This document shows, piece by piece, positions 1 to 64,000 of a stretch of DNA of 64,000 nt. The notes beneath the pieces were generated by a model, which had not been told where the DNA came from, ran no database searches, and saw only the letters and a program-made list of their open reading frames with translations. The stretch is taken from IMG/VR virus record IMGVR_UViG_3300043466_002831, positions 57,364-121,363 of that record; one strand, written 5' to 3'. How positions within the stretch are numbered: position 1 is the first letter of the stretch; every line of letters begins with the position of its first letter. A program made the translations under genes and the position numbers. Source of the DNA: a virus (Duplodnaviria > Heunggongvirae > Uroviricota > Caudoviricetes).

Positions 1-227
1 TGTGTGTTCTCATCCATTTCTTTCCATCCATCTTCACCATCCATATAAGTGAAGGCTAATGTTACGATACAACTCCTTAAACCATCCAACTCTCTTTGGA
101 TATAGTCAGCATCAATAGTGATTTGTGAGTCACTACCTGAATCAGTAATTTTACTATTTAATTTTTCTGTGAGGGAGTTGTAGTTCCTTAACAACTGTCT
201 CCTCAATCCGTCCATACTTACTGTCAT
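1..227 (-). CDS. hypothetical protein, partial (continues beyond window start)
   Basis: Minus-strand open frame from ATG at 225-227 to the window edge (MTVSMDGLRRQLLRNYNSLTEKL...), abutting the stop of the next minus gene. Confidence 0.4.
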   Translation of the reverse strand, partial: MTVSMDGLRRQLLRNYNSLTEKLNSKITDSGSDSQITIDADYIQRELDGLRSCIVTLAFTYMDGEDGWKEMDENT

Positions 228-231
228 AATT

Positions 232-906
232 TTAATCTAAAGAGTTGGGGTAATATAATAAAGTTGGGTTCTTCTTTTGAATATCAGGAACATCTCCGCC
301 TAAAAAAGTTTTCTTGAATTCCATAACATCAAATCGTTCAGTGATTACATGGTAACCACTTTTGGTTGGAATAACCTCAATAACTTTTGGAACATAGTCA
401 TAAGTAATCTCAACAGTTCCATCCGACCGATGAAAGTGGTTTTCTGATTTTGTAACAAATGGACGACAAAACTTATTAATGATGGTAATTATTTTCATTA
501 ATACATCTTCATCTTTAATATCCACATCAACAATCCATCTTTTCTCTGAGGTTTTGATTTGACCAACAACTGAATCGAATAAACCTTTTTGGTTAGTTTG
601 ACCACTCTGTATTCTTTGAGCCAATTCAACCATCATATTCAAAGAAACATCTTTATGGTTTTGTTTCTGAACATGGATATATGCACGAGCCTTAAACATC
701 TCACAAAGTTGTTTAATCTCATCATACCTACGTTCAAGGTGGTCAATACTTTCAATACAATAAGTTTTAATGGTCCTTACCGATTGGTGGTTATCTCTTT
801 CACCTTCAGGTTGGTCTTTCTTTCTCTTAAACACATAGAGCATGTAGAAGTCACCTTCATCATCGAAGTTCAAAAGTGGTTTGATTATTTCTAAATTGTC
901 AATCAT
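232..906 (-). CDS. hypothetical protein
   Basis: 224-aa ORF with balanced composition; the overlapping plus ORF 589-894 looks spurious. Confidence 0.6.
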   Translation of the reverse strand: MIDNLEIIKPLLNFDDEGDFYMLYVFKRKKDQPEGERDNHQSVRTIKTYCIESIDHLERRYDEIKQLCEMFKARAYIHVQKQNHKDVSLNMMVELAQRIQSGQTNQKGLFDSVVGQIKTSEKRWIVDVDIKDEDVLMKIITIINKFCRPFVTKSENHFHRSDGTVEITYDYVPKVIEVIPTKSGYHVITERFDVMEFKKTFLGGDVPDIQKKNPTLLYYPNSLD

Positions 907-954
907 TTTACAAATATACTCAAAATCTTTACACTACCAAAGTATTTATAGGGA

Positions 955-2250
955 ATGAGAATAATAATCACAGAAGAGCAATTCAACCGATTTAATTTAC
1001 AGTTGTCTGAGCAAGGTATGGGCACAATGTTCACACCTCAATATCATGCAATGGAAATGTCTAAAATTGTTAAAATGCCAACTCATGAATTAAATGCTAT
1101 TTTAGGATTGGCAACCGCCTTTATACCTGTTATAGGACCTTTTATTAGTGCTGGAATTGGAGCGTTAGATGCTCTCCAATATTATCAAGAAGGTGATAAT
1201 AAAAGCGCAGCTATTGCCACAGGATTTTCATTACTCCCATTTATAGGTCCTGTAGTATCTAAAATACCAGGAGTTAAGCAATTAGGTGCGAAGGGTATGG
1301 CTGCGTTGGCATCAAAAGTTGGAAAAACCTCCAAATTTACACAAACTGAAGCACAAGTTTTAAAATCAATCAACGCCAATAAATCACTTGTGACGAATGA
1401 ATTAAAGGCGACTAGTAGTATATTAAATAGTTTAAAAGGTAGTGTTAGTCAATTTAAACCAAGCTATGTTCAAAGATTTGGTAAAAGTGCTTATGATGAT
1501 TTATTAAAGAAATTGGTATCAAAAAAAATAACTAAAGAACAGTTTATTGGTACTTTGAAAAAGGGTAAAGTTGCGTCCCCCAAGTTATCTAATTTTGCTA
1601 CAAAATTTGGAGTGAAATTTTCACAAGAAGAGTTACAGAGTATTAAAGCCATGACAAATGGAATTAAAACAGGTAAAACAACCCAAATTGTGTCAATTAA
1701 TACCAAGAATGGTGTAAAACAAGTTAAAATAAATGTTTTTGACCCAAATATGTATGCCAAAACTAGACCTGAATTAAAAAATATTGATGCGTTTGCTAAA
1801 GGTGATGGTATTTTTGTAAATAAAAACATTGTTGGGAAAGCCGATTTAGATGAATTAATAGGACATGAGTTGGCTCATATTAAAGACCCATCAATGGTTA
1901 GTAGTAAATTAAATAAAACATATAATACCAGTAGTGTTAAAAACTATAACTTACACCCATATGAGATAAATGCGGTTACATCGGCAGCACTTCAAACTTT
2001 AACTAACACAACTAAAAGTTGGATGAAGTATTTACCTAAAGAGCAATTAATGGGTTATTTAGATGATATTCTTAGATATACAAAAGGTGAAAAAGTTTTT
2101 GATGCGAATAGCTTAAAAATGATTGGTAAAGATGGATTAGACCAATTAATATTATATTATAAAAATGATAAAAAAACTTACCGTAATGTTTTAACCAAGA
2201 TAGCTAAACAAGCTAACTATCTAAAATCACAAGTTAACATTGCAATGTAA
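955..2250 (+). CDS. N-terminal-motif (NTM) family protein with HExxH motif (putative Zn-metallopeptidase) and a hydrophobic segment
   Basis: N-terminus MRIIITEEQFNRFN matches the recurring family motif. Contains LIGHELAHIKD (HExxH) and a hydrophobic stretch LGLATAFIPVIGPFISAGIGAL. Confidence 0.65.
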   Translation: MRIIITEEQFNRFNLQLSEQGMGTMFTPQYHAMEMSKIVKMPTHELNAILGLATAFIPVIGPFISAGIGALDALQYYQEGDNKSAAIATGFSLLPFIGPVVSKIPGVKQLGAKGMAALASKVGKTSKFTQTEAQVLKSINANKSLVTNELKATSSILNSLKGSVSQFKPSYVQRFGKSAYDDLLKKLVSKKITKEQFIGTLKKGKVASPKLSNFATKFGVKFSQEELQSIKAMTNGIKTGKTTQIVSINTKNGVKQVKINVFDPNMYAKTRPELKNIDAFAKGDGIFVNKNIVGKADLDELIGHELAHIKDPSMVSSKLNKTYNTSSVKNYNLHPYEINAVTSAALQTLTNTTKSWMKYLPKEQLMGYLDDILRYTKGEKVFDANSLKMIGKDGLDQLILYYKNDKKTYRNVLTKIAKQANYLKSQVNIAM

Positions 2251-2263
2251 TAAGTAATTAATA

Positions 2264-2836
2264 ATGAAGATAATAATCACAGAAGAACAATTCAATCGAT
2301 TCAATAGAAGTAGCGGTGCGTTACAGAATGGGATTATTAAATATTTGAATCTTTTATTCTCAGAGGGTGAAAGGACTTTTAGTACTAAAAACAACAATCT
2401 TGGTAGTCTTTCAGAAAATTGGTGTATAGATGGTAAAAATCATTTCATGATAAATTATTATTTTGAAGATGGTAAGTTTAATGTTGGTAAGTTAATTGTG
2501 TCTATGACGATTGTTGACCAAATTAGAAATATATTCAGTATCAAAAAATCATATGCTCTCCATGTTATTGAAGAGTGGTATGAAGACGTAATGGTTCCAA
2601 AATTTGAGGAGTTGGTTGATGAAAAAGGATTAAGTATCGATGAAATTATGATTAGTACAAATATAGATAGTCCTTGTAAACCTAAATTTGTCAGACCTGA
2701 TGATTTAACGGATGATGAAATGATTGATTATATTGTGGCACACACTTTATTTAAAAGACAGGATGTTATACGACAACTTGAAGGTGGTAGAGACCTTGAT
2801 GTGATGTACGCAGATATTCTTTATAGAGACAAATAG
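2264..2836 (+). CDS. NTM family protein
   Basis: N-terminus MKIIITEEQFNRFN is nearly identical to the preceding gene's N-terminus. Confidence 0.7.
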   Translation: MKIIITEEQFNRFNRSSGALQNGIIKYLNLLFSEGERTFSTKNNNLGSLSENWCIDGKNHFMINYYFEDGKFNVGKLIVSMTIVDQIRNIFSIKKSYALHVIEEWYEDVMVPKFEELVDEKGLSIDEIMISTNIDSPCKPKFVRPDDLTDDEMIDYIVAHTLFKRQDVIRQLEGGRDLDVMYADILYRDK

Positions 2837-2839
2837 TAT

Positions 2840-3151
2840 ATGAAATACATTATAACAGAAGAACAATTACGAAATACGATTAAAAAATTCAATAGAGAAC
2901 ATATTGAACGAGATAAATTAAGTGTCATTATGGAAGAACTTGTTTTACGTTTTTTTGAAAACAAAATTCCTATTTGTGATGTAGTTGCCACAAAAACATC
3001 TGACTATATTGTTTTAGTATTAACTCCCAAATATATTGGTAATAGTATCGAAACTAGAATCGCCAAATATATTGAAGATTATATTGGTATTAGACCAATG
3101 GTTTTAGTTAATACGTCTCAAGATTGTATGGAAGAAGATACTATAGAATAA
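2840..3151 (+). CDS. NTM family protein (small)
   Basis: N-terminus MKYIITEEQLRNTIKKFN. Confidence 0.7.
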   Translation: MKYIITEEQLRNTIKKFNREHIERDKLSVIMEELVLRFFENKIPICDVVATKTSDYIVLVLTPKYIGNSIETRIAKYIEDYIGIRPMVLVNTSQDCMEEDTIE

Positions 3152-3152
3152 A

Positions 3153-3341
3153 ATGGAAGACAATAATAGAATTGACGGAATATATGTCCCATTAAAGATT
3201 GGGGACACAATCTATACAGGTAGATTTAAAAACAAAAAAACAACCGTTAAGAGTATTGGTAAGGATGAATACGGAATGCCAACTGTTAATGGTAAGAGAG
3301 TTCTTGCTTTTAGAATCATTCCCAAAGGAAAAAAATCTTAA
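3153..3341 (+). CDS. hypothetical small protein
   Basis: 62-aa ORF tightly packed after the previous gene. Confidence 0.4.
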   Translation: MEDNNRIDGIYVPLKIGDTIYTGRFKNKKTTVKSIGKDEYGMPTVNGKRVLAFRIIPKGKKS

Positions 3342-3368
3342 TTTATTGTTTCTTGTTATTTAATTTTC

Positions 3369-3376
3369 TACATTTG
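3369..3376 (+). promoter_or_regulatory. -7 promoter box TACATTTG, 4 nt upstream of ATG 3381
   Basis: TAnnTTTG-N4-ATG. Confidence 0.5.
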
Positions 3377-3380
3377 TATT

Positions 3381-4529
3381 ATGGAGAAAATTGTCAACAC
3401 ATTAATCGACGAGGCAGTACAGAAAGTCGATACATATACTAATAATGGTTCAACTTGGCTCATTTTTACAGATGATAAAAGATGGGTTATTGAACTTACC
3501 AAAGATGGTACGTTATGGTATAACTACAATTTCTTTAATAGTTTATTTGCATATACCTCAATGGATGTAATTGAAAACCAACATTATATTACAAAGTGGG
3601 TTGAGAACAATGTCATCAATAAGAAAAAACCTGTCAAAAATGAGGTGAAAGACACTGAAGTGCGGAAGCGTCATTTGGTCCAACAGGTTGAAGACACCAT
3701 TCAAAATGGGGTGAAGCATACCTCTGGGGGTAGAAATTATGGTCCGTATAGAGTTGAAGACACCATACATAATGGGGTGAAGGAAACTATTGACCTTGAG
3801 ATGGATGACGAAGATGTTATTGAATACATGATTGAAACAGGTGTTAAAGAAACCATTGAATTGGTTAACTCTCAACTTGAGGAAGTTGAAGATACCATTC
3901 AAAATGGGGTGAAGAACACCCAACTTTGGTTAAATACCAGAGATACAGTAGTTGAAAGCGCTATTCAAAATGGGGTGAAAAATACCTACTCAGATAAAAT
4001 TCCTCATGAATATGATTGGACTGACCAATTTGATGTTAAAGAAGTTATTGAGACTGGTGTGAAACACACCGAAAAATCACTACAAATTGATGGTTCTTGT
4101 GTTATTGAAGATGTTATAAAGGAAGGAGTGAAACATACTGAGTATGGTGATTGGGAGGATGGTGATGAGAGATTGGATGATATCATTAAGAATGGGGTTA
4201 AACAAACCTGTGCTCAGATTCCCTCAATAGATGCTGTAGTAGAAAGAGTGGTTGAGGAAGGGATAAAAGAAACTAACATGGAAGAACATCATCGATTACG
4301 AGAAGTAGTTCAAACGGTTAAGAATGGTGTCAAAGAAACTCATGATGATGTTTATCCTCATACTGCCCGAATTGAAGGTGTGATTAAAAATGGAATTAAA
4401 GAAGTTCAACCATTACCAGCACAAGATGGCAACAGAGATTGGGGGATTTATTATTATAGAAAAGAAGATATAACCAAACCTCATACTCAATATGTGAATG
4501 ATGTAATTGAAAACGGAGAAAAATTTTAA
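3381..4529 (+). CDS. repeat protein with about 12 copies of an (I/V)xNGVKxT motif
   Basis: Peptide repeats such as EDTIQNGVKHT, IHNGVKET, IETGVKET, IQNGVKNT, IKEGVKHT, IKNGVKQT, VKNGVKET. The nucleotide repeat AATGGGGTGAA recurs. TACATTTG-N4-ATG promoter box directly upstream. Confidence 0.7.
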   Translation: MEKIVNTLIDEAVQKVDTYTNNGSTWLIFTDDKRWVIELTKDGTLWYNYNFFNSLFAYTSMDVIENQHYITKWVENNVINKKKPVKNEVKDTEVRKRHLVQQVEDTIQNGVKHTSGGRNYGPYRVEDTIHNGVKETIDLEMDDEDVIEYMIETGVKETIELVNSQLEEVEDTIQNGVKNTQLWLNTRDTVVESAIQNGVKNTYSDKIPHEYDWTDQFDVKEVIETGVKHTEKSLQIDGSCVIEDVIKEGVKHTEYGDWEDGDERLDDIIKNGVKQTCAQIPSIDAVVERVVEEGIKETNMEEHHRLREVVQTVKNGVKETHDDVYPHTARIEGVIKNGIKEVQPLPAQDGNRDWGIYYYRKEDITKPHTQYVNDVIENGEKF

Positions 4530-4531
4530 AT

Positions 4532-4927
4532 ATGAAAATAGGAATAACTGCAAGTGCATTTGATTTATTACATGCGGGACACGTTTTAATGTTAAAAGAG
4601 GCAAAATCGGTGTGTGACCACCTGATTGTCGCTTTACAAGTAAATCCAACATTAGATAGACCTGATAAGAATAAACCAATTCAATCTTTTTATGAGAGAT
4701 GGACTCAATTATCTGCGGTGAAATATGTGGATGAAATTATACCATATGAATCGGAAAAAGAACTTATGACAATCCTTCAAAATAATAATATTGATATTCG
4801 AATATTAGGTGATGAATATCGAAACAAAGTTTTCACGGGTTGCAACTTAGAAATGGAATACTACTTCAATAAAAGAACCCACAAATATAGTTCAACAGAA
4901 TTAAGAAAACGTCTCGGTGGTATTTAA
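4532..4927 (+). CDS. cytidylyltransferase (TagD/glycerol-3-phosphate cytidylyltransferase-like nucleotidyltransferase)
   Basis: HxGH motif FDLLHAGH near the N-terminus, and overall similarity in pattern to TagD-family enzymes (MKIGITASAFDLLHAGHVLMLKEAK...YVDEIIP). Confidence 0.65.
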   Translation: MKIGITASAFDLLHAGHVLMLKEAKSVCDHLIVALQVNPTLDRPDKNKPIQSFYERWTQLSAVKYVDEIIPYESEKELMTILQNNNIDIRILGDEYRNKVFTGCNLEMEYYFNKRTHKYSSTELRKRLGGI

Positions 4928-5108
4928 TTACATGAGAGATGCATTTATAATTAAAGGTAAAGAGATAAACTACATGGACACAAATTGGGTCATAACTGAA
5001 TTATATTACGTGCCAAACAATCCAAATTTATATGTTGAATTGTATGATGGTAAGTCAAGGATGAATGTGATATTGGACTCAATAAAGGATTTAATTATAA
5101 GAGAGTAA
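4917..5108 (+). CDS. hypothetical small protein
   Basis: 63-aa ORF between two enzyme genes. Confidence 0.35.
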   Translation: MVFNYMRDAFIIKGKEINYMDTNWVITELYYVPNNPNLYVELYDGKSRMNVILDSIKDLIIRE

Positions 5109-5109
5109 T

Positions 5110-5832
5110 ATGAAATTAAATGATTTATTAACTATTGTAATCCCTTGTAAAAACGAGAAGGATATTATATCTAAAACATTAGATTTATTAAATCATCAAA
5201 CAAATATTAAAGGGGTTAAAGTTATTGTTTGTGATTCATCTGATGATTTATATACCAAATTAGTTTTATTTAATAAATCAGAATATAACTCAAATGAGTA
5301 TGATTTTAAATTAGAAGTAATTGAAGGTGGTTTACCTGCTAAAGCAAGAAACAATGGATTTAACTTAGTTACTACACCATATGTTTTATTTATGGACGCT
5401 GATATATTCCTGTTGGACAGTAATCTTTTGGTTAATACTGTTTCAAAAATAAAAGACGAAGATTTAGATTTAGTCAGTGTTAGGTTTAGAACTGACAACG
5501 GAGACTACAATTACGTTTATAAAGTTTTTGATATTCTACAAAAACTATCAATGTTAATTTCACCATTCTGTTTGGGTGGATTCATGTTAACCAAATCATC
5601 GAAGTTTAAAGAGATTGGTGGATTTGATGAAGAAGTTAAAGTTGCTGAGGATTATGTTTATTCCAAACAAATAAAAAGTAATATGTTTAAAATACATAAT
5701 GCTTTTGTATATACACCGCCACGAAGATTCCACAATAAAGGTTTGTGGTATATGACCAAATTAATGATTGGGTCAGTCCTAAATAAAAACAATAAAGAAT
5801 ATTTTAAAGATAGTAAGAGTTATTGGTCATGA
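5110..5832 (+). CDS. family 2 glycosyltransferase
   Basis: LTIVIPCKNE...VIVCDSSDD...FMDADI pattern typical of GT-A/GT2 enzymes. Confidence 0.65.
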   Translation: MKLNDLLTIVIPCKNEKDIISKTLDLLNHQTNIKGVKVIVCDSSDDLYTKLVLFNKSEYNSNEYDFKLEVIEGGLPAKARNNGFNLVTTPYVLFMDADIFLLDSNLLVNTVSKIKDEDLDLVSVRFRTDNGDYNYVYKVFDILQKLSMLISPFCLGGFMLTKSSKFKEIGGFDEEVKVAEDYVYSKQIKSNMFKIHNAFVYTPPRRFHNKGLWYMTKLMIGSVLNKNNKEYFKDSKSYWS

Positions 5833-6545
5833 ACACATGGAGAACAATAATAATGAGTGATTTGCATCTTGGTGCACGACAATCACAAACAGATAAGATT
5901 ATCAAATTCTTGGAAGAAAATGAATCTGAGACATTAATTTTAAATGGTGACATCATTGACGGATGGGCACTTAAAAGTGGAGGAAAATGGAAAAAAGAAT
6001 GTTCCAAGATATTCCGAAGATTTATGAAAAGGAGTGAAATGGGTACAAAGGTGGTTTACCTCAGAGGTAATCACGATGACTTTTTAAAACCATTTGTTCC
6101 GTTCTTCATGAATAACATTCAAATTGTAAGAAAATATACACACATCGGAGCTGATGGTAGAAAGTACTACTGTTTCCATGGAGACGTTCTTGACTTTGTG
6201 ATTATGAAAGTAAGATGGTTAGCGGTACTTGGCGGTATATCTTATGACTTTGTAATCAAATTGAATACGATGTATAATTTCATCAGGAGGAAGTTTAATC
6301 TACCTTATCATTCTTTGGCGAATGATATTAAGCAAAGTGTTAAGGGTGCGATTAATTTTGTTTCTGACTTTGAAGAAAATGCTAAAGGATTAACAAAAAG
6401 TAAGGGCTGTGATGTTGCGGTTTGCGGTCACATACACCAACCAAAGTTAACTGAAGATTATATGAATTCAGGTGATTTCTGTGAGAACTCAACTTGTTTG
6501 GTTGAGGATTTTGAAGGTAAATGGTCGATAATTAATATGGGTTAA
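5829..6545 (+). CDS. LpxH-family calcineurin-like metallophosphoesterase
   Basis: SDLHLG...ILNGDIIDGW...LRGNHDDF...FHGDVLD...CGHIHQP matches metallophosphoesterase motifs in LpxH-like order. The track start 5823 is TTG; the ATG at 5829 overlaps the upstream stop (ATGA). Confidence 0.6.
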   Translation: MNTWRTIIMSDLHLGARQSQTDKIIKFLEENESETLILNGDIIDGWALKSGGKWKKECSKIFRRFMKRSEMGTKVVYLRGNHDDFLKPFVPFFMNNIQIVRKYTHIGADGRKYYCFHGDVLDFVIMKVRWLAVLGGISYDFVIKLNTMYNFIRRKFNLPYHSLANDIKQSVKGAINFVSDFEENAKGLTKSKGCDVAVCGHIHQPKLTEDYMNSGDFCENSTCLVEDFEGKWSIINMG

Positions 6546-6868
6546 TGATTGTACCCATATTCTGAGCTAAAAACAAATCCTTGACCATCACCACAATCAA
6601 AGAAAGAAGATACTTTAGGTTCTTTATTGTACATTTGTTTGTCAGGTGACAACATTTTAAACAAAGTTTTAACCTCGGAATCTATCTCCATTTGTTTTTT
6701 TGTTGATAAACATTCTGATGTGTAAAAATCAACAACATAACTATAACCTAAAAATAGTTCCATATTTTCATCGGCAAATAAATCTCGAACCTCAAATTCA
6801 GTTAATTCAGGGTATTGAGGTATGATTAATTTTTTAATTACAGTTTCTATTTGTGGAATAAGACTCAT
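6542..6868 (-). CDS. hypothetical protein
   Basis: 108-aa minus ORF. Confidence 0.5.
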   Translation of the reverse strand: MSLIPQIETVIKKLIIPQYPELTEFEVRDLFADENMELFLGYSYVVDFYTSECLSTKKQMEIDSEVKTLFKMLSPDKQMYNKEPKVSSFFDCGDGQGFVFSSEYGYNH

Positions 6869-6890
6869 ATCAGTTATAAATACTACTCAA

Positions 6891-7154
6891 TTATACAATT
6901 TCTTGGATTTTAAGGTTATACGCTTTACTGAACCACGCATTAATTACTGTAATCATAATTTTATCAATAAATTCTTTACCAAACTTTTTGTTAAGAGTTG
7001 ACTTAACCTCATCACTAACATACATGGTCGATGTTTTTATATCAAACAGGAAGAACTCATTCGCCCACGTCTGTTCTACTTTATCATAATAAAGATAAGG
7101 GAAACTAAACTTATCTTCAATGAACTTCACTATGTGTTTTTCAATTGTTGTCAT
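6891..7154 (-). CDS. hypothetical protein
   Basis: 87-aa minus ORF. Confidence 0.5.
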   Translation of the reverse strand: MTTIEKHIVKFIEDKFSFPYLYYDKVEQTWANEFFLFDIKTSTMYVSDEVKSTLNKKFGKEFIDKIMITVINAWFSKAYNLKIQEIV

Positions 7155-7209
7155 AACTTTAAAGATAATAAAGATTCATTATTAAACAAATATCTATATA
7201 TTTATTATC

Positions 7210-8421
7210 ATGAGATTAGATGAAAACATACTTAGAATAAAGGAAGTTATGGGATTGATTACCGAGGCGGAAGTAAATCCTCAAGGTGTTGAAATTAATC
7301 TTGGTAACTTATTTAAATCAGGTAAATATATTATAACACCTGAAATTGGTACTAAAATTAATTCTGCTATTAATCAAATCAAAGCATTTATTACTAAAAA
7401 TCCAGGTAAACCTGTTGTAGTTACAATAGAATCATCGGAATCAAAAGTACCTAATTATGACAGAGAAAAATTCCCATCAACTGGGAATAATGAGGTTGAT
7501 TTTACTAAAGAGAAAAAAATGGTGGTTGGAGCACTATCAAAAATTAGGGCAAATAATTTATCAACATATTTAAAACCTAAATTACCTAAAAGTGCTCAAA
7601 TAGTTATCAATGACAAGGGTGCTCAAGGACCTACTTGGGATGGCGTGAATGCGGATGCTGAAAAATATACTCAAAAACAATATGTTAAATTATTTGCAAA
7701 ACTTAACACTACCCAACCAACAACAAGTACGCCTAAAACAGACCCTAAATTTTGTACACAAGAAATAGAAAGTTCTGGTGGAAAGGGAAACCCAAGTAAT
7801 GGTTTTATCTCCGAGGTAAAAACTATTGAACTAGGTGAAGGTGAAAATACATTTAAATTCTTTATTGATTCTATAAGTGTACCTGATATTATGATTGTTG
7901 AATATAATGGGGTTACACAAACTACGGGATTTGTTGGTAGTGATACTGAATTATACCAAACTTTATTAGGGACTATAATTTATAACCGTTACGATAATTG
8001 GGGTAACCCAAGACCGTGGTGGTTCAAAAACCTTAAATTAGTTGGAGTACAACCATATCACGCTGACCAAGTTTTAAAAAAATATTCAGGTGATTGGACA
8101 CCTGATGATTTATCACACATCTATCCAAAGGCTCCTAAATTAAGTACTACTTTTTTTCAAACAATGACTAAAAATCCTGACGAATATGTTGGGAATTTTA
8201 AAGTATATAAATTAGGCTACGATTCAATTAGAACGATGGCGGCGGGAGTTGATGCTTGGAACGGTCCATCAAGTATAACTATTAATAAAGTTGCTGGTGT
8301 GAATACTGCCAAAGTTACTATCATTGGATTGATAGGTCAAACAAAATGGAAATTATATGTTAAGTGTGGTAACATTGCACCAATGTTAACAACTGCGGGT
8401 GGTTCAGGTGGGGATGCTTAA
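7210..8421 (+). CDS. hypothetical protein with variant NTM-like N-terminus
   Basis: MRLDENILRIKEVMGLITE resembles the MNLREDIERIQEVMGIE variant of the family motif. Confidence 0.55.
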   Translation: MRLDENILRIKEVMGLITEAEVNPQGVEINLGNLFKSGKYIITPEIGTKINSAINQIKAFITKNPGKPVVVTIESSESKVPNYDREKFPSTGNNEVDFTKEKKMVVGALSKIRANNLSTYLKPKLPKSAQIVINDKGAQGPTWDGVNADAEKYTQKQYVKLFAKLNTTQPTTSTPKTDPKFCTQEIESSGGKGNPSNGFISEVKTIELGEGENTFKFFIDSISVPDIMIVEYNGVTQTTGFVGSDTELYQTLLGTIIYNRYDNWGNPRPWWFKNLKLVGVQPYHADQVLKKYSGDWTPDDLSHIYPKAPKLSTTFFQTMTKNPDEYVGNFKVYKLGYDSIRTMAAGVDAWNGPSSITINKVAGVNTAKVTIIGLIGQTKWKLYVKCGNIAPMLTTAGGSGGDA

Positions 8422-8532
8422 CTTATTCGGTGAAAACTGTTGAATACTAAAAATATTATTAGTATTATTCATTGACCACACCAAAATGGTGTTTTTACGT
8501 CTATCGTGTAATTTACAAAACTACTTATCATT

Positions 8533-10752
8533 ATGAGATTATTAACTATTTTATTTTTGACCCTATTAACGTCAATAGGGTATACACAGTATTGCCCTGC
8601 ATTAGGTCCTGACCAATTACTTCCATGTGGTGTTGGTACAACAACATTAACCGCTGACCTATCCCAATGTGGTGGAGGTGGGGCAAACCCAAATCAAACA
8701 ACAAACTACGGTGTAACTAATATACCTTACGTTGCTCAAACAAACACAGGAACAAATTTGTTTATGACGGATGACTCCCAACAAGGGCCGTTCAGTATTG
8801 GATTTAACTTCTGTTTCTTTGGTACGACATACACTCAATTCTATGTTGGCTCTAACGGGTGGATTTCATTCGGAGCGGGACAACCAACAACCTTTACGTC
8901 TCAACCAATCCCAACAGGTAATGGTTTGGTACCTAAAAATTGTATCATGGGTCCTTGGCAAGATTGGCATCCTGGTCTTGGAGGTCAAATAAAATACCAA
9001 GTTCAAGGAGTTGCACCATGTAGAAAACTTGTAGTTAGTTGGATTAACATGCCGATGTTTTCATGTACAGGTAATCAAGGTACATTCCATATTGTAATAT
9101 ATGAATCGTCTAACTATATTGAGAATTATATTCAAAATAAACCTGCGTGTTTGCAGTGGCAAGGTGGGACTGCGACACAAGGAATTCATAATTCATTAGG
9201 TACTATTGGTATTGCGGTTGCTGGTAGAAACTCAACTGCGTGGACAGCAACAAACGATGCGTACAGATGGACACCAAGTGGTCCTGTAGTTACACCAACA
9301 TTAACTTGGTATCAGGTAGGTAATCCAACTCCAATAGGAACGGGACCAACAATTACGGTGACACCACCTGCGGCAGGAGCACAATATACTTGTAAATTTG
9401 TTTATCCTATTTGTAACGCGGGATGGTCAAATTGTAATTTAAGTACAGGTAACTTAGGACCCGATACGGTCTTTGTTGTGCCAGGTCCACCAAACTTACC
9501 ACCACCAATTGTTACGACATTCAACCCAAATTGTGAGGGTAGTTGTGATGGTGCAATCAATGTGGTTTCAAATGGAGGAACAGGTGTAAGTACCATTTCT
9601 TGGAATGGACAACCACCATTATTTACATTAACCAACTTATGTTCGGGAATTTATTCATTTACTATTGTGGATGCGGCAGGTTGTAATGTTTCAGGTACGG
9701 CAACTTTAGTTAATCCACCACCTGTAATCGCAAATCCAATCATTGCGTCAGATACGGTATGTTATCAGTCAAACAATATGGTATATACTACAACTGATTT
9801 AGGTGTGGGATATACATATCAATGGTCATCTGTTGGTAATATTGTGTCAGGTCAAGGGAATGATACGGTTGTTGTTGATTGGTCAGTATTACCTGCGGGG
9901 TTTATACCAAATGCTGTTGACATGATTGCCGTCAGTCCAAATGGATGTTTAAGTTTCCCCGTATCGTTTGACATCACAATATTCAATGTACTTCCTGTGA
10001 TAACACCTGTTGGACCATTCTGTTCTAACGATGAGTTCACTACGTTAAATGCAACACCAATAGGCGGAGTATTCAGTGGAACAGGGGTAATGGGTAATGA
10101 CTTTTATCCGTCTAATGCGGACACATTAAACAATATTATCACCTACACCTATACTCAAAGTGGATGTATCTTTGATACCACTACGGACATCATAGTATAT
10201 GAGCAACCAATCTTATCTCAAATCACTCCATACAACGAGTTCTTTGAAGTTTGTGACGGTGATTCAATACCAAGTATATATAGTGTAACTTCAACCGTTC
10301 TTGGTGGATATAATGAATGGACATTATTGGGTAACACAACTGAGTCGGATAACTTTAACATTGCTTGGGATGCATTTGGAACATTTGTATTATCAGTTGT
10401 AAGTTATGTTAATGGATGTGCATCACCACAACAACAAACAACAATCACAATTGCTCAATGTCCTCAAGAATTATTATACATTCCAAATTCATTTACACCT
10501 GATGGTAATGAGTTTAATAATACATGGAGACCCATAATTACTTCAGGGTTTGATAACACAGAATACCGAATGACGTTATATAATAGATGGGGTGAAATTA
10601 TATGGGAATCTCAAGACATCAACGAAGGATGGGATGGAACTTATAATAATAGTATAGTTCCTGTTGGTTCATATGTTTGGACGGTACAACTCAAGGCGTT
10701 AAAGACCGATTATAGACAGATATTGTCAGGTAGTTTGAATGTTTTAAAATAA
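8533..10752 (+). CDS. large secreted surface protein with T9SS type-B (gliding-motility-associated) C-terminal sorting domain
   Basis: Signal peptide MRLLTILFLTLLTSIGYTQ. C-terminus YIPNSFTPDGNEFNNTWRPI...YRMTLYNRWGEIIWESQDINEGWDG...GSYVWTV fits the T9SS type-B C-terminal domain pattern. Terminator follows. Confidence 0.7.
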   Translation: MRLLTILFLTLLTSIGYTQYCPALGPDQLLPCGVGTTTLTADLSQCGGGGANPNQTTNYGVTNIPYVAQTNTGTNLFMTDDSQQGPFSIGFNFCFFGTTYTQFYVGSNGWISFGAGQPTTFTSQPIPTGNGLVPKNCIMGPWQDWHPGLGGQIKYQVQGVAPCRKLVVSWINMPMFSCTGNQGTFHIVIYESSNYIENYIQNKPACLQWQGGTATQGIHNSLGTIGIAVAGRNSTAWTATNDAYRWTPSGPVVTPTLTWYQVGNPTPIGTGPTITVTPPAAGAQYTCKFVYPICNAGWSNCNLSTGNLGPDTVFVVPGPPNLPPPIVTTFNPNCEGSCDGAINVVSNGGTGVSTISWNGQPPLFTLTNLCSGIYSFTIVDAAGCNVSGTATLVNPPPVIANPIIASDTVCYQSNNMVYTTTDLGVGYTYQWSSVGNIVSGQGNDTVVVDWSVLPAGFIPNAVDMIAVSPNGCLSFPVSFDITIFNVLPVITPVGPFCSNDEFTTLNATPIGGVFSGTGVMGNDFYPSNADTLNNIITYTYTQSGCIFDTTTDIIVYEQPILSQITPYNEFFEVCDGDSIPSIYSVTSTVLGGYNEWTLLGNTTESDNFNIAWDAFGTFVLSVVSYVNGCASPQQQTTITIAQCPQELLYIPNSFTPDGNEFNNTWRPIITSGFDNTEYRMTLYNRWGEIIWESQDINEGWDGTYNNSIVPVGSYVWTVQLKALKTDYRQILSGSLNVLK

Positions 10753-10758
10753 TCTTAA

Positions 10759-10787
10759 CCCTCACAGAAATGTGGGGGTTTTTATTT
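10759..10787 (+). terminator. rho-independent terminator
   Basis: CCCTCACA-GAAA-TGTGGGGG followed by TTTTT. Confidence 0.75.
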
Positions 10788-10793
10788 AGTAAA

Positions 10794-10805
10794 GTATTTA
10801 TTAAT
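10794..10805 (+). promoter_or_regulatory. conserved upstream motif GTATTTATTAAT abutting ATG
   Basis: Identical 17-mer AAGTATTTATTAATATG also occurs at 18119-18135 and 34354-34370, each directly after a terminator. Confidence 0.5.
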
Positions 10806-11120
10806 ATGAACTTACGAGAAGACATAGAAAGAATTCAAGAGGTAATGGGTATTGAGGTATCAAATCTATTCAAACGAAAAATGCATATTGTTGACCGACT
10901 AATATATACTTTGATTGAAGATTCAATGTATCCATGTGATTATGATAATGAGGAAGAGTTTTATGAGGGAGTTATTTATGAACTCAGTTGGTTAGTTAAA
11001 AACAAGGACTTTGGTTTAGATGATGTTGAATGGTTAGATATCTATGATTACATAACAAATTTCAAAGAAGAAGAACTCAAAGGTTATTATAAAGAACGTT
11101 GTGGTGACAAAGATGTTTAA
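10806..11120 (+). CDS. NTM family protein (MNLxE variant)
   Basis: Real start is the ATG at 10806 (MNLREDIERIQEVMG). The track start 10770 lies inside the upstream terminator hairpin. Conserved GTATTTATTAAT motif immediately upstream. Confidence 0.65.
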   Translation: MNLREDIERIQEVMGIEVSNLFKRKMHIVDRLIYTLIEDSMYPCDYDNEEEFYEGVIYELSWLVKNKDFGLDDVEWLDIYDYITNFKEEELKGYYKERCGDKDV

Positions 11121-11176
11121 GAACGAAAATATCGACCTTAAAAAATGTTTGTTGTTTATCAAAATTATACTTAACT

Positions 11177-11431
11177 TTGTACACTATGGGAAAGATAATA
11201 TTAGAATTTGATTCATTTGAAGAAAAAGTTGAGGCAAACGATGCACTCAACGGTACTAAGTGGAGACTCGCAATGTGGGACTTAGACCAAGTATTACGTT
11301 CTGTGGTAAGGAACGATGTCAGTATGTTTGGTAATTACGAAGCATCTGAAGAGGAATACAAAATTGCCGAAAAAATCAGGGAAGAGATGAGAAAGATTTT
11401 GAATCAGGCTAATCTTGATTTAGAAGATTAA
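11177..11431 (+). CDS. hypothetical protein
   Basis: 84-aa ORF. Confidence 0.5.
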   Translation: MYTMGKIILEFDSFEEKVEANDALNGTKWRLAMWDLDQVLRSVVRNDVSMFGNYEASEEEYKIAEKIREEMRKILNQANLDLED

Positions 11432-11444
11432 AGTATTTAATACT

Positions 11445-13205
11445 ATGAAGATTATTGTCACCAAGGAACAGCATAATATTATTAAGGAGGCGTTAGGTGT
11501 TCCTGATTCAATTTTAGATGCTGCGGAAGAACTATATGATGTATTTGCGGATAACTTAAAGAGCATTACAGATAAAGAATCATCTTATGAATTTAGAGAT
11601 GATATTGATGTGGTATTGGGTGACAAGAAGAAGATTACAATTGATGGATATACTTTAGAGGTTGAAATTGAAGAAGTTGATGATTTCCACGAAAGAGTTA
11701 CTCCTGATAGAAACGTAACAATATCTTCAATGGGTATGTCACAACAATTTAGATTTAACCGTGACACCATGATGAAAGAAATACAACCATCAACAAGTGC
11801 TGGATTCAATATTGTTTATTATGCTTCACCTGAATGGGAACCTCAAGATTTGTATGATGAATTCATTAGAGAGAAAAGTAAAAGTATTGGTTCTTTAGCC
11901 CATGAATTAAAACACAAATACGATAAACAAGCCAAACGAATTGATTTAATTGGTAAAGACGCTGAATATAGTGCGGTAGATAAACTACCATCGTTTCACG
12001 TCCCTGAGGTTGATGACCAATTTGTTCGTTATTTGTATTTTACAGATGGAACTGAGGATTTAGTTAGAACAACAGAGGTTGCTTCCAACATGAGAAGTGA
12101 AGGTATTAGTAAATCTCAATTTAGAGAATTCTTACAAAACAATAAAACCTTTAAAACTTTGGTCGATATTAAAAACTTTACCTTTGAAAAATTAATCAAA
12201 GGGATTTACAATAATCTTGACACAGTTGATAAAATCTTTGATGCTATTGATGTGGATACTGATGGAATGTCTGATAAAGATAAGGTGGAAAAGTTCTTGA
12301 AAATAATTTATGTCAATCTTTCCAATATGAAATTGCGTACATTTGAAGATTATGTTGGTAGTAGTGAAAATATGTTCGCACAATTTCTTAGAGCGATGGG
12401 ACAACTAGGTATTGCCGATGATGAAGAAGAGATTAAACTTAACAAGATTAAAACAAAATTTCAAAATCACGTTTTAAAATATAGAGATAATCCAATACAA
12501 TTCTTTAAGAGTGAAATAGACCGATTCCATAGAGTTTCAGACCAAGCAATGAAAAGAATAAGTAAACTATATGCGATGGCAAAAGACGATACAGAAATGA
12601 CAGAATCGATTATTGATTGGGAACTTCACAGACAACTGATGGAGAAGAAACACGGGAAACGACCAATAGAAACTAATTTTAAATTTATTAGTGAAGATAG
12701 AGAATCCAAAATTGAAAACATCAGACAATTAATAAAAGACCCTAACCAATTTGAAACAATGGTTAAAGTAATGGGTATTGAAAATATAATTAAAATTGCT
12801 TATGATGGCGACATAATTAAGTTCAGTGAAGACACAACTACTCCACTTGCTTATATGTCTACAGACAGAATGAATTTATATATACATAAGGCGTTAGTTG
12901 ATGAACTTGGACTAAAAGACATAGGGTGGGCTGGTCGTAATGAAAAAGAATTAGGTAAATTCGCATATGGTTCCAAGAATGGTCTGAGATACGCATTCAA
13001 CGCTACATTAGCTCCAACAAGACTTCCAAGACTTCATAACCAAAACTATTATAGAGTTGTTGGAACAAGTGGTGATTCAGGATTTGGTTATAGTTTTATT
13101 AATAAAAAAAACATATTAGGTGTAAGATATAGGCAACAAATCTTCAAACAGATAATTGACAAATACGATTTATCAAAATACATGAATGTGAAAACTTTTT
13201 ATTAA
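11445..13205 (+). CDS. NTM family protein, large (586 aa)
   Basis: N-terminus MKIIVTKEQHNIIKEALG. Terminator follows. Confidence 0.65.
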   Translation: MKIIVTKEQHNIIKEALGVPDSILDAAEELYDVFADNLKSITDKESSYEFRDDIDVVLGDKKKITIDGYTLEVEIEEVDDFHERVTPDRNVTISSMGMSQQFRFNRDTMMKEIQPSTSAGFNIVYYASPEWEPQDLYDEFIREKSKSIGSLAHELKHKYDKQAKRIDLIGKDAEYSAVDKLPSFHVPEVDDQFVRYLYFTDGTEDLVRTTEVASNMRSEGISKSQFREFLQNNKTFKTLVDIKNFTFEKLIKGIYNNLDTVDKIFDAIDVDTDGMSDKDKVEKFLKIIYVNLSNMKLRTFEDYVGSSENMFAQFLRAMGQLGIADDEEEIKLNKIKTKFQNHVLKYRDNPIQFFKSEIDRFHRVSDQAMKRISKLYAMAKDDTEMTESIIDWELHRQLMEKKHGKRPIETNFKFISEDRESKIENIRQLIKDPNQFETMVKVMGIENIIKIAYDGDIIKFSEDTTTPLAYMSTDRMNLYIHKALVDELGLKDIGWAGRNEKELGKFAYGSKNGLRYAFNATLAPTRLPRLHNQNYYRVVGTSGDSGFGYSFINKKNILGVRYRQQIFKQIIDKYDLSKYMNVKTFY

Positions 13206-13210
13206 CCAAA

Positions 13211-13237
13211 CCCTCACATAAAGTGGGGGTTTTTTTG
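13211..13237 (+). terminator. rho-independent terminator
   Basis: CCCTCAC-ATAAA-GTGGGGG followed by TTTTTTT. Confidence 0.75.
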
Positions 13238-13245
13238 TATATTTG
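13238..13245 (+). promoter_or_regulatory. Bacteroidota-type -7 promoter box TATATTTG, 4 nt upstream of ATG
   Basis: Matches the TAnnTTTG consensus; its spacing to the ATG implies a leaderless transcript. Confidence 0.55.
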
Positions 13246-13249
13246 TAGT

Positions 13250-13528
13250 ATGAAGAAACTACTTAAACACATAATCATACTTGCAATCGTTAGAAATGAG
13301 AGAAAGGCTCAGATGATTATCGATATCCTATACGACCAAACAACAACAATAACCAAAGACAATAAGGTTGTTGTGATGAAAGGTGAGACTAAAAATGTTA
13401 TGACACCACCGAACAACAAAAGACAAGAAGTTTTGGACGCCATTCAGTTCCTCAAGAATAAAGAAACAAAGACCAAAGCTGACCGAGAAAAGATTCAAAT
13501 GTTGGAAGTGGTTCTTAAAACCGTATAA
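13250..13528 (+). CDS. hypothetical small protein
   Basis: ATG at 13250 is preceded by TATATTTG-N4. The track start lies within the upstream terminator T-run. Confidence 0.5.
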   Translation: MKKLLKHIIILAIVRNERKAQMIIDILYDQTTTITKDNKVVVMKGETKNVMTPPNNKRQEVLDAIQFLKNKETKTKADREKIQMLEVVLKTV

Positions 13529-13537
13529 TGGTTTTTA

Positions 13538-14038
13538 CTAAGATAACTCGTTGTGATATGGAAATGCATATTGAAAAGATTCTGTATAATCTTCATTATT
13601 TGCCATTCTCTGAACCATATCAAAATCAGACATAGCTCTGTTGTAGAAATCTTTACCTCGTGATACAATCTCAGACCTCAAGTCACCCCAACTATCATCA
13701 CCAACATTATAAATGTCATCACCCCATTTTTTCTCAAGAGCTTCTATTTTTGAATAGAAGCATGTTTTAAGTGCGAGAAGTACATCTGAATCTATACCAC
13801 AATAACGATTTAGATTCAAGAATATATTTCTTATCCTTTGATAATCATTATCTGATGGATAGTCCACAAAATCAATAACTTGCCAAAAGAATTTGTCCAT
13901 ATGAACTGCGTACCATTTTTCGTCTCTAATTTTAACATTATCATCAGGTAGTTTGAAATCCTTAAACAACGGAAGACAGGTAATAAAGTCTTCGGTCTCT
14001 TCTTTTAATACTTTTCTGATGGATTCTTTTAGGTTCAT
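13538..14038 (-). CDS. NTM family protein (MNLKESIR variant)
   Basis: N-terminus MNLKESIRKVLKEE on the minus strand. Confidence 0.65.
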   Translation of the reverse strand: MNLKESIRKVLKEETEDFITCLPLFKDFKLPDDNVKIRDEKWYAVHMDKFFWQVIDFVDYPSDNDYQRIRNIFLNLNRYCGIDSDVLLALKTCFYSKIEALEKKWGDDIYNVGDDSWGDLRSEIVSRGKDFYNRAMSDFDMVQRMANNEDYTESFQYAFPYHNELS

Positions 14039-14107
14039 ATATGATAAATACTATAATAAATAAAAAAGGGGGTTGGGGGATTTGATGCCAGCCACACAAC
14101 GACAGAT

Positions 14108-14638
14108 TTACTGTTCTTCCTCAACAGGTTCGGTATACTTAACACGAACAGGTGCGACAAATGACATATCGAAGTTCTCCAACTCCAATTTCATTTCTTC
14201 TATTTCTTCTTTAGAATAGAATGGTGCGAAGTACGGTCGTTGGTTAAACGGAACATTATCACGGTTATCCCAAACCCTCCAAGCTTCCTCATATTCGGGT
14301 ATTGTTCTTACCAAACGATTGTGAGACAACCATTTTTCATGGTCCTCAACGGTGGGAACATACATAACATCACCATAGTTATCAATGTCGCCCAAATTAG
14401 GATTGTTAGAAACCACATCGACAATCCCTTCATCACCATTGTATTGGTAACACAAATCCTGAAGAGTGTAGGTATTGTAGATATAATTCTCTTTCCAATT
14501 ACGACCATAAGAGCGAACATTACAGAGATAGAAATACCCATCCTTATAATTGTGAATGCGACAATCAATTTCGTCTCGCATTTTAACAAGTTCCTTTATT
14601 GTAAATTCCTCCTTCGTCATAATAAAGCAAAGATACAA
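14108..14638 (-). CDS. hypothetical protein
   Basis: 176-aa minus ORF with protein-like composition. Overlapping plus and minus ORFs 14240-14662 and 14308-14589 are low-complexity. Confidence 0.55.
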   Translation of the reverse strand: MYLCFIMTKEEFTIKELVKMRDEIDCRIHNYKDGYFYLCNVRSYGRNWKENYIYNTYTLQDLCYQYNGDEGIVDVVSNNPNLGDIDNYGDVMYVPTVEDHEKWLSHNRLVRTIPEYEEAWRVWDNRDNVPFNQRPYFAPFYSKEEIEEMKLELENFDMSFVAPVRVKYTEPVEEEQ

Positions 14639-14658
14639 AAATATCTTAATACTACAAT

Positions 14659-15036
14659 TTAATTTATGGGAATTGTTAAGTTGTCAAAAATGGTAACGGA
14701 ATCAATGTCGGGGTAGAATAAGAATTTAATTCTACTTTCATCAGCATCAGGAATAATAGATTTAATCATGGATGAGGTTTCCCTCAGCATATAACTATTC
14801 ATTTTAACATCAACTCTATTGTCCATGAGTTCACAGAAATGTGATGGGGAAACATATATGGAAATACGTAACTCAAGATTAAAATCCCTATCTTTAGAAT
14901 ACCTACGAACTCTAACAGGTTCAACCTCCGATACGTTAATAATAAATGGGAACATCTTCCTCATATATTTGTCCAACATTTTAGTTTCGGTTTCCATATG
15001 GATAATGATAATGATAAAATATATAACATCCAACAT
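14659..15036 (-). CDS. hypothetical protein
   Basis: Minus ORF; the true start may be the internal METETK. Confidence 0.45.
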   Translation of the reverse strand: MLDVIYFIIIIIHMETETKMLDKYMRKMFPFIINVSEVEPVRVRRYSKDRDFNLELRISIYVSPSHFCELMDNRVDVKMNSYMLRETSSMIKSIIPDADESRIKFLFYPDIDSVTIFDNLTIPIN

Positions 15037-15076
15037 CCTATTGATTTTACGGTAAATAAGTTTTAAGTTTGTAGGA

Positions 15077-15469
15077 ATGGAACATCAGTCATCAAATCAA
15101 TCACGGTCAAGAAACGGAAACGATTTCGAGAAGGTATTCACCGAAAGGACGGGGATTACCAAGATGAAGAAGAAGGACAAACCAAGTTTCATTAACTCTC
15201 ACGGAATACACCAATTAATTGATTTTGACTTCGCCACAGAGATTAACGGTACCAAAGTATATATAGATGTCACAACAACATATAGAAGTGACAGACAGAA
15301 ACAAAAAGCATACAACGCATTAATGATGAAGAATGAAGTGAATGTGAACTGTAAGTTCTACATGGTAATCAAATCATTAGTGGAGAACGGTAAACCAAAG
15401 ACCGTAAACTTATTAGAGGGAATGGATGGGGTGATGGAGATAAATGATTTTATTAGCTTAATTAAATAG
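15077..15469 (+). CDS. hypothetical protein
   Basis: 130-aa ORF. Confidence 0.5.
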   Translation: MEHQSSNQSRSRNGNDFEKVFTERTGITKMKKKDKPSFINSHGIHQLIDFDFATEINGTKVYIDVTTTYRSDRQKQKAYNALMMKNEVNVNCKFYMVIKSLVENGKPKTVNLLEGMDGVMEINDFISLIK

Positions 15470-15751
15470 ATGGAACCAATATATAGAGTTGTTAGACATA
15501 AATTATATGAAAAGTGTAATTTGAAATATGAGTATTTTACCATACAAAAACAGGTAAATGTTTTGTGGTTTAAATGGTGGAGAACTATTAGTGGAACAGA
15601 TTCTCATCATGAATATTCCAGTACATATAACATAACATTTGATAATGAATCGGATGCTATATCAGCAATAAAGAAATTACAAAACGGAAACATACCTGAA
15701 GGGTGGGTATCGGAAGTATCAACAATATTAGATTTTAACAAGAAAACATAA
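15470..15751 (+). CDS. hypothetical protein
   Basis: 93-aa ORF. Confidence 0.45.
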   Translation: MEPIYRVVRHKLYEKCNLKYEYFTIQKQVNVLWFKWWRTISGTDSHHEYSSTYNITFDNESDAISAIKKLQNGNIPEGWVSEVSTILDFNKKT

Positions 15752-16389
15752 TGGCATTTTTAAACGCAAACTTACCAATAATAAACTGTTTAATAAGGAA
15801 CGAATTTTTATTTAACCATAAAAAAGGAATTGGTGAGTTCACACCATGTGATGTTCATTCGGTGGCATCAATTCAAGGTAGGACACCTTTATTTGAGGCG
15901 TTCTTGGAAAACGGAGTTAATTGGACAAGAAGACCAATACATGCATTTGTATGGAAAGAAGATGCTGAAGTATTAGATTTAACTGAATACATCTATTGGG
16001 ATTGTTTTAGTCCTTACATTGACGTAAAAGTTAGGGAGAGACTATCGGGGTTAAGAGCAGATTTAATATCCATCACAGGGGTTAAAAGACAGGGGACATA
16101 TCTATTCACGCTTGATTGGTCTCACGAAAATAGAAACAATCTTGATTTGGGGTTTTCTGAAACACCTGAACACAAATGTGGGCACGTATTTAAAATGGAT
16201 AATGGGAATTATTTTATATATCCTAACAACAGGATAATTTGGTTTGATAGAGCTTGGACATTTAATAGGATAGATAAGAATCCTGGATACGAAATAGATT
16301 TGAATATTTATTCGGTGGAGAATAAAACATATCACTCAACTGATTATTCATATATGACAGAATTTACAAAAGAACAAGATAATGATTAG
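15751..16389 (+). CDS. hypothetical protein
   Basis: 212-aa ORF. Confidence 0.5.
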   Translation: MAFLNANLPIINCLIRNEFLFNHKKGIGEFTPCDVHSVASIQGRTPLFEAFLENGVNWTRRPIHAFVWKEDAEVLDLTEYIYWDCFSPYIDVKVRERLSGLRADLISITGVKRQGTYLFTLDWSHENRNNLDLGFSETPEHKCGHVFKMDNGNYFIYPNNRIIWFDRAWTFNRIDKNPGYEIDLNIYSVENKTYHSTDYSYMTEFTKEQDND

Positions 16390-16699
16390 TTTAGAAACAT
16401 ATAAGGAGTTAGAAGAGAACGGTGTGTATATTCATTACATTCCTGAACATTATAATGATGGTACCAATCTAAACTTTTCAATAGAGTTTCGTAAATACAA
16501 AACTCAAACAGGATGGTATAATGACAACCACGAGTTTGGGGATGTATTAGATACAATGACTTCATCCATATTATTAGCCAAGTGGTATTTGGAAAATCCG
16601 AGAAGAATAGAACTAATCAATGGTAGTATTACTGACCCTGAGCATTATCAGTACGGTGAAGACCTTATGGAGTTTTTAAATCCTATTTTTAAGGTTTGA
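16382..16699 (+). CDS. hypothetical protein
   Basis: 105-aa ORF. Confidence 0.45.
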   Translation: MISLETYKELEENGVYIHYIPEHYNDGTNLNFSIEFRKYKTQTGWYNDNHEFGDVLDTMTSSILLAKWYLENPRRIELINGSITDPEHYQYGEDLMEFLNPIFKV

Positions 16700-16731
16700 G
16701 AAAACTCGGTTAGGAAGGAGAGAAAGACCTT

Positions 16732-18087
16732 ATGGATAAACGTCATTACAATAGATGGTCTGATGAAGACTTAAAAAAAGAAGCGTTAAAGTATTCAACA
16801 TTATCGGATTTCAAAAATAACGCTAGTTCACAGTATAGGCAATCTTTAAAAAGGGGTAAAGAATTTTTTGATAACATAACATCTCACATAACAAGAAAAT
16901 GTGCGAATCTTTCTAAAAATGAATTAAAACAAATTGCTTTGAGATATGAATATAAAGGAGAATTTCAAAAATATGATAAAGCGGCATATCTTTCGGCGTT
17001 AAGAAGAGGACGTGAATTTTTTAACGACATTACTTCTCACATGAAAAATAAGTTAAATTATTGGACTGATGAGATTTTAAGAAATGAAGTACTTAAATAC
17101 CAAACGAAACTTGAATTCAAAAAAAACAATTTTAAAGCGTATCAGGCTGCAATGTCTAAAGGTAAAAATTTTTGGTATGATGTAACATCTCATATGGATA
17201 ATAGTCATTTTACAAGATGGACCAAAGAATTATTAACACAAGAAGCTTTGAAACATAATACTTTAACTGATTTTAAGCAAAAAAGTAAAGGTGCTCATAG
17301 TGCTGCAAAAAAAATAGGTATCGATTTCTTTAATTTAATAACTTCACATATGCCACAACCTAAAAGGTGGACCTACGAAGAATTAAAAAATGAAGCCTTG
17401 AAATATACCACAAAGTCAGACTTCCGAAAAAACAATAGGAATGCATATCAAGTTTCAAAAGAAAGAAAGATATTAAATGATATTTGTACACACATGGAAA
17501 AAATAGGTAGCAAATACTCAAGAATTATTTATACGTATGAATTTTCCGATAATAGTGTTTACGTAGGATTGACCTACAAACCATCTCAAAGACATAGTGA
17601 CCACATGAGCAAAAAAAATTCTGCGGTTTTCCTTTATATGGAAAAAACAGGGTTAGTACCTATAAAAAAAATAATGACCGATTTTTTAAATAAAGATGAT
17701 GCATCTGAGATGGAAACTGAAATACTGAACAAATACCGTAATGAAGGATGGAAAATTTTAAATCGTACTAAAACTGGAGGGTTGGGTGGATTTACAAGAC
17801 GTTGGACACCCGAAAACATAGAAAAAGAAGCACTTAAGTATGATACACTAACTGAATTTTATAAAAATTCACGCGCAGTAACTGTCGCCGCCAAAAAAAT
17901 AGGTGAAGACTTTTATAAAAAAATTATTTCTCATATGAAACGAACTACAGTTTGGACCGAAGAACTTTTAAGAGAAGAATCCCAAAATTATAAAACTAGA
18001 ACTCATTTTGCAAGGGGAAGTACGAGCGCATATTATACTTCTAAAAAGAGAGGATTATTAGATAAGTTTTTTCCGAGAAAGAAATGA
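16732..18087 (+). CDS. GIY-YIG homing-endonuclease-like protein embedded in seven ~48-aa tandem repeat modules
   Basis: GIY-YIG core IYTYEFSDNSVYVGLTYKPSQRHSDH...N. Seven repeats of the pattern W(T/S)xEEL(K/R)xEALKYxT(K/L)xxFxKNxxxAYxxxxK(R/K)GxxFFxxITSHM, five before and two after the nuclease core. Confidence 0.7.
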   Translation: MDKRHYNRWSDEDLKKEALKYSTLSDFKNNASSQYRQSLKRGKEFFDNITSHITRKCANLSKNELKQIALRYEYKGEFQKYDKAAYLSALRRGREFFNDITSHMKNKLNYWTDEILRNEVLKYQTKLEFKKNNFKAYQAAMSKGKNFWYDVTSHMDNSHFTRWTKELLTQEALKHNTLTDFKQKSKGAHSAAKKIGIDFFNLITSHMPQPKRWTYEELKNEALKYTTKSDFRKNNRNAYQVSKERKILNDICTHMEKIGSKYSRIIYTYEFSDNSVYVGLTYKPSQRHSDHMSKKNSAVFLYMEKTGLVPIKKIMTDFLNKDDASEMETEILNKYRNEGWKILNRTKTGGLGGFTRRWTPENIEKEALKYDTLTEFYKNSRAVTVAAKKIGEDFYKKIISHMKRTTVWTEELLREESQNYKTRTHFARGSTSAYYTSKKRGLLDKFFPRKK

Positions 18088-18116
18088 CCATCACTATAAT
18101 GGTGGGGGTTTTTCAT
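18088..18116 (+). terminator. terminator-like hairpin (degenerate copy)
   Basis: CCATCACTATAATGGTGGGGG followed by TTTTT. Confidence 0.5.
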
Positions 18117-18135
18117 TATTAAAGTATTTATTAAT

Positions 18136-18447
18136 ATGAATCTAAAAGAATCCATAAGAAGAATAATAAGAGAAGAATTTAAATCGAAATTCTTTATTAG
18201 AAGAGTTGATTTAGATTTAGCTAAAGACATGCTTCCAATTAATGCAGAACAAGTATACCATGAAACTGAAAGTTATGAGCAATTCAAATATGAATTAACT
18301 TTAAGGGTTGTGGAAGCAATTATGTGGAATAAGTATGAACTTGGTTGGGAAGATTTACCTGAACAAGAAGAAATAGAATACGTGACTAAACTTTCGGATG
18401 CATTCGAGAAAACAATTAAACGGTTATATCATATTTATCATAATTAA
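18136..18447 (+). CDS. NTM family protein (MNLKESIR variant)
   Basis: MNLKESIRRIIREEFKSK; the AAGTATTTATTAATATG cassette lies upstream. Confidence 0.65.
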   Translation: MNLKESIRRIIREEFKSKFFIRRVDLDLAKDMLPINAEQVYHETESYEQFKYELTLRVVEAIMWNKYELGWEDLPEQEEIEYVTKLSDAFEKTIKRLYHIYHN

Positions 18448-18451
18448 TAAT

Positions 18452-18530
18452 ACAATTCATTCACTCACTACAAAGGGAGACTCCATTCGGGTCTCCTTTT
18501 TCGTTCACTCATGTATTGTATTATTTATCG
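18452..18530 (+). repeat. ~75-bp direct repeat copy A (contains terminator-like hairpin GGAGAC...GTCTCC + TTTTT)
   Basis: CATTCACTCACTACAAAGGGAGACTCCATTCGGGTCTCCTTTTTCGTTCACTCATGTATTGTATTATTT is nearly identical to the copy at 20808-20880. Confidence 0.8.
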
Positions 18531-18639
18531 TAACGGCCATTACGGTAATCCACATTACGATAATAATGCGTCATAAAAGGAACAAAACATATATACTTTG
18601 TCCCTTATAAGACACATTAAGTTAAATGAGGGGTGGGGA

Positions 18640-19077
18640 TTAATAAGGGTATGAAACAGTACGAGCATTCGTATTGAATACTCCATTAATAATATTCAAT
18701 AAAGGTTTACTCCAAATATTGATATCACCGAATAAACTTTCAAGTCTTTCATACATTTCCTCAGATAATACGATGAGGTCAAACTCCTCGTCACTTACGT
18801 CAGGACTATTTTGGCAAGGTTCAGGTAACTCATCTTTAAGTTCCTGAGGATAATCACCATTATCATCGTAATACTGTCTATTAACCAATTTAAATAGGTA
18901 GTCATCGTATTCCCTATCAGGTAGAACAAACCCTATGGCATAAGGGTCACAACATACACCCATACCACAATTAAAATCAGCCCAATTATAATAACAATTA
19001 TCAAATCCCTCAAAAGAAATATCAATGTAGTTGTGAATAACTTTAGTAAGTTTAGATTCTGAGATAGTTACTTTCAT
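18640..19077 (-). CDS. NTM-like family protein
   Basis: MKVTISESKLTKVIHNYIDISF on the minus strand. Confidence 0.55.
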   Translation of the reverse strand: MKVTISESKLTKVIHNYIDISFEGFDNCYYNWADFNCGMGVCCDPYAIGFVLPDREYDDYLFKLVNRQYYDDNGDYPQELKDELPEPCQNSPDVSDEEFDLIVLSEEMYERLESLFGDINIWSKPLLNIINGVFNTNARTVSYPY

Positions 19078-19386
19078 ATAAAATAAATATAGGTCAACAA
19101 CCTTATATTCCCTTACGGTAATATTCTTTCAGATTACAGTTATACTTTCAGGTATAATACCGTTCGGTATAATACAATTACATCTCTATAAAGGATATGT
19201 GGTAATAATTAGGACATATCCTAAACAGTAATGTATAATTGTTTTACATGATACGGTTCTCATGTATAGAAAGTTTACATACGGTAAATTTAAATGATTT
19301 TACCGTTTACTCTAAATCTGACGGTAAAATATTTGAAGATATAAAAAATATTAATATATTTGTATCATTAACTAACAATAAGAACA

Positions 19387-19614
19387 ATGAGTATAGAGAT
19401 TACTTTACCACCATTTGATGAATCAAGTGCATTCCACAAAGCGGATACGATTGATGGTCAATGGTTATCATTGGTCAAAACTGAAAGGGAATGGCAAAAA
19501 CAAAAACTGATTGAGATATTCGGACATGAAAACGCAGGACCAAGATGGCAATACATGAACGGATTGATTGATATGGCATTACGATATATTGAATTAACTA
19601 AAGAGGAAGAATAA
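19387..19614 (+). CDS. hypothetical small protein
   Basis: 75-aa ORF. Confidence 0.45.
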   Translation: MSIEITLPPFDESSAFHKADTIDGQWLSLVKTEREWQKQKLIEIFGHENAGPRWQYMNGLIDMALRYIELTKEEE

Positions 19615-19653
19615 TATTAAAATAAGAATGTTTTGTCTTAACAATATTTATAC

Positions 19654-19661
19654 TATATTTG
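19654..19661 (+). promoter_or_regulatory. -7 promoter box TATATTTG, 4 nt upstream of ATG 19666
   Basis: TAnnTTTG-N4-ATG. Confidence 0.5.
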
Positions 19662-19665
19662 TACT

Positions 19666-19842
19666 ATGATGACTACAATACACTCCATGACAGAAGAACA
19701 GGCGATTAAGAACAAGGAACGTTTTAATTCCAAACGAGAACAGATTAAAGAATCCGACATAGCACTATGGAATTATTTGTGCGGGGATGGAGATACCCAA
19801 CACCTGTTTGACTATTACGAACTTTTAGAACAAGGTAAGTAA
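19666..19842 (+). CDS. hypothetical small protein (58 aa, below ORF-track cutoff)
   Basis: ATG preceded by TATATTTG-N4; a perfect terminator hairpin follows. Confidence 0.4.
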   Translation: MMTTIHSMTEEQAIKNKERFNSKREQIKESDIALWNYLCGDGDTQHLFDYYELLEQGK

Positions 19843-19856
19843 AAAAATATTTAAAA

Positions 19857-19882
19857 CCTCACTGTAATGGTGAGGTTTTTTT
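19857..19882 (+). terminator. rho-independent terminator
   Basis: CCTCAC-TGTAATG-GTGAGG perfect stem followed by TTTTTTT. Confidence 0.8.
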
Positions 19883-19883
19883 G

Positions 19884-19891
19884 TATATTTG
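19884..19891 (+). promoter_or_regulatory. -7 promoter box TATATTTG, 4 nt upstream of HNH ATG
   Basis: TAnnTTTG-N4-ATG. Confidence 0.55.
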
Positions 19892-19895
19892 TATT

Positions 19896-20804
19896 ATGTT
19901 AGTTCGCGAGTGTCCATCATGTAATAGTAATATCACATATTCTAATAAGGATAATTTTAATAGTGCCAATAAAAAAGGTAGTTTGTGTAAAAAGTGTGCC
20001 GAGGCAGAGAAACACGGTAGAAAAACTATTACGGACATAAATACATTTTTTAGACTCTATAGCGAAGAACGTAGAAGTGTGGAGGATATTGCAAAACACT
20101 TTGAAGTGTTACCTAGCACTGTTAAAAATTATGCCAACCATAATAAAATAAACAGACGAGATTACGATATTATTATGGAAAAAGAAGGTAAAAAAAGGTG
20201 TCATGGATGTAAATCTTTTTATGTCTTTGATGACTTTCATAAAAACAATAACACTAGAGATGGATTGGTAACCAAGTGTAAAAAATGTATGTGTGAGAAA
20301 TCAAATGATTATAAAGATAAAAATCTTGAACGAGTGTTAAAATCTACAAAGGAATATTCAAAACGAATGAAAGAAGAAAATCCTGAGACCTTTAAAAAGT
20401 GGAGAAAAACCGCTAAAAAAAATTACTTAAACAGTGAGATTGGTAAGTGGGATAGTAAATGTCGTTCTATATTAAAAAGAGCTTTATCTAAAATGGGTTT
20501 AACTAAAAATGATACCACTAACAAATTATTAGGGTATTCACCTAAACAACTTCTTGATTATTTAAAAACTTTTGATTTATATTATGAGGGTGGATATGAA
20601 GTTGACCACAAAGTACCTATTAGTTATTTTAAATTAGGAACTCACCCAAGTATCATTAATTCATTATGTAATTTACAATTAACCACCATTAAATATAATC
20701 AAAATAAAAGTAATAAGTTTGCCGACCCAATTACTATTGATTATTATGATAATATTAAACTACATATTAAAGAAGAATGTCTTAATAAACTTATTGTGAA
20801 ATAA
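19896..20804 (+). CDS. HNH homing endonuclease with two N-terminal Cys4 zinc-finger-like modules
   Basis: CPSCNS...CKKC and CHGCKS...CKKCMC; C-terminal HNH signature YEVDHKVPISYF...N. ATG at 19896 preceded by TATATTTG-N4. Flanked by a 75-bp direct repeat. Confidence 0.7.
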   Translation: MLVRECPSCNSNITYSNKDNFNSANKKGSLCKKCAEAEKHGRKTITDINTFFRLYSEERRSVEDIAKHFEVLPSTVKNYANHNKINRRDYDIIMEKEGKKRCHGCKSFYVFDDFHKNNNTRDGLVTKCKKCMCEKSNDYKDKNLERVLKSTKEYSKRMKEENPETFKKWRKTAKKNYLNSEIGKWDSKCRSILKRALSKMGLTKNDTTNKLLGYSPKQLLDYLKTFDLYYEGGYEVDHKVPISYFKLGTHPSIINSLCNLQLTTIKYNQNKSNKFADPITIDYYDNIKLHIKEECLNKLIVK

Positions 20805-20807
20805 TAC

Positions 20808-20880
20808 ATTCCATTCACTCACTACAAAGGGAGACTCCATTCGGGTCTCCTTTTTCGTTCACTCATGTATTGTATTATTT
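20808..20880 (+). repeat. ~75-bp direct repeat copy B
   Basis: Same sequence as 18452-18530, immediately downstream of the HNH endonuclease gene. Confidence 0.8.
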
Positions 20881-21490
20881 CCCCCGCCTAATAGTCGGGT
20901 CCCCACCTAAACGAATAGACAGGTGAGATGTGATGTAGTGGATTATATGAGATTACATATAAGATAAGACCTTCGGTAAGAATTATATGTAATAAGATAT
21001 AATCCATAGAGTGTGGGTCAGGGATGGACTCGTAAGATAAGACCTACGGTCTATAATTAGAGAGTCCATTATTCTCCCACTTTCCTCCACTACGAGTTGT
21101 CTCCACTACGAAGGGACATAGATTGTCCACCTAACGAGGGGGTTTAATAACAAGTCGGTTCCCTCGTTGAAGGGGGATAAAATCCCTCTGAAACACTCCC
21201 TACGGTCGTTTCCCCGCCCTCTACACTTAGTGTTCCTTTTTTATCTGGAAATCGTATATAGTAAAAAAATGGTCCTCCTGATAGTGTCAGGGGGAAAAAA
21301 GTGGTCTTAATACTATCGTAATAAAGGAAATGGTGGTAGAAAGTGGGGGGAATTAGTACATAGGTGGGGAACCAAAAACCCGTCAAGGGATTATCCCCAA
21401 TGCAACGAGTCCCCTGACATTTTGACATTTCCAAATTTTTACCCCTAAAGTTATCAACAATCGACATTTATTTTCCCCCCTGACATAGTG
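20881..21490 (+). ncRNA. GC-enriched structured non-coding element (candidate structured RNA, intron-like or ribozyme-like; or replication-origin structure)
   Basis: Nested perfect hairpins: 20941-21004 (GATTATAT / TTACATATAA arms with a UUCG loop) and 21024-21069 (ATGGACTC / GAGTCCAT enclosing AGACC-UACG-GGTCT). Further helices AACGAGGG / CCCTCGTT and GGGGAT / ATCCC. No convincing ORF. Confidence 0.4.
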
Positions 21491-21554
21491 TCATGTGGAT
21501 AACTTAATTGTTAATAACTTTATTTTTATATGTTCCCCAACTATAATTAACGTC

Positions 21555-21797
21555 ATGAAGTATGTACTGACAGAAATAGATGACAGGATTAGAGTGACCA
21601 TCTCTAATGACGATAAAGAAATAGGTCTCCTTTATTTCGAGAAGGCTAAACTCAACTTTACAAATAAACCATTAAGCATGGGGTCATGGGCATGTGTCGA
21701 TGCCAAGATAGAAGATGATAGTATATTCCATGAAGGGTTCACCCCCAAACAAATGGTGGGGGAATGTCAGGACCTGATTAAAGCGGCGGGGTATTAA
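21555..21797 (+). CDS. hypothetical small protein (uncertain)
   Basis: ORF downstream of the structured non-coding region; MKYVLTEIDD is the more likely start than the track start 21495. Confidence 0.3.
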   Translation: MKYVLTEIDDRIRVTISNDDKEIGLLYFEKAKLNFTNKPLSMGSWACVDAKIEDDSIFHEGFTPKQMVGECQDLIKAAGY

Positions 21798-22262
21798 TTG
21801 TCCTTCTTAAAGAACATATTATATATCCCCACGACTAACCATCCCATGAATAGGTAAAACAAAATCTTTCTCATTAGAGTCTCTCTTTAATAAGTTTCTT
21901 AATATCATCCAAAGTGGTGACCTCTTTGTCCCCCAACATATCCTTAATAGAATTGTAAGCCCAAAGAACTGCGTAACCGATAACAACTGCTTTAATGAAT
22001 TTTTTCATGGTATATATATTTTCAACAAATATATGGAATAGTTGACACTATTCCAAATAAATTCAAACAATATTTCAATCCACCAAAGGGGCGGGGAAAA
22101 AAGATTAACCTCCTATAAAAAAATATAGGACGAGCTGCCTCTGATTAAGCTCCAAGGTATGTTCCACCTAGCCCTTCCTACTCCATCTTTCAGACAATAC
22201 AAAGGTACGGATTATATTTGACAACCCCAAACCTAAACACGAATATTTATTAATATATTTAA

Positions 22263-22700
22263 ATGACCATGACAGAAGAAGAACTATATGACAACTATGA
22301 ATTTAAGGTGACCAAGAGAGCCCTGATGAGAGAGTTTCCATTCATTAAGAATGTGTATGTGAAAGACCCCGCCACTATTGACCAATACAAGTCCTTCATC
22401 TTCTTAGATGCCGATATTAATCCCTATGAGTTCTCACATATGTATGGACTTAAGGTGGACAGGATAACAGACAAATACCTAAGACGAGGTGAACCTTATT
22501 GGGGACCATACCTTTCCCTGTTCATTACAGGTGGGGTTGATGATACATGGCCCATTAAGAAAGCCATTGGTGATTTGATTGATGGTATTCATAAGTCACC
22601 TGCCATACCACAAGAACTAAAGTTGGATAGGGAACTTGAGATATCATCTTACCATGCCAATCCTGATACTCTACCACGTGACATCATGTCATACAAATAA
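22263..22700 (+). CDS. hypothetical protein
   Basis: 145-aa ORF within the non-coding-rich hub. Confidence 0.5.
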   Translation: MTMTEEELYDNYEFKVTKRALMREFPFIKNVYVKDPATIDQYKSFIFLDADINPYEFSHMYGLKVDRITDKYLRRGEPYWGPYLSLFITGGVDDTWPIKKAIGDLIDGIHKSPAIPQELKLDRELEISSYHANPDTLPRDIMSYK

Positions 22701-22856
22701 AAGTTATTAACAATGGGAGGGGAGGGATAAAAGTTATTAACATGTCCCCCCTTTGGCATGGGGGCATACCCCCCTATGGGTACCCCCTCCCCCCCGTATC
22801 CCCCCTTACATACTGTCATATTGTCAGTTTAGGGGGGATAATCCCCTGTATAACGG

Positions 22857-22901
22857 GAAATAAAATTTTGGGAAAAAAATGTTCCTTTTTTGACTATTTA
22901 T
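22857..22901 (+). repeat. 45-bp direct repeat copy 1 (promoter-region repeat)
   Basis: GAAATAAAATTTTGGGAAAAAAATGTTCCTTTTTTGACTATTTAT is 43/45 identical to the copy at 23079-23123. Confidence 0.75.
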
Positions 22902-23007
22902 CTTATAGTAAAACTTATATATATGAAAAAGAATATCTGTTTATTGATTAAAAAAATTACTTTCGGGAAAGTTTGTCTCGGATGGTGTAAAATTTAATTA
23001 ACTTTAA

Positions 23008-23032
23008 CCCCTCCCACAAAGAGGGGTTTTTT
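23008..23032 (+). terminator. rho-independent terminator
   Basis: CCCCTC-CCACAAA-GAGGGG followed by TTTTTT. Confidence 0.7.
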
Positions 23033-23078
23033 ATTTCCTATAAACACGACCCCCTGTTTCGATTTAGTCCTATATACT

Positions 23079-23123
23079 GAAATAAAATTTTGGGAAAAAA
23101 ATGTCCCTTTTTTGACTATTTAT
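23079..23123 (+). repeat. 45-bp direct repeat copy 2
   Basis: GAAATAAAATTTTGGGAAAAAAATGTCCCTTTTTTGACTATTTAT, immediately upstream of the gene starting at 23129. Confidence 0.75.
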
Positions 23124-23128
23124 ATATT

Positions 23129-23428
23129 ATGGAAAAAGCGTTTGAGAAACTTCTTAGGAAATTGTTGTTAGAAAAGTATCCGATTTATTTGGATGTCCAT
23201 GTTTCCGAATCGGGAAAGTATACCCCTAATAAAAGAATTTGTTATGAGGTATTTCTTATTATTTTTGATGAATATTATGGAACATCTTGGAGTACAAAAC
23301 AAATTGATGAGGTTAAAGAATATGTTAATACTCTTGCAAAATATATGGATATAAATATTTGTGGGATTTATCATGAAGTTGTTAATGAGCAAGAATGGGA
23401 AGAAATGAAATTACCTATTAAAAATTAA
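23129..23428 (+). CDS. hypothetical protein
   Basis: ATG at 23129 (MEKAFEKLL...). The track start lies in the upstream 45-bp repeat. Terminator follows. Confidence 0.5.
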   Translation: MEKAFEKLLRKLLLEKYPIYLDVHVSESGKYTPNKRICYEVFLIIFDEYYGTSWSTKQIDEVKEYVNTLAKYMDINICGIYHEVVNEQEWEEMKLPIKN

Positions 23429-23430
23429 AC

Positions 23431-23455
23431 CCCCTCCCAACAGAGGGGTTTTTTT
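23431..23455 (+). terminator. rho-independent terminator
   Basis: CCCCTC-CCAACA-GAGGGG followed by TTTTTTT. Confidence 0.75.
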
Positions 23456-23505
23456 ATAATCCTCCAAATGTATGTTATAAAGGTGGGATTTGGAGGATTA
23501 TAACT
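23453..23505 (+). other. 13-bp perfect inverted repeat hairpin
   Basis: TAATCCTCCAAAT ...22 nt... ATTTGGAGGATTA, directly after a terminator. Confidence 0.6.
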
Positions 23506-23795
23506 TTTGTATTATATTTGTGGGATGGAAATATAGGGGTACATTTGGGGTTTCCAAAACACGACCCCCCTTTTGAAAAAGGTCCTAATATGTCAAAAAA
23601 AATTTTTGGGATTTTTTCTGTAAAATGGAACTCTACTAATTTGTAAAGTAAAACCCTTATAATATGTAAAGTGTGGGATTTTCCCCAACGGTAATATCCT
23701 GATAAATTAGGGGTGTATTATATTAAAGATTACCGAACGGGAATATCATTAACGGAGGGGTTTTTTATTTCAATTAATTTTATTATCTTTGTCTT

Positions 23796-24014
23796 ATGGA
23801 ACCTGATGAAAATGGATTAACCCATGTTACCTTACCTGAATTTATAAATACCATTTATGATATGAATGGGGAATTCAAATTAGATTGTTTGGATTTGGAT
23901 GGTATAGGTTTAGATACGAATATAGTATTGGTAAAATTAAAGGAGGTTGCACAAAGAAGTAAGATGGGGGGTAATAAAGGAATACATTTAACTTATGAAA
24001 AAGAAGGGGTATAG
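23796..24014 (+). CDS. hypothetical small protein
   Basis: 72-aa ORF. Confidence 0.4.
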   Translation: MEPDENGLTHVTLPEFINTIYDMNGEFKLDCLDLDGIGLDTNIVLVKLKEVAQRSKMGGNKGIHLTYEKEGV

Positions 24015-24160
24015 TTATTTGGACTATTATGGTCTTAGTCAGTATCGTGATGTAATTGAGGATGCCAAGGAAAAACTCAGGGAACAAATTAGACTTCAAA
24101 AGATTGAGGAGAGTAGAAGATTACTCGGAGGTAAAGAAGGTATACACTTAAAAGATAAAG

Positions 24161-24508
24161 ATGGATAAAGAAAAATTATTGGTTGGGGTTTTGTTTGGAG
24201 TTATTGCACAGACAATGACATTCTTTCAACTTCAAGGTCAATTAAAATATGAGTGGTTTAAGAATCATTATTGGTTGGTTGTTTTAATGGGGATTCCAAT
24301 CTCCATGTTATTCATGTTCTCTGTAAAGAATATGATTCTTGCTTATGGTGGGGAAATGTGGCCTTCAAGGTTAATTGGGTTTTCGATTGGGGCAATTGTC
24401 TTCACATATTTTAGTTGGTCGTTGTTTGGTGAACCCCTAACTTTGAAAACCATTATATGTTTGATGTTGGCTGTTTCCATATTGATGGTACAATTAATTA
24501 TGAGGTGA
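24161..24508 (+). CDS. small multi-pass membrane protein (SMR/DMT-like)
   Basis: Four hydrophobic helices in 115 aa. Confidence 0.5.
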   Translation: MDKEKLLVGVLFGVIAQTMTFFQLQGQLKYEWFKNHYWLVVLMGIPISMLFMFSVKNMILAYGGEMWPSRLIGFSIGAIVFTYFSWSLFGEPLTLKTIICLMLAVSILMVQLIMR

Positions 24509-24627
24509 TGGAAGAGGAAGATGACCAATGGTGTTATTATAGTGGCATGCCATCACCGATGGCTTATGCGAAATGTGATAAGTGTGGGGAGTTGTTGGAT
24601 GAATGTGAATGTGAAGAAAAAATATAA
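24508..24627 (+). CDS. tiny Cys-rich peptide (39 aa)
   Basis: TGATG overlap with the upstream gene; CDKCGELLDECEC. Terminator follows. Confidence 0.3.
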   Translation: MEEEDDQWCYYSGMPSPMAYAKCDKCGELLDECECEEKI

Positions 24628-24639
24628 AAATTAAAATAC

Positions 24640-24666
24640 CCCCATCTTTTTTAGGTGGGGTTTTTT
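24640..24666 (+). terminator. rho-independent terminator
   Basis: CCCCATCT-TTTTT-AGGTGGGG followed by TTTTTT. Confidence 0.7.
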
Positions 24667-24669
24667 GTT

Positions 24670-24677
24670 TATCTTTG
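24670..24677 (+). promoter_or_regulatory. -7 promoter box TATCTTTG, 4 nt upstream of ATG 24682
   Basis: TAnnTTTG-N4-ATG, immediately after a terminator. Confidence 0.5.
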
Positions 24678-24681
24678 ATGT

Positions 24682-25014
24682 ATGATAGAAGATATAAAAG
24701 TAATTCACCTCAAAAGTAATGCTCAACAACTTGAAACATGGATTGCCATGTTGAATGGGGAAATTGTGGGACACATCTATATGGAACGTGAAGAAAAGGA
24801 AAAGATTAAGTTTTTGGATGCTTGGGTTCATGAGGAACATAGATTGAAAGGTGTATTTAGAAAGTTGTGGGACACAAGATGGGAGTATGTTAAAAACCGT
24901 TATGCTGGTTATACTGTATATGCTTGGTGTAAACCAGGTTCATTGCCATTACTTTTGGAAAAAGGGTTTAGTGAAGGTGAAACATGTACGTATGTTGAAA
25001 AAATTGTAGAGTAA
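24682..25014 (+). CDS. GNAT-family N-acetyltransferase-like protein
   Basis: HRLKGVFRKL resembles GNAT motif A. TATCTTTG-N4-ATG upstream. Confidence 0.45.
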   Translation: MIEDIKVIHLKSNAQQLETWIAMLNGEIVGHIYMEREEKEKIKFLDAWVHEEHRLKGVFRKLWDTRWEYVKNRYAGYTVYAWCKPGSLPLLLEKGFSEGETCTYVEKIVE

Positions 25015-25018
25015 GATT

Positions 25019-25282
25019 ATGGAAGAAATTAAATATCAGGTGGGTGTTGACCTAACCATTAGAGATGGAAGATACTATTTTAAAATCTTGGCACAAGAAG
25101 GTCTTGATGTTGAAAATATACGTTCCGTCTTGGCTGGTGGATTATCTCTAACAATCCTATCAGAAAAAACTCCTGAGAAACAGGGTCAGGCTCTTCGTGG
25201 TGTTATTAAGTATTTGGAGAGTGAGTTGGTTAATATTGATTCGTTCACTGATATTGGTGGACCAGTTGTACCAAACGAATAG
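25019..25282 (+). CDS. hypothetical protein
   Basis: 87-aa ORF. Confidence 0.45.
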   Translation: MEEIKYQVGVDLTIRDGRYYFKILAQEGLDVENIRSVLAGGLSLTILSEKTPEKQGQALRGVIKYLESELVNIDSFTDIGGPVVPNE

Positions 25283-25299
25283 TCAGTATATTTATTGAC

Positions 25300-25617
25300 A
25301 TGAAGTACCTCATCACCGAATCCAGGTTGGAAAACTTAATATACAAGTATCTTGAATCGAAAAGTCTTTATTTGTTAAGCACGGTTAATTCACGTCATTT
25401 TTTTCCTTCCCGTAAATCTATTGATGATGGTGAGTACCCGATTATATCCTACGATAATAAGAACAAAGATTGTTTTGTTAGTTCCACTTTTGTTGAGGAT
25501 GTATGTTCTTTGTTTTCCATTGACCCCGAATATTCTTTGAAGGTTATATCTGAATGGGTTGGAAATAAATTGGATGTTGAAATTGAATCATATAATTCCG
25601 ACTTTGGTGCCGACTAA
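25300..25617 (+). CDS. NTM family protein (array member 1)
   Basis: MKYLITESRLENLIYKYLES. Confidence 0.7.
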   Translation: MKYLITESRLENLIYKYLESKSLYLLSTVNSRHFFPSRKSIDDGEYPIISYDNKNKDCFVSSTFVEDVCSLFSIDPEYSLKVISEWVGNKLDVEIESYNSDFGAD

Positions 25618-25632
25618 CAAATATTTATTGAC

Positions 25633-25872
25633 ATGAAATATATTATTACCGAATCACAACATCAAAACATTATTCATGATTATTTGGAAAAGTATATTGA
25701 TTCGGATTGCGTTAGAATTAAAAAAACCCCTAACTATATTAGTGTTGATGTTGAAAGTCCAAGTTATTTTGAAGAACAGGGATTTGATAAATCTGATGTT
25801 GTCAGAATAAAAAACTTTCTGAAAAAGAACTCTTTTCAGTATGCGTTTGGAGAATACATTAAAAAAATATGA
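25633..25872 (+). CDS. NTM family protein (array member 2)
   Basis: MKYIITESQHQNIIHDYLEKY. Confidence 0.7.
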   Translation: MKYIITESQHQNIIHDYLEKYIDSDCVRIKKTPNYISVDVESPSYFEEQGFDKSDVVRIKNFLKKNSFQYAFGEYIKKI

Positions 25873-26534
25873 AGTATATCATCACCGAATCTCAGCGTCA
25901 AACATTATTGATGGAAACCGTATCTCCTCCGATTCGTAGAAGGTTGAGTTTTGAGAATATGAAAGATGAGATGGATTCCATTATTGAACATACTTTGAAT
26001 CCCTGTGATTTTGATAATGCTGGAACTTTTATTGAGGATGCCTGTGATATGTTTGTTTATATCTATCTTGAAGATTTGCAAGCATCATCTAAAGATAAGG
26101 ATTCTCTTTATTATTATGCCGTTGACGTATTTGGAAAATATCTTGTGGAAGTTTATAATGAGAGATGTGGTGGCAAAGATGGTTTAAACGAATCGGTAGG
26201 TGATTTAAGTAGGAAGGCCAAAATTTTAAAAAGATATACAGAAGATATGTTATCTGAGAAACCATGGTTTAATGGTTTGGATATTACCATATCTAACTAT
26301 CAAACATCACATAAAGACGAAAATGGTCGTCGTTATTTAACCACAATCCCCATCTTTACATTTAAGATTAATACAAGTGGTATTCCTAAAAGTATTTCAT
26401 ATAATGATGTTATTAAACTTGAAAATGAGGTTTCGGACATTGTTGTTCCGTTATTTACTTCTTTGTTCCCTTATGAAGATGAAGATGACAACTTGGATGC
26501 GGTTTGGGATACAAAATTTGATTTTCACTTATGA
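25869..26534 (+). CDS. NTM family protein (array member 3)
   Basis: MKYIITESQRQTLLMETVS; ATGA overlap with the upstream gene. Confidence 0.7.
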   Translation: MKYIITESQRQTLLMETVSPPIRRRLSFENMKDEMDSIIEHTLNPCDFDNAGTFIEDACDMFVYIYLEDLQASSKDKDSLYYYAVDVFGKYLVEVYNERCGGKDGLNESVGDLSRKAKILKRYTEDMLSEKPWFNGLDITISNYQTSHKDENGRRYLTTIPIFTFKINTSGIPKSISYNDVIKLENEVSDIVVPLFTSLFPYEDEDDNLDAVWDTKFDFHL

Positions 26535-26860
26535 AATATATAATTACAGAATCAAAATTGGACATGCTCATGACAAACTACATGGACAATTTTCTTGCCA
26601 GTAAAAAAGTATCCGATGGAGGTGATGTCCTTATTATCTATGATAATTTGGGTGAAGATTATGAATATGAGGAAGAAGTTTCTATTGATTATACGTATGA
26701 TGATTCTGAGATGTCCATTAGAATGGACTTAATTAACATGTTTACGTCTATGTTTTCTCGTGATATAGAACAAGCTAAAGAATTCATTAAGAATTGGTTT
26801 GAAAATAAATTTAACCTTGAGGTCGGGTATGTGGATACTTTCAAATCACCTAATTTTTAG
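26531..26860 (+). CDS. NTM family protein (array member 4)
   Basis: MKYIITESKLDMLMTNYMDNF; ATGA overlap. Confidence 0.7.
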   Translation: MKYIITESKLDMLMTNYMDNFLASKKVSDGGDVLIIYDNLGEDYEYEEEVSIDYTYDDSEMSIRMDLINMFTSMFSRDIEQAKEFIKNWFENKFNLEVGYVDTFKSPNF

Positions 26861-26868
26861 TAAAAACT

Positions 26869-27288
26869 ATGAAATATATTATAACAGAATCTAAATTGAA
26901 TTCCGCCATCTATGAATTTATAGACCAAGCGTTTGCATCAAAAGATGGGAATACGGAAATTAATACATTACCCGCATTAGATGAAAACGGTGAGGAGATT
27001 AATAATGCTTATGATTTTGTGAATGATGACTATTATAGTGACTCTGGTTCTGATTATCTTTTTGCTTGGACTGGAGAAAAGTATTACGAATCACTAACCC
27101 CTAGTTATATAACAGGAAGTGAATTCGAAAGACTTGCATCACAATCACCCCTTGTTGAAATTTATGACAAAGATATCTTGAATAAACTTAATGGTTATTT
27201 CGGAGATGCGTGGAAGCCAGTATTTAAACAATGGTTTAAAGATAAAACGGGAATGGATTATAAAACAATATATGAAGTACCTAATTAG
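26869..27288 (+). CDS. NTM family protein (array member 5)
   Basis: MKYIITESKLNSAIYEFIDQAF; C-terminal GYFGDAWKPVFKQWFKDKTG. Confidence 0.7.
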   Translation: MKYIITESKLNSAIYEFIDQAFASKDGNTEINTLPALDENGEEINNAYDFVNDDYYSDSGSDYLFAWTGEKYYESLTPSYITGSEFERLASQSPLVEIYDKDILNKLNGYFGDAWKPVFKQWFKDKTGMDYKTIYEVPN

Positions 27289-27577
27289 TGAATCAAAAAT
27301 AGAATCTGTTATCCGAAAATATTTGGATGATAATTATTATCCTGACTATGGTTGGTTAGAACCTGAACAGTATAAAGAAGAATATGAAAAATGGGATGAA
27401 GTTTATTTTGACATTGATGACCATATTCGATATAAGTATGTTTCAGGAAAATTAACTGTTGGTGAATCCCCTGACCTTGATGGGTATTTTGGTGATGTGT
27501 GGAGACCTGTATTTCTTTCATGGTTTGAAGACCATACGGGATTAAAAGTTTATGAATATAAAGTACTTGACGAATGA
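27272..27577 (+). CDS. NTM family protein (array member 6)
   Basis: MKYLISESKIESVIRKYLDD from the internal ATG at 27272; C-terminal GYFGDVWRPVFLSWFEDHTG is paralogous to member 5. Confidence 0.65.
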   Translation: MKYLISESKIESVIRKYLDDNYYPDYGWLEPEQYKEEYEKWDEVYFDIDDHIRYKYVSGKLTVGESPDLDGYFGDVWRPVFLSWFEDHTGLKVYEYKVLDE

Positions 27578-27867
27578 AATATCTAATTAAAGAATCACAA
27601 ATTAAAAGGTTTATATGGGATTATTTTAATTCAGAGGATTATGATATTTCCGAAGATGATAATGATATTTTTCTTCTTGATGATTATGGTAATTTTGATT
27701 GGAATTATACTTTTGATAATAGACGATTGTTGGTTGCAAATGACATAATTGTTTCAGTTGAAAGTATGTTTAGTATTTCATATGACGATGCATTGGAATA
27801 TGCTGGTCAGTGGTTTGAAGAAAAGTATGGTTATATTGTTGAGGAAATTCTTAATTGGGATTTGTAA
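27574..27867 (+). CDS. NTM family protein (array member 7)
   Basis: MKYLIKESQIKRFIWDYFNSEDY; ATGA overlap. Confidence 0.7.
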   Translation: MKYLIKESQIKRFIWDYFNSEDYDISEDDNDIFLLDDYGNFDWNYTFDNRRLLVANDIIVSVESMFSISYDDALEYAGQWFEEKYGYIVEEILNWDL

Positions 27868-28869
27868 TTAAAAAAACTCTATTGTATTTTTAACGTCCAC
27901 ACAATATTCTTCGAACAAAAATCCATTTTCATTATATACCTCCATTTTTTTTATGTTGTTTGGATAACCGTATAAATTCCATATTCCGTAACCATCAAAA
28001 CTTTGGAATAGTTCCGTTTTTGTTTCATCATTAAATGTTATTATGATTTGTCTTGTTGTTGGTTCAGATTTTGTATTATAACTATAGATGAAAATTTCGT
28101 CAGGATTTTTTTGATTTAAATAAAATTTGGTATAACACCCTTTATATTTTTGGTCGTAATAAACTCTGGTGTGTTTTGAATTCCATAATGTGTCTGAAAA
28201 TTCTTGTACAAAATTATGGTGAACAATTATTTCATTTTGGTTAACTTTTTTTAAGTTCTCACACATAAATTCTTCCATAAGAAGAAAATTCCGATTGTTA
28301 TAGTTTGTTTGAAGAAAGTCAATATAGTCCTGTTCGCATGTTATGTTCCAGAAGTTATCTAAAAAATAATCTATTTCACACAAAAAATAATGTACGTTCA
28401 TAAAGGTTGGTTCGTTCATAAAGAAAACCCCTTTCTTTCCGTTTGATATACAGTCCTGATTTAATTCCTTGATTTTATTTGTTGTGTGATTTCCGAGAAT
28501 TGCGTCATATTCCATTTTATAAAAATGTGTATAACCTAAATCTTTTGCAATTTTCACAGAACGAAATAAACTAATTAATACCGATAGACCGTGTGGTTGA
28601 GTATGTGGAAATATATTTGATACTCTAAAAAATTCGTAAAGGTTATAATATGAAACATCTTGGTAATTGTCATACTTTTCTTTAAATAATTGATTCCTTT
28701 TATCGTAGAAAAAATAGTTAACCTTATCTTGAATTGTTTTTGATATGTTGGTATTTGACATTAATAATATGTCATCGCCAATATTTCTTGATGAATCTAT
28801 AAAATTACTTAAACGTGTTTCATCTGCCTCATCATTTATAAATGCATCTAGGATTAGTATTGTTTTCAT
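27868..28869 (-). CDS. hypothetical protein (possible nucleotide-sugar transferase-like fold; not established)
   Basis: 333-aa minus ORF, the only minus gene in a long plus block. N-terminus MKTILILDAFIND... Confidence 0.5.
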   Translation of the reverse strand: MKTILILDAFINDEADETRLSNFIDSSRNIGDDILLMSNTNISKTIQDKVNYFFYDKRNQLFKEKYDNYQDVSYYNLYEFFRVSNIFPHTQPHGLSVLISLFRSVKIAKDLGYTHFYKMEYDAILGNHTTNKIKELNQDCISNGKKGVFFMNEPTFMNVHYFLCEIDYFLDNFWNITCEQDYIDFLQTNYNNRNFLLMEEFMCENLKKVNQNEIIVHHNFVQEFSDTLWNSKHTRVYYDQKYKGCYTKFYLNQKNPDEIFIYSYNTKSEPTTRQIIITFNDETKTELFQSFDGYGIWNLYGYPNNIKKMEVYNENGFLFEEYCVDVKNTIEFF

Positions 28870-28944
28870 GATTAAATAATAGACAACCTTTTATATTTTT
28901 AAATGTTGAAGTATGAATTTATTCATCTTTTTAACCAGAACGCG

Positions 28945-29022
28945 CCGACGAAAACCGACTTCGTCGGATATTTTCCCTCATTTTTTCTCGTTTTTGGACC
29001 GCCGTTTCCGACCTTCGGTCGG
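28945..29022 (+). other. pair of GC-rich hairpins in a divergent intergenic region
   Basis: CCGACGA-AAACCGACT-TCGTCGG and CCGACC-TTCG-GGTCGG (UUCG-type loop) between minus gene 27868-28869 and plus gene 29097. Confidence 0.5.
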
Positions 29023-29096
29023 TTCGAAATCCTTTGTTATATGGTCATCTCGTTGGTGTCATCTAAACAAATGGTCGGGTCATTATATTTATTATT

Positions 29097-30020
29097 ATGA
29101 AGTACATTATCACTGAATCACAGTATAAGAATTTAATTGAATCTGATGACCGCTTAACCAAAATGGTTAATAGGTATTTGGACATGACATTCGGAAACAT
29201 GGTTCGAGTTGATACAAAGTTTGGTTCAGGTTATAAGTTTGACGGAGATGACCAATATCAACTTAATGTTTTCAAAAATGATTCAGGTAAATTGCAATTG
29301 GCAATTTCATCATCATTTATTAAACACCTTACCTCAATGTTTGATGTTTATAAATCTGAGGCGAGTGAACTTATTGCAGAATATTGTGAAGATGTTTTGG
29401 GTATGGAATTTGATTTTATACGAATTTGGCCAATTAAAATAACTGAATCAGATTTAACTCGAATAATTGAGAGAATCATACAAGAACAAGTTGCAACTGA
29501 ACCAATTAATTTTGATAAAGTATATAAATCCACTTATCCTAGTATGTTTAGACAAGTTTGTATGAAATATGCAAACGGAGATTATGACTTGGCATCTGAA
29601 TATTGCCAACTTGGATATTTGAGAGTTAACGATAAACTCCACACATTTAAGGGTGAAGGTAGTTTGGAGGGTTGGATTCGTCGTGTGATTACAACAACAA
29701 TCATCAATGAGTTCAGAGCTAAGAAAAGAAAAATCGACACAACAAGTGATTTTGATTTTGAAAGAAACGATGTTTCAGATGAACCTGAAGAAAAATATGA
29801 AGATATTGAGTTTATGGGTAAGTATACCGTGGCAGATATTAAAAACGCCATTGATTCTCTCCCTAAAGGTTATCAATTTGTTTTCTACCAATATTTCTAT
29901 AAAGACAAATCTCATAAGGAAATTGCTGACGCTTTGGGAATTGACGAAGGTACATCAAGGTCCCAATTGTCAAAAGCTAAAAAGAAGATTAAGGATTACT
30001 TGGAAAGTTTAAAAAGATAA
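29097..30020 (+). CDS. ECF-type sigma-70 family factor fused to an NTM-family N-terminal region
   Basis: N-terminus MKYIITESQYKNLIESDD. The C-terminal half has a region-2-like segment (LEGWIRRVITTTIINEFRAKKRK) and a region-4 helix-turn-helix (LPKGYQFVFYQYFYKDKSHKEIADALGIDEGTSRSQLSKAKKKIKDYL). Confidence 0.7.
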   Translation: MKYIITESQYKNLIESDDRLTKMVNRYLDMTFGNMVRVDTKFGSGYKFDGDDQYQLNVFKNDSGKLQLAISSSFIKHLTSMFDVYKSEASELIAEYCEDVLGMEFDFIRIWPIKITESDLTRIIERIIQEQVATEPINFDKVYKSTYPSMFRQVCMKYANGDYDLASEYCQLGYLRVNDKLHTFKGEGSLEGWIRRVITTTIINEFRAKKRKIDTTSDFDFERNDVSDEPEEKYEDIEFMGKYTVADIKNAIDSLPKGYQFVFYQYFYKDKSHKEIADALGIDEGTSRSQLSKAKKKIKDYLESLKR

Positions 30021-30030
30021 AATAATTTAA

Positions 30031-30055
30031 CCTATCTCACAAGGATGGGTTTTTT
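30031..30055 (+). terminator. rho-independent terminator
   Basis: CCTATC-TCACAAG-GATGGG followed by TTTTTT. Confidence 0.7.
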
Positions 30056-30084
30056 ATTTGATTTTATTTTCTTATGATTATTGT

Positions 30085-30498
30085 ATGAGTGATTTTAAAA
30101 TTTCTGACATTCCCCCTACAATTACAACAAATAATAGTGCCAGGTACGAAGTATTTGATAATTCCATGTTGGTAATGCCAAAAGTTCTTGATGTGTTAAT
30201 TAAAAAAACACATCCTGAGATTATTAGTGTGAGTATTAAAGATGTGGATTCTTCCTTAACGTATAATCCAATGGATTTTAGTGCTATTGAGAGATTTCGA
30301 CTACATATTTCGGTGTCATTTAAACAAGGTATTCAACCTAAAGGAGTGATGGAATATTATTCAGAATCAATCCAAGACTTGTTTAAATATACTTACCCCG
30401 AACATGACTTCGTTAAATTTAATGTGATTGAAATGAATATCCCAAACCCACCATCAAATCGAGAACTTTTTGGTAGATTGTTCTTACCTGAACAATAA
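30085..30498 (+). CDS. hypothetical protein
   Basis: In-frame ATG at 30085; the track start is TTG inside the terminator T-run. Confidence 0.45.
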   Translation: MSDFKISDIPPTITTNNSARYEVFDNSMLVMPKVLDVLIKKTHPEIISVSIKDVDSSLTYNPMDFSAIERFRLHISVSFKQGIQPKGVMEYYSESIQDLFKYTYPEHDFVKFNVIEMNIPNPPSNRELFGRLFLPEQ

Positions 30499-30518
30499 TT
30501 TTATTATATTTGTAAAAT

Positions 30519-30719
30519 ATGGAACCTGAATATTGGAGTTATTCTGTTGTTGATAATCGTACATACGATTATGTGAGTTATAACTACGTGGACATATCTG
30601 ACAAAGATTTATTCTACTATGAATACAATAACAGTTATTCCGATGATATGACATGGAAATATAAAAATACGGTAAAACGTATGAAGTTAACCAATAAAGA
30701 CGCTCACCCAATCGATTAA
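30519..30719 (+). CDS. hypothetical small protein
   Basis: TATATTTG-N6-ATG; ends KDAHPID. Confidence 0.4.
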   Translation: MEPEYWSYSVVDNRTYDYVSYNYVDISDKDLFYYEYNNSYSDDMTWKYKNTVKRMKLTNKDAHPID

Positions 30720-30721
30720 TT

Positions 30722-30886
30722 ATGAATGATAATCCATTATACGAAATGTTTTCCATGTCAGGAGGTAGTTTACATACTGAAGAATGGAATTGGGAGGAAC
30801 TCAAAAAAGCTCAAAAAATAATGGAGGTTGATATATTCCGAGCAGTAAATAATTTACACCCTAAAGATGTACACCCAATAGATTAA
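30722..30886 (+). CDS. hypothetical small protein (54 aa)
   Basis: Ends KDVHPID, so it shares a C-terminal motif with the preceding small ORF. Confidence 0.35.
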   Translation: MNDNPLYEMFSMSGGSLHTEEWNWEELKKAQKIMEVDIFRAVNNLHPKDVHPID

Positions 30887-30888
30887 AA

Positions 30889-31281
30889 ATGACAATACAA
30901 GAAGTAAGAGTAGGAAATTTGGTTCATCATCCAATCTTTGGTGATTATACGGTTATTCGTGCAACCGCATTTAATGGGTTTTATATTGGAACTCCTCAAG
31001 GTAATCCGATTCATGTTGATGACTTTACACCCGTAAAAATTACCGATGTATTGTTGGAACAAATGGGATTCAAGTATATGGAAGACCATGCACCTGGTAT
31101 TGGTAATTATGGTTGGTGGGAGAACGATGAGATATCATTAACACATTTTCACGAGGGTTTATATGGTATTGAGGGGATGAGCATAATGAAACCTATAAAA
31201 TATGTTCATCAATTACAAAATGCGTATTTTGTTATTACAGGGATGGAATTATCTACAAAAGATGTTGAAAGGATTTGGTAG
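30889..31281 (+). CDS. hypothetical protein
   Basis: 130-aa ORF. Confidence 0.5.
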   Translation: MTIQEVRVGNLVHHPIFGDYTVIRATAFNGFYIGTPQGNPIHVDDFTPVKITDVLLEQMGFKYMEDHAPGIGNYGWWENDEISLTHFHEGLYGIEGMSIMKPIKYVHQLQNAYFVITGMELSTKDVERIW

Positions 31282-31321
31282 ATTCAAAAAAACCTATTAT
31301 CTTTGTATCAAATTAGAAGAT

Positions 31322-31546
31322 ATGTTAAAGAAATTTATTTTTAGTGGTTGGGGATTATTCTGTCTCACATTTATCTACTTACACGTGTTATCGATATACT
31401 TTGAGTATGTTGTGAATCGAGAAGTAGCAAAAGAATTACAGCTTGTATTGACGTTGGGAGTTTTGGTCAGTACAGCTTTTTTATTAAAACTCATAGTTAA
31501 TTTCATTCAAAACAATTTAAAACAAAACGAAAAACAAAATGATTAG
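31322..31546 (+). CDS. small membrane protein
   Basis: Two hydrophobic helices (GWGLFCLTFIYLHVLSIYF; LVLTLGVLVSTAFLLKLIV), from the internal ATG. Confidence 0.45.
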   Translation: MLKKFIFSGWGLFCLTFIYLHVLSIYFEYVVNREVAKELQLVLTLGVLVSTAFLLKLIVNFIQNNLKQNEKQND

Positions 31547-32483
31547 TACTTTAATTTTTTTAGGATTTTTAATCGCCGCAGCTCTTGTTGCAATTAAAAC
31601 AAAAGACAAAATGTTCGTTACCACTCAAACACGATATGGTGACGAAAATGATTTTCAACCTATGTGGTTAGTAAAACCTATCGGGTTATTTTTAGCAGGT
31701 ATTATCCTTGCATCAGTTCAACCATACTCAATTGAGAAAATCGATGCGGGTCACAAAGGTTTGAAAATCAATTTGATTGGTGACCAACGTGGTGTGTCAA
31801 GTTACCAATACAAAACAGGTTGGGTAGTTTATAATACATGGACAGAACAAGTATTGGAGTTTCCAACATACCAACAACACATCGAGTATGAGAATCAGGG
31901 TGTAATCCTTAAAGGTGGATTCTCTGCAAGTATCAAACCAACATTTAACTATTCTTTGAAAGAAGATGCGATTGGTGAGATGTTCGTTAACTTACGTAAA
32001 GACATTCGTGAGGTAGAACAAAACTGGTTGAAAAACGCAATCATCGGAGCGGTTAATGACGTGGCGAATACATGGGAGGTAGATAGTATCTTTAATCACC
32101 GTCAACAATTCGAATCTTCAATTGTTATTGAGTGTAATAAACGACTATCAAAATGGTTTAATGTGAGTCAGTTGAGAACTAACATCGTTCCACCTGAATC
32201 TCTACAAGAAGCAATTATCGCTAAAACCAAAGCAATTCAACAAGCGGAAGCTGCCGAACAACAAGCACTTACAGCATTTGCTGACGGTAAACGTAAGGTT
32301 GCTGTGGCACGAGCTGACTCCGCAGAAACAATCATCAAGGCGAACGCATCGGCAATGTCCATGAAGATTAAACAACGAGAACTTACTCCACTATACGTTG
32401 AGTTCTTAAAGGCTCAGGCTTGGGATGGAAAACTCCCGACAACTGTGGCGGGAAGTTCAGGAACATTTTTGAATATAAAATAA
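31539..32483 (+). CDS. SPFH/band-7 (prohibitin/stomatin-like) domain protein with N-terminal membrane anchor
   Basis: N-terminal TM segment ISTLIFLGFLIAAALVAI. C-terminal Ala/Gln-rich helix AIQQAEAAEQQALTAF...KVAVARADSAE typical of the SPFH family. Confidence 0.6.
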   Translation: MISTLIFLGFLIAAALVAIKTKDKMFVTTQTRYGDENDFQPMWLVKPIGLFLAGIILASVQPYSIEKIDAGHKGLKINLIGDQRGVSSYQYKTGWVVYNTWTEQVLEFPTYQQHIEYENQGVILKGGFSASIKPTFNYSLKEDAIGEMFVNLRKDIREVEQNWLKNAIIGAVNDVANTWEVDSIFNHRQQFESSIVIECNKRLSKWFNVSQLRTNIVPPESLQEAIIAKTKAIQQAEAAEQQALTAFADGKRKVAVARADSAETIIKANASAMSMKIKQRELTPLYVEFLKAQAWDGKLPTTVAGSSGTFLNIK

Positions 32484-32490
32484 CCTTAAA

Positions 32491-32516
32491 CCCCACTCAC
32501 AATGTGGGGTTTTTTA
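32491..32516 (+). terminator. rho-independent terminator
   Basis: CCCCAC-TCACAAT-GTGGGG followed by TTTTTT. Confidence 0.8.
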
Positions 32517-32549
32517 ATTTCAATATATTTATAATAAACGAAATTAAAA

Positions 32550-33296
32550 ATGAAAAAAATTATAAGATTAACTGAAGCCGATTTAACACGCATCGTTAAA
32601 CGAGTGATTAGTGAACAAAATACTGGCAAATTTGACCCTCAAGTATCGAAATTTACTAAAGATATTGCGGCTAAATTGATTGGTAAACAAATTTGTGCCG
32701 AAGATGGTGATGACTCATCAAATTACGAATGTTATTTTTTAGATACCCTTAAAGAAGAACCCATATATATGTCTTATGATACTAACGCTAAAAGTACGAA
32801 GGATATTAAATTTATTAATATGAGTTTCAGGGGAAGATTTTATCCAAGTAAAGCTGGAAGTAATATCATGAAAATGTCATTAGATATTGGTATTAATTTA
32901 GAAAATGGAGTTCCAGTATCGGTAAGTAGAACATTTGTTTTCCCTGAGAAAGGTGAGTTGATTAGATTAAATGATGAAGAAGTAACAAAAAAAACAATAC
33001 CGTTAATTAAAAATATTCGTGTTGCTGAACCACCAAAAGTAGCAAATCCTTGTTTTAAAGGATATAAATGGGGTAAAGTAAACTATATGAGAATCCCTAA
33101 ACATTTTGAGGGTCAGGTATTTACTAAAGAGAATAGTGACGGGTCTGAAACATACTTATTCAAGACAGGGAGTGATTGGTCAAGAGGTAGTGGTGTCATC
33201 GATAAGGGTGAAGTTAAAAATAGTATACAACAAATTAATTGGGTTTGTTCATCGGGTAAATTAACAATTACTAATAAAATTCCCACACGAGATTAA
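32550..33296 (+). CDS. NTM family protein (RLTE variant)
   Basis: MKKIIRLTEADLTRIVKRVISEQ. Confidence 0.65.
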   Translation: MKKIIRLTEADLTRIVKRVISEQNTGKFDPQVSKFTKDIAAKLIGKQICAEDGDDSSNYECYFLDTLKEEPIYMSYDTNAKSTKDIKFINMSFRGRFYPSKAGSNIMKMSLDIGINLENGVPVSVSRTFVFPEKGELIRLNDEEVTKKTIPLIKNIRVAEPPKVANPCFKGYKWGKVNYMRIPKHFEGQVFTKENSDGSETYLFKTGSDWSRGSGVIDKGEVKNSIQQINWVCSSGKLTITNKIPTRD

Positions 33297-33317
33297 TAAT
33301 AACTTATAAAATTTTAA

Positions 33318-33344
33318 ACCCCATCTTTAACAGGTGGGGTTTTT
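33318..33344 (+). terminator. rho-independent terminator
   Basis: CCCCATC-TTTAACA-GGTGGGG followed by TTTTTT. Confidence 0.75.
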
Positions 33345-33533
33345 TGTTTCATATTATATTTGTATATTTGTAAAAACTTTGTATTATGGAAATCGGAAAA
33401 ATGACAATTAGTGAAGCATATCCACACTTAAAACCAATCGCTCTTGCTTATGGATTGAAACTAAATCGAGCCAAAGATTTTAGATTTGCGAGAATTATTT
33501 TGGCGAACTTGTATAACCGAGAATTATCGTAAA

Positions 33534-33809
33534 ATGAAGGAGATGGATGAGTATTTCCAAGAGAGCGAAATACAAAGATTGGAAGGTGAGATTTTTGAAC
33601 TTCAGTTCAAACTTAAAGAATGTCATGACAAAGAATTGGCATACAAACAACTTTTGTCTGAAATTAGAAACTCCATTGACGAAATAATTGAACTTGAAAT
33701 GGAAAACGAAAGATTTAGATTGGATGCTGAAATCGATTATAAATCATGCATCACTAACCTTAAGAACTATTTACAGGAATATAAACGAGTTTATAAATTA
33801 CGATTTTAA
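33534..33809 (+). CDS. coiled-coil small protein
   Basis: MKEMDEYFQESEIQRLEGEIFELQFKLKE... Confidence 0.4.
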   Translation: MKEMDEYFQESEIQRLEGEIFELQFKLKECHDKELAYKQLLSEIRNSIDEIIELEMENERFRLDAEIDYKSCITNLKNYLQEYKRVYKLRF

Positions 33810-33810
33810 T

Positions 33811-34059
33811 ATGAAAACACCTGCAGAGATTATATACGAACAATTTAATTTGTTGTCTGACCGAGATTTTAAAACTTGGATGTTGAATAACTATGAGGAA
33901 TTAACCCCAAGTACTTATGTCTTGGTTAGAAAAGATTCTTTGGAAGAGTTGAAAGATTTTGATATTTGGAAAATGTGGAAACATGGTGAATATCAGTTGG
34001 ACGACAATTGGGATGAAGACCACGCTTTGGACCAAGCATTAAATAAAATGGTTGAATAA
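33811..34059 (+). CDS. hypothetical small protein
   Basis: MKTPAEIIYEQFNLLSDRDF...; terminator follows. Confidence 0.4.
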   Translation: MKTPAEIIYEQFNLLSDRDFKTWMLNNYEELTPSTYVLVRKDSLEELKDFDIWKMWKHGEYQLDDNWDEDHALDQALNKMVE

Positions 34060-34067
34060 GATAAAAA

Positions 34068-34092
34068 CCCATCTTTTTTTAGGTGGGTTTTT
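34068..34092 (+). terminator. rho-independent terminator
   Basis: CCCATC-TTTTTTTA-GGTGGG followed by TTTTTT. Confidence 0.65.
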
Positions 34093-34324
34093 TGTTTATT
34101 ATAAAATTATTCGTACATTTGTTTAAACAATTAAAAACTTATACAAATGACACAAGCGATTTATGAGAAGGTAGAGGAGTACGTAAGAAAGAAGTATTTC
34201 TTGATGTTTAAAAAAGAGGATAACTTGATTATCCACGAACACGAGAATTTTTTCACGGTCAAAAAACATGAGACCGCATCCCCATTAATCTTGGGGAAAG
34301 AGATTCTCTCCTAATATAAATAAA

Positions 34325-34349
34325 CCCCATCTAATCGGTGGGGTTTTTT
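34325..34349 (+). terminator. rho-independent terminator
   Basis: CCCCATC-TAATC-GGTGGGG followed by TTTTTT. Confidence 0.75.
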
Positions 34350-34370
34350 GTTTGTTAAGTATTTATTAAT

Positions 34371-35408
34371 ATGAAGTATATTATCACAGAATCACAATAT
34401 AAAATATTGATTGGGGAGGATGACCATGTGGAACCATCAAAAACTGCAATAAAAAATATCTGTGATAGTAAAAAGTTTTGTAGTGCTCAAGGTAAAATTA
34501 CTTTTGGACAACTAAAAGAATTGGTTAAAGCAGCTTCCAAAACTCGTTTGTATAAACATATGGGTGAAGGTGGATTTAAAGCAACAATTAGATTAATTCC
34601 ATTCTTTTTACCGCAATTGATGATTCCTGGTATTGTTGCAGGAGCTGCAAGAGCAATCAATAAGATATTAAAACCAGGTCTTACTGAGACCGAAAGTTAT
34701 AAAACATTTTGGGGTAAATCCATATTAAGAGCGTTTAAAATTGCTGAAGGCGATATTGACCTTGAAGACCCATTATCCAAAATATTTTTTATTTCAGATG
34801 GTTTGATGACCATGATGGATGATAAATATAAAGTTAAATTCGCTCGTTATGTTGCAGATTTGGCGGATGAGAAACCCGATGATGAGGAGGTTCCTGAATA
34901 TTTTGTTGAGAATGAATTAAGAAAATGGATTAATGATAAATTTTTATTGGACCCACCAATTCCATCAAAAACATTTAATAGAAAGTTATTACCAAAAGAT
35001 ATTGATAATACTGACGAAACACTAACTGAACAAAAGTTGAGTAAAAAAGAACTATTCCAAGACATGGTAAATGAAAAGTTGGAATATATTAAAAAACGTT
35101 GTGTCGATGCTGATGATGTAACTTTCCCAAATGACATTTCATTTAGTACTTGTGACACTGTTGATTTGGTTGATAGTATAACCGTTGCCGAACTTAATGT
35201 TATGTCAAGTGCAAGAACTGATATGTCAGGAGAATTATATAATGTAACACCTAGTATTTACATTAAACTAATTATTAATTTTTCATCTGCAAAAAAAATA
35301 TTTGATTTTGATGATTTGGTTTATGATATAAAACATATGTTAAGAAAATCAACAGGCGGATTAATGGTTGTATTTGATTATGATATTAACAACACATTTA
35401 ACGATTAA
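34371..35408 (+). CDS. NTM family protein
   Basis: MKYIITESQYKILIGEDD; the AAGTATTTATTAATATG cassette lies upstream. Confidence 0.7.
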   Translation: MKYIITESQYKILIGEDDHVEPSKTAIKNICDSKKFCSAQGKITFGQLKELVKAASKTRLYKHMGEGGFKATIRLIPFFLPQLMIPGIVAGAARAINKILKPGLTETESYKTFWGKSILRAFKIAEGDIDLEDPLSKIFFISDGLMTMMDDKYKVKFARYVADLADEKPDDEEVPEYFVENELRKWINDKFLLDPPIPSKTFNRKLLPKDIDNTDETLTEQKLSKKELFQDMVNEKLEYIKKRCVDADDVTFPNDISFSTCDTVDLVDSITVAELNVMSSARTDMSGELYNVTPSIYIKLIINFSSAKKIFDFDDLVYDIKHMLRKSTGGLMVVFDYDINNTFND

Positions 35409-35432
35409 CTTATATTTATATTAAAAGAAATT

Positions 35433-35786
35433 ATGAAACATATATTAAACGATTTATCAAACGAAGAAAAAAATAGTATTCGTGAACAACATACTGGAGG
35501 AATGAAGGTTATGACCGAAAGTTTCTCAAGATTGTTAAACGCCAAACTTGGTGATGCAAAACCATTAGTTAATGAAGCTGAGGAAGATGATGACTCAGGT
35601 GTGGTTGTTGATTCAACCAAAATTGAATCTGAAGACATGAAGTGTTTTGTTGACATTAGTGCTGAAGAAGCAAAAAAAGTTGGTTTGAATCATGGTGGAA
35701 AATACAAAGTAAAGAAAAAAGGTTGTCGTACCAAAGTTAAATACAAAGGTCCAAAACAAAAATATTACAATAACAATGGATTTTAA
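35433..35786 (+). CDS. hypothetical protein
   Basis: 117-aa ORF with a Lys-rich C-terminus. Confidence 0.45.
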   Translation: MKHILNDLSNEEKNSIREQHTGGMKVMTESFSRLLNAKLGDAKPLVNEAEEDDDSGVVVDSTKIESEDMKCFVDISAEEAKKVGLNHGGKYKVKKKGCRTKVKYKGPKQKYYNNNGF

Positions 35787-35803
35787 ATAAAACAAAATAA
35801 AAT

Positions 35804-36754
35804 ATGAAAAAATTAGTAAGATTAACTGAATCAGATTTAGTTAGAATCATTGAAAAAGTAATTTCCGAACAAGATACTGTTGGAGGTAATTTCCAACAAG
35901 GCGTACAATCGGGTCAACAAGCGGGTCAACAAGCAAGACAGGCGGTTAATAAAGTTGCTGGAGATGTTGCTCAAGGGGCTAAAAAAGTTGGGACTGCGGC
36001 GGTACAAGCTGGAGTTGCAACATTACAAGGAGCAAAACAAGTTGCAATCACTATTGGTAAAGTTACATTTTATGCGGTTATAACTGCAGGTGTTGTGGTG
36101 TTTTTGATTGGTAAAGGAATTTATAAAGTTGGTGCTGCCGTTGGTAATGCAATTATTAAATTTTTAGCTGCGACAGGTAAGGCAACCGTATCAGCAGCAA
36201 CCGCAGTTGGTCAAAAAGCCCTTGGAGGTTTACAGGCGGCAGGGATTGCAATTGGTAAAGGAGCTCAATTTGTGGCACAACAATTAGGTCAAATGAAAGA
36301 CTCTACAGTTTCTTTTGTTAAATGGATGATTAACCAATTTAAACAATTTGGTACTGCTGCTTGGGCAAAGATTTTGGTTGCTGCAAGTCAAGTTAAAGAA
36401 TGGGGTTCTGCTCTTGCAGGATTTCTAAAACAAAGTTGGAATACCATTGCAAGTAAAGTTGGTGTTGCTTGGGACCAAGCGGCCAATTGGGCATCAGGTA
36501 AATTAAATCAAATCAAACAGGGTGTACAAACCGCAGCATCAGCAGTTAAATCAGGTGTGAAAAATGCGGCATCCGCAGTTAAGTCAGGAGTTCAAAACGT
36601 CGCAAACAGTGCGGCAAATGCAGCTGGAAATGTTTGGGGTGGCGTTAAAGGATTCTTTACTGAAATGTTTGAAAGATACCTTTCATTTGAAGGAACAAAT
36701 ATATTAGAAATAATCTCTGAAGCGGCAGCTTATAACGGTAAATCAATTTTATAA
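35804..36754 (+). CDS. NTM family protein (RLTE variant) with Ala/Gly/Gln-rich helical repeats and one TM segment
   Basis: MKKLVRLTESDLVRIIEKVISEQ; repeated AAVKSGVKNAASAVKSGVQNV; hydrophobic VTFYAVITAGVVVFLIG. Confidence 0.65.
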   Translation: MKKLVRLTESDLVRIIEKVISEQDTVGGNFQQGVQSGQQAGQQARQAVNKVAGDVAQGAKKVGTAAVQAGVATLQGAKQVAITIGKVTFYAVITAGVVVFLIGKGIYKVGAAVGNAIIKFLAATGKATVSAATAVGQKALGGLQAAGIAIGKGAQFVAQQLGQMKDSTVSFVKWMINQFKQFGTAAWAKILVAASQVKEWGSALAGFLKQSWNTIASKVGVAWDQAANWASGKLNQIKQGVQTAASAVKSGVKNAASAVKSGVQNVANSAANAAGNVWGGVKGFFTEMFERYLSFEGTNILEIISEAAAYNGKSIL

Positions 36755-36755
36755 T

Positions 36756-37193
36756 ATGAAACGAGTGGTAAAATTAAATGAGAGTGATATCGCTCGAATT
36801 GTAAATAAAGTTATTAGCGAACAAGAAGATAGAACAGGTGATTTATACGCATCAATCAATAGTTTAATTGATGATGAGTATAATGATGTTAATTATGAAG
36901 ATGTTGCAAATGTTCTTGAAAATATTTTAAGAGGTATTAAGGCACAAGCTCACAGAAACAAAAAAGGTATGAAACCAATTTCAAAAGATGATATTTTGAA
37001 AAACTGGGGTTTAAATGAACAGGAAGAGGAATCAAGACCTTTCCTTAAAAGAATTATTGCGAAGTTAAAGGGCGTATCAGAAAAACAAATTAGATATAAT
37101 ATGGAACATGATTTACCTTGGGATTGGAATGGTTCAAAAGAAGGTTACTATGAAAAAATGGAACCAAGAAAAAGACACACAGGTTCAAACTAA
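36756..37193 (+). CDS. NTM family protein (RLTE variant)
   Basis: MKRVVKLNESDIARIVNKVISEQ. Confidence 0.65.
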   Translation: MKRVVKLNESDIARIVNKVISEQEDRTGDLYASINSLIDDEYNDVNYEDVANVLENILRGIKAQAHRNKKGMKPISKDDILKNWGLNEQEEESRPFLKRIIAKLKGVSEKQIRYNMEHDLPWDWNGSKEGYYEKMEPRKRHTGSN

Positions 37194-37200
37194 TATTATA

Positions 37201-37226
37201 ACCCATCTCACAAGGATGGGTTTTTT
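37201..37226 (+). terminator. rho-independent terminator
   Basis: CCCATC-TCACAAG-GATGGG followed by TTTTTTT. Confidence 0.75.
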
Positions 37227-37357
37227 TATTTCTTTTCTTGAGATTCTTTGATTCTGATTGCTTCTTCAATCATTCTACCTTCATCTCCACCGTATTTGCA
37301 AGAACAGGTACTTCTTCCATTCTCAGCCAAAATTTGTTTTGCTTCTTGTATTGTCAT
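37226..37357 (-). CDS. hypothetical small protein (about 43 aa)
   Basis: Minus-strand MTIQEAKQILAENGRSTCSCKYGGDEGRM... preceded, on the minus strand, by the conserved TATTTATTAATATG motif. Confidence 0.4.
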   Translation of the reverse strand: MTIQEAKQILAENGRSTCSCKYGGDEGRMIEEAIRIKESQEKK

Positions 37358-37430
37358 ATTAATAAATATTATTGGAAATTTTTTTATAAACATTTGGAAA
37401 AAATAAATCTTATAACTATTTTTAGGTAAT

Positions 37431-37652
37431 ATGAAAATAGAAATTACAAAAAACTGCACATGTGAACACTACCTTCACGAAATCATGAACTATCCAAGGC
37501 CAGGTTTGGGTAAACTTAAAAAAGATTTTAAGGTTGGAGAACAATATGAAGTGGACACTAAATGGAGTAATTTCTATGGGGAATATTATAGAGTAAAAGG
37601 AGACGGATTTTATCATGATGTCTCTGTAAGTAATTGTAAACTTTTAAATTAA
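37431..37652 (+). CDS. hypothetical small protein
   Basis: 73-aa ORF. Confidence 0.45.
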   Translation: MKIEITKNCTCEHYLHEIMNYPRPGLGKLKKDFKVGEQYEVDTKWSNFYGEYYRVKGDGFYHDVSVSNCKLLN

Positions 37653-37896
37653 ATAAAATGGATAACTACCCTAAATGGATTAATAACCTAATCTACTTTT
37701 TAGCAGGTATTGGTTTTTATGGAACCCTAATAACCTTTTTGTAATGAAAATATTATTAGGAATTTTATTAACCCCAGCTATACTATGGGGATGGATTGTC
37801 ACAGTAACTTACCTGTATCATCGATTTAAATCGAAAGGATAGACCCTGAACATAAAGTTTGGGGTTTTTTTATTTTTAAGGTATTTATTGATAACA

Positions 37897-38730
37897 ATGG
37901 TAAGGAATTATAATACTATATTAAACGAAGAATTGGATTTATCTGGATACTCTGACGAGGACTTCATTGAAGTTTTTGTTGAATACTTTAGACCATGGAT
38001 TAGAAAAACTCATGGTGATGAGATTGGTAAGTATCCTATGTCATTATTGGTTAAAAAATACCTTGAAGAGTTTAATCAAGATTATGGTGTCGATAGTTAC
38101 TTAGGATATGGTAATATGTTAGGTAAAATGGCTAAGGTTGGTTTTGCCTTGGCACAAAAAGGCGTTAAAGAACTTCCATCACTTAACAAAGGGTTTTTAT
38201 TCACTGAGAAATTTAAAAAAATTATTGACCATTTCTTTTCTCAGTATAATTTTCCTGATTTTGTGAAAATGCATTTTGAGGAAAATTCACCATTTAACGT
38301 GTATGGGTATTTGGTGGTTGAATTTGAACCAGCAATGAAATATGAAGGTAATTTGAATGAGATTAGTAAATTTGGAACAGAGTTTGTAAAATTTATTGAA
38401 AATTATTTAGGTTTTGAACGTGGAAGTACCGCTCATGGTAAATTAAATATTAACATGGGAACCCCAAGATTTGTTGGGCAAGAAGAATGGATTAATAAGT
38501 TTTTTAATAAAACATTTAAAAAAGAAATTAAAAAACTTCCATATACTCAATCATATTTACACTCAGTCAAATTAGAAATTCAAGCATATCATGGTGTATA
38601 TAGTAAAATACTTTTAACATTTAAAAGGAGTGCCAGTTGGACTGCCGAAAATAGAATTAGTGAGGAAATTAAAGGTTATCTACAAGGTTTAGGATATAAC
38701 ACCAATAACTTACGAGTTGAAAAAAAATAA
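37897..38730 (+). CDS. hypothetical protein
   Basis: ATG at 37897 (MVRNYNTIL...); the track start is TTG. Confidence 0.5.
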   Translation: MVRNYNTILNEELDLSGYSDEDFIEVFVEYFRPWIRKTHGDEIGKYPMSLLVKKYLEEFNQDYGVDSYLGYGNMLGKMAKVGFALAQKGVKELPSLNKGFLFTEKFKKIIDHFFSQYNFPDFVKMHFEENSPFNVYGYLVVEFEPAMKYEGNLNEISKFGTEFVKFIENYLGFERGSTAHGKLNINMGTPRFVGQEEWINKFFNKTFKKEIKKLPYTQSYLHSVKLEIQAYHGVYSKILLTFKRSASWTAENRISEEIKGYLQGLGYNTNNLRVEKK

Positions 38731-38735
38731 GACTT

Positions 38736-38873
38736 ATGGAAGAGTGGGATGTAAATGAATATCAAGGTCGAAGACGAGACCAAGTTGAAAAATCTTACAA
38801 AATAACCTTTGCGTCTTTGGGTTTGTTTCTATCAGGAGTAATTGCAATATTATTGTATTTATATATAAAATAA
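38736..38873 (+). CDS. tiny membrane peptide (45 aa)
   Basis: MEEWDVNEYQGRRRDQVEKSYKITFASLGLFLSGVIAILLYLYIK. Confidence 0.25.
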   Translation: MEEWDVNEYQGRRRDQVEKSYKITFASLGLFLSGVIAILLYLYIK

Positions 38874-38876
38874 ATC

Positions 38877-38996
38877 ATGGCAAAAGCACGAAAAGAAGGT
38901 AAAAAGAAAAGGAATCGAGGTAATTTGACTAAAAACCTTAAAAGAATCCAAAAAGTTAATGAATTATTGAATAAATTAAAGAAACCCCTTAAATAA
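38877..38996 (+). CDS. tiny basic peptide (39 aa)
   Basis: MAKARKEGKKKRNRGNLTKNLKRIQK...; the stop is embedded in the terminator hairpin. Confidence 0.25.
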   Translation: MAKARKEGKKKRNRGNLTKNLKRIQKVNELLNKLKKPLK

Positions 38997-39006
38997 GGGG
39001 TTTTTT
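38985..39006 (+). terminator. rho-independent terminator
   Basis: CCCCTT-AAAT-AAGGGG followed by TTTTTT. Confidence 0.75.
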
Positions 39007-39047
39007 ATTTGATAAAAAATCACTATATTTTAAAAAAGTACTAAAAT

Positions 39048-39494
39048 ATGAGTGAAAATATCGTTACATGGGATTTTATGGGTTGGCAAGAAACCACCGC
39101 ACCTGATGTTGGTGTTCAATTGAACTGGAATAAGACATTATTGGAGAAATTTACCCAAATTTCTGCTCAAATTAACCGAAATTCACGAAGAGGTGGTGTG
39201 GATACTATCACAATGTACCCAGCTCTTGAGGGATTACTCCATCCAGATTACTATGACAACCATAGAAAGGTGTTAATGGGCAGTATTAATGTCATTTTGG
39301 ACGAAAATGTTGACAAATACGCCATAAAACTCGAAAATTTAACAATTTTAGAGAATTTAAAGACAATTCCCGACACAAGTATACCTGGTGAAATTACTTT
39401 TAAACCATTAAATGAATGTTCAGAAGAACAAGTCGTTAACTACATTGAGGGATTAATTGGATTTGTGATTATTGAAAATTTAACCGTAAATTAA
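39048..39494 (+). CDS. hypothetical protein
   Basis: 148-aa ORF. Confidence 0.5.
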   Translation: MSENIVTWDFMGWQETTAPDVGVQLNWNKTLLEKFTQISAQINRNSRRGGVDTITMYPALEGLLHPDYYDNHRKVLMGSINVILDENVDKYAIKLENLTILENLKTIPDTSIPGEITFKPLNECSEEQVVNYIEGLIGFVIIENLTVN

Positions 39495-39500
39495 AGAATT

Positions 39501-39686
39501 ATGACAAAAACCATCACAATAGAGGGTGAGGACTATACTATTACTGACGAACAAACAATTCATTCGGGTGAATTGTTAGTTTTTGAGATTAGAAATTATC
39601 GAGACGAAAAATCTGAATTTGTTATTGGTAACTTTGACGACTTACTTGGTTCTCCAATCAAGAAAGTTTGGAAAATATTACAATAA
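39501..39686 (+). CDS. hypothetical small protein
   Basis: 61-aa ORF. Confidence 0.35.
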   Translation: MTKTITIEGEDYTITDEQTIHSGELLVFEIRNYRDEKSEFVIGNFDDLLGSPIKKVWKILQ

Positions 39687-39719
39687 GAATGATATTTATT
39701 ATAGAATTAAATTTCTATA

Positions 39720-39971
39720 ATGAAAAGAACAATTAAATTACGTGAATCCGAAATGGTGTCTCTTATTAAACAAGTGTTGAGTGAGGAGTATAACCCTGAA
39801 AAACTTTACAGTCGTAATTATGTTGTTTTTAAATTAAAACAAGGTCCAAGGGAACTAAAAAGATTCATTAAAGATTTACCACATATTGATTGTGTTGATG
39901 GTAGTGGTAATCCACATACTTGCACAAAAGTACCTGAAGTAGTTCACGTTTTTTTACAAGGGAGGTACTAA
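39720..39971 (+). CDS. NTM family protein (RLTE variant, small)
   Basis: MKRTIKLRESEMVSLIKQVLSEE. Confidence 0.6.
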   Translation: MKRTIKLRESEMVSLIKQVLSEEYNPEKLYSRNYVVFKLKQGPRELKRFIKDLPHIDCVDGSGNPHTCTKVPEVVHVFLQGRY

Positions 39972-39972
39972 A

Positions 39973-40290
39973 ATGAAAGAAAAATTAATTAAAGGATTTG
40001 AAAAATTAATTAATTCGGATGTTATTAAAAATATATATCCGATGATTGACCATATTGATATTGATAGTGTCGATGAACATCCTTTGTATGTAGGATATAT
40101 AATGTTCATTAAAATTTATTTAAATGACCCATCAATTAATGAGGACAATATGTATGAATTAAATTTTGACCCACATTATTTGGCGGAACACCATATCAAA
40201 CAATTTTCAAAATATCTTGGATTAGACTTACCTACTGTTAACTTTGCGGTATATGGTCCTGATAAGAATTTAATCACATATTGGGGTTAA
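39973..40290 (+). CDS. hypothetical protein
   Basis: 105-aa ORF. Confidence 0.45.
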   Translation: MKEKLIKGFEKLINSDVIKNIYPMIDHIDIDSVDEHPLYVGYIMFIKIYLNDPSINEDNMYELNFDPHYLAEHHIKQFSKYLGLDLPTVNFAVYGPDKNLITYWG

Positions 40291-40351
40291 TTTTTTTTTA
40301 CATTTCCAAGACACACTTTCCAACTTTTCTTGTCTATATTTGTATTCGTAA

Positions 40352-40747
40352 ATGAAAAAAATATTACTACTAACCTTATTACTCCCAATACAACTGTTAT
40401 CACAGTATGTAAAAACACCAACTCACTTTGATAGTGAGGGAACATCCAAAAACATTATCAAGGGACATGTTAAAATGTTTTTAAAAGACACTGTTGTATA
40501 TACTGTTGAGAAAAAAAATGAAAGGTTTGTAACCAGTTGGTTACCACCATCTCAAGTAGAAAATAAATTGAACAAAGTTTTCGATTTAGGTAAGTTAGAA
40601 TACGTTAGTCGAACTAACGGGGGTTACATTTTTTCTATTGCGGTCATTAACAAAACTGATGATACAAAGGTAATCAACTATTGTAAGTTCCATGTTGATA
40701 GGATAACACAAAAGATTGAAGAGATAGAGATTTTAATTGGTGAATAA
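40352..40747 (+). CDS. secreted protein or lipoprotein
   Basis: Signal peptide MKKILLLTLLLPIQLLSQ. Confidence 0.5.
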   Translation: MKKILLLTLLLPIQLLSQYVKTPTHFDSEGTSKNIIKGHVKMFLKDTVVYTVEKKNERFVTSWLPPSQVENKLNKVFDLGKLEYVSRTNGGYIFSIAVINKTDDTKVINYCKFHVDRITQKIEEIEILIGE

Positions 40748-40750
40748 TAC

Positions 40751-41866
40751 ATGAAAAAAATAATAATGCTGTTAATGCTTTTGGTCTCCTTAGCAACGGC
40801 GAATGCAAAATGTGATTGGAGCTCACTAAAACTCCAACAATGGAACAATCGTAATGTTTATAAATGGTACGTAAGTGGTCAAGCACTTGACGACACTTGT
40901 GTTGATTGGATGTTTATGGTTTACGATTTTCAAACCAAGAAAACAGATACTGTGTATGATAACAAAGGCATTTGTGAGGTTCAATTTAATGTTAAAGGTA
41001 AATACAAAATGTATTTGAAGGTATGGAACAAATGTGAAAAATGCGACACTACCCTTTACCGTGAAGTAAACATTATTCAATTTCCAGGTGCTAAAGTAAC
41101 TAGTACCCCATCAACTTTAAATTGTAAAAAATATAAGTTTGAGTTGAGTTACATTAAAGGTTTTTCAGTTAAAGACACTTGTATGGATTACTATTTAGTG
41201 TTTTATTCAGGACCTTGGATGGCTAAGATGACTCAAAGTGAGTGGGATAATTTAACTGATTACCAAATCGGAATGGAGTATGATTTTCCAGATGCTGACT
41301 TTATAGATTATACTGAAACACGAATTGTAGATTATACTTTTAAAAACTCAGGTCGTGTGTTGATGATTGCTCAGTGGTATAATAAATGTATTGGTCAGGA
41401 TACATTCATGTTTAGGAAGTTAGATGTTTGTGGAACAACTACAAAGCCTAAATGTGATTGGTCTAAAGTGAAATTAGCCTATAATAACAAATGTAATACT
41501 TATGTTTTTGAATTAGGTTCACTTGATACTTGTATTAGTTATACAACTTATATTTACAATTTCAAAACTCAAAAATGGACCGATACATTTAAAACAAGAA
41601 TTTTTACTAAAACATTTGCCGATACTGGTAAGTATAAATTATATGTTGTAGGCAGAAATAAATGTGGTGGATGTGATACTGCTTATTCTAATTTTGTAAC
41701 CGTAACTTGTCAACCAACATCAAGTGTTAATGAAGTTATTAAAGGTGAACCTAAATTGATTGGAATGTATGATATGATGGGTCGTCCTGTCCATAATGTT
41801 CGTAAAGAAGATATTATAATTTATCTTTACGATAACGGTACAACCAAAAAAGTATTGATACCCTAA
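40751..41866 (+). CDS. secreted protein with duplicated Cys-containing ~90-aa domain and T9SS type-A C-terminal sorting tail
   Basis: Signal peptide MKKIIMLLMLLVSLATANA. Internal duplication KCDWS...KWY...KGKYKMYLKVWNKCEKCDT versus KCDWS...GKYKLYVVGRNKCGGCDT. C-terminus KLIGMYDMMGRPVHNVRKEDIIIYLYDNGTTKKVLIP resembles a Por secretion tail. Confidence 0.6.
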   Translation: MKKIIMLLMLLVSLATANAKCDWSSLKLQQWNNRNVYKWYVSGQALDDTCVDWMFMVYDFQTKKTDTVYDNKGICEVQFNVKGKYKMYLKVWNKCEKCDTTLYREVNIIQFPGAKVTSTPSTLNCKKYKFELSYIKGFSVKDTCMDYYLVFYSGPWMAKMTQSEWDNLTDYQIGMEYDFPDADFIDYTETRIVDYTFKNSGRVLMIAQWYNKCIGQDTFMFRKLDVCGTTTKPKCDWSKVKLAYNNKCNTYVFELGSLDTCISYTTYIYNFKTQKWTDTFKTRIFTKTFADTGKYKLYVVGRNKCGGCDTAYSNFVTVTCQPTSSVNEVIKGEPKLIGMYDMMGRPVHNVRKEDIIIYLYDNGTTKKVLIP

Positions 41867-41900
41867 TCTTTTTTACCTATCATTATCAAAAATACGAGAT

Positions 41901-42332
41901 ATGAGTAAAGTAAAAATTTCTACAAGTAAAGGTGATATGATTGCCGAGTTGTATGACAACGAAACACCAATCACCACAGACAACTTTAAAAGTTTGATTA
42001 GTAAAAAATTCTATGACGGATTGAACTTCCACAGAGTTATTCCAAACTTCGTGGTTCAAGGTGGATGTCCAAATGGAATGGGTAATGGTGGACCAGGATA
42101 CAACATCCCATGTGAAGTAACCGCACCAAAACAATTTCACGAAAAAGGTGTGTTGTCAATGGCTCACGCTGGACGTAATACAGGTGGTTCTCAGTTCTTC
42201 ATCTGTCATAACAGACAAGGAACACAACACCTTGACGGAAACCACACATGTTTTGGTAAAGTTATGGAAGGTCTTGACATCATCGACCAAATCCAACAAG
42301 GAGATAAAATCAATTCAATCGAAATGATTTAA
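41901..42332 (+). CDS. ppiB: cyclophilin-type peptidyl-prolyl cis-trans isomerase
   Basis: FHRVIPNFVVQGG...GPGY...KGVLSMAHAGRNTGGSQFFI...HTCFGKV cyclophilin signature blocks. Confidence 0.8.
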   Translation: MSKVKISTSKGDMIAELYDNETPITTDNFKSLISKKFYDGLNFHRVIPNFVVQGGCPNGMGNGGPGYNIPCEVTAPKQFHEKGVLSMAHAGRNTGGSQFFICHNRQGTQHLDGNHTCFGKVMEGLDIIDQIQQGDKINSIEMI

Positions 42333-42339
42333 TAACTAA

Positions 42340-42364
42340 CCCCACTCAAAAGGTGGGGTTTTTT
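42340..42364 (+). terminator. rho-independent terminator
   Basis: CCCCAC-TCAAAAG-GTGGGG followed by TTTTTT. Confidence 0.8.
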
Positions 42365-42387
42365 GTTTATTAATGTATTTATAGAAT

Positions 42388-43065
42388 ATGGCAAGAGTAG
42401 TAAGACTTACGGAACAAGAATTAACTGGATTACTTCAGAACATTATAAATATGGCTTTTAATCCAAGTAAGTCGTCATCAACAAGTAGTACAAGCTCTAC
42501 GGATTCAGGTGACGATATTGAGGGTACTCCAAAAGACACTTCAATAGGTAAGGTATCTGCCAAAGGACAAGCGTTATTAAATAATCCAATTTTTAAGAAA
42601 AAATTAAAAGAAATATCAAACGCAATTCATATTGATGAAAACTCAATCATTAAATTAATGAAACATGAATCAGGTCTTAATCCTGAAATTAAAAATAGTA
42701 TTGGGTGTGTTGGGTTGATTCAGTTTTGTCCTGGTGGAGGAATGCCAAAAACAATTAATGGTAAGTCATACACTTTGGATGAATTAAGATACGACTTGGA
42801 AGCTCAGATGGATGCGATTAAAGAATTTTGGACTAAAGGATATAACAATGGTAAAATAAAACAACCTGCAGACTTGTATCTTTATAATTTCTTCCCTGTT
42901 GCTGCAGGAAAACCTGATGATTTTGTATTACAAGCTAAAGGGTTATCGGCATCAACTGTGGCTAAGGCTAATCCAGGATTTAATAAAAAATTGGGTAAAC
43001 CTGCTTCATCACCATTAACTGTTGGTGATATGAAACAATATTACCGACAAACAGGGATGGCATAA
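42388..43065 (+). CDS. lytic transglycosylase (SLT domain) with NTM-family N-terminus
   Basis: MARVVRLTEQELTGLLQNIINMA, then an STSSTSSTDS linker, then HESGLNPEIKNSIGCVGLIQF (SLT catalytic-region pattern ES...N...S..GA.GLMQ). Confidence 0.6.
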   Translation: MARVVRLTEQELTGLLQNIINMAFNPSKSSSTSSTSSTDSGDDIEGTPKDTSIGKVSAKGQALLNNPIFKKKLKEISNAIHIDENSIIKLMKHESGLNPEIKNSIGCVGLIQFCPGGGMPKTINGKSYTLDELRYDLEAQMDAIKEFWTKGYNNGKIKQPADLYLYNFFPVAAGKPDDFVLQAKGLSASTVAKANPGFNKKLGKPASSPLTVGDMKQYYRQTGMA

Positions 43066-43067
43066 TC

Positions 43068-43265
43068 ATGTCATTTTTTCAATATTCGATAAGATGGATT
43101 GGTTCTAATATGGCGATGCCATTTTGGATTGTTGGTCACATTCACCTAACAATGAATATCTATGAGGACATTTATGAAGTTATCGCATCGGTTGGGATGA
43201 ATATTATTGTTGGTCTTGCATTTTGGATGGAGTGGAATGACCACAGAAAAAATAAAATCTCTTGA
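43068..43265 (+). CDS. small membrane protein
   Basis: Hydrophobic 65-aa ORF directly after the transglycosylase. Confidence 0.4.
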   Translation: MSFFQYSIRWIGSNMAMPFWIVGHIHLTMNIYEDIYEVIASVGMNIIVGLAFWMEWNDHRKNKIS

Positions 43266-43305
43266 TATACTTTAAATAAGAATTATAATATAAAAAAAAC
43301 ATACA

Positions 43306-43503
43306 ATGGGAGCACAACATTTAACACAACAAGAAAAGGCAAGACTGTACGATGATATGATTATGAGGTATCAAAGACTTGAAGAACAAGTTAGACAAAT
43401 TAAGGCTAAAAACTTCGAAGTTTCTGATGAAGACCAAAGACAAATCAATATCATTGAATCATCAATGAAAAAACTTTTCAACGATAGTCAAAAATTGTTT
43501 TAA
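43306..43503 (+). CDS. small coiled-coil protein
   Basis: 65-aa charged helical ORF. Confidence 0.4.
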   Translation: MGAQHLTQQEKARLYDDMIMRYQRLEEQVRQIKAKNFEVSDEDQRQINIIESSMKKLFNDSQKLF

Positions 43504-43555
43504 TCTAATTTAGGTTTATTTGAATCTAATAAACAAAAACAACATATTTATTAAT

Positions 43556-44056
43556 ATGGGAAAAAGATTTCAACTTACAGAATCAGATAAAGACCAAATT
43601 AAAAAACTTTATCTTATAGAACAGTCCGAAACAAAAGAAGATGACCGTAAATTCTGCCATGGCGGAAACGTAAAGTCTCTTGAAGAAATTGTTGGGGGTG
43701 ACGAAGCCGAAGATTATATTGAAGGTGTTCAGATTAGACCAAATGGTGTTAACGGTTTGGTGGATAAACTTGAGTTATTAAAAACTCTTAGATTACACCC
43801 AAAAGTTTCTGATGGAGGTGAACACTTGGCAAGTGAGATTATGAATCACTTAAAAGGTTTTAAACCTTACAACTATTTTGATGAAACAAAAAAAGAGTGT
43901 GGTTCTGCAATGGATAAGATTATCGAACTTTACAAAGAAAACGAACACGGAGAAGAACTTGTTAAAGACATCGAAAAAGTATATTCAATGAATCACGTGT
44001 CAGCAAGAGCTAAAGAATTTTTAAAACACGGAATGGGAATGATTAAAGGTCATTAA
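43556..44056 (+). CDS. NTM-like family protein
   Basis: MGKRFQLTESDKDQIKKLYLIEQSE from the ATG at 43556, with ATATTTATTAAT upstream. A terminator that overlaps the next track start follows. Confidence 0.55.
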   Translation: MGKRFQLTESDKDQIKKLYLIEQSETKEDDRKFCHGGNVKSLEEIVGGDEAEDYIEGVQIRPNGVNGLVDKLELLKTLRLHPKVSDGGEHLASEIMNHLKGFKPYNYFDETKKECGSAMDKIIELYKENEHGEELVKDIEKVYSMNHVSARAKEFLKHGMGMIKGH

Positions 44057-44088
44057 TTTGATTTTTAAATAAAAAATATCTATATTAA

Positions 44089-44117
44089 TGTCTCACACTT
44101 GTGGGACATTTTTTTTT
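44089..44117 (+). terminator. rho-independent terminator
   Basis: TGTCTCAC-ACTT-GTGGGACA followed by TTTTTTTTT. Confidence 0.65.
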
Positions 44118-44498
44118 ATGGATACTAAGAAACCTGATAACGTTGCGGACAACCCTGGATTATTACCATACGGTACTAATGTCAGTGCACCGTCCATTAA
44201 ACCGACCGATTTAACGACGTTTAAGAAAAACGGTCTCGACAAAGTCACCAAAGTTTTTGACCGACGATACAAAGAAATTGTAGAACAAGCAGAAACCCTC
44301 CAAAAAACGTTTTTAATAACTCAGACGGTATATGAGTCCAAATATAAATTTGAACCGATTATAGGTGAAATATATCACTTATATGAGGATTCAGATGGTG
44401 GGTATTCATTATCAATAATTTCACCGTCAGAGTGGAACAAGAAACATGTTTATTCTGTGGTATTAAATTCAGATATGACATGGACGAAAATCGATTAA
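44118..44498 (+). CDS. hypothetical protein
   Basis: MDTKKPDNV...; the track start 44088 lies inside the terminator hairpin. Confidence 0.45.
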   Translation: MDTKKPDNVADNPGLLPYGTNVSAPSIKPTDLTTFKKNGLDKVTKVFDRRYKEIVEQAETLQKTFLITQTVYESKYKFEPIIGEIYHLYEDSDGGYSLSIISPSEWNKKHVYSVVLNSDMTWTKID

Positions 44499-44503
44499 GA
44501 AAA

Positions 44504-44731
44504 ATGTACCAAAGATTGTTGGACGATTCATATAACAATAGAATGGTCATAACTGAGTTCAGAACATTACCTACAAGTGTATATGATAATGAAAAAGGTG
44601 AATGGGTTCCTGACTCGTATTCTATTTGTGTGACATTAAGAGATAAAAATCCTGAATCGATGAGAGAGTTGGGTATTTGTAACTTATTAGAAAGTACATT
44701 TGGTTTTGAATGTATACTCGATTTTGCCTAG
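44504..44731 (+). CDS. hypothetical small protein
   Basis: MYQRLLDDSYNN... from the internal ATG; the track start is GTG overlapping the upstream gene. Confidence 0.35.
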   Translation: MYQRLLDDSYNNRMVITEFRTLPTSVYDNEKGEWVPDSYSICVTLRDKNPESMRELGICNLLESTFGFECILDFA

Positions 44732-44794
44732 AACTAGTACTAGACTAGTATTTTCATTTTTTATAATATTTTAAGATTTTTATATATTATATTA

Positions 44795-44817
44795 TTATTC
44801 TATAAGAATAATAATTA
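44795..44817. other. perfect 10-bp-arm palindrome TTATTATTCT-ATA-AGAATAATAA in an AT-rich spacer
   Basis: Read directly from the sequence. The nearby ACTAGTACTAGACTAGT is also a near-palindrome. Confidence 0.6.
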
Positions 44818-44898
44818 TTTCGTCACCGACCAAAAGACAAAAAACTTTTTTAACGACACTTTTTATTTGTTAGTCATATTTATTATAAAAACTAAAAT

Positions 44899-45210
44899 AT
44901 GGAGAGTCAATCATCACTTTGGGCAGTAATCGTTACACTTATTACAGTATTAGGAAGCACGGCAGCTTGGAGATTTTATGAAAAGAGAGCCATGCAGAGA
45001 GATAAAGACGAAGATTTCATTCGTCATGACTGCAGAGATAGAATATCGAAATTAGAAGCCCTATTGATTGCAAGTTCTCAGGAAAAAGATAATATGAGAC
45101 AAACAATTTTAGAATTAACAGAAAAAGTTGCCCAACTTACGGTTAAAGTTGAATATCTACAAAAAGAAAACGTTGAGTTGATGAACTCAATTATTAAGAA
45201 AAACTCTTAA
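44899..45210 (+). CDS. membrane-anchored coiled-coil protein
   Basis: N-terminal TM WAVIVTLITVLGSTAAW followed by a coiled coil. Confidence 0.45.
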   Translation: MESQSSLWAVIVTLITVLGSTAAWRFYEKRAMQRDKDEDFIRHDCRDRISKLEALLIASSQEKDNMRQTILELTEKVAQLTVKVEYLQKENVELMNSIIKKNS

Positions 45211-45491
45211 ACGTCCCATCTAATTAAAGTTTTGATTTTTTTCTCAGGAAAGAAATAAACAAGAGCTTCTTGAATTAGGATTTCCGCCAAAGACGAATCC
45301 AAAGTATCTTCATTTATAGTATCACCCAAAACAACGACAAGTTCAATCAATACACTATTATCGGAAACTCCGAAAGTTACGGTGTGAACTTTAATCCTCG
45401 ACCTATTACCATAGATAGATTCAACCATCTCACCCTTAAATTCATTTAGGTATACTTCGATTAGGCGATAGATTCTTCTCTTATTATCCAT
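45207..45491 (-). CDS. hypothetical protein
   Basis: 94-aa minus ORF. Confidence 0.45.
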   Translation of the reverse strand: MDNKRRIYRLIEVYLNEFKGEMVESIYGNRSRIKVHTVTFGVSDNSVLIELVVVLGDTINEDTLDSSLAEILIQEALVYFFPEKKIKTLIRWDV

Positions 45492-45534
45492 GATGATAAT
45501 AATATAATCAAAATCACAAAAAAATGTAGTTTAA

Positions 45535-45687
45535 TTAACCTTGTCCTCGACTAATCTTCTTGTAGTTCTTAGAGCTTTTTAACTTCGAAGTTTTACATTT
45601 AGAATGAATTCCAGGTCTTGAAACTTTTCTTTTATCTTTCTTTACCGAAGTTGTAGATGAACCTTTAGATTTTGTTGCTTTTGCCAT
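45535..45687 (-). CDS. small Lys/Ser-rich basic protein (50 aa)
   Basis: MAKATKSKGSSTTSVKKDKRKVSRPGIHSKCKTSKLKSSKNYKKISRGQG on the minus strand. Confidence 0.35.
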   Translation of the reverse strand: MAKATKSKGSSTTSVKKDKRKVSRPGIHSKCKTSKLKSSKNYKKISRGQG

Positions 45688-45731
45688 AACTTTAATTTTA
45701 TTTACTATTAAATATTCATATATTTATTATT

Positions 45732-46025
45732 ATGAGAATCACAGAAGCTGAGAAAAAAGAAATCATGTCCAAGTACGATGGGAATACTTCTGATGAATTA
45801 TTGACTCATTTAAAAAGACATTTTCCCGTTATTGAAATTAAATTAGATTGGATGGAAAAACCACTCAAACAAATTTCAATTGATTACAAGACATATATGT
45901 TGGAACACAACAAAAAATACTTGGTCGGAAAATTGTTTAATTATCTTGAAAGTGATTGGGTTCATTTAGGAGAACCAACATTAAGAAGAACAATTAAGAA
46001 ATATTTGGACGGGATTACATTATAA
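45732..46025 (+). CDS. hypothetical protein
   Basis: 97-aa ORF; terminator follows. Confidence 0.5.
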   Translation: MRITEAEKKEIMSKYDGNTSDELLTHLKRHFPVIEIKLDWMEKPLKQISIDYKTYMLEHNKKYLVGKLFNYLESDWVHLGEPTLRRTIKKYLDGITL

Positions 46026-46029
46026 AAAA

Positions 46030-46055
46030 AGAGGGGTAGCGAATCCCTCTTTTTC
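46030..46055 (+). terminator. rho-independent terminator
   Basis: AGAGGG-GTAGCGAAT-CCCTCT followed by TTTT. Confidence 0.65.
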
Positions 46056-46143
46056 GTGTTACCATAACAGTAACGGTCCTAAAAGTCCCAACTTAGTTGG
46101 GGGGCTTGTTTTAACATAAATATTTGATTACATTTGAAACATT

Positions 46144-46746
46144 ATGGCGAAGTATAAATTAAATTGTTATGGATGGTCGTTGGAAGCGATTGGTAAATCA
46201 CTTACAGATGAACAAGTTAAAAAAATTGAAGACTTAATGAAAAAGGCTGGTTATGAAGAACTTTGGGAAGTTCGTCATGACTTAGATGAATTGTTGGACA
46301 TCGAAATTTGGGATGGTGATTTATTCCATGTTTCAAAAGCTTTCGATAATGGAACCATGTATTTCACCGTTGAAGATGATATGGAAAAAGAAGTTTTGGC
46401 TTTTGACATTGACGAAACTGGTGAGTTGGATGAAAACTATTATGAAGAAAACAATTACGTTGGATATGATGCGTTTCCAAAAGAAGATGAACCAAGAAAC
46501 GTTTACTTAAGTGTTGATGAAAACAAAGGTGGTTTGTACTACATGGAATTTGAAACTGATGAAGTCCCAAGTCCCAATGACTTTACTTATACCACAGGGA
46601 GTATTGAAACACCTAATGGAGATTGGGATTTTATTGATAAAGTTTTCTACAAAGGAGAAGAACTTGAAATTGTTGATTGGTTAGACAACAGTGGTAAATC
46701 ATCCACTTTGGAGATTTTTACTCACGACGATAGAATACTTAAATAA
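46144..46746 (+). CDS. acidic hypothetical protein
   Basis: 200-aa Asp/Glu-rich ORF; terminator follows. Confidence 0.5.
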   Translation: MAKYKLNCYGWSLEAIGKSLTDEQVKKIEDLMKKAGYEELWEVRHDLDELLDIEIWDGDLFHVSKAFDNGTMYFTVEDDMEKEVLAFDIDETGELDENYYEENNYVGYDAFPKEDEPRNVYLSVDENKGGLYYMEFETDEVPSPNDFTYTTGSIETPNGDWDFIDKVFYKGEELEIVDWLDNSGKSSTLEIFTHDDRILK

Positions 46747-46748
46747 AA

Positions 46749-46776
46749 GGAGGGGGATTTAGTCCCCCTTTTTTTG
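46749..46776 (+). terminator. rho-independent terminator
   Basis: AGGAGGGGG-ATTTAGT-CCCCCTT followed by TTTTTT. Confidence 0.7.
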
Positions 46777-46810
46777 TTTCTATATATTTATAGATAATTA
46801 AGAAAATACC

Positions 46811-49516
46811 ATGTCCATTATTCAACAATTATTTGCATACAATACAGGTTCCACTATTTCAGGGACAATTCAAGTTGGCTTAGTTGCCATAATTGAAGAT
46901 ATAACAAATTATAGTCCTAATTTGGGTGATTTACGATGGTGGGCAGGTCCAGATGAATCTTTGGGATATGTTATTGTATATCCTGTTCCCGCTGGAGACC
47001 ATCCAACACCTGTTCCTGGTGAAACAGCATTTATTGGTTTTTTAGGTACCAAAAACATGGCAAACCCATTTAACGAATCAACATTTGTTGAATTGGTTAA
47101 TAATTCATTTAATCAAAATTTTACAAATGGTAATGATGCATCAACATGGTTAACAACTAATGGTTATTGGAATTCATGGGTATCCATAACCCCAACGCCA
47201 ACGGCAACTCTTGGAGTAACTCAAACTCCAACTGTGACTTCAACACAAACACCAACAGTAACACCTGAAACCACACTGACACCAACACCTACTGAAACAG
47301 AAACTCCAACACCAACGCCTGAATCAACAACAACTCCAACTCCTACTGAAACAGAAACTCCAACTCCTACTGAAACTCCAACTAATACACCAACACCAGA
47401 ACCTACAACTACACCAACTAATACCGAAACTCCGACCGAAACCCCTACAGAAACTCCAACACCAGAACCTACAACTACACCAACTAATACCGAAACTCCG
47501 ACCGAAACCCCTACAGAAACTCCAACACCAGAACCTACAACTACGACAACTAATACCGAAACTCCTACTGAAACACCAACTAATACTCCAACACCTTCTG
47601 TAACACCAATACCTGTTACAGGATATGGATTTAATTTAGTGGCAACACCTTACAATACACCAACAATATCAGGAACAAGTATTATAAATAATGTTGCACC
47701 AATAAATAGTGGTGACACTAATCCTAACGTATTCGCAAATGGAGTACCAAATCCTCAAGGATTCTACTTTAACCCAATTGACAATACAGGTGTTGATAGA
47801 ACTAATTATTTCTCAGGATTTACAGGACAAAGTATTACAATAACATTTAATCAAACAGGAAGTACATCTATCTATTCGGGTGATACTAACTCATTACAAA
47901 CTTGGTCGTCATCAGGAGTTACTGGATTTGTATTTGGTGAAGGTATTACCACTGGACCATCAGGATTAACAGGTAACGCAATTTTAATTCAATCAGCAAC
48001 AACTCAATGGACAATTGGCATTCCTGTGTATGTTAGTGTTGAAATTAATAACCCAATAACCCCAACTCCTACTAATACTAACACCCAAACACCGACTGAA
48101 ACACCAACAGAAACTCCTACACCAGAACCTACAACAACTCCAACAAATACCGAGACTCCGACTGAAACACCAACAGTTACACCAACATTAACACAAACAC
48201 CAACTTCAACTGATTTAAGTACGATTACCACTTACACCATCTCAGGATGTAGTAGTTCAAATGTTATTGTCGCTGATTTAGGACCAGGAGCATTTTTCCC
48301 TGGTGATACATTCTATTTGGACTTTACAGGAGCGACTGCAACTGAATGTTACACAATTATCAATAAAATCAACGCAACACCTACAGATGGTGGTAACCCA
48401 ATATCTTCCTATCCTAATTGTGCCGATTGTATTGACGGAACAACCACAACTTACACAATTTCAGGATGTACTACTTTGAATGTATTAGTCGCTGATTTAG
48501 GACCAGGAGCATTCGGTGCTGGTGATATATTCAACATGACATTTACAGGAGCAACTCCAAGTGGATGTTACAGAATTGTCAATAAGATTGTTGCTACCCC
48601 AACAGATACAGGAGCACCACTAACTTTCTATTTAAATTGTGATGATTGTGAGGCTTCATTGGTAACACCAACACCTACGGCAACACCAACAAATACTGAA
48701 ACACCAACTGAGACTCCTACACCTACGGTAACAGAAACTCCGACAGGAACTCCATCGGTGACAGAAACTCCAACTGAGACTCCTACACCGACAGTGACGG
48801 AAACACCAACTAATACTCCAACAGAGACGGAAACACCAACACCAACTCCGACAGGAACAATTGGAGCGACACCTACTGAAACGGAAACTCCTACTCCAAC
48901 ACCAACTGAGACTCCAACAGGAACTCCTGAGGTAACACAAACAAATACTCCAACAGAGACGGAAACACCAACACCTACTCCGACAGGAACACCAGCGGTA
49001 ACACCAACAAATACGGAAACACCAACTGAGACTCCTACACCTACAGTAACGGAGACACCAACAAACACTCCAACAAATACGGAAACACCAACTGAGACTC
49101 CAACACCAACACCAACATCAGGGGCAACACCAGTTGGTACTTGGTTCTTCTATTCACCTGATAATGAACCTGCACCAGCACCAGTAAACAACGGTAATGC
49201 GTTATTTACTTATGGAACCGCACCTGCAATAGGTACGTATAATCCAAACTATACGGGTGGAACATTTAACATATATTTTAACAATAATAGTAGTGAACCA
49301 ATAAGTTACTTATCACAATTCTCAGGATTGAATACGACAGGTGGAACAATAACCATAAGTCAAGGAGGTAGTACCGCAATATACTCAGGAACTTCTGAAA
49401 ATTATAATCCAGGTTCGAGTTGGATAAACCTTAATGTAACTGGGTCAACACAAATGATTCAATCGGCATCAACATCGTTTGTCTTTGGAATTCCAATCAA
49501 TGTTGTGGTAAGTTAA
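46811..49516 (+). CDS. large Thr/Pro-repeat protein with duplicated Cys-containing domain (putative virion surface/fibre or adhesin-like protein)
   Basis: Long [13 protein letters not shown]-type linkers. Duplicated domain [20 protein letters not shown]...FTGAT...CY.I.NKI.ATPTD. 66-nt tandem repeats at the DNA level. Confidence 0.65.
47389..47586 (+). repeat. 66-bp tandem repeat (about 2.8 copies) inside the Thr/Pro-repeat gene
   Basis: Unit CCAACACCAGAACCTACAACTACACCAACTAATACCGAAACTCCGACCGAAACCCCTACAGAAACT, encoding [22 protein letters not shown]. Confidence 0.75.
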
Positions 49517-49619
49517 CAACTTTAGTGATATTTATCAGTATAAACCCAACGTTTAATTGTGGAGGACTTGCAATATTGGCTGGTGATAAAATTGATATTA
49601 TTATTGACTAATTTATTAT

Positions 49620-49898
49620 ATGAAAAATAAATGGTTTTTTGGTTGGACAAACATTAAATGGTTAATTAAGGAATTAATTAATTTATATAGTAATACAAGC
49701 TCTTATTTCTCTAAAAAAAGAATTGAGTCGGGAATTGCATTTCTTGTTGGTCAATGGGGTATGATTTACTTTTTAGTTATCAATATTGATAAATTGACAA
49801 CATCTGACATAGCTCTTTGGGCTGGTGTTGAGTTTGCAATTGCAGGATATATTGTAAATCAAATTCAAAAAGAGAAAAAAACTGAAGATACTCTATAA
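49620..49898 (+). CDS. small membrane protein
   Basis: Two hydrophobic helices in 92 aa. Confidence 0.45.
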   Translation: MKNKWFFGWTNIKWLIKELINLYSNTSSYFSKKRIESGIAFLVGQWGMIYFLVINIDKLTTSDIALWAGVEFAIAGYIVNQIQKEKKTEDTL

Positions 49899-49916
49899 TT
49901 GGGGTATTTAATATAT

Positions 49917-51113
49917 ATGAGGGATTTAATCAGACGAATTCTTAAGGAACAAGAAGAAAATTACGACACACTTGAAATGATTAGAGATTATTCAGGTAGT
50001 AATGACTTTCTTAATGATTTAAGGAGGAAATTAAAAATTAAGGGTAGTTTAACGGATAAACAAATTCAAGCGGCAATTAAAACTTTCAAGAGAGAACATT
50101 GGTCAGGTACAATAGCCTCTAAAATTGGGTTATATGAGTACAAACATCTAAAAAGTTTAGTAATAAAATTAGGTATTGAAACTTACAATAGAATGATTAG
50201 AAGTGAAAAGAAATTTTTTTTCACGCAAACTATTGATAGTGAAGATAAAACTGTTGTAGGTAAACCAAGTTCAGAATGGATTGATAGAAATGAGAACGAT
50301 TTAGATTTTTTTAAAACTCATATTGTTGATTCAGGTAAAAGATTCAAATTTCCTGATAGAGAAAAGTCAGTTACTATAACTGATGAAATTTATTACTTAT
50401 TTTATTTATTGGAAATAAATGATTTTTCAGGGTTTATTGAAAAGGGTGAATGGTCAATATTAAATAGACTTGGAAGTAACTGGTCAAATTGGGCAAAAAT
50501 GATTGGAATTAGAGAAAGGGATGGATATTTGGGATATGGTGACGACACATCAAAAATTGAAAAGTATTTTGAACAACAACCGATTACTGATATAATTGAC
50601 ACGAATAATTTATCAAGTAGAACTATTAATAGATTCCCAACAATGAGTTTTGCCGAATTTGATTTGGCTGAAGCTTTTCACGAAGTTGATGAAAATTTAA
50701 AAAGTACTCAATTAGAAAAAATTAAAAACAGAATTAGGTCCACAACTGAAAGTGGTGAATCGGTTGAAAGAGAATTTATTTCTTGGTTAGAAGAAAACGG
50801 AGTCACTGAAATTAGAAATTTTTCATCATTTGGTAATGTTGTTGATATTACATTTTCTGTTGATTTGATGGCGAAATTAAATAATAAATGGGTGCCAATT
50901 CAAGTAAAAAGTACTGAAAGTTCTGCTGCAACTTCTCAAATACATAAATTTGATATTGGTGGTATTGCGGTATATCCCGCTCCGAAAAAAATGCAGTGTG
51001 GTAATTGGATTTATATTAAATCGAATAGAGGTTTAAAAAATCAAGGTTCATTTGACGAAGACTTTTTAAATTTTCAATGTGAAAGAAACGACTACGAAGA
51101 CATTGAAGATTAA
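49917..51113 (+). CDS. NTM-like (MRDLIRRILKEQ) protein; C-terminal region possibly nuclease-like (speculative)
   Basis: ATG at 49917 preceded by GGTATTTAATATAT. N-terminus resembles the MNLKESIRRIIREE variant. Confidence 0.5.
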   Translation: MRDLIRRILKEQEENYDTLEMIRDYSGSNDFLNDLRRKLKIKGSLTDKQIQAAIKTFKREHWSGTIASKIGLYEYKHLKSLVIKLGIETYNRMIRSEKKFFFTQTIDSEDKTVVGKPSSEWIDRNENDLDFFKTHIVDSGKRFKFPDREKSVTITDEIYYLFYLLEINDFSGFIEKGEWSILNRLGSNWSNWAKMIGIRERDGYLGYGDDTSKIEKYFEQQPITDIIDTNNLSSRTINRFPTMSFAEFDLAEAFHEVDENLKSTQLEKIKNRIRSTTESGESVEREFISWLEENGVTEIRNFSSFGNVVDITFSVDLMAKLNNKWVPIQVKSTESSAATSQIHKFDIGGIAVYPAPKKMQCGNWIYIKSNRGLKNQGSFDEDFLNFQCERNDYEDIED

Positions 51114-51124
51114 AAATATTTTAA

Positions 51125-51132
51125 TATCTTTG
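51125..51132 (+). promoter_or_regulatory. -7 promoter box TATCTTTG, 4 nt upstream of ATG 51137
   Basis: TAnnTTTG-N4-ATG. Confidence 0.5.
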
Positions 51133-51136
51133 TATT

Positions 51137-51361
51137 ATGTCACAAAAACCAGAAAAAGTAACTAAATTCGAAAGAGTATATGAGGACGAGTATTGTACCT
51201 CTATTTGGAAATATGATTATTCCAAAACTACGTCAGGTCCTGTGTCTGTAGAGCACAAATGGAAAAAGGGGTTTGATGCACCCAATACAAAAAAGAAAAC
51301 TTTGGGTGATTTGGTTAGTGAATCTAATCCAAAAAAGAAATCAAAGGGACCTAAGTCTTGA
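51137..51361 (+). CDS. hypothetical small basic protein
   Basis: TATCTTTG-N4-ATG upstream. Confidence 0.45.
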   Translation: MSQKPEKVTKFERVYEDEYCTSIWKYDYSKTTSGPVSVEHKWKKGFDAPNTKKKTLGDLVSESNPKKKSKGPKS

Positions 51362-51979
51362 ATCAATAATTGATTTTAATTTTAATAATGTTTGTCTGTC
51401 TAAAGACGAAACAACTTCACTTGTATTTTCAATAACCAATCTATCTAATAAAGATTCCTTAAGAGATGATTCACTAACAGGTTGAACATTGTCAAAATTA
51501 TAATCTGATTCTTCAAAATTATCGTATGTCGTGTCTCTTAAATTGTTTCCATTGTATAAATCCCAATTACCATCATTTCTTTGTTGTTCGGCAGAATCTT
51601 GAACCCAATCCATATCATAAGAATCAAATTTTTGGCTCATATAATCATCATAAGTACAATGTCCCCAAACACTATAAGTTAATTCATATGTTTGTGCAAC
51701 AGGAATTATAAGTTTGTCATATAAAGTTTTGTCTCCTGTCTCAAATATGTTAGCAAGAACGTCATCATTCATCTCAAGAAATTTTGAGAAGAACTCAACA
51801 TCTTCATGAACTACCGAAATACTAAAATATTTGCCAATATTTTCTAACTTATTATAAGAATTAGAAAAATCATAACTACCGTAAGGATTTCCTTGTGGAA
51901 AATCCTCATCAACTAATTTTTCTGCAATTAGTACTAATTGTTTTTTTGGTAATTTTGAAAATTGACTTTGTTCTGCCAT
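51341..51979 (-). CDS. acidic hypothetical protein
   Basis: 212-aa minus ORF. Confidence 0.55.
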   Translation of the reverse strand: MAEQSQFSKLPKKQLVLIAEKLVDEDFPQGNPYGSYDFSNSYNKLENIGKYFSISVVHEDVEFFSKFLEMNDDVLANIFETGDKTLYDKLIIPVAQTYELTYSVWGHCTYDDYMSQKFDSYDMDWVQDSAEQQRNDGNWDLYNGNNLRDTTYDNFEESDYNFDNVQPVSESSLKESLLDRLVIENTSEVVSSLDRQTLLKLKSIIDSRLRSL

Positions 51980-51989
51980 AACAATAAAT

Positions 51990-52020
51990 ATAAAAAAAGG
52001 TGATAATTTCTTATCACCTT
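51990..52020 (-). terminator. rho-independent terminator (minus strand)
   Basis: Perfect 11-bp inverted repeat AAAGGTGATAA / TTATCACCTTT. The minus-strand reading is followed by TTTTTTT, downstream of minus gene 52025-52345. Confidence 0.65.
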
Positions 52021-52024
52021 TAAT

Positions 52025-52345
52025 TTATTCTTCTTCAGAATCCCAACCGTCCTCTTCGTACCAATATTCGGCACAAGGATATTCTCTTCCTTGTTCATCA
52101 ATATGACACCAATGAGTTTTACTTTCATCCAACCATTTCCAATCTTTTCCCTCATCACCTTCAGGTAAATCGGGGTGTTCTAATGGTGGATGGTATGAAT
52201 TGACATCAACGTATCTGTAATTGCAATCGCATCCACGAGGAACACAATCATCACAAAAGTTTGGATTATCCCCGCCTGAAAACCCAGGACCATAACTCCA
52301 AATTGCAACTTTTCCGCAATCACACAAATCTTTAGACATACTCAA
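52025..52345 (-). CDS. Cys-rich small protein
   Basis: CDCGK...CDDC...CDCNY; hairpin terminator downstream on the minus strand. Confidence 0.5.
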   Translation of the reverse strand: MSMSKDLCDCGKVAIWSYGPGFSGGDNPNFCDDCVPRGCDCNYRYVDVNSYHPPLEHPDLPEGDEGKDWKWLDESKTHWCHIDEQGREYPCAEYWYEEDGWDSEEE

Positions 52346-53006
52346 TTTCTTTTGTTTCAGGATTATACTCCATCACAATTGGTTTGTTTTGGTACTGATA
52401 TCTTTCATTTAGAACACTGGCATTTAAGAACTCAACACCATGAAATGACTTCTGACCATACGCCCAATGGATATGACCACAAACATGGATTTTTGGTTGA
52501 ACTTCCATTATTCTATCGAACAAATCTTCACACCCAACATTTAGACCTTGAATTGTGTGGTCGACCATTTTATGTGCTGGACCATGAGTAACCAAGATAT
52601 CAAGACCCTCAGGGATTTTTGACCACTTCTCAGCGAGTTTTTCTCCTCTTGGTAGGTTGAATGCCCAATCGTAGAATTCAGGTTGCCACGGACTTCCGTA
52701 GATTTTAACTCCATCGACTTCAACCATACTATCAAAAAGGTAGTGAACACCCTTTTCTTTGTATTCAGGTGCAATGTCGTGGTTTTTCACAAATCCCCAA
52801 TCATGGTTACCTGCAATGAATACCTTATGAGTAAACGGTGTGTTAGAAAACCAATCCAAAAACTCTTTAACTTCGTGAGTTTTTCCTACGTTGGTACAAT
52901 CTCCCGCATGGACAAGGATATCTCCCTCACCCAAGATGTTGTTATATGCCTTGGTTGTTAAAACTTCATGTTTTCCGTGTGTGTCGCTGATGAATACTAT
53001 TTTCAT
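52332..53006 (-). CDS. calcineurin-like metallophosphoesterase
   Basis: MKIVFISDTHGKH...VHAGDCTNVG...FIAGNHD...VTHGP...CGHIH motif series. Confidence 0.7.
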   Translation of the reverse strand: MKIVFISDTHGKHEVLTTKAYNNILGEGDILVHAGDCTNVGKTHEVKEFLDWFSNTPFTHKVFIAGNHDWGFVKNHDIAPEYKEKGVHYLFDSMVEVDGVKIYGSPWQPEFYDWAFNLPRGEKLAEKWSKIPEGLDILVTHGPAHKMVDHTIQGLNVGCEDLFDRIMEVQPKIHVCGHIHWAYGQKSFHGVEFLNASVLNERYQYQNKPIVMEYNPETKEIEYV

Positions 53007-53043
53007 GACTTAAAATATTAGAATACAAATATACAACTTTTTA

Positions 53044-53667
53044 TCAATCCCACCAACCTTTTATTCCAGAACCATCAAACCAATTATCCCAAGCACTTCC
53101 TTTATCTTCAGATTTGTCAAGAAACATTTGATATTCGGTAGGACTTTGACCTTTCAAGATTTCAAATAATTCTTTCCATTCTTTTTCTTCAATCTCACGA
53201 GCTCGGTCAAATACTTTACGGTTGTGGATTTTTTCTTCCTCAGTATCTCTATCGATTATTCTTGAATATTCAGGTTTATCAGGAACAGGTTCAAATTCCC
53301 ATTCATGAAGAGCTAACGGACCCAATTCAGACTCCGCCATTTCGATGTATTTGTCCTCATTATAGTTTTTAATTAGTTCAATTGCTCTACGCATTTTGGC
53401 AACTTTCTTTAAACGCGGACCATCAACTTCGTTACCATATTTTTCAACGGTATCTGAAATATTGGTTAAACCTGTTTCAAGAAACATTAAAGTTCCGTGA
53501 TGGTCAAACCAATAATGGTTCCATAATGCCTTTCTAAATGTCCAAACATTTTTGAAAAATCGAGGTAGGTCGTGACGAAACAAGGAGTATGTTTGATACC
53601 ACCAAGTTTGATGACGTATTAGTGTTCTTAGACTATCTGTAAAAGTGTCTGCAAATTGTATCTTCAT
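53044..53667 (-). CDS. hypothetical protein
   Basis: 207-aa minus ORF. Confidence 0.5.
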   Translation of the reverse strand: MKIQFADTFTDSLRTLIRHQTWWYQTYSLFRHDLPRFFKNVWTFRKALWNHYWFDHHGTLMFLETGLTNISDTVEKYGNEVDGPRLKKVAKMRRAIELIKNYNEDKYIEMAESELGPLALHEWEFEPVPDKPEYSRIIDRDTEEEKIHNRKVFDRAREIEEKEWKELFEILKGQSPTEYQMFLDKSEDKGSAWDNWFDGSGIKGWWD

Positions 53668-53903
53668 GATAATTGATTTTTTAAAAGTTCGTCACGTTTG
53701 TCATCTAATTGTAATTTCAATGGTCGGATAACATCGTAAAAGTAATTTGGCCAATAATCAGCAGGATATTTACTAATTAATGTATCCTCGAAATTCCTTA
53801 ATAGTTTATCGGCAGTTCTTGTTTGTTGTCTTGTTTCGCAAGATTCAATAACTTTTTCAATCCAAGTTGAAATATCCCCGTAATGATTACTTTGTGCTCC
53901 CAT
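53664..53903 (-). CDS. hypothetical small protein
   Basis: 79-aa minus ORF. Confidence 0.4.
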   Translation of the reverse strand: MGAQSNHYGDISTWIEKVIESCETRQQTRTADKLLRNFEDTLISKYPADYWPNYFYDVIRPLKLQLDDKRDELLKNQLS

Positions 53904-53937
53904 AGTTTTTATATTTCTACAAATGTAATAAAAAAAT

Positions 53938-53970
53938 AAGACCCGTCAAAATAAATTCACGGGTCTTTTG
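53938..53970. terminator. bidirectional terminator-like hairpin
   Basis: GACCCGT...ACGGGTC stem flanked by an A-run on one side and a T-run on the other; downstream of minus gene 54056-54496. Confidence 0.55.
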
Positions 53971-54055
53971 GAAAAGGTATATATGAGAACACTCCCTATG
54001 GAGCGATGTAATAAATAAATATAGTCAATTTTTAAAAAAAACCTACTTATTGGTA

Positions 54056-54496
54056 TTAAGAAAAGTAATTTTTTACTCTTTCTAATAAATTTTCGTTAAA
54101 CTTGATACCGTGACGAGTTTTAAAATATTTTAATAATTGTTTGAGGGATTCGTTTTTATCTGATTGTTTTAATAAAATATATGCACCTAAATCGGCATCT
54201 ATCTCATCATCCTCATTTCTTGGACCATCATGACCCATGATAATATGAGATACTTCATGAGCTTCAATGAACTTTAAAACATCGAAATTTTCGACTTGTT
54301 CGCCATCAATAACAATAAGATTTTTACCAGGAACCATAAATCCATAACCATACTCATCAAAAAGTGGTTTTAAATCTTGGTATTGTTGATTGTCTTCAGA
54401 CACCACGGCAATTTGGACATTTGGTAAAAATTCACTCTCGTAAAATAATGGTTCAGATTCTTCCATATTATTGTTTATCATAAATACTATAAACAA
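54056..54496 (-). CDS. HExxH-motif protein (possible ImmA/IrrE-like metallopeptidase)
   Basis: FIEAHEVSHIIMGHD; terminator hairpin downstream on the minus strand. Confidence 0.4.
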   Translation of the reverse strand: MFIVFMINNNMEESEPLFYESEFLPNVQIAVVSEDNQQYQDLKPLFDEYGYGFMVPGKNLIVIDGEQVENFDVLKFIEAHEVSHIIMGHDGPRNEDDEIDADLGAYILLKQSDKNESLKQLLKYFKTRHGIKFNENLLERVKNYFS

Positions 54497-54532
54497 GTAT
54501 AATCGAAGTATTTATAATAAAATACCTATAAT

Positions 54533-55156
54533 ATGAATTTAAAAAAATTAATCAGAGAATCTTTAGAACGACACCTTGACCAAACTTTAATATTAAAAGA
54601 GAATGTTGAAATTTCAGAAGCTCTACAATATCACATTGATAATGATTTATCATTAACTGATAATGTATTCAGAGTTTATTCTGAAAGTTATTTTGATTTA
54701 GTTAATGAGGTTAGAGGATTATATAACGAAGGTGTGATTGACTTAAATGAAGAAGACAAACTCATGGTTGAGTCTGATTTAGGTAAAAGGGTTAAGATTG
54801 GTAATGAAATTGTATATCTTGATGCCCCTTATATCTATGAGACGGAAACTGAAGAAGATATTTTAGCCGAAGCCAAACACAGAGGAAAAAATGTGAATAT
54901 CGGAAAACCATTTAGAACACCAGGTGGACCCAAAAAATTTGCAGTATATGTTAAAAGTAAAAATGGTGGTGTTAAAAAAGTTACTTTTGGTGACCCAGGT
55001 TTACGAGTTAAAAATGCAAATAAAAAAGCTGCAAAATCTTTTAGAGCAAGACATAATTGTAAAGATAAAAAAGATAGAACAACCGCAGGATATTGGTCTT
55101 GTAATGTTGGTCGTTATGCAAAACAATTAGGTTTATCATCTTCAAATTCTTGGTAA
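54533..55156 (+). CDS. NTM-like (MNLKKLIRESLERHL) protein with basic C-terminus
   Basis: N-terminus resembles the MNLKESIR variant. Confidence 0.5.
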   Translation: MNLKKLIRESLERHLDQTLILKENVEISEALQYHIDNDLSLTDNVFRVYSESYFDLVNEVRGLYNEGVIDLNEEDKLMVESDLGKRVKIGNEIVYLDAPYIYETETEEDILAEAKHRGKNVNIGKPFRTPGGPKKFAVYVKSKNGGVKKVTFGDPGLRVKNANKKAAKSFRARHNCKDKKDRTTAGYWSCNVGRYAKQLGLSSSNSW

Positions 55157-55449
55157 TGGATATCGATAAGATTGAAAAATATTTACAGACTTATTTGGAT
55201 GAAGTAATCTCACCTGAAATTAATAGTGAGTTGGTTGGTGAAGACGATGAACCAATTAAACTTACGATATATAAAATAACTTTTGGTGATGCAAATCCTA
55301 ATAGGATGAATTTCTTTTTAGATATGGACCCTGATTATTCAAAAGGGAGTATCACCAATAGAATAAATCTTGAGTTATCAAGATTTGCTAATATGTTAGG
55401 TATAGAAAAAAATCTACACGTTTATTGGAATAAAAGACCTTTACATTAA
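55150..55449 (+). CDS. hypothetical protein
   Basis: 99-aa ORF. Confidence 0.45.
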   Translation: MVMDIDKIEKYLQTYLDEVISPEINSELVGEDDEPIKLTIYKITFGDANPNRMNFFLDMDPDYSKGSITNRINLELSRFANMLGIEKNLHVYWNKRPLH

Positions 55450-55450
55450 T

Positions 55451-55720
55451 ATGGATTTCCCATTTGAACAAATAGAAAAAGAAGGTAAGTTAGTTAGAAC
55501 ATTCAGTCCTGATGTGGATGAGGACGAACTTCAATGGCATCAAGATTTAAAAGACCGAGAAGTTACCGTAGTTGAAGGTAATGGATGGTTATTTCAAATG
55601 GAAAATGAATTGCCAATCAAATTAGAAGATGCCAAACAAATATTCATTCCGAAACTTGCTTGGCATCGTGTTCTAAAAGGTTCGGGTAACTTAATAGTCG
55701 AGATTAAAGAATTTGATTAA
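55451..55720 (+). CDS. hypothetical protein
   Basis: 89-aa ORF. Confidence 0.45.
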   Translation: MDFPFEQIEKEGKLVRTFSPDVDEDELQWHQDLKDREVTVVEGNGWLFQMENELPIKLEDAKQIFIPKLAWHRVLKGSGNLIVEIKEFD

Positions 55721-56832
55721 CCTGCTTGGTCGGGATAATCGTAACCAACAACTTCCTCATCTTGACTTTCCACATCAACCAATCTATGAAGTTCATTAAT
55801 AAATTCACGATTAAGTTCGTGGTTCATAATTTCAGTTAATTCCTCCTCAGCTGTAAGTCCTTGTTCGATATCACGAGCTCTCATAGGTATTAATCTTCTA
55901 ATATTTCGTAATCTAGGTCTCACTTCCACTTCGTCAGTTGGAATTGCTTCCTCAGAATATTTGTTTTTTCGACCCTCCAATTCTATAAGTTGTCGGTTTC
56001 TTTCTTCATCAGATAATAATTCAAAGTTAGCTTTAACTTGTTCTTTAAATTCTTTTCTAATTACATCCATTACAACAATAGGTAATCCACTGTCCATTGA
56101 ATCGATTCTTTGGTCTACAATATCCCAAAATGATGTCTCTTTTTCATGTTGGTCAAGGCTTTTAAATGCCCCAACTTTATCACCCGTAATTTTGTTAATA
56201 CAATAAATCAAAATACCTCTTCTCGAATATCTCAAGTAATAATCGGGATTTTCTTTTGAGGCGGTACACCATTTGGTGCTTGCACCATATTTTAAAGATG
56301 CTTGGTATGACATAGGTTTAATAACCAACCACTCATTATCTTCATATAACTTATGAGTTTGTTTAGATAATTCTTTATCCATATTCTTAAGTTCTGACAA
56401 AGAAATTTGTAATTCGATATCCCTAAAAGTTTTGTATTTGGTTACGTCATTTTGAGTAATTAAGTTTCGTTCATTTAAATCTATAAACTCTTTAAACATT
56501 CTGTAATTATTATACCCAATAAAATGACCCATGAATAATGTTAGTTTCATTAATTCTGCGGTATCCATATTTTTGAGTACCTCTTCATCATAACCAAATT
56601 CTCTCAACTCATATACATAATCGTTTCGACGATTATCATTATCGTGTTCTTTCATTCGGTCATTTTTAATTAAATTAACCAACATCTCTGTGTATTTACT
56701 TTTACCCACAAAATCGTTGATGATTTCAATACCATCGATGGTTAAGAACGGGTTTTGTTTTTTAAGTTCATTAATTCGTGACATATTTTCTTTTGTTTTT
56801 TTAATTATAGTAAAATAAAAATTTAAGTTCAA
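55717..56832 (-). CDS. hypothetical protein
   Basis: 371-aa minus ORF. Confidence 0.55.
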   Translation of the reverse strand: MNLNFYFTIIKKTKENMSRINELKKQNPFLTIDGIEIINDFVGKSKYTEMLVNLIKNDRMKEHDNDNRRNDYVYELREFGYDEEVLKNMDTAELMKLTLFMGHFIGYNNYRMFKEFIDLNERNLITQNDVTKYKTFRDIELQISLSELKNMDKELSKQTHKLYEDNEWLVIKPMSYQASLKYGASTKWCTASKENPDYYLRYSRRGILIYCINKITGDKVGAFKSLDQHEKETSFWDIVDQRIDSMDSGLPIVVMDVIRKEFKEQVKANFELLSDEERNRQLIELEGRKNKYSEEAIPTDEVEVRPRLRNIRRLIPMRARDIEQGLTAEEELTEIMNHELNREFINELHRLVDVESQDEEVVGYDYPDQAG

Positions 56833-56842
56833 ACTTTTTTTG

Positions 56843-56850
56843 TATCTTTG
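56843..56850 (+). promoter_or_regulatory. -7 promoter box TATCTTTG, 4 nt upstream of ATG 56855
   Basis: TAnnTTTG-N4-ATG; supports the revised start of the signal-peptide gene. Confidence 0.5.
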
Positions 56851-56854
56851 TTAT

Positions 56855-57292
56855 ATGAAAACGATACTCACAACAATATTACTTCTTTTATCATTGACTG
56901 TCAAGTCCCAACAGTGTGATGTTTTATATGTCCCAAGTCAAAAAAGTTTGGTTGCTTCATACAATTATAAACAAATTGGTTTATATGTTGGAGGGTATTA
57001 TGTGACGACTTTTCCACAACCATTTATCTACACAACACCTTTGTCTATTGTAAACCGTGTTGGATTAACGTTTGTAAATAAAAACAATACGTTTAGTGTT
57101 ATGGGTGGTGCATATCTTAAAACTTACTTTGACCGTGTAGAGATGACACCTGATATTTGGGTTAAAATTTACCCGATTAGAATGTTGACTGGAGATAAAT
57201 CCAATCTTGATTTTGCTGTAGGCGTAAATTATATGAACGGATTTAGACTAGGAATTGGATTATCTATTCCATATTGGAGTATTTATAAGTAA
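56855..57292 (+). CDS. small secreted, possibly outer-membrane beta-barrel-like protein
   Basis: Signal peptide MKTILTTILLLLSLTVKSQQ from the ATG at 56855 (TATCTTTG-N4 upstream); alternating-hydrophobic, aromatic-rich body. Confidence 0.45.
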   Translation: MKTILTTILLLLSLTVKSQQCDVLYVPSQKSLVASYNYKQIGLYVGGYYVTTFPQPFIYTTPLSIVNRVGLTFVNKNNTFSVMGGAYLKTYFDRVEMTPDIWVKIYPIRMLTGDKSNLDFAVGVNYMNGFRLGIGLSIPYWSIYK

Positions 57293-58296
57293 TGAACATA
57301 ATTGATTTCCCTATAGAACGTCTTAATGAATTTTTAAGTAACCATTCATTTGTGGTTACAAAGCCGTTGGGCGAAAACATAGAAATTGGAGGTAACGTAA
57401 CAGTCAAGGTTAAATTAACGGGAATTAAACCAATGATTTCAGTTGGTGATTGGAAAGATTTTATTGAATATACAATAATAATAGAGGATATTGATGATTC
57501 TTATCTTAAAGGAATTTTTGGTCATTTATTTGCCGCAGTTAAAACACAAGATTATGCTATTGCGAATACCGATACAACATTTTACCTGATTACATCACAA
57601 GTTAATGGATTATTACGTAATTTTCTAAGATATTTTAACATCGACAACTATGTGACTTGTACTAGAATTATTGACAAAGCAACAAACATTGACCCAAAAT
57701 ATATGACCGAAAGTATAATCACTGAAGATAAATATGATAATGCCATTAGACAAGTGGTTAGGGATATTATGTCAGTTTTTAAATATCAAAAAGAAGGTGA
57801 TTATCAATTACCTGAGGATATTTCAACTGATGAAAATGACATGGTTTATGATTTTCCTGAATTAGGTTCTAGTTTTACCGTTAATTTAATAATGAGTTTA
57901 AATGATGACATAGACACTATAGACGTTGATGCTGAATACTATGGAGACGATGATTCAATAGACGTTAGAATAGAGTCAAATCCAAATTTAGACCGAGAAA
58001 CTTTGCAAGAACTTTATTATGAATTAAATGAATTAGTTGCTCATGAATTACAACATTTAGTTCAAAATGATGAAGGATATAAGTTTCCAAAAAGAGAAAC
58101 AAAAAAATCTTTGAAGTATTATACTCAACCTCATGAAATAGAAGCTCAAATTACTGGTTTTAAACGAAGAGCAAAAAAAGAACAAAAACCTTATGAGGAT
58201 GTAGTTAGAAGTTGGTTTAAACGAAATCAGTTAAAACACAATTTAAATCCAAAACAAACTGAAATTGTGATAAATAAATTACTTGGGTCTGAATAA
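57292..58296 (+). CDS. HExxH-motif protein (putative metallopeptidase)
   Basis: VAHELQHLVQNDEGY. Confidence 0.45.
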   Translation: MNIIDFPIERLNEFLSNHSFVVTKPLGENIEIGGNVTVKVKLTGIKPMISVGDWKDFIEYTIIIEDIDDSYLKGIFGHLFAAVKTQDYAIANTDTTFYLITSQVNGLLRNFLRYFNIDNYVTCTRIIDKATNIDPKYMTESIITEDKYDNAIRQVVRDIMSVFKYQKEGDYQLPEDISTDENDMVYDFPELGSSFTVNLIMSLNDDIDTIDVDAEYYGDDDSIDVRIESNPNLDRETLQELYYELNELVAHELQHLVQNDEGYKFPKRETKKSLKYYTQPHEIEAQITGFKRRAKKEQKPYEDVVRSWFKRNQLKHNLNPKQTEIVINKLLGSE

Positions 58297-59036
58297 TGTT
58301 TGTTACTGCTAAAGTTGCCAAAAAATTTTTAATGCATGAACCATTCTTTGTTGAGGGTTTTGAATATCAATTTATATCGGTAGAACCCCATGAAGATTGG
58401 GCGATAGATATTGTGGTTAATGTTGTTTTACCAAAAAAAGGTCAATCATTTGTCACAGAAAAATTTAGTTATGATATCCACTACATTATTAAAAGGTTTG
58501 GAGATTACTTTGGTTCTGGAATATCGTATAATGAAAAAATATTAGTTGATGGTAAACCAGTACCTGAAAAAGGTGTTTATATTAATGAAGAAGACCAAGA
58601 TGAAATAATAAATTCATTGAATGGTAACATGTCAAATTTCTCAATTATGAATATGAACACCAATTATGACACTTATAGAGTTAGAGGTAGTTTAACTTGG
58701 GAAAAACCAAACAAAAGATTTTATCAAGTTAATGAAGAGATTGATTTCTATTTTTATTATAACGTATCCGATGTTGTTGTGAATAATGGTGAATTAAATG
58801 TTAACCCAACTAAAATTAATGAATTCGCATCGACACTTAATGATAGATTACAAGATAATGACCAATTTAGGGACAAAATAGTCGATAATATCTATATGGT
58901 TTTAGAACCTAGTACTAAGATAGAAAATCTTGAAGTTTATTTTAATGCGAATTATTTCCTTAAAAGAATTAATGGTGAAGAGTACAATCCTACATCTCCT
59001 GAAATGGGATTTAAATGGAATATGTTTATCGAGTAA
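58296..59036 (+). CDS. hypothetical protein
   Basis: 246-aa ORF with ATGA-type coupling to the upstream gene. Confidence 0.5.
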   Translation: MFVTAKVAKKFLMHEPFFVEGFEYQFISVEPHEDWAIDIVVNVVLPKKGQSFVTEKFSYDIHYIIKRFGDYFGSGISYNEKILVDGKPVPEKGVYINEEDQDEIINSLNGNMSNFSIMNMNTNYDTYRVRGSLTWEKPNKRFYQVNEEIDFYFYYNVSDVVVNNGELNVNPTKINEFASTLNDRLQDNDQFRDKIVDNIYMVLEPSTKIENLEVYFNANYFLKRINGEEYNPTSPEMGFKWNMFIE

Positions 59037-59649
59037 ATTTCTTGACTAATTTCTTGATTGTGTCAGTTAAAACTGCCTGACTAACAATTACAACACCTGA
59101 AGCGATTAATCTTTTTGCAATTGTTTTTGCAATTGTTGTGGCGTCACCACCATTCATTACACCATTTAAAATATCCGTAATAATTGGAATTAAAAATGAG
59201 TATGCAACCAAATCCAAACTTGAACTTATTGTTACGTTAGCTGAAGATAAGAATTTTGAAAATGAATTTTTTAAATTTTTAGATTTGATTAGAACTTCTT
59301 TAAACGTGTCTTCAAGACCCTGTTCTTTAATTTTTTTATAAATTAGTTTTAATGCTCTTGAATTATCATAAAAAACTGAACATGCAATTCCAACCAATAT
59401 TAATGTTTGTTCTGTCTCATTTAATTCAAATCTACCTGTCCTAATGAATTTGTCTAATGGTAATACAAAACCACCAACTGACGCACCCCAAGTCAAAAGT
59501 AATTTAAGGTTTAACCCATAAATTGACTTAGCTCTATCAACAAGATTAGAAGTATATGAATACATCTCTTTCATGTAATCACTCATCTTAGATTGGTCTT
59601 GTTCCTGAAGTATTAATCTCAATTGAGATTCGTTAATTAAAAAATCCAT
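59026..59649 (-). CDS. NTM-like membrane protein
   Basis: MDFLINESQLRLILQEQDQ on the minus strand; several hydrophobic segments. Confidence 0.5.
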   Translation of the reverse strand: MDFLINESQLRLILQEQDQSKMSDYMKEMYSYTSNLVDRAKSIYGLNLKLLLTWGASVGGFVLPLDKFIRTGRFELNETEQTLILVGIACSVFYDNSRALKLIYKKIKEQGLEDTFKEVLIKSKNLKNSFSKFLSSANVTISSSLDLVAYSFLIPIITDILNGVMNGGDATTIAKTIAKRLIASGVVIVSQAVLTDTIKKLVKKFTR

Positions 59650-59682
59650 ATACTTATAAATATATCAAAGATATTTAATGTT

Positions 59683-60294
59683 ATGAGTAAACCAAGAAGA
59701 GAATTAAATCCGAAAGTAACAAATGGTGATAGAGTTATGTGTTTACACATGGATGGTGAGATATCCATACCCCCAATGACATTAGGAACCGTTAGAAATG
59801 TTGTTAGAGACCCTTTTGAGGACGATGCAGAGATTATTAATGTTACGTGGGATAATGGTAGTTCTTTAAGTTTATTATCACTTACAGATAGTTGGGTTAA
59901 AGAGCCCAAAGAACAAATTGAAGAACAGACAGGTTCAAGAGAATATGATTTCTTTTCGAAAAACCCTGAAATATTTGAAAACTTTGATTATAAGTTTTTA
60001 GTGAAATATTTGTATAAACTTAGAAAGTCTGGGGTTATTAATATGTTTCAATCTGCGGCATTTTTATATTCAGGTAGAGAGTGGATTGACAGATATTATG
60101 GTGAAAATGAGGAAGACAATGAATCATTTCAAGAACTTTTAGACATGGCTGAAGAATGTAGAAATAAAATGATTCAAGGTCTCATGAAATATATGGAATC
60201 CAAAAATATGGAGTTAGACGATATGAGTAGAGTTAATTCACTATTGAAAAGACTTGCCGACAAAATCGTCCAACTATATATAGCATTCGCTTAA
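59683..60294 (+). CDS. hypothetical protein
   Basis: 203-aa ORF. Confidence 0.5.
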   Translation: MSKPRRELNPKVTNGDRVMCLHMDGEISIPPMTLGTVRNVVRDPFEDDAEIINVTWDNGSSLSLLSLTDSWVKEPKEQIEEQTGSREYDFFSKNPEIFENFDYKFLVKYLYKLRKSGVINMFQSAAFLYSGREWIDRYYGENEEDNESFQELLDMAEECRNKMIQGLMKYMESKNMELDDMSRVNSLLKRLADKIVQLYIAFA

Positions 60295-61388
60295 TTGGAT
60301 AAAGGAGCTTTAATTGACTGATGGGATTGATAATCCTTTAAAGTAAAATCACCAACAACGTACGATTCAAAACCTGGTCTTGTTCCTGAATAAGTTGGGA
60401 ATTGATTTAAAGTCGGTAACTCAAATGGTTCTCTTGTAATCTGTTCTTTTGCTTGTTCAATGTGGTTAAGGTAAAGGTGTGTATCTCCCAAGTTTCCAAT
60501 TAACTGGTCAGGAACCATATTAACTTCTTTCGCTAAAATTGTTAATAAAAGTCCGTATGATGCAATGTTGAATGGTAAACCTAAAAACGTATCTACTGAA
60601 CGTTGATTCCACATTAAAGAGATTGCTCGTTTAGGAACATTATTCTCATTCATTTCTTGTTCAATGTGGTCATGATGCATGTGAGAACCTATTTTGTTTC
60701 CATACCAATTAAATCTTTCACTTTCGCTCAACTCTCTTGTATAAACTTGAAAGCCATAATGACAAGGAGGAAGTACCATTTGGTCTAATTCACCTACATT
60801 CCAAGCATTAACCATTAATCGTCTTGAGTCTGGATTTGTCTTAAGGTCGTTGATTAGGTTTGTGATTTGGTCTATTTTTTTTGTAAAAGTAAGGTATCTT
60901 CGGTTTTCATCAATATACCACTTTTCCCAACTTCTCCATTGTTTACCATAAATTGACCCTAATTCACCCCATTTCTTAGCAAACTCATCATCGGTTTTGA
61001 TTTTGTCAATGAATTCTTCTATTGTAAATGGTTCAGTTAATGTTCTATTTTTCTTAGAATTCTCTAATAATTTGGTTTTACCAACATATTCACCTTTATT
61101 ATATCTTTTAATATAGGCTTGGTAGGCATCACCATCCCAAATATGACATCTATTATCAACCAAATACTTGATGTTTGTATCACCACGTAGGAACCACAGT
61201 AATTCAGTTACCATAGTTTTCCAAGCCATCTTCTTGGTTGTAAGTAATGGAAACCCCTCTGACATATTATGACGGATTGTATAACCAAAGATTGATTTGG
61301 TTCCTGTTCCTGTACGGTCTTGTTTTTCAACTCCATAATCTAAAATTGACTGAAGTAAATCTTGATATTGTTTGTCTAATTTATTCAT
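60291..61388 (-). CDS. thyA: thymidylate synthase (ThyA family) with an insertion of about 50 aa
   Basis: DRTGTGTKSIFG, LLWFLRGDTN, YGKQWRSW, DSRRLMVNAWNVGELDQMVLPPCH (catalytic Cys; AWN fits dUMP specificity), FLGLPFNIASYGLL. The insertion lies between the GDAYQ and YGKQWR blocks. Confidence 0.8.
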   Translation of the reverse strand: MNKLDKQYQDLLQSILDYGVEKQDRTGTGTKSIFGYTIRHNMSEGFPLLTTKKMAWKTMVTELLWFLRGDTNIKYLVDNRCHIWDGDAYQAYIKRYNKGEYVGKTKLLENSKKNRTLTEPFTIEEFIDKIKTDDEFAKKWGELGSIYGKQWRSWEKWYIDENRRYLTFTKKIDQITNLINDLKTNPDSRRLMVNAWNVGELDQMVLPPCHYGFQVYTRELSESERFNWYGNKIGSHMHHDHIEQEMNENNVPKRAISLMWNQRSVDTFLGLPFNIASYGLLLTILAKEVNMVPDQLIGNLGDTHLYLNHIEQAKEQITREPFELPTLNQFPTYSGTRPGFESYVVGDFTLKDYQSHQSIKAPLSN

Positions 61389-61391
61389 TTG

Positions 61392-61604
61392 TTAATCTTG
61401 TTTTGTTCCTAAAGCCCAAACCGAGTTTGGGAATAACTCTTTTCTTAATTTTAATATAGTATCTCTATGTTCTTGGAATTTATCTCCCATAACAGATTTG
61501 TGTCCATTTAAAACTGCTTTGGTTATTTCATAATCTAATTTTGATATTAGAGCTGATTTTTCAATGTCAGTCATATTATTCAAATATTTGTATTTTGGCA
61601 TCAA
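61392..61604 (-). CDS. hypothetical small protein
   Basis: 70-aa minus ORF. Confidence 0.4.
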   Translation of the reverse strand: MMPKYKYLNNMTDIEKSALISKLDYEITKAVLNGHKSVMGDKFQEHRDTILKLRKELFPNSVWALGTKQD

Positions 61605-62202
61605 CCTCTTTAAGTTCAGACCATGTACCCAAATAAGTTACTGCTCTAACTTTTCGGTTATCAATCCAAACATATTCTTGATTATCTTTTATTCTTGGTT
61701 TGTCCATAACAAGTCCATGGTATTTGAACCCATTATTTTTTAACCAAGTTTCAGTAACTTCTTTGTCCTTACTTTCACGTGCGGTGAAGAATGTGATAAC
61801 ATGACCCTCATCGTACCACTTGTTGATTATCTCTAACGCTGAAAGGTACAATTGAGCTGTTGAGTACAAATGACTATCTTCATTCTTAATGTCGTCACAG
61901 ATTGTCCCATCAATGTCAATCATGAATACTTTGGTGAATTGTTTATCGTCCACCAATATTCTTGCAACTGCAGAATGACTAACAATGTTTTTATCTGTTA
62001 CATAACAATCAGGTTCAATTTCAAATTCAACCTCATCACCATCTTTTAGGTTATATTTCCCACTATTAATTTTTTTGACAGATGATTCAGATACTCTATA
62101 TGAGTAATCCGAATGAATAAACCAACCTTCAACCGAGTTGATGAAGGTTGGGTCAGATTCAGAATATGTTAATTTACCCTTCATGGTTTGTTTTAAATTC
62201 AT
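61576..62202 (-). CDS. HAD-superfamily phosphatase (nucleotidase or polynucleotide 3'-phosphatase-like)
   Basis: HAD motif I FMIDIDGTI; downstream FFTARE and K...D motifs. There is no P-loop kinase domain. Confidence 0.6.
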   Translation of the reverse strand: MNLKQTMKGKLTYSESDPTFINSVEGWFIHSDYSYRVSESSVKKINSGKYNLKDGDEVEFEIEPDCYVTDKNIVSHSAVARILVDDKQFTKVFMIDIDGTICDDIKNEDSHLYSTAQLYLSALEIINKWYDEGHVITFFTARESKDKEVTETWLKNNGFKYHGLVMDKPRIKDNQEYVWIDNRKVRAVTYLGTWSELKEVDAKIQIFE

Positions 62203-62596
62203 TTATTAATCTTTCAATTCGAACTCTTCCCTTTTCACCAATCGGAATTGGGTTTCCTTCTTCATCAATTCTAACAAATCTTATGTTAGTTTTCAAGACC
62301 ACAACCTGATTTCCAGTATAAACATTGTGAGCTCTTGCTTCCATGTATAATGTAATTGAGGTATTACCTAATTTGCTTGGATGTCCATAAATTTTTAACA
62401 ATTGACCTTCTCTTGCTGGTTTCTCAAAATAACATTTATCTATAGATACGGTAACCATTCTTGGGTTATCGCATAATTGCATTGAGTATCCTGCAGCTGC
62501 AGCGTCAATCCATGCCAATAATTTTCCACCAAATAAGTTTCCGTGAAATCCTAAATCAGATTTCTTAATTGGGTGCGTGTTCAGTAATTCCATCAT
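62174..62596 (-). CDS. hotdog-fold acyl-CoA thioesterase (YciA-like)
   Basis: LGFHGNLFGGKLLAWIDAAAAGY...VTVSIDKCYF pattern typical of hotdog-fold thioesterases. Confidence 0.55.
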   Translation of the reverse strand: MMELLNTHPIKKSDLGFHGNLFGGKLLAWIDAAAAGYSMQLCDNPRMVTVSIDKCYFEKPAREGQLLKIYGHPSKLGNTSITLYMEARAHNVYTGNQVVVLKTNIRFVRIDEEGNPIPIGEKGRVRIERLINEFKTNHEG

Positions 62597-62771
62597 TCGT
62601 TTCTTTTAACCATTCTTGTTTATATTCTTCGCAAACCTCTTCATACACTTTGTAGTGGTCTGCCTTTGGGTTTATTTTAAAGATATCTTTCACTCTTTCC
62701 ATAACCTTATAGTAATATCCTCTTTCATGTGCGTGAATCAATCGTTCTTCGATTCTTTCTTCATTTGTCAT
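62565..62771 (-). CDS. hypothetical small protein
   Basis: 68-aa minus ORF. Confidence 0.4.
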   Translation of the reverse strand: MTNEERIEERLIHAHERGYYYKVMERVKDIFKINPKADHYKVYEEVCEEYKQEWLKETNDGITEHAPN

Positions 62772-62782
62772 AGTAAGTTGTT

Positions 62783-63838
62783 TTAAAGTTTTTTAAATTC
62801 AGGTTTAAGTATATTCCATATTAATTTATCGTATGGTTTTTCGTCCCACATTGCAAACATAACAGAACGATATGGTGGATGTGAATTTGTCATCACATGC
62901 TCCGCAAATTCTTTTTTAGTTGGTTCAGTTTCACGGTCACCGTATTTTCCATAACGGAAGTAATCGTGAGCTTTACCGCAGTGTTCAGAAACTTGGTAAA
63001 AACCATACTTTAATGTATCGGCATAGTCCTTAACTTTTTTGTAAAATTCGTCAGGAACATCTTTCAAAAATTCGTTAACATCACCACCATTAGATATGAA
63101 ATCCCATATACCAGTAGTTGATACGTTGGTCATTATCTTATGAAGTCGTAGGTATTCTTCACCTTTGATTTTCATTCGGTCTCCATTTGAAAACTTCACA
63201 ACAAATCCTTCGGCATTGCTCTCAACCATACCTTTCAAAGTGGTGTAATCTTTTATACCGTCATATCTTTTAACAACAGGGATACCTGACACGCTGTGCA
63301 TATTAACAACCGCCTCATAATCCAACTCTTTACCTGATACACGACTGGTCATACCTAACACAACCAATTTTTCCTCATCACCATAATCAACTACGATACG
63401 GTTCTCAGGATATATGATTTCAAATAAAGTGGCATAACCTTTTGGTATTGACTCCAAGTTGTATTTGGTATCCAACATCTCTCTTGCTTTAACGGCTTGA
63501 GTTGAAGTGAATGAACCTCTTGTAGCAACAACCCATTTACCCTCATAGAAAAACAAGATACCCAAAGAACCATCCATCTTTTCGTAAACCTCAAATTTTT
63601 CAGTTGGGGTGTGTCGGTTTTCCTCTATGTTGAAGAATTTCTTGAATGGGTATGCAACTATATTACCTTCGTTGTCAGTTACCAAACCACGACATTGTAA
63701 AGTTACTTCATCCCATTTTTGATTGTATTGAACGTCAGGAGAATAATTCCATATAGACAATGGCAAAGTTCGGTGGGTCTGTTTAAACAGGTGACCAGTT
63801 CTACTGTATTGCTCCAAAGTGTATAAGAATTCGTTCAT
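62783..63838 (-). CDS. rnlA: ATP-dependent RNA ligase (T4 RnlA-like)
   Basis: CRGLV...KFFNIEEN...EKMDGSLGI (nucleotidyltransferase motif I, KxDG); the pattern parallels T4 RNA ligase 1 (CRGIMF...KFFNLNEN...TKEDGSL). Confidence 0.7.
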   Translation of the reverse strand: MNEFLYTLEQYSRTGHLFKQTHRTLPLSIWNYSPDVQYNQKWDEVTLQCRGLVTDNEGNIVAYPFKKFFNIEENRHTPTEKFEVYEKMDGSLGILFFYEGKWVVATRGSFTSTQAVKAREMLDTKYNLESIPKGYATLFEIIYPENRIVVDYGDEEKLVVLGMTSRVSGKELDYEAVVNMHSVSGIPVVKRYDGIKDYTTLKGMVESNAEGFVVKFSNGDRMKIKGEEYLRLHKIMTNVSTTGIWDFISNGGDVNEFLKDVPDEFYKKVKDYADTLKYGFYQVSEHCGKAHDYFRYGKYGDRETEPTKKEFAEHVMTNSHPPYRSVMFAMWDEKPYDKLIWNILKPEFKKL

Positions 63839-63916
63839 GGGACAAAGATACGAATTTTTTGCATAAAAAAAATCCCCACCTGTAAAAAAGATGGGGAATT
63901 CAGTAATTAAATTTGA

Positions 63917-64000
63917 TTATTTTTCGATAATCATGTTTGTGGTTGGGATTCCAAGTCTCATCACAGGAATTGCCGAATTGGTATCCATGTCCTGTTTTTG
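63917..64000 (-). CDS. hypothetical protein, partial (C-terminal end only)
   Basis: Minus-strand open frame running to the window end, with a stop near 63917. Confidence 0.25.
   Translation of the reverse strand, partial: QKQDMDTNSAIPVMRLGIPTTNMIIEK

Follow-up and report, generated by a model that had tools for sequence, protein, structure and literature searches.

In this viral DNA, boxes resembling a Bacteroidota promoter element lie a few nucleotides before start codons, raising the question whether the transcripts begin with the start codon itself. The window, by which we mean the whole 64,000-nt stretch analysed (IMGVR_UViG_3300043466_002831:57364-121363), had been described in an earlier note as having at least nine genes with a -7 box that ends exactly 4 nt before the ATG. 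On both strands of the window, TANNTTTG-N4-ATG, that is TAnnTTTG-N4-ATG, has 11 matches against 2.09 +/- 1.60 expected, a count that none of 100 dinucleotide shuffles reached. Ten of the 11 matches open ORFs of at least 45 aa, which bears out the number of genes given earlier; the list of sites needs corrections, described below. When spacings from 0 to 30 nt were scanned across the window, a lone sharp peak appeared at spacing 4, every other spacing giving 0-3 ORF-opening ATGs. In related phage contigs (80 + 21 IMG/VR loci, 1.64 Mb), 160 ORF-opening ATGs lie at spacing 4 and 26 at spacing 5, and the remaining spacings from 0 to 40 give 0-24, with about 10 being typical and no more than 10 at N6 to N9. 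The box-to-ATG distribution, proposed earlier as a check, is thus not flat in the window or in its relatives. The N4 start codons of the phage family comprise 124 ATG, 6 GTG and 1 TTG, a strong preference for AUG. Where a box can be recognised within 42 nt of a window gene, its spacing is N4 to N9 in about two thirds of cases. The TAnnTTTG-N4-ATG pattern is confirmed as genuine in the window.

At all ten gene-opening sites the variable pair of the box is TA, CA or TC. On the plus strand, TACATTTG-TATT-ATG (3369..3383) opens a 382-aa gene at ATG 3381 and is accompanied by TTG at -35 to -33. Further class-1 (TAnnTTTG) sites on this strand are TATATTTG-TACT-ATG (19654..19668; 58-aa ORF at ATG 19666), TATCTTTG-TCTT-ATG (23784..23798; 72-aa ORF at ATG 23796), TATCTTTG-TATT-ATG (51125..51139; 74-aa ORF at ATG 51137) and TATCTTTG-TTAT-ATG (56843..56857), which starts a 145-aa protein with a signal-peptide-like N-terminus at ATG 56855. 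The class-1 site TATATTTG-TAAA-ATG on the minus strand (904..918) opens a 224-aa gene at ATG 906, whose homologues occur solely in phages of Bacteroidota. At other sites the box follows a terminator. A hairpin with T7 (13211-13236) precedes TATATTTG-TAGT-ATG and the 92-aa gene at ATG 13250 (13211..13252, plus strand), and a second hairpin with T7 (19857-19882) precedes TATATTTG-TATT-ATG and a 302-aa endonuclease VII/HNH-like gene at ATG 19896 (19857..19898, plus strand). A terminator at 24640-24666 is followed by TATCTTTG-ATGT-ATG and a 110-aa GNAT acetyltransferase gene at ATG 24682 (24640..24684, plus strand); on the minus strand, a terminator at 63897-63865 is followed by TATCTTTG-TCCC-ATG and rnlA, encoding a T4-type RNA ligase 1 of 351 aa, at ATG 63838 (63836..63897). 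At these four sites and at 33386, hairpin and T-run end 1-14 nt before the box and therefore leave insufficient space for either a leader or a further promoter. Most genes downstream of boxes received no function from Pfam or PHROGs.

Two of the nine N4 coordinates in the earlier note had to be changed. The eleventh match, TATATTTG-TGGG-ATG (23513..23527, plus strand), had been listed as a gene starting at 23521; its ATG lies at 23525 and opens 3 codons only, so it is not a gene start, and the box, which stands in non-coding, repeat-rich DNA, may be an orphan promoter. The ATG placed at 33385 is at 33386 and opens a 48-aa ORF (33319..33388, plus strand), preceded in order by a terminator, tandem canonical boxes (33355, 33363) and AAACTTTG-TATT-ATG. 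The N4 box here, AAACTTTG, is non-canonical and does not fit TAnnTTTG, and the canonical boxes lie 15 and 23 nt upstream; the site is ambiguous, as these would imply a leader of about 10-19 nt. The other coordinates (3381, 13250, 19666, 19896, 24682, 51137 and 56855) were exact, and the sites at 23796 (plus), 906 (minus) and 63838 (minus) are new, the last lying outside the range then covered. Two short-spacing sites had been correctly located: TATATTTG-N6-ATG (30505..30521, plus strand, ATG 30519) and TATATTTG-N9-ATG (40335..40354, plus strand, ATG 40352), the latter having N5 spacing in its orthologue in locus L022. To these the spacing scan adds class-1 ATGs at 15077 (N5), 11186 (N6) and 46144 (N7) on the plus strand and 14620 (N7) on the minus strand.

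The nature of the box was examined in a logo of 167 pooled sites, numbered with the A of ATG as +1. The box, invariant by construction, reads T-12, A-11, T-8, T-7, T-6, G-5. G is scarce at the variable positions (7% at -10, 1% at -9), as in TAHHTTTG. From -36 to -33, T makes up 51%, 80% and 83% of bases and then T 49% and G 37%, matching the -33 TTTG element. At -1, ahead of A(+1)T(+2), 88% of sites have a pyrimidine; a Y-1 R+1 Y+2 'start element' has been described (PMC12641261). The -33 TTTG, TAHHTTTG and the -1 pyrimidine are all in register with a +1 on the A. Promoters abutted by a terminator, such as that of 13250, lack the -33 element and have the T-run in its place. Judged by the logo, the pooled sites show the full signature of Bacteroidota sigma-A promoters. 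In F. psychrophilum, the box has been mapped to positions -12 to -5 (PMC9723704), and in F. johnsoniae, where the consensus is TAHHTTTG, the transcription start site lies 4-5 nt from the box (PMC6847099). Given these distances, a spacer of 4 nt would put +1 on the A of ATG, and leaderless mRNAs are the best reading of the layout.

The TAnnTTTG boxes would serve as -7 elements in promoters of the usual Bacteroidota type, recognised by the primary sigma (sigma-A / sigma-ABfr), and they are probably placed so that transcription starts on the A of ATG and yields leaderless mRNAs. Host RNA polymerase, presumably with host sigma-A, would start on this A, the fifth nucleotide after the final G of the box. 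Promoter geometry predicts mRNAs that open directly with AUG, without a leader; ribosomes would translate them by the leaderless route. The units would be compact, with terminator, promoter and ORF fitted to about 45 nt of intergenic DNA. Sites at N5 to N9 would have leaders of 1-5 nt rather than none, and for genes in operons read-through transcripts could also be translated, with the box region as an ordinary leader. All computational tests that we ran agree with the leaderless proposal of the earlier note, pointing to sigma-A-type promoters with +1, as placed by promoter geometry, on the A of ATG. The lack of Shine-Dalgarno sequences, also raised there, is uninformative in Bacteroidota, as the phylum does not use them anyway.

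In orthologues of rnlA, 56855, 3381, 13250 and 906, box and N4 are kept and the four spacer bases vary freely. For 56855, box-N4-ATG with differing spacers is present in 10 of 12 distinct orthologues (49-86% identity), and rnlA orthologues down to about 58% identity retain box-N4-ATG or box-N4-GTG. The spacing is likewise retained in orthologues of 3381 (L086, L091, L101, L102, L104 and L090), which also conserve the N-terminal MEKIV, of 13250 (L089, L086 and L101) and of 906 (L086 and L088). The alignments start at residue 1 with conserved N-termini, upstream GTG and TTG codons are not conserved, and RnlA aligns with T4 Rnl1 to within 5 residues at the N-terminus. Under a longest-ORF rule, at least eight starts in the window land inside terminators or boxes. 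The mechanical GTG start at 13223 is within the terminator hairpin upstream of 13250, the TTG at 19881 is the tail of the terminator T-run upstream of 19896, and the TTG at 56840, upstream of 56855, is a spurious start. In the L086 orthologue of 13250, a 1-nt loop deletion shifts the upstream GTG out of frame. Of the revised starts put forward earlier, 13250 and 56855 are upheld by orthologues, the upstream GTG/TTG being not conserved or out of frame; 19896 is proposed by analogy only, because a search for related loci found no orthologues of its protein. Orthologues of 23796 and 51137 were not found either, and these three genes are thus outside the start-codon check. In some orthologues (L024 and L029 for 56855, L090 for 906) the same box is followed by a 21-23 nt leader, so the leaderless form is not obligatory; the sole orthologue of 19666 found (L086) has a box-like element and a leader of about 22 nt instead.

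Leadered orthologues are also what would be expected if the promoters were real and the protein came mostly from read-through or upstream transcripts, N4 reflecting genome compaction and not a requirement of leaderless translation. Several N4 genes lie only 23-54 nt after the upstream gene, and for some (3381, 51137, 19666) no terminator could be detected; both observations fit this explanation. Under compaction alone, however, short spacings should be scattered, whereas the counts spike at 4 and fall from 160 to 26 at N5 and to no more than 10 at each of N6 to N9. Almost all of the start codons are ATG, which, like the -1 pyrimidine, fits a start on the A, and five sites stand directly after terminators. 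We therefore regard dependence on read-through as improbable.

TAnnTTTG-N4-ATG also occurs in Flavobacteriales chromosomes, for example at a divergent era/tgt pair conserved across several MAGs. This observation bears on the view that the motif is not a promoter and is some other start-codon signal, such as a phage-regulator site or an element acting in RNA processing or translation. A translational operator, too, should keep a constant distance from the ATG, and nothing direct points to a signal of any of these kinds. The motif, by contrast, matches in full the Bacteroidota -7 box known from experiment, G avoidance included; a -33 TTTG-like element is present at the right distance; and the identical layout precedes era and tgt in host chromosomes, where there is no phage regulator. 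A non-promoter signal is, on these grounds, very unlikely. Base composition, duplicated cassettes or misassigned start codons are scarcely credible as sources of an artefactual pattern. In their favour, G+C content is 32% in this genome, T is abundant upstream of genes, and three sites are reached only by moving the start off the longest ORF. Against them, shuffles never match the observed count, adjacent spacings stay at the background level, no sequence relationship links the ten genes, and N-terminal residues are conserved from the proposed ATG and not from upstream alternative starts.

We thus retain sigma-A-type promoters with leaderless mRNAs as the preferred reading, and turn to where the layout comes from. 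Site density per 100 kb is 15.6 in the window, 11 in the phage family and about 8 in Crocinitomicaceae + Flavobacteriales loci. The idea that the class-1 layout is phage-specific, drawn from a strong enrichment over literature figures, was rejected, host-clade MAG loci having about half the window density. The likely host clade is freshwater Flavobacteriales. Because the layout is native to this clade, the phage appears to make heavy use of a host expression mode rather than one of its own invention. No N4 peak is present in regions of a human-gut contig, Cellulophaga phi17:2 and Tenacibaculum pT24 (111 kb in total), suggesting from this small sample that the layout is not general to Bacteroidota phages. 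A literature search found no earlier description of leaderless genes in Bacteroidota phages or of TAnnTTTG in a phage. A Megablast search of GenBank phages with the first 25 kb gave no close relative and only one weak match, of 830 nt, to a 634-kb uncultured phage; this match falls within the T9SS-domain gene. Neither tRNAs nor Rfam families were found in the window.

A second box, RTATTTAT, has the same geometry, with 16 RTATTTAT-N4/5-ATG sites in the window (11 against 0.41 expected and 5 against 0.53 expected). At N4 it is found in ATATTTAT-N4-ATG (7198..7212, plus strand) and before ATGs 10806, 18136, 25300, 25633, 29097, 34371, 43556 and 45732 on the plus strand and 51979 on the minus strand. 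N5 sites precede ATGs 955, 23129, 42388 and 57292 (plus) and 14038 and 19077 (minus). Box and spacing are conserved in orthologues, and RTATTTAT gives no comparable peak in host loci; this box is phage-specific. The T4 late box TATAAATA, considered as a candidate for the second motif, was rejected: neither in the window nor in the family does it peak at a particular position. One RTATTTAT box stands at N4 before an ECF-type sigma factor gene (29097..30020, plus strand). Residues 140-302 of its product form sigma-70 regions 2 and 4, following a 135-aa N-terminal extension that starts MKYIITESQ. The product matches TIGR02937 (3.6e-27, 95 bits against a cut-off of 42.9), and Pfam Sigma70_r2 and Sigma70_r4_2 both score above their cut-offs. 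A factor of the phage, this one for instance, could recognise RTATTTAT. We raise, tentatively and as something rather doubtful, the broader proposal that this lineage of jumbo phages of freshwater Flavobacteriales expresses most of its transcription units leaderless from two promoter classes, the host sigma-A box and RTATTTAT. If true, this would be a near-complete leaderless programme, possibly favoured over host messages during infection.

The promoter-to-ATG layout is tidy but not new, because host bacteria share it. Its use is practical: the box-N4-ATG rule is a simple and reliable caller of starts and transcription units in Flavobacteriales phages and genomes, where longest-ORF rules misplace starts. 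Between 3.7 and 5.5% of Bacteroides and Flavobacterium mRNAs are reported to have leaders of 0-10 nt, and leaderless expression may exceed the 4-5% reported for model species in some Bacteroidota and their phages. This is relevant to translation initiation in Bacteroidota, which operates without Shine-Dalgarno pairing and is still being worked out. RTATTTAT, with its like geometry, offers a lead towards gene timing in an uncultured jumbo-phage lineage.

Inferring leaderless genes from box-to-ATG spacing is established logic (Zheng et al. 2011, PMC3160421; GeneMarkS-2, PMC6028130). These surveys largely missed Bacteroidota because the -7 box of the phylum is not a Pribnow box, a limitation acknowledged in PMC3160421 itself. 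Compared with known Bacteroidota sigma-A promoters, the sites have an identical -7 element with the G avoidance of TAHHTTTG and an AT-rich upstream region (PMC6847099, PMC7366714, PMC9723704). The distance upstream of the box is about 20 nt for the TTTG-like element here and about 19-21 nt for the -33 TTTG there. They differ in that the phage box is fixed 4 nt from the start, whereas typical host leaders have medians of 24-32 nt. The jumbo phages phiKZ and AR9, whose transcription starts have been mapped, likewise combine a large genome and transcription factors of their own with numerous short transcription units. Unlike the window phage, which uses host-type promoters, they rely on RNA polymerases of their own; no leaderless species was detected among the early transcripts of phiKZ (PMC8244752), and AR9 UTRs span 26-491 nt (PMC5312081). 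RTATTTAT resembles the T4 late promoter (TATAAATA, -10-like, no -35) in being a single AT-rich element without an upstream partner, and in preceding many genes of a large phage with T4-type genes (rnlA, endonuclease VII-like, td), but it differs from TATAAATA in sequence and orientation. The host-clade era/tgt layout has the same pattern as the phage sites, which are somewhat denser and often have a terminator immediately upstream of the promoter. Among well-known leaderless genes are lambda cI, transcribed from PRM, and about a quarter of mycobacterial genes. With these the phage sites share a fixed short distance between promoter and ATG and a strong preference for AUG.

The Bacteroidota -7 element TAnnTTTG lies at a fixed distance from start codons in the window. 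The motif TANNTTTG followed by four nucleotides and ATG (N4) occurs 11 times, compared with 2.09 ± 1.60 expected, and none of 100 shuffles reaches 11. Scanning spacings of 0–30 gave a lone spike at 4, where 10 of the 11 ATGs open ORFs of at least 45 aa; every other spacing has 0–3 ORF-opening ATGs. The stereotyped architecture described in an earlier note is therefore real, and stronger than claimed. Seven of the nine N4 coordinates listed there are exact (3381, 13250, 19666, 19896, 24682, 51137 and 56855). The other two were misplaced: 33385 is really 33386, which has a non-canonical N4 box, AAACTTTG, preceded by a canonical pair at distances of 15 and 23 nt, and 23521 is really 23525, an ORF of three codons only. 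The N6 (30519) and N9 (40352) sites are correct; N4 sites at 23796, 906(-) and 63838(-), the RNA ligase 1 gene (rnlA), had been overlooked.

The spacing is conserved in phage relatives. In 101 related loci (1.64 Mb, each sequence context counted once), 160 ORF-opening ATGs lie at spacing 4, 26 at spacing 5 and 0–24 at others within 0 to 40. Box and 4-nt gap are preserved in orthologues of five window genes, with free variation in the four bases between box and start codon. For the RNA ligase, box-N4 persists down to ~58% amino-acid identity; in orthologues at nine phage loci (L011, L013–L018, L021 and L067) GTG replaces ATG, which would give transcripts a 5'-terminal GUG if they are leaderless. 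The 56855 protein keeps box-N4 in 10 of 12 distinct orthologues (49–86% identity), and orthologues of the 3381, 13250 and 906 proteins likewise retain box and gap. In a few orthologues the box comes with a 21–23 nt leader instead, and the most distant lie within operons, without the box. The N4 spacing is thus under selection, but the layout is not obligatory.

The orthologues also inform start-codon assignment. Where testable, their N-termini are conserved from residue 1 of the proposed starts, and the RNA ligase N-terminus aligns with T4 Rnl1 to within five residues. Two starts revised in the earlier note, 13250 and 56855, are borne out: the upstream GTG (13223) and TTG (56840) are unconserved or out of frame in orthologues. 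A search for relatives of the 19896 protein returned none. Wherever orthologues allowed comparison, the proposed start codons are correct. Terminator hairpins, T-runs or promoter boxes contain the longest-ORF starts (GTG, TTG or early ATG) at 10770, 13223, 19881, 23090, 37888, 43520, 49899 and 56840; the true starts are likely, in the same order, 10806, 13250, 19896, 23129, 37897, 43556, 49917 and 56855.

A pooled logo of 167 sites, with the A of ATG as +1, shows T-12, A-11, T-8, T-7, T-6 and G-5. G is nearly absent from -10 and -9, the bases from -24 to -17 are rich in A, positions -36 to -33 read T, T, T, T/G, and 88% of sites have a pyrimidine at -1. By sequence, these sites correspond to the published Bacteroidota promoter in its published register. 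In F. psychrophilum the box spans -12 to -5 (PMC9723704), the F. johnsoniae consensus TAHHTTTG lies 4–5 nt from the start site (PMC6847099), and the -33 TTTG element is documented as well (PMC7366714); T-A-T at -1/+1/+2 of the phage sites agrees with the Y-R-Y ‘start element’ (PMC12641261). At five sites a terminator hairpin and T-run ends 1–14 nt ahead of the box, so there is no space for a leader or another promoter. Start codons at N4 in the phage family are 124 ATG, 6 GTG and 1 TTG, a preference expected if the ribosome's signal is the 5'-terminal codon itself. Leaderless mRNAs, predicted from this promoter geometry, are the best-supported explanation, one that we consider quite probable.

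The upstream regions contain a second box, RTATTTAT, at 16 genes, 10 with ORF-opening ATGs at 4 nt and 6 at 5 nt. Exact matches in the window number 11 at N4 (0.41 expected) and 5 at N5 (0.53 expected). RTATTTAT-N4-ATG lies at 7198–7212, 10794–10808, 18124–18138, 25288–25302, 25621–25635, 29085–29099, 34359–34373, 43544–43558 and 45720–45734 (+) and 51977–51991 (-); N5 sites are at 942–957, 42375–42390 and 57279–57294 (+) and 14036–14051 and 19075–19090 (-). The phage family has 74 sites at N4, 89 at N5 and ~4 at other spacings, and none was found next to start codons in 1.23 Mb of host loci. Box and spacing are retained in 13 of 13 orthologues of the 57292 gene (39–64% identity) and in nearly all of 59649(-). 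A terminator often lies directly ahead, and the second box has no -33-like partner. The T4 late box was rejected on testing as the identity of RTATTTAT. The motif is probably a phage-specific promoter class, likewise fused to ATG, and is the part most worth follow-up. Counting both classes, a box lies no more than 42 nt from the start of 48 of the 114 window genes (25 at N4–5, 7 at N6–9, 16 farther).

One gene with this second box at N4 (29097–30020, +) encodes an ECF-type sigma factor (TIGR02937, 95 bits), with regions 2 and 4 at residues 140–302 and a 135-aa N-terminal extension beginning MKYIITESQ. Similar N-terminal tags (MKIIITEEQF, MKKIIRLTE, MNLKESIR) are common to about a fifth of window proteins (at least 19 genes), which show no other relationship to known families; examples are 955, 2264, 2840, 11445, 25633, 25869, 26531, 26869, 27574, 29097, 32550, 34371, 35804, 36756 and 45732 (+) and 14038, 19077 and 59649 (-). 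The I-T-E core is reminiscent of the (L/I)xE motif at whose end the T4 prohead protease cuts capsid-targeting peptides; one possibility is a targeting or processing signal.

Many terminators share a near-identical stem, CCCCATCT...GGTGGGG or CCCCACTC...GGTGGGG, then T6–8, and form a family of stereotyped terminator-promoter junctions (among others 13211–13236, 24640–24666, 32491–32515, 33319–33345, 34068–34093, 34325–34349, 42340–42364 and 63865–63897(-)). Separately, 20830–23790 is sparsely coding, with G+C above its surroundings and repeated elements: a 45-nt unit beginning GGAGACTCCATTCGGGTCTCC at 18476 and again at 20830, another containing ‘ttttgggaaaaaaatgt.cc.tttttgactatttat’ at ~22866 and 23085, and GTTATTAACA-type repeats around 21450–21520 and 22700–22745. 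The region could serve in regulation or replication.

The window has 32% G+C, ~114 genes (standard code) and 92% coding density; no tRNAs and no Rfam matches were found in it. Recognisable genes encode a T4-type RNA ligase 1, thymidylate synthase, endonuclease VII/HNH-like and GIY-YIG proteins, a GNAT acetyltransferase, cyclophilin and metallophosphatases; most others are ORFans. Homologues of the 232–906 (-) protein are confined to Bacteroidota phages (Prevotella Lak, Cellulophaga, Tenacibaculum, crAss-like). The 739-aa product of 8533–10752 (+) ends in a C-terminal sorting domain for type IX secretion (CHU_C). Among genomes, its best matches come from MAGs of freshwater Crocinitomicaceae and Flavobacteriales, with Bacteroidia MAGs also (50–62% identity). 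This protein, secreted or on the surface, was apparently acquired from a host and indicates the host clade. Relatives of the RNA ligase and 3381 protein sit on IMG/VR contigs of up to 295–309 kb. Given these relatives and contigs, the window belongs to a jumbo phage that is uncultured and most likely infects freshwater Flavobacteriales.

Bacteroidota MAG loci also have the spacing 4–5 peak, and the richest of them are genuine stretches of chromosome that carry housekeeping genes, for instance the divergent pair era/tgt. On five Flavobacteriales MAG contigs (L151, L152, L155, L163, L168), era, tgt and three neighbours each have a conserved TAnnTTTG-N4-ATG. N4 and N5 gene starts per 100 kb number 15.6 in the window, 11.0 in the phage family, 8.2 in Crocinitomicaceae, 7.8 in Flavobacteriales, 3.1 in Chitinophagales, 3.2 in other Bacteroidota and 1.8 in three unrelated Bacteroidota phages. 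The phage is perhaps enriched ~1.5–2-fold over its likely host clade, sampled by a small set biased to one gene family's neighbourhood, and more over the others. The phage therefore uses a layout already in use in its likely host clade, and its sigma-A class is a further example of a known gene organisation common to that clade. In model hosts such mRNAs are scarce: leaders under 10 nt occur in 3.7% of B. thetaiotaomicron mRNAs (PMC7366714), 5.5% of F. psychrophilum mRNAs are leaderless (PMC9723704) and 13% in F. johnsoniae have leaders no longer than 10 nt (PMC6847099); leaderless genes may be far commoner in some freshwater Flavobacteriales than in such model species. Our literature search found no paper on leaderless genes in Bacteroidota phages. 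The predicted layout is unlike that of two jumbo phages with mapped starts: phiKZ, whose early transcripts include no leaderless cases (PMC8244752), and AR9, whose UTRs span 26–491 nt (PMC5312081).

What the first reader, a model, noticed from the sequence alone, without database searches (positions are those of the whole stretch)
4532..6545. Cytidylyltransferase, GT2 glycosyltransferase and LpxH-like phosphoesterase gene cluster
Three consecutive enzymes, with a 63-aa ORF between the first two, consist of a TagD-like CDP-alcohol-forming cytidylyltransferase, a family-2 glycosyltransferase and an LpxH-family pyrophosphatase. Together they look like a small glycoconjugate module. Candidate roles are modification of the host envelope (LPS, lipid A or capsule remodelling for superinfection exclusion), glycosylation of phage proteins (the Thr/Pro-rich protein at 46811 is an obvious candidate substrate), or nucleotide or DNA hypermodification.
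Basis: inference. Interest (0 to 1): 0.55.

Follow-up and report, generated by a model that had tools for sequence, protein, structure and literature searches.

The report
Phage phospholipid-to-glycolipid renovation gene pair
A large phage of Bacteroidota carries a tightly conserved two-gene cassette, a glycosyltransferase plus a PlcP-type phospholipase C that databases mislabel as the lipid A enzyme LpxH, and it most likely swaps host phospholipids for sugar lipids to free phosphorus; the neighbouring cytidylyltransferase is a separate, widely spread phage gene.

Summary
The four ORFs exist as described and all are under purifying selection. The conserved unit is not the trio.

- **GT2→MPE pair:** overlapping ATGA junction; found in 41 of 41 related viral loci with upstream sequence, including a pair only 43-44% identical.
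- **CT:** adjacent only in the window's closest kin. Elsewhere it sits in T4-like replication modules.
- **MPE is not LpxH:** it keeps GNHD where LpxH has GNRD, and scores 30-40 bits against LpxH models with cut-offs of 134-190.
- **MPE is PlcP/"LpxH2"-type:** an HMM built only from bacterial plcP→agt operon proteins scores it 259 bits, against 33 for E. coli LpxH. Of 80 bacterial homologues, 65 have an adjacent glycosyltransferase, and some relatives are GT4-MPE fusions.

Best reading (inferred, about 0.5): a phage lipid-renovation cassette. PlcP releases diacylglycerol and phospho-headgroups, and GT2 makes glycolipid. The GT2 partner has no match in deposited phages or beside bacterial homologues. 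I found no paper describing phage PlcP; virome surveys file viral "lpxH" under LPS biosynthesis. Verdict: a new variant of a known system.

The parts
5110..5832 (+). GT2 (GT-A fold) glycosyltransferase, 240 aa. It is the upstream member of the conserved cassette and the inferred diacylglycerol (or other lipid) glycosyltransferase.
   Evidence: - Family hits: PF00535 E 1.1e-15; PF13506 (GT21) 28.3 bits and PF13641 also above cut-off.
- Motifs: DxSxD, DAD and ED are invariant in a 31-sequence alignment.
- Linkage: lies immediately upstream of the MPE in 41 of 41 phage-clade loci.
- Selection: dN/dS 0.10-0.14.
- Fold: best matches are GtrB, PcManGT and ArnC, but the model is weak (pLDDT 64).
- Distribution: no match in 50,697 deposited phages. 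None within 6 kb of 80 bacterial MPE homologues.
5829..6545 (+). PlcP/LpxH2-type metallophosphoesterase, 238 aa from the ATG at 5829 (the ORF as listed begins with TTG at 5823). It is the inferred Mn-dependent phospholipase C.
   Evidence: - Family hit: PF00149 E 1.4e-15.
- Motifs: all five MPE blocks are invariant, with GNHD rather than GNRD.
- LpxH models: 39.8 and 29.9 bits against cut-offs of 134 and 190.
- Discriminating HMM built from 34 plcP→GT4 operon proteins: 258.6 bits, E 3e-75, against 33.4 bits for E. coli LpxH.
- Structure: AF2 model pLDDT 91 with a helical insertion at about residues 120-193. The best PDB fold match is LpxH, TM 0.54-0.57.
- Insertion aromatic content: 15%, as in bacterial PlcP-like proteins, against 7.8% in LpxH.
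- Selection and junction: dN/dS 0.03-0.04; ATGA overlap with the GT2 stop.
4532..4927 (+). TagD-like cytidylyltransferase, 131 aa. It is a co-directional neighbour and NOT part of the conserved cassette. Substrate unknown.
   Evidence: - Family hits: PF01467 E 2.5e-14; TIGR01518 69.5 bits, below the 165 cut-off; phrog_7878 E 1.3e-34.
- End-to-end alignment to B. subtilis TagD 1COZ, E 4.8e-17, with HxGH and an RTxxxSST motif.
- Adjacent to GT2 only in the window's close kin. Elsewhere it lies in T4-like replication modules.
- 56-59% identical genes occur in Vibrio and Synechococcus phages, and 43% in Caulobacter phage Cr30.
- dN/dS 0.02-0.05.
4932..5108 (+). Small ORF, 58 aa from the ATG at 4932 or 63 aa from the GTG at 4917. 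It is an optional insert between CT and GT2. Function unknown.
   Evidence: - No family hit.
- Present only in the window and L011-L013 (87% aa identity). Absent in L014-L018, where CT is followed by GT2 after about 20 bp.
- dN/dS 0.10 against L011, so probably a real gene.

Best explanation
The functional unit is the overlapping gene pair GT2 (5110-5832) → MPE (5829-6545). It is carried by a clade of large, uncultivated phages (contigs up to about 290 kb) whose host is probably Bacteroidota.

The MPE is a PlcP-type ("LpxH2") metallophosphoesterase. PlcP is the phospholipase C that bacteria use during phosphate starvation to cleave glycerophospholipids into diacylglycerol plus a phosphorylated headgroup. 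The partner glycosyltransferase then converts diacylglycerol into a phosphorus-free glycolipid.

Expressed during infection, the pair would strip phosphorus from host membrane phospholipids for phage nucleotide and DNA synthesis while keeping the membrane intact until lysis. That would make it an auxiliary metabolic cassette comparable to phage pstS/phoA.

**Shown here**
- The pair is a conserved, co-evolving unit.
- The MPE belongs to the PlcP/LpxH2 clade, not to LpxH.
- Bacterial members of that clade are nearly always paired with, or fused to, a glycosyltransferase.

**Inferred**
- The enzyme's substrate.
- That GT2, a different GT family from the bacterial partners, takes diacylglycerol as acceptor.
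- That the benefit to the phage is phosphorus scavenging.

The TagD-like cytidylyltransferase and the small ORF are neighbours, perhaps co-transcribed in this lineage. They are not part of the conserved unit.
For: **1. Linkage of the pair**
- GT2 lies directly upstream of the MPE in all 41 phage-clade loci with upstream sequence. The junction is usually an overlap of a few bp or a short gap.
- This includes L052/L053, where both proteins have diverged to 43-44% identity yet remain adjacent.

**2. Clade assignment of the MPE**
- A profile of 48 homologues has invariant GNHD, and its best PDB hit is LpxH, which has GNRD at that position.
- The literature states that His→Arg occurs only in LpxH. 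It also reports that the LpxH2 paralogue has another substrate and failed to complement E. coli lpxH (PMC5016852; PMC3087551).
- An HMM trained on 34 bacterial proteins from plcP→GT4 operons scores the window MPE 258.6 bits against 33.4 bits for E. coli LpxH.

**3. Guilt by association in bacteria**
- 65 of 80 bacterial homologues (36-47% identity) have a same-strand glycosyltransferase within 500 bp: 34 with GT4 downstream, 8 with GT4 upstream, 23 with a GT28-like GT-B downstream.
- Other recurrent neighbours are a DAG-kinase-family kinase and a patatin phospholipase.
- Relatives at 38-43% identity are GT4-MPE fusion proteins.
- This matches the published PlcP-Agt pathway (PMC4796936; PMC8528852; PMC9239053). 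Published cases also include plcP next to other GT types.

**4. Structure**
- The confident model (pLDDT 91) has an LpxH-like helical insertion.
- The insertion is aromatic-rich, as reported for LpxH2.

**5. Phosphorus context in other phages**
- The pelagiphage Mosig homologue sits beside a phosphate ABC transporter gene.
- In one jumbo-phage sub-lineage the pair abuts PPK2.

**6. Constraint**
- MPE is 78-95% identical across phages whose GT2 is 53-86% identical and whose flanks are mostly unrecognisable.
- dN/dS is 0.03-0.04.
Against: - No biochemical data exist for any phage member.
- I could not obtain the sequences of the experimentally verified PlcPs (PA3219, SMc00171, MED193_17359, HTCC7211). 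Orthology therefore rests on operon-type proxies.
- The partner is a GT2 (GT-A), not the GT4 or GT28-like partner of the bacterial homologues. No GT2 relative lies next to any of the 80 bacterial homologues.
- By sequence and fold, GT2 is a generic GT-A. Its nearest structures are polyprenyl-phosphate glycosyltransferases (GtrB, PcManGT, ArnC), and the model is weak (pLDDT 64). The diacylglycerol acceptor is therefore pure inference.
- A Bacteroidota paralogue closer to LpxH also keeps GNHD. The His/Arg test is thus not fully discriminating in that phylum.
- No pstS or phoH lies beside the pair in the window. The source environment and its phosphate status are unknown.
Confidence: 0.5

Rival explanations
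1. The biochemistry is the same (a PlcP-type phospholipase C plus a lipid glycosyltransferase) but the purpose differs. The phage remodels the host membrane for superinfection exclusion, to change the receptor environment, to control lysis timing, or to support a large virion factory. Phosphorus scavenging is not the point.
For: - The clade assignment and pairing evidence is the same as for the best explanation.
- No phosphate-uptake gene lies beside the pair in the window or in most relatives.
- Membrane lipid composition is reported to affect phage attachment (title of PMC9938194, listed).
Against: - In bacteria the pathway is documented as a phosphate-starvation response.
- Two independent phage contexts place it beside phosphorus genes: the phosphate transporter in Mosig and PPK2 in L005-L010.
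Confidence: 0.18
2. This is surface-glycan modification. GT2 is a GtrB/ArnC/DPMS-like polyprenyl-phosphate glycosyltransferase that loads a sugar on undecaprenyl phosphate. The MPE acts on a lipid pyrophosphate or a nucleotide sugar. Together they alter LPS, O-antigen or capsule, as in seroconversion or superinfection exclusion. This is the closest version of the first reader's envelope hypothesis.
For: - The top Foldseek hits for the GT2 model are GtrB, PcManGT and ArnC.
- There is a weak PHROG hit to GtrB-like O-antigen conversion, E 0.0025.
- O-antigen-modifying GT2 genes are common in phages (established knowledge).
Against: - The GT2 is only 240 aa and lacks the C-terminal transmembrane helices of GtrB; the model shows a single short helix at 209-224.
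- No GtrA- or GtrC-like membrane partner is annotated among conserved neighbours.
- The GT2 model is low confidence.
- The universally linked partner belongs to a clade whose characterised members cleave phospholipids.
Confidence: 0.12
3. This is a true lipid A function. The MPE is an LpxH-type UDP-2,3-diacylglucosamine pyrophosphatase that boosts or perturbs host lipid A synthesis. This is how virome surveys implicitly treat viral lpxH, filing it under LPS biosynthesis.
For: - Sources name it LpxH.
- LpxH is the closest solved family by profile and by fold.
- Virome papers list viral lpxH (K03269) under LPS biosynthesis.
Against: - It scores 39.8 and 29.9 bits against curated cut-offs of 134 and 190, where E. 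coli LpxH scores 364 and 389.
- It has invariant GNHD instead of the LpxH-specific GNRD.
- One Bacteroidota genome (L135) encodes a separate paralogue closer to LpxH (99 bits) about 5 kb upstream of its PlcP-like gene.
- Homologues abound in Alphaproteobacteria. That class includes Caulobacter, where lpxI does this step.
- The P. aeruginosa LpxH2 did not complement E. coli lpxH.
Confidence: 0.07
4. All three enzymes form one pathway. For example, CT activates the phospho-headgroup released by the MPE (glycerol phosphate or phosphoethanolamine) to a CDP-alcohol, or it supplies an activated donor used with GT2 to decorate a glycoconjugate, phage protein or DNA.
For: - CT-(small ORF)-GT2-MPE are co-directional with gaps or overlaps of 11 bp or less in the window.
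- CT abuts GT2 in 8 related contigs and lies within 4-10 kb of the pair in 4 more.
- TagD/ECT-type enzymes act on exactly the phospho-alcohols that a phospholipase C would release (established biochemistry; alignment).
Against: - 29 of 41 pair-bearing loci have no CT within the sequence held, which reaches at most 10 kb each side.
- 68 of 80 CT loci have no pair within 10 kb. There, CT sits among DNA polymerase, clamp loader, RegA, gp46/47-like and dCMP deaminase genes.
- Cultured phages with close CT genes are absent from the MPE hit list, and no deposited phage has the GT2.
- No similarity to known DNA glycosyltransferases was seen, and nothing links the cluster to the Thr/Pro-rich protein.
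Confidence: 0.1

Closest known systems
PlcP-Agt lipid renovation pathway of bacteria (S. meliloti SMc00171; SAR11 HTCC7211; Phaeobacter MED193; P. aeruginosa PA3219/PA3218; Methylosinus OB3b)
   Same: - A metallophosphoesterase of the LpxH-like superfamily that keeps GNHD.
- Encoded next to, and in some relatives fused with, a glycosyltransferase.
- The window MPE scores 259 bits on an HMM built from plcP→GT4 operon proteins.
- The helical insertion is aromatic-rich.
   Different: - Encoded by a phage.
- The partner is a 240-aa GT2 (GT-A) placed upstream with an ATGA overlap, not a GT4 Agt placed downstream.
- Identity to bacterial members is only 36-47%.
- There is no PhoB/Pho-box context.
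- Activity is untested.
LpxH (UDP-2,3-diacylglucosamine diphosphatase of lipid A synthesis; PDB 5K8K, 5B49, 6PH9, 8QJZ)
   Same: - Same overall architecture: an MPE core plus a helical insertion.
- The closest solved structures by profile (E 3.9e-16) and by fold (TM 0.54-0.57).
- The source of the database name.
   Different: - GNHD rather than GNRD.
- Far below the curated family cut-offs.
- Only about 24% identity to E. coli LpxH.
- Different insertion composition.
- Different gene context.
Pgt (GT21) and other GT-A diacylglycerol glycosyltransferases found next to plcP in some bacteria (Devers et al. 2011, as cited in PMC4796936)
   Same: A GT-A-type glycosyltransferase adjacent to plcP. 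The phage GT2 passes the PF13506 (GT21) gathering score at 28.3 bits against 21.7.
   Different: The PF00535 hit is much stronger. No Pgt sequence was available for comparison. The phage GT2 is much shorter than I recall Pgt to be and has no predicted transmembrane segment.
TagD (glycerol-3-phosphate cytidylyltransferase) and the phage 'TagD/HldE-domain-II-like' genes of T4-like phages (phrog_7878)
   Same: - The CT aligns end to end with TagD 1COZ and has the HxGH motif.
- It is 56-59% identical to genes in Vibrio and Synechococcus phages, and 43% to Caulobacter phage Cr30.
   Different: - Below the TIGR01518 equivalog cut-off (69.5 against 165 bits).
- Substrate unknown.
- Not a conserved partner of the GT2-MPE cassette.
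Phage phosphate-stress auxiliary genes (pstS, phoA, phoH in cyanophages and pelagiphages)
   Same: The proposed benefit is the same: relieving phosphorus limitation of phage replication. The Mosig homologue sits beside a phosphate ABC transporter gene.
   Different: The mechanism would mobilise phosphorus from inside the cell, out of membrane lipids, rather than take it up or scavenge it from outside.

Membership tests
LpxH (UDP-2,3-diacylglucosamine diphosphatase) | Block-3 motif GNRD: Arg replaces the His found in other metallophosphoesterases. This is stated to be unique to and universal in LpxH (PMC5016852, PMC3087551). | tested here: not met
   His84 is invariant in 48 homologues. The alignment to LpxH 5K8K shows GNHD against GNRD. 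Caveat: a Bacteroidota paralogue closer to LpxH also keeps GNHD.
LpxH (UDP-2,3-diacylglucosamine diphosphatase) | Score above the curated equivalog cut-offs of TIGR01854 and NF003743 | tested here: not met
   29.9 bits against a cut-off of 190.35, and 39.8 bits against 134. The E. coli LpxH control scores 388.9 and 364.3.
LpxH (UDP-2,3-diacylglucosamine diphosphatase) | MPE catalytic core with a helical insertion (lipid-binding) domain | tested here: met
   The AF2 model (pLDDT 91) has helices at about residues 120-193 inserted in the MPE core. LpxH is the top Foldseek hit. LpxH2/PlcP shares this feature, so it does not discriminate between the two.
LpxH (UDP-2,3-diacylglucosamine diphosphatase) | Hydrolyses UDP-2,3-diacylglucosamine and complements lpxH | not testable with these tools
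   Needs an enzyme assay or genetics. The literature reports that P. aeruginosa LpxH2 did not complement.
PlcP / LpxH2 (phosphate-starvation phospholipase C) | Five-block MPE signature with GNH(D/E) retained, clustering with the LpxH-like proteins | tested here: met
   D13, H15, D43, N83, H84, H119, H203 and H205 are invariant. LpxH is the nearest solved family.
PlcP / LpxH2 (phosphate-starvation phospholipase C) | Sequence affiliation with proteins encoded in plcP-agt operons rather than with LpxH | tested here: met
   An HMM of 34 plcP→GT4 operon proteins scores the window MPE 258.6 bits (E 3e-75), Bacteroidota homologues 239-289 bits and E. coli LpxH 33.4 bits.
PlcP / LpxH2 (phosphate-starvation phospholipase C) | High similarity to an experimentally verified PlcP (e.g. 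BLAST E < 1e-40 to MED193_17359, the criterion used in PMC4796936) | not tested
   The verified sequences (MED193_17359, SMc00171, PA3219, HTCC7211) were not obtainable with the tools. Proxies were used: Rhizobium, Sphingomonadales and Bradyrhizobium homologues, at E 1e-57 to 1e-70 in a small database.
PlcP / LpxH2 (phosphate-starvation phospholipase C) | Neighbouring gene for non-phosphorus lipid synthesis (agt, pgt, btaAB) | tested here: inconclusive
   A glycosyltransferase is always adjacent. It is a GT2 with no demonstrated lipid acceptor and is unrelated to the GT4 or GT28-like partners of the bacterial homologues.
PlcP / LpxH2 (phosphate-starvation phospholipase C) | Mn-dependent hydrolysis of PE, PG or PC to diacylglycerol | not testable with these tools
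   Needs an enzyme assay or lipidomics.
Agt (GT4 glycolipid glycosyltransferase) | GT-B fold, GT4 family (Glyco_transf_4 + Glycos_transf_1) | tested here: not met
   The window GT is GT-A/GT2 (PF00535). tblastn with the GT4 domains of the fusion proteins finds nothing in the viral loci.
GtrB-type polyprenyl-phosphate glycosyltransferase | GT2 catalytic domain followed by C-terminal transmembrane helices, working with GtrA and GtrC | tested here: not met
   The GT-A domain is present and GtrB is the top fold hit. However, the protein ends at residue 240 with only one short helix at 209-224, against 305-316 residues modelled in the matched GtrB chains. No conserved membrane-protein partner was found among neighbours.
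TagD (glycerol-3-phosphate cytidylyltransferase) | HxGH and RTxGISTT nucleotidyltransferase motifs over a protein of about 130 aa | tested here: met
   Aligns at residues 2-131 to 1COZ residues 2-129, E 4.8e-17. LHAGH is present, and RTHKYSST matches RTEGISTT.
TagD (glycerol-3-phosphate cytidylyltransferase) | Score above the TIGR01518 equivalog cut-off (the proxy for substrate specificity) | tested here: not met
   69.5 bits against a cut-off of 165.4. HldE domain II scores nearly as well at 58.7 bits.

The most novel reading that the evidence does not exclude
A large, abundant clade of uncultivated jumbo phages of Bacteroidota encodes a self-contained membrane lipid-renovation cassette.

- One component is a PlcP-type phospholipase C.
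- The other is a previously unrecognised minimal GT2-type diacylglycerol glycosyltransferase.
- Together they would convert host phospholipids to glycolipids during infection and release phosphorus for replicating a genome of up to about 290 kb.
- PlcP-type genes have entered phages at least three times: this clade, pelagimyophage Mosig beside a phosphate transporter gene, and cyanophage S-SRM01.

If so, the viral "lpxH" genes counted in viromes as LPS-biosynthesis AMGs are really phosphorus-stress lipid-remodelling genes.
Probability: 0.4. Interest if true: 0.7.

Novelty: new variant of a known kind. Interest (0 to 1): 0.58.

Why it matters
If correct, membrane lipids join phosphate uptake (pstS, phoA) as a phosphorus source that phages tap through their own genes. 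Phage infection would then be tied directly to lipid remodelling, a major phosphorus-stress response of aquatic bacteria.

It would also correct a systematic mis-annotation. Viral "lpxH" (K03269) is currently counted as an LPS-biosynthesis AMG.

It would add a candidate new family of small GT-A glycolipid synthases.

The cassette is very abundant: more than 7,000 database proteins, one 90% cluster with 1,750 members. It is also unusually conserved, which suggests a strong fitness effect.

The hypothesis is directly testable with two small soluble or peripheral proteins expressed in E. coli.

Tried and rejected
- **DNA-level search of the region against deposited phages.** Only a 173-bp CT match was found. 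The window is not a known phage.
- **phmmer of the MPE against PDB.** No hit. A family profile was needed.
- **Genome scan with the 48-sequence alignment.** It failed for lack of conserved stretches. It worked with 10 sequences.
- **Wei et al. 2018 (PlcP biochemistry, PMC6052262).** Not held. PlcP's mutational features could therefore not be used.
- **Verified PlcP sequences.** Not obtainable.
- **Promoter/terminator scan.** Fewer promoter-like sites than in shuffles, so uninformative.
- **Tandem repeats in the upstream repeat protein.** None at DNA level.
- **AFDB50 fold library.** Unavailable.
- **GT2 structure prediction.** The permitted shallow alignment gave only pLDDT 64, so its fold hits are treated as weak.
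- **Search for a phage-type GT2 beside bacterial homologues.** Both tblastn and an HMM found nothing.
- **Rhizobium locus.** No GT neighbour.
- **Mre11/SbcD-like DNA-repair nuclease.** Rejected, because LpxH-type hits rank well above Mre11/SbcD and the protein carries the LpxH-type helical insertion.
- **DNA hypermodification.** Considered because a Mom-like gene lies about 1.6 kb upstream of the pair in L005-L010 and a ThyA-like gene lies in the window. That neighbourhood is not conserved across the clade, and nothing ties GT2 to DNA.
- **Literature searches for phage-encoded PlcP.** Nothing found.


Full report
**Observation**

The window contains four co-directional ORFs at the stated coordinates:
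- CT, 4532-4927
- a small ORF, 4917/4932-5108
- GT2, 5110-5832
- MPE, 5823/5829-6545

Pfam hits are strong: PF01467 E 2.5e-14, PF00535 E 1.1e-15 and PF00149 E 1.4e-15. The junctions are tight: a 2-nt gap before CT, a 1-nt gap before GT2, and an ATGA stop/start overlap between GT2 and the MPE if the MPE starts at the ATG at 5829. That start matches the 236-238-aa length of its relatives.

Codon-level comparison with close relatives gives these dN/dS values:

| Gene | dN/dS |
|---|---|
| CT | 0.02-0.05 |
| small ORF | 0.10 |
| GT2 | 0.10-0.14 |
| MPE | 0.03-0.04 |

All four are therefore real, constrained genes.

**What the window is**

- It has no close match among deposited phages and no tRNAs.
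- It encodes phage-type functions: a sigma factor, an endonuclease VII-like protein, a GIY-YIG protein, a T4 Rnl1-like RNA ligase and a ThyA homologue.
- It also encodes a 739-aa protein with a CHU_C type IX secretion sorting domain.
- Proteins 90-95% identical lie on IMG/VR viral contigs of up to about 104 kb. More distant members of the clade lie on contigs of 220-299 kb.

I take it to be part of a large uncultivated phage. The Bacteroidota host is an inference from the T9SS domain, which by established knowledge is restricted to that phylum.

**Which genes are really linked**

I fetched 33 viral loci through the MPE and 80 through the CT, plus contigs found by exact-protein look-up. I then located all window proteins in them.

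- *GT2 and MPE.* GT2 lies immediately upstream of the MPE in all 41 phage-clade loci that include upstream sequence.
  - This holds in L052/L053, where both proteins are only 43-44% identical to the window's.
  - In two loci a 0.3-0.65-kb insert separates them.
- *CT.* It is adjacent to GT2 only in 8 contigs closest to the window.
  - It lies 4-10 kb away in 4 others.
  - In the other 68 CT loci there is no pair within 10 kb.
  - There its neighbours are DNA polymerase, clamp loader, RegA, a gp55-like sigma factor, gp46/47-like proteins, a UvsW-like helicase and dCMP deaminase. That is a T4-like replication module.
  - Cultured phages carry related genes annotated TagD: 56-59% identity in Vibrio phiKT1024/Va1 and Synechococcus S-H68/S-B43, and 43% in Caulobacter Cr30. 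None of them appears among the MPE hits, and no deposited phage has the GT2.
- *Small ORF.* It is present only in the window and three contigs.

The conserved unit is therefore GT2→MPE, not the trio.

A striking detail is the difference in conservation. The MPE is 78-95% identical across phages in which GT2 is 53-86% identical and most flanking genes are unrecognisable.

**What the MPE is**

Database sources call it LpxH. Several tests say otherwise.
- It scores 39.8 and 29.9 bits against the LpxH equivalog models, whose cut-offs are 134 and 190. E. coli LpxH scores 364 and 389.
- A single-sequence search of PDB finds nothing.
- A 48-sequence family profile does find LpxH as the nearest solved family (E 3.9e-16, full length). 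That alignment shows the family's invariant GNHD opposite LpxH's GNRD.
- Two papers state that this His→Arg change occurs only in LpxH. They define a paralogous "LpxH2" lineage that keeps His, has a different aromatic-rich helical insertion, is inferred to have another substrate, and failed to complement E. coli lpxH (PMC5016852; PMC3087551).
- The AF2 model (pLDDT 91) has the MPE core plus a helical insertion at about residues 120-193. LpxH is the top fold match at only TM 0.54-0.57.
- The insertion is 15% aromatic in phage and bacterial relatives, against 7.8% in E. coli and H. influenzae LpxH.

**Link to PlcP**

The phosphate-starvation phospholipase C, PlcP, is a metallophosphoesterase for which LpxH serves as the phylogenetic outgroup (PMC9239053). 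It is usually encoded next to a glycosyltransferase (Agt, a GT4, or other GTs) that turns the released diacylglycerol into MGDG or GADG (PMC4796936; PMC8528852).

Three results tie the phage MPE to this family.
1. *Fusions.* In a search of 1.84 billion representatives, relatives at 38-43% identity include proteins of 560-660 aa. Their N-termini are GT4 glycosyltransferases. This is a Rosetta-stone fusion.
2. *Neighbours.* A genome scan returned 80 bacterial homologues at 36-47% identity from Bacteroidota, Verrucomicrobiota, Alphaproteobacteria and Campylobacterota. Of these, 65 have a same-strand glycosyltransferase within 500 bp:
   - 34 with GT4 downstream, the published plcP→agt layout. These are mostly Alphaproteobacteria, such as Bradyrhizobium and the sphingomonads.
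   - 8 with GT4 upstream, all Verrucomicrobiota.
   - 23 with a GT28-like GT-B downstream, almost all Bacteroidota.
   - Other recurrent neighbours are a DAG-kinase-family kinase and a patatin phospholipase.
3. *Discriminating HMM.* An HMM trained only on the 34 plcP→GT4 operon proteins gives these scores:

| Protein | Bits |
|---|---|
| Window MPE | 258.6 (E 3e-75) |
| Bacteroidota homologues | 239-289 |
| Mosig homologue | 327 |
| E. coli LpxH | 33.4 |

The nearest bacterial relatives of the jumbo-phage clade are Bacteroidota proteins at 43-47% identity.

One caveat applies. A second Bacteroidota paralogue, in the same Lunatimonas locus, also keeps GNHD. It is much closer to LpxH (99 bits) than the PlcP-like copy (52 bits) or the phage protein. 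Bacteroidota therefore appear to have both types, and the phage protein matches the PlcP-like one.

**The glycosyltransferase**

- It is a minimal GT-A enzyme with invariant DxSxD, DAD and ED motifs.
- Its sequence relatives in PDB are generic GT2s: K4CP, TarS/TarP and PcManGT.
- The structure model is weak (pLDDT 64). Its best fold matches are membrane-interfacial lipid-phosphate glycosyltransferases: GtrB, PcManGT and ArnC.
- The protein lacks their transmembrane helices.
- It has no match in deposited phages.
- No relative lies beside any of the 80 bacterial homologues.

Its acceptor therefore cannot be assigned by homology. A diacylglycerol acceptor is inferred from its universal, co-evolving linkage to a PlcP-type enzyme. 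It is also consistent with the published observation that plcP can be paired with several unrelated GT families, including a GT-A-type Pgt.

**Mechanism proposed**

This is inference, with overall confidence of about 0.5.
1. During infection the MPE cleaves host glycerophospholipids to diacylglycerol plus phospho-headgroups.
2. GT2 glycosylates the diacylglycerol to a phosphorus-free glycolipid, which keeps the membrane functional.
3. The liberated phosphorus feeds replication of a very large genome.

Supporting context comes from other phages. The Mosig pelagiphage homologue is nearest to proteobacterial plcP-agt-type proteins (50% identity) and lies beside a phosphate ABC transporter gene. 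In one jumbo-phage sub-lineage the pair abuts PPK2. PlcP-type genes thus seem to have entered phages independently several times.

Rivals considered:
- the same chemistry for a non-nutritional purpose
- a GtrB-like surface-glycan function
- a genuine LpxH function
- a three-enzyme pathway that includes CT

Each is listed with its evidence in the rival explanations.

**Comparison with what is known, and novelty**

The PlcP-Agt pathway is well established in bacteria. I found no paper describing a phage-encoded PlcP. Virome surveys list viral lpxH (K03269) under lipopolysaccharide biosynthesis.

This is therefore best classed as a new variant of a known kind: a known pathway, in a phage, with a non-orthologous and otherwise undescribed GT2 partner. 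The family is very abundant, with more than 7,000 proteins and one 90% cluster of 1,750 members.

- The enzyme families are right.
- A functional module exists, but it has two genes.
- The phosphoesterase is PlcP-like rather than LpxH.
- None of the proposed roles (LPS or lipid A, protein glycosylation, DNA hypermodification) gained support.

Noticed in passing
window 3381-4529 (+): A 382-aa protein directly upstream of CT is made of about a dozen irregularly spaced copies of a ~12-aa motif (consensus roughly vEDtIqNGVKhT). It is conserved at 47-57% identity in close relatives. The only hits are a weak DUF7020 match and tape-measure-like PHROG matches. There is no DNA-level tandem repeat.
   Followed up: partly
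window 8533-10752 (+): A phage-encoded 739-aa Cys/Gly/Thr-rich protein carries a C-terminal CHU_C type IX secretion sorting domain (E 4.5e-13). Relatives L005-L010 carry a 1059-aa GEVED/PKD/CHU_C protein near the cassette. This suggests a Bacteroidota host and a phage protein exported by the host T9SS.
   Followed up: partly
L001 (Pelagibacter phage Mosig, MT647606.1) 6001-6738: The gene annotated 'UDP-2,3-diacylglucosamine hydrolase' is PlcP-type: 327 bits on the plcP-agt HMM and 50% identity to proteobacterial operon members. It lies next to a phosphate ABC transporter gene, with no adjacent GT. The listed host is HTCC1062. PMC4796936 reports PlcP only in the two tropical SAR11 isolates, HTCC7211 and HTCC7217, so the host may lack plcP.
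   Followed up: partly
L005-L010, about 5600-12700 (relatives on 125-299 kb contigs): In this sub-lineage the GT2-MPE pair is flanked by a Mom-like protein (PF25680), a 213-aa protein with a 'Gp23' Pfam hit, PPK2 on the opposite strand, an aminotransferase plus DUF5522, and further upstream a TROVE/Ro60-like protein and a YAcAr domain protein.
   Followed up: no
window 52332-53006 (-): A second, unrelated metallophosphoesterase (224 aa; Metallophos_2 E 1.3e-13) with no helical insertion noted.
   Followed up: no
window 61576-62202 (-) and 62783-63838 (-): A HAD-family phosphatase (hits to LNS2/lipin-type, acid phosphatase B and PNKP phosphatase domains) lies near a T4 Rnl1-like RNA ligase. This may be an RNA-repair pair. 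The lipin-type hit is curious given the lipid theme but was not pursued.
   Followed up: no
window 60291-61388 (-): A thymidylate synthase homologue of 365 aa covers the whole 266-position Pfam profile, so it carries about 100 extra residues (E 2.3e-93). I did not test whether it is ThyA or a dUMP/dCMP hydroxymethylase.
   Followed up: no
L003 (MT836169.1, 'Bacteriophage sp.' from human faeces) 3781-5705: The MPE here is 78% identical to a Phocaeicola homologue. It is followed, with overlapping stop and start, by the Bacteroidales-type 372-aa GT-B glycosyltransferase. This is either a very recent capture of the host plcP-GT operon or a bacterial fragment filed as phage.
   Followed up: partly
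L135 (Lunatimonas MAG) 230-997 and 6001-6723: One Bacteroidota genome carries two LpxH-like paralogues 5 kb apart. One is closer to LpxH (99 bits on NF003743) yet has GNHD. The other is PlcP-like and has a GT-B neighbour. The textbook rule 'Arg only in LpxH' may not cover the Bacteroidota lipid A enzyme.
   Followed up: partly
window 16732-18087, 19881-20804, 29097-30020, 49899-51113 (+): Other annotated phage functions are a GIY-YIG domain protein (phrog_20046), an endonuclease VII-like protein, a sigma factor, and a 404-aa protein with an Hjc-like resolvase domain. Most other ORFs of 120 aa or more have no family hit.
   Followed up: no

What the first reader, a model, noticed from the sequence alone, without database searches (positions are those of the whole stretch)
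8533..10752. Phage-encoded 739-aa surface protein with host T9SS type-B C-terminal sorting domain
A cleavable signal peptide is followed by a Cys-, Gly- and Thr-rich beta-type body. The C-terminus is the gliding-motility-associated (CHU_C / type-B) domain that Bacteroidota use to route cargo through the type IX secretion system. A lytic phage encoding a T9SS substrate implies the host secretion and gliding apparatus is used to display a phage protein on the infected cell surface. Possible roles are superinfection exclusion, receptor masking or cell-cell adhesion.
Basis: partly seen in the sequence, partly recalled or inferred. Interest (0 to 1): 0.75.

Follow-up and report, generated by a model that had tools for sequence, protein, structure and literature searches.

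The report
Phage-carried type-B T9SS surface protein
A large freshwater phage of Bacteroidota carries a long-conserved, host-derived gene for an exported protein whose tail is the "type B" address label of the host's type IX secretion system, so infected cells probably display a phage-encoded adhesin-like protein; phage-encoded T9SS cargo has been reported before (type A), which makes this a well-supported variant rather than a first.

Summary
ORF 8533..10752 (+) encodes 739 aa. It has a Sec-type leader ending GYT|Q (Bacteroidota Q-rule) and 22 cysteines, all invariant. Its C-terminal domain passes the curated cut-offs of PF13585 CHU_C (49.6 vs 27 bits) and TIGR04131 T9SS type B (47.4 vs 35 bits). 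The window is phage: T4-type RNA ligase, endonuclease VII, sigma factor, ThyA and many ORFans. Relatives occur on 137 IMG/VR viral contigs up to 292 kb and in a 635-kb megaphage. The phage copies are monophyletic, of constant length (~731-758 aa), under purifying selection (dN/dS 0.11-0.30), and have phage-like GC3. The nearest cellular copy is chromosomal, in a Crocinitomicaceae MAG. The most conserved part is an uncharacterised ~230-aa N-terminal module (AF2 pLDDT 93) with no Pfam, NCBIfam or PDB relative. More than 3,000 cluster representatives contain it, so it is widespread in Bacteroidota surface proteins. No PorP/SprF shuttle gene was found in the window, so this is an "orphan" type B substrate that must rely on a host shuttle. 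In about 25 viral loci the gene sits inside the tail module, a minor rival reading. Phage T9SS cargo with type A CTDs is already published. Verdict: new variant of a known kind; its function is inferred, not shown.

The parts
8533..10752 (+). Complete gene: 739-aa exported protein plus stop codon
   Evidence: ORF list. The identical protein is on record on 17 contigs read, with zero nucleotide differences in the 6 loci fetched.
8533..8586 (+). Sec/SPase I signal peptide (aa 1-18, MRLLTILFLTLLTSIGYT), predicted cleavage before Q19
   Evidence: Hydrophobic core and basic n-region. Q19 is invariant. The small-x-small|Q pattern is kept in all 8 divergent phage copies. Q-rule: PMC5837995. This is a heuristic call, not SignalP.
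8587..9282 (+). Conserved N-terminal 'tip' module (aa 19-250) of unknown function, with motifs DDSQQGP, GSNGWISF, PKNCIMGPWQDWHPG, GTFHIVIYE, GGTATQGIHN, GRNSTAWT
9283..9522 (+). Small beta sub-domain plus Cys-rich Pro-rich linker (aa 251-330)
9523..10461 (+). Stalk of about four Ig-like/PKD-like beta-sandwich domains (aa 331-643)
   Evidence: AF2 full-length model with pLDDT ~65-91 in this range. Weak PKD_6 hit at 397-450. Best Foldseek PDB matches are the Ig-like arrays of GhpA, E 2.6e-14.
10462..10749 (+). Type B T9SS C-terminal sorting domain (aa 644-739; HMM match aa 650-724 = nt 10480-10704)
   Evidence: PF13585 49.6 bits vs 27 and TIGR04131 47.4 bits vs 35. Invariant P651 F654 T655 P656 G658 N662 R685 W686 G687 W700 G702 G712 Y714 G733. 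Omega 0.25.
10757..10790 (+). Intrinsic-terminator-like hairpin (10-bp stem, 5 GC pairs) plus T-run, 5 nt after the stop codon
   Evidence: Terminator scan. RNA fold -15.3 kcal/mol. Not conserved at this position in L007, L008, L009 or L091.
8478..8500 (+). Small hairpin plus T-run in the 111-nt upstream intergenic region; possibly the terminator of the preceding gene, which would make this gene its own transcription unit
   Evidence: Terminator scan and sequence. The upstream regions of phage homologs share only a weak A/T-rich 'TTTA' element about 20-25 nt before the ATG.

Best explanation
This is a phage-borne, anciently host-derived substrate of the host type IX secretion system. Shown by sequence: the gene is intact, conserved and under purifying selection in a widespread group of large freshwater myophages that infect Flavobacteriales, most likely Crocinitomicaceae. 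It carries all the sequence hallmarks of a Bacteroidota type B T9SS cargo. Inferred mechanism: during infection the precursor is exported by host Sec. SPase I cleaves after Thr18 and exposes Gln19, which would become pyroglutamate under the Q-rule. The 22 invariant cysteines form disulfides in the periplasm. The C-terminal type B CTD is then recognised at the SprA translocon by a host PorP/SprF-like shuttle, because no shuttle gene was found in the phage window. By analogy with SprB/SprF and PG1035/PorP, the protein stays bound, uncleaved, to that outer-membrane shuttle. A short stalk of about four Ig-like domains would then hold the highly conserved ~230-aa N-terminal module away from the cell surface. 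Thousands of Bacteroidota surface proteins carry the same module at their distal end, which argues that it is a ligand-binding (adhesin tip) domain. My committed reading is therefore a phage-encoded surface adhesin that remodels what the infected cell, or its debris, binds. Occupying host type B shuttles, and so interfering with the T9SS-dependent surface that flavobacterial phages use for adsorption, is a plausible added or alternative benefit.
For: ORF and leader. CTD above curated cut-offs in two independent libraries. The CTD lies at the extreme C-terminus with conserved motif residues and is still under purifying selection, omega 0.25. All 22 Cys are invariant, which fits an extracytoplasmic disulfide-bonded protein. 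Phage context: T4-type RNA ligase phrog_562 1.3e-71, endonuclease VII, sigma factor, ThyA, PNK-like and GIY-YIG genes; GH19+PG_binding endolysin-like gene and HNH just upstream on the source contig; relatives on 137 IMG/VR contigs up to 292 kb; tail sheath and tube next to the gene in some. Host origin: 79 loci in Bacteroidota MAGs share only this gene with the window, apart from weak sigma-like hits in three. The phage copies are monophyletic, with sister L012, a Crocinitomicaceae chromosome flanked by enolase, CarA, RpoA and SecY. The best cellular CTD matches are also Crocinitomicaceae/Lishizhenia. Long residence and function: GC3 0.257 vs phage background 0.237+/-0.043 and host copy 0.372; dN/dS 0.11-0.21 overall and 0.12 for the N-module. 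Type B cargo needs PorP/SprF shuttles, stays uncleaved on them, and orphan substrates exist: PMC12618676 and PMC9143113. No PorP/SprF or other T9SS family was found among the window ORFs scanned or with precomputed Pfam annotation. The Ig stalk resembles the T9SS-secreted filament GhpA. T9SS and gliding mutations confer phage resistance in Flavobacterium: PMC9804748 and 10.1101/2020.10.02.323337.
Against: There is no experimental evidence of secretion or surface location. The signal peptide was judged by rules, not by a trained predictor. Type B CTD-shuttle recognition is specific (PMC12618676) and no shuttle is encoded nearby, so secretion depends on an unidentified host shuttle. The CTD is among the faster-evolving parts of the protein (58% vs 82% mean pairwise identity). 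That could mean host-shuttle tracking, but also relaxed constraint. The function of the N-module is unknown, and its many invariant polar residues would also fit an enzyme. In about 25-28 of 84 viral loci the gene is embedded, co-oriented, in the tail module. The host is inferred only from phylogeny and co-occurrence; there is no CRISPR or isolate evidence.
Confidence: 0.65

Rival explanations
1. T9SS shuttle/track competitor (exclusion factor). The protein's main job is not to bind a ligand. Instead it saturates the host PorP/SprF-like shuttle(s) or replaces the host's own homologous surface protein, which removes or masks the phage receptor. This would block superinfection and stop progeny being wasted on lysed-cell debris, in the way T5 Llp or Cor block FhuA.
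For: The phage copy is a shortened paralogue of a host surface-protein family: 739 aa against 815-2,716 aa, with the same N-module and CTD type. It is an orphan type B substrate that must use a host shuttle (PMC12618676). The CTD diverges faster than the N-module among phages, as expected if it tracks different hosts' shuttles. The late tail-operon position in some phages would suit protection of progeny at lysis. T9SS/gliding surface components determine phage susceptibility in flavobacteria.
Against: The N-module is the most strongly constrained region (omega 0.12). That is unexpected if only the CTD mattered. No receptor is known for these phages. This is pure inference.
Confidence: 0.15
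2. Secreted or surface-tethered enzyme. The N-module is catalytic, for example a glycan- or protein-modifying or receptor-destroying activity, and the T9SS delivers it outside the infected cell.
For: There is a dense set of invariant polar residues across phage and cellular members: D80 D81, N108, D144, H146, R164, E191, K203, H219, R232 N233. The module is very strongly constrained. Published phage T9SS cargo includes glycoside hydrolases (PMC7468147).
Confidence: 0.1
3. Virion protein. It would be an Ig-decorated tail-associated or receptor-binding protein, with the CTD-like domain acting as a structural or host-binding module rather than a secretion signal.
Against: A Sec leader with Q at +1 is conserved in every copy, including tail-module copy L108. 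22 invariant cysteines suit an oxidising compartment, not cytoplasmic assembly. In the window and in L007-L009 and L123 the gene lies among non-structural genes with no fixed neighbour. There is no PHROG structural-protein match. Exported 'moron' proteins inside tail regions have precedent (lambda Lom; from my own knowledge).
Confidence: 0.07
4. Passenger or artefact: a recently captured host gene, a decaying gene, or host DNA mis-assembled into a viral contig.
For: Local GC is raised (0.39 vs ~0.32). The closest family members are cellular.
Against: GC3 equals the phage background, and the excess GC is at codon position 2, so it reflects amino-acid composition. The identical gene with the same flanks is seen on 17 independent contigs. 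Full-length homologs occur on 137 IMG/VR contigs down to 44% identity. dN/dS is 0.11-0.30 in every region. There are no frameshifts or internal stops.
Confidence: 0.02

Closest known systems
Type B CTD cargo of the Bacteroidota T9SS (SprB, Fjoh_3952 and the orphans Fjoh_1123/1720/4934 of F. johnsoniae; PG1035 of P. gingivalis)
   Same: It has an N-terminal Sec leader and a C-terminal TIGR04131/PF13585 domain at the extreme C-terminus. The body is built of Ig-like repeats. Like the F. johnsoniae orphans, it has no adjacent porP/sprF-like gene.
   Different: It is encoded by a phage, not a cell. It is much shorter than SprB, and the window protein has no SprB-repeat (PF13573) hit. It carries a distinct, uncharacterised N-terminal module. 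Its shuttle and its T9SS dependence are unknown.
'Cryophage' T9SS cargo genes (Bellas et al. 2020, PMC7468147) and T9SS-sorting-domain ORFs of crAss-like phages (PMC6949934)
   Same: These are phage genomes of Bacteroidota encoding proteins with T9SS sorting domains, interpreted as hijacking the host secretion system.
   Different: The Cryophage proteins carry type A CTDs, which use the PorV shuttle, PorU cleavage and LPS anchoring. They are enzymes or PA14 proteins and are hypervariable 'flexible' genes. The present gene carries a type B CTD (PorP/SprF shuttle, uncleaved). It is a conserved single-copy family of constant architecture across more than 100 viral contigs, and its body is adhesin-like.
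Phage 'moron' envelope proteins exported by host pathways (lambda Lom/Bor; T5 Llp, phi80/N15 Cor). This comparison rests on my own knowledge.
   Same: They are phage-encoded proteins with host-type export signals that end up in or on the host outer membrane and alter adhesion or block receptors. They are sometimes located within tail-gene regions.
   Different: They use different export routes (Bam/Lol vs T9SS) and have unrelated folds. Those examples are small proteins. The moron hallmarks here are mixed: a terminator is present, but GC3 is not atypical.
GhpA 'grappling hook' of Aureispira (PDB 9flw, 9flp, 9fly and others)
   Same: It is the best structural match of the Ig-like stalk (Foldseek E 2.6e-14). 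It too is a Bacteroidota cell-surface filament built of Ig-like domains; that it is T9SS-secreted rests on my own knowledge, not on a tool result here.
   Different: The similarity is of generic Ig-array type (TM 0.24-0.45, 15-22% identity). GhpA is over 5,000 aa. There is no evidence that the N-module is shared.
Cellular members of the same N-module family (e.g. the 849-aa protein on Crocinitomicaceae contig JBILRE010000002.1, locus L012)
   Same: It is 62% identical over residues 6-455 and 46% in the CTD. It has the same leader type, N-module and type B CTD.
   Different: Cellular members are longer (815-2,716 aa in the fetched loci, up to ~6,000 aa in the library) with variable stalks. Some carry type A instead of type B CTDs (PF18962). 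They lie in chromosomes among housekeeping genes.

Membership tests
T9SS type B CTD cargo (TIGR04131 / PF13585) | The C-terminal domain matches the type B sorting-domain model above the curated threshold | tested here: met
   PF13585 49.6 bits (cut-off 27) and TIGR04131 47.4 bits (cut-off 35), with near full-length profile coverage.
T9SS type B CTD cargo (TIGR04131 / PF13585) | The domain lies at the extreme C-terminus of the protein | tested here: met
   The match covers residues 650-724 of 739, and the last beta-strand runs to residue 737 in the AF2 model.
T9SS type B CTD cargo (TIGR04131 / PF13585) | [quoted passage not shown] | tested here: met
   Basic n-region, 13-residue hydrophobic core, G-Y-T|Q site. 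Q19 is invariant, and the pattern is conserved in 8 divergent phage copies. This is rule-based only; SignalP was not available.
T9SS type B CTD cargo (TIGR04131 / PF13585) | Cognate porP/sprF-like shuttle gene directly downstream (common but not universal; orphans exist, PMC12618676) | tested here: not met
   The downstream ORFs are 116 and 84 aa with no Pfam hit. No PorP/SprF family was found among the window ORFs scanned or with precomputed Pfam annotation. No recurring ~300-350-aa neighbour appears in 84 viral loci. This places it with 'orphan' type B substrates.
T9SS type B CTD cargo (TIGR04131 / PF13585) | The five conserved CTD motifs A-E required for secretion (Paillat et al. 2025) | tested here: inconclusive
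   The motif sequences are only in a figure that is not held. Conserved blocks PNSFTPDG.., NRWGE, WDG, G.Y.W and GS.N.. are present and largely invariant in the clade, and the HMM coverage is near complete. A one-to-one mapping was not possible.
T9SS type B CTD cargo (TIGR04131 / PF13585) | Secretion depends on T9SS core genes and a PorP/SprF-like shuttle; the host possesses a T9SS | not testable with these tools
   The host is inferred as Crocinitomicaceae/Flavobacteriales from phylogeny and CTD similarity. Genetics in a host is needed.
SprB-type gliding adhesin | Very large protein built of SprB repeats (PF13573) | tested here: not met
   No PF13573 hit at E<=1 in the window protein, which is 739 aa. 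Some clade members carry a precomputed PF13573 hit, so a degenerate repeat may be present.
Phage moron (independently transcribed accessory gene) | Own promoter and terminator and atypical composition | tested here: inconclusive
   Terminator-like hairpins flank the gene in the window but are not conserved in other phages. No convincing conserved promoter was found. GC3 is typical of the phage. The genomic position varies between phage lineages, which is moron-like.
Virion Ig-like decoration / tail protein | Cytoplasmic assembly (no export signal) and a match to structural protein families | tested here: not met
   A conserved Sec leader and 22 invariant Cys. No PHROG structural match. Only the tail-module position in a subset of loci favours this family.

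The most novel reading that the evidence does not exclude
A conserved gene family of huge freshwater phages makes the infected cell load a phage-designed adhesin onto the host's type B (PorP/SprF) arm of the T9SS, the arm that feeds the gliding-motility track. The virus would thereby reprogramme the adhesion or movement of the 'virocell', for example by sticking infected cells to particles or to uninfected kin to promote transmission. Alternatively it would displace the host's own homologous surface protein that serves as the phage receptor. The fast-evolving CTD would then be a phage-side record of host shuttle specificity, and the uncharacterised N-module (more than 3,000 cluster representatives) would gain its first functional handle.
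Probability: 0.2. Interest if true: 0.8.

Novelty: new variant of a known kind. Interest (0 to 1): 0.55.

Why it matters
The T9SS is restricted to Bacteroidota and underlies their gliding, polymer degradation and virulence. Its surface products are also the landscape that flavobacterial phages adsorb to. A conserved, selected, phage-encoded type B substrate without its own shuttle is a natural experiment on two open questions. The first is how orphan type B CTDs are matched to PorP/SprF shuttles. The second is whether viruses remodel the T9SS-dependent cell surface during infection. The gene also flags a very large, unannotated N-terminal module of Bacteroidota surface proteins whose compact phage version (739 aa) would be a tractable entry point for structure and ligand studies. 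Finally, a T9SS CTD plus a Q-rule leader gives a sequence-only host-phylum marker for uncultured huge phages.

Tried and rejected
1. Host chromosome or prophage edge. Rejected: no housekeeping genes were found in the window, the ORFs scanned are phage-type or ORFans, and GTDB loci share only this gene.

2. Eukaryotic giant virus, considered because of AT-richness and the many ORFans. Rejected: sigma-70-type factor, T4-type RNA ligase, a split topoisomerase II on a related contig, myovirus sheath and tube next to homologs, and the Bacteroidota-specific CTD.

3. Recent horizontal transfer inferred from raised GC. Rejected by the codon-position analysis.

4. The nearest 'cellular' neighbours being mis-binned phage contigs. 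Rejected for L012, L014 and L015, which are flanked by enolase, RpoA, SecY, ThrRS and similar genes.

6. The first AF2 run with a shallow alignment failed for residues 1-322. It was solved with a more diverse alignment.

7. A search for a linked partner gene, shuttle or constant neighbour across 84 viral loci found none.

8. A search for further type B CTD ORFs in the window and four related phage loci with a local HMM found only the target.

9. A conserved promoter upstream could not be established.

10. A literature search for CHU_C/TIGR04131 in phages was noisy and found nothing relevant.
Full report
**Observation.** The ORF is exactly as described: 8533..10752 on the + strand, ATG start, 739 aa. 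The protein is rich in Thr (11.9%), Gly (10.4%), Asn and Pro. It has 22 Cys and is acidic. The N-terminus, MRLLTILFLTLLTSIGYT|QYCP, has the n-, h- and c-regions of a Sec/SPase I leader, with small residues at -3/-1 and Gln at +1. Q19 is invariant in 32 clade members. Eight divergent phage copies all end their leaders small-x-small|Q: GYT|Q, GFA|Q, GFS|Q, AMS|Q, GYS|Q, TYS|Q, SNA|Q. This matches the Bacteroidota 'Q-rule' (PMC5837995). SignalP was not available, so this point is rule-based.

The C-terminus matches PF13585 CHU_C (49.6 bits; gathering cut-off 27; residues 650-724; profile 3-73/86) and TIGR04131, 'T9SS type B sorting domain' (47.4 bits; cut-off 35).

**Is the window phage?** Yes. 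The window has about 32% GC, is densely coded mostly on one strand, and has no tRNAs. Most large ORFs are ORFans. Those with matches are phage-typical:
- T4-type RNA ligase (phrog_562, 1.3e-71)
- endonuclease VII
- a sigma factor
- thymidylate synthase
- a PNK-like protein and metallophosphoesterases
- a GIY-YIG endonuclease
- Band_7 and cyclophilin

Just upstream on the source contig are an HNH gene and a GH19+PG_binding endolysin-like gene. The identical protein is on record on 17 contigs read, and the six loci fetched show zero nucleotide differences. Homologs at 68-78% identity sit on 150-279-kb contigs. These are equally ORFan-rich, one carries a T4-like split topoisomerase II, and they share other window genes.

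IMG/VR holds 137 viral contigs with a relative. Most of the 80 loci returned are full-length at 44-85% identity, on contigs up to 292 kb. In some of them the gene is flanked by tail sheath (phrog_23, 9e-72) and tail tube (phrog_4542, 7e-22). A 635-kb 'uncultured phage' (LR745206.1) carries a full-length copy at 55% identity. The four curated genomes of 634-735 kb in that study were predicted to infect Bacteroidetes (PMC7162821). Freshwater phages of 293-331 kb and 31-34% GC that infect Bacteroidetes have been described (PMC9723584). They resemble this group in size, GC and habitat, but I did not test membership. 'Lytic' could not be tested.

**Origin and evolution.** A scan of one genome per GTDB species found 79 loci, nearly all in Bacteroidota MAGs. 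Some lie on contigs of 0.4-1.4 Mb. None shares any other gene with the window, apart from weak sigma-like hits in three loci.

Cellular homologs are longer (815-2,716 aa). They share mainly the first ~300-480 residues (47-62% identity) and the CTD. In a neighbour-joining tree of the N-terminal module, the phage copies form one clade. The sister is L012, an 849-aa protein on a Crocinitomicaceae contig. That contig is a real chromosome, since the gene is flanked by enolase, CarA, RpoA and SecY. The MAG comes from JGI sample 3300042564, which also yielded a phage contig with the identical gene. The best cellular CTD matches are again Crocinitomicaceae/Lishizhenia and Flavobacteriales. The likely host lineage is therefore Crocinitomicaceae. 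This is an inference.

The transfer is old:
- GC3 of the gene (0.257) equals the phage background (0.237 +/- 0.043) and differs from the host copy (0.372).
- The raised total GC comes entirely from codon position 2, meaning amino-acid composition.
- Pairwise dN/dS among phage copies is 0.11-0.21.
- By region, dN/dS is 0.12 for the N-module, 0.24 for the Cys-rich sub-domain, 0.30 for the Ig stalk and 0.25 for the CTD.
- Length is nearly constant: 731-819 aa over the 68 full-length viral-locus copies, median 737, and 731-758 aa among the copies examined individually.
- All 22 cysteines are invariant.

The gene is thus a functional, long-maintained phage gene, not a passenger.

**Anatomy.**
- *Full-length model.* The full-length AF2 model is confident for residues ~323-739. 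It shows about four Ig-like beta-sandwich domains followed by the CTD. The best PDB matches are the Ig arrays of GhpA, the 'grappling hook' filament of Aureispira (E 2.6e-14). This similarity is generic.
- *N-module model.* With a more diverse alignment, the N-terminal 317 residues fold with pLDDT 93.3 and pTM 0.87. They form a large beta-sandwich core plus a small trailing beta sub-domain.
- *Family size.* The family is nevertheless enormous. There are 3,241 representatives of 50%-identity clusters at E <= 1e-30, in proteins up to ~6,000 aa. The module is usually N-terminal and sometimes internal or repeated. It is combined with SprB repeats, PKD/Ig domains, a P-domain, and either type A or type B CTDs.
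- *Conserved motifs.* Motifs such as PKNCIMGPWQDWHPG, GSNGWISF and GRNST.WT are nearly invariant from phage to distant cellular members.
- *Reading.* A distal module on a repeat stalk anchored through a C-terminal CTD is the layout of an adhesin tip. An enzymatic role cannot be excluded.

**Mechanism.**
- *Established knowledge.* T9SS cargo is exported by Sec and then recognised through its CTD. Type B CTDs do not use PorV. They need a cognate PorP/SprF-like outer-membrane shuttle, usually encoded directly downstream, and 'orphan' substrates share a separately encoded shuttle (PMC12618676). Type B cargo such as SprB and PG1035 remains uncleaved and bound to its PorP-like protein on the surface (PMC9143113).
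- *This gene.* The phage gene has no such partner. The downstream ORFs are 116 and 84 aa. No PorP/SprF or other T9SS family was found among the window ORFs scanned or with precomputed Pfam annotation. No constant neighbour exists across 84 viral loci. It is therefore an orphan type B substrate that must be matched to a host shuttle.
- *CTD divergence.* The CTD, with parts of the Ig stalk, is among the least conserved regions between phage lineages (58% vs 82% mean pairwise identity). It is still under purifying selection. This is what one would expect if it tracks host shuttle specificity, but that remains an inference.
- *Committed model (confidence 0.65).* The steps are Sec export, cleavage before Q19, periplasmic disulfide formation, T9SS translocation through a host PorP/SprF-like shuttle, and display of the N-module on a short Ig stalk at the surface of the infected cell.
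- *Physiological role.* Adhesion remodelling seems most likely. Competition for shuttles, or receptor masking, is a serious alternative, given that T9SS and gliding mutations confer phage resistance in Flavobacterium.

**Rival: a virion protein.** In about 25-28 of 84 viral loci the gene is co-oriented between the tail tube and a baseplate-hub-like gene. That suggests late expression and raises the possibility of a tail-associated protein. Several points argue against it:
- The Sec leader and Q19 are conserved in every copy examined, including tail-module copy L108.
- The 22 invariant cysteines suit an oxidising compartment rather than cytoplasmic assembly.
- The CTD is intact.
- There is no structural PHROG match.
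- In other lineages, this window included, the gene lies among non-structural genes.

Exported accessory genes inside tail regions have precedent (lambda Lom; my own knowledge). I give this rival about 0.07.

**Comparison with what is known, and novelty.** Phage-encoded T9SS cargo is not new in kind. Bellas et al. 2020 described three type A CTD proteins in 'Cryophage' and called it a unique occurrence (PMC7468147). T9SS-sorting-domain ORFs were noted in crAss-like phages (PMC6949934). Q-rule leaders were noted in P. gingivalis phages (PMC10367356). JGI already auto-labels this family 'gliding motility-associated-like protein'.

Several things are different here:
- the type B class of CTD, which implies another shuttle and anchoring route
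- its orphan status
- its conservation as a constant-architecture family across more than 100 viral contigs, including megaphages
- its demonstrable ancient origin from a Flavobacteriales surface-protein family
- the unannotated N-module it carries

I found no paper describing type B CTD proteins in phages in the library searched. That library is incomplete. I rate it a new variant of a known kind, with interest 0.55.

Noticed in passing
window 7210..8421 (+) and 10770..11120 (+); also 11445..13205 (+): The two ORFs that flank the target share an N-terminal motif 'I.RI.EVMG' (MRLDENILRIKEVMGLITE; NLREDIERIQEVMGIEV). The next ORF starts similarly (KEQHNIIKEALGV). Related starts (e.g. ...IRKVLREE...IRKILKEN) appear in ORFs of other viral loci (L123). 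This may be a family-wide N-terminal tag of unknown meaning.
   Followed up: partly
window 40352..40747, 40751..41866, 56840..57292 (+): Three further ORFs have Sec-like leaders. Two have Gln at the predicted +1 position (...LLS|QYVK...VKS|QQCD), and the third reads ...ANA|KCD. None has a Pfam hit. The phage seems to encode several exported proteins adapted to Bacteroidota signal-peptide rules.
   Followed up: partly
window 46811..49516 (+), 901 aa: The composition is very skewed (GC2 0.61, GC3 0.18) inside a locally GC-richer stretch (46-50 kb). The only match is an unknown-function PHROG (phrog_15511, 6.7e-15), and there is no Pfam hit.
   Followed up: no
window 60291..61388 (-): Thymidylate synthase of 365 aa. 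The Pfam match spans profile positions 1-265 over residues 6-364, so the protein carries about 100 extra residues (an insertion) relative to the family.
   Followed up: no
LR745206.1 (635 kb) and LR756502.1 (642 kb), phage collection: The megaphage LR745206.1 has 3 places matching the query, and LR756502.1 has 2 places. The only LR756502.1 place listed matches the CTD alone, at 33% identity. Megaphages of Bacteroidota may therefore encode several type B CTD proteins.
   Followed up: no
L123 / L143 (IMG/VR contigs of 226 and 171 kb), 5147..9083 (-): Immediately upstream of the homolog lie divergently oriented genes with Q-rule-type leaders (…LNVNS|QTD, …SIVYS|QPT). The 467- and 641-aa neighbours have weak 'kinase' PHROG matches. 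This may be a small cluster of exported phage proteins.
   Followed up: partly
L108, L131 and about 25 other IMG/VR loci: The homolog is inserted between the tail tube and baseplate-hub-like genes of a myovirus tail module, after the sheath. In L131 the best ORF is 758 aa, with an extended N-terminus that probably reflects an upstream false start.
   Followed up: yes
GTDB loci L014, L027, L032: Contigs carrying this Bacteroidota-type gene are labelled 'Candidatus Competibacteraceae' or 'uncultured Akkermansia'. These are probably binning or labelling errors in the MAGs.
   Followed up: no
L081, L017-L025, L037 and other cellular loci: Cellular homologs often sit in tandem arrays of several large CHU_C-bearing genes; L081 has at least five. 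In L015 the neighbour instead carries a type A CTD (PF18962).
   Followed up: no
window protein residues 311, 407, 444, 530, 548, 577: There are six D(S/T)(A/I/L/V/M/T) sequons, where about 2 are expected from composition. Several are invariant in the clade (D311-T312-V313, D407-T408). This is the general Bacteroidota O-glycosylation motif (my own knowledge). Glycosyltransferase and metallophosphoesterase genes lie a few kb away in several phage loci.
   Followed up: partly
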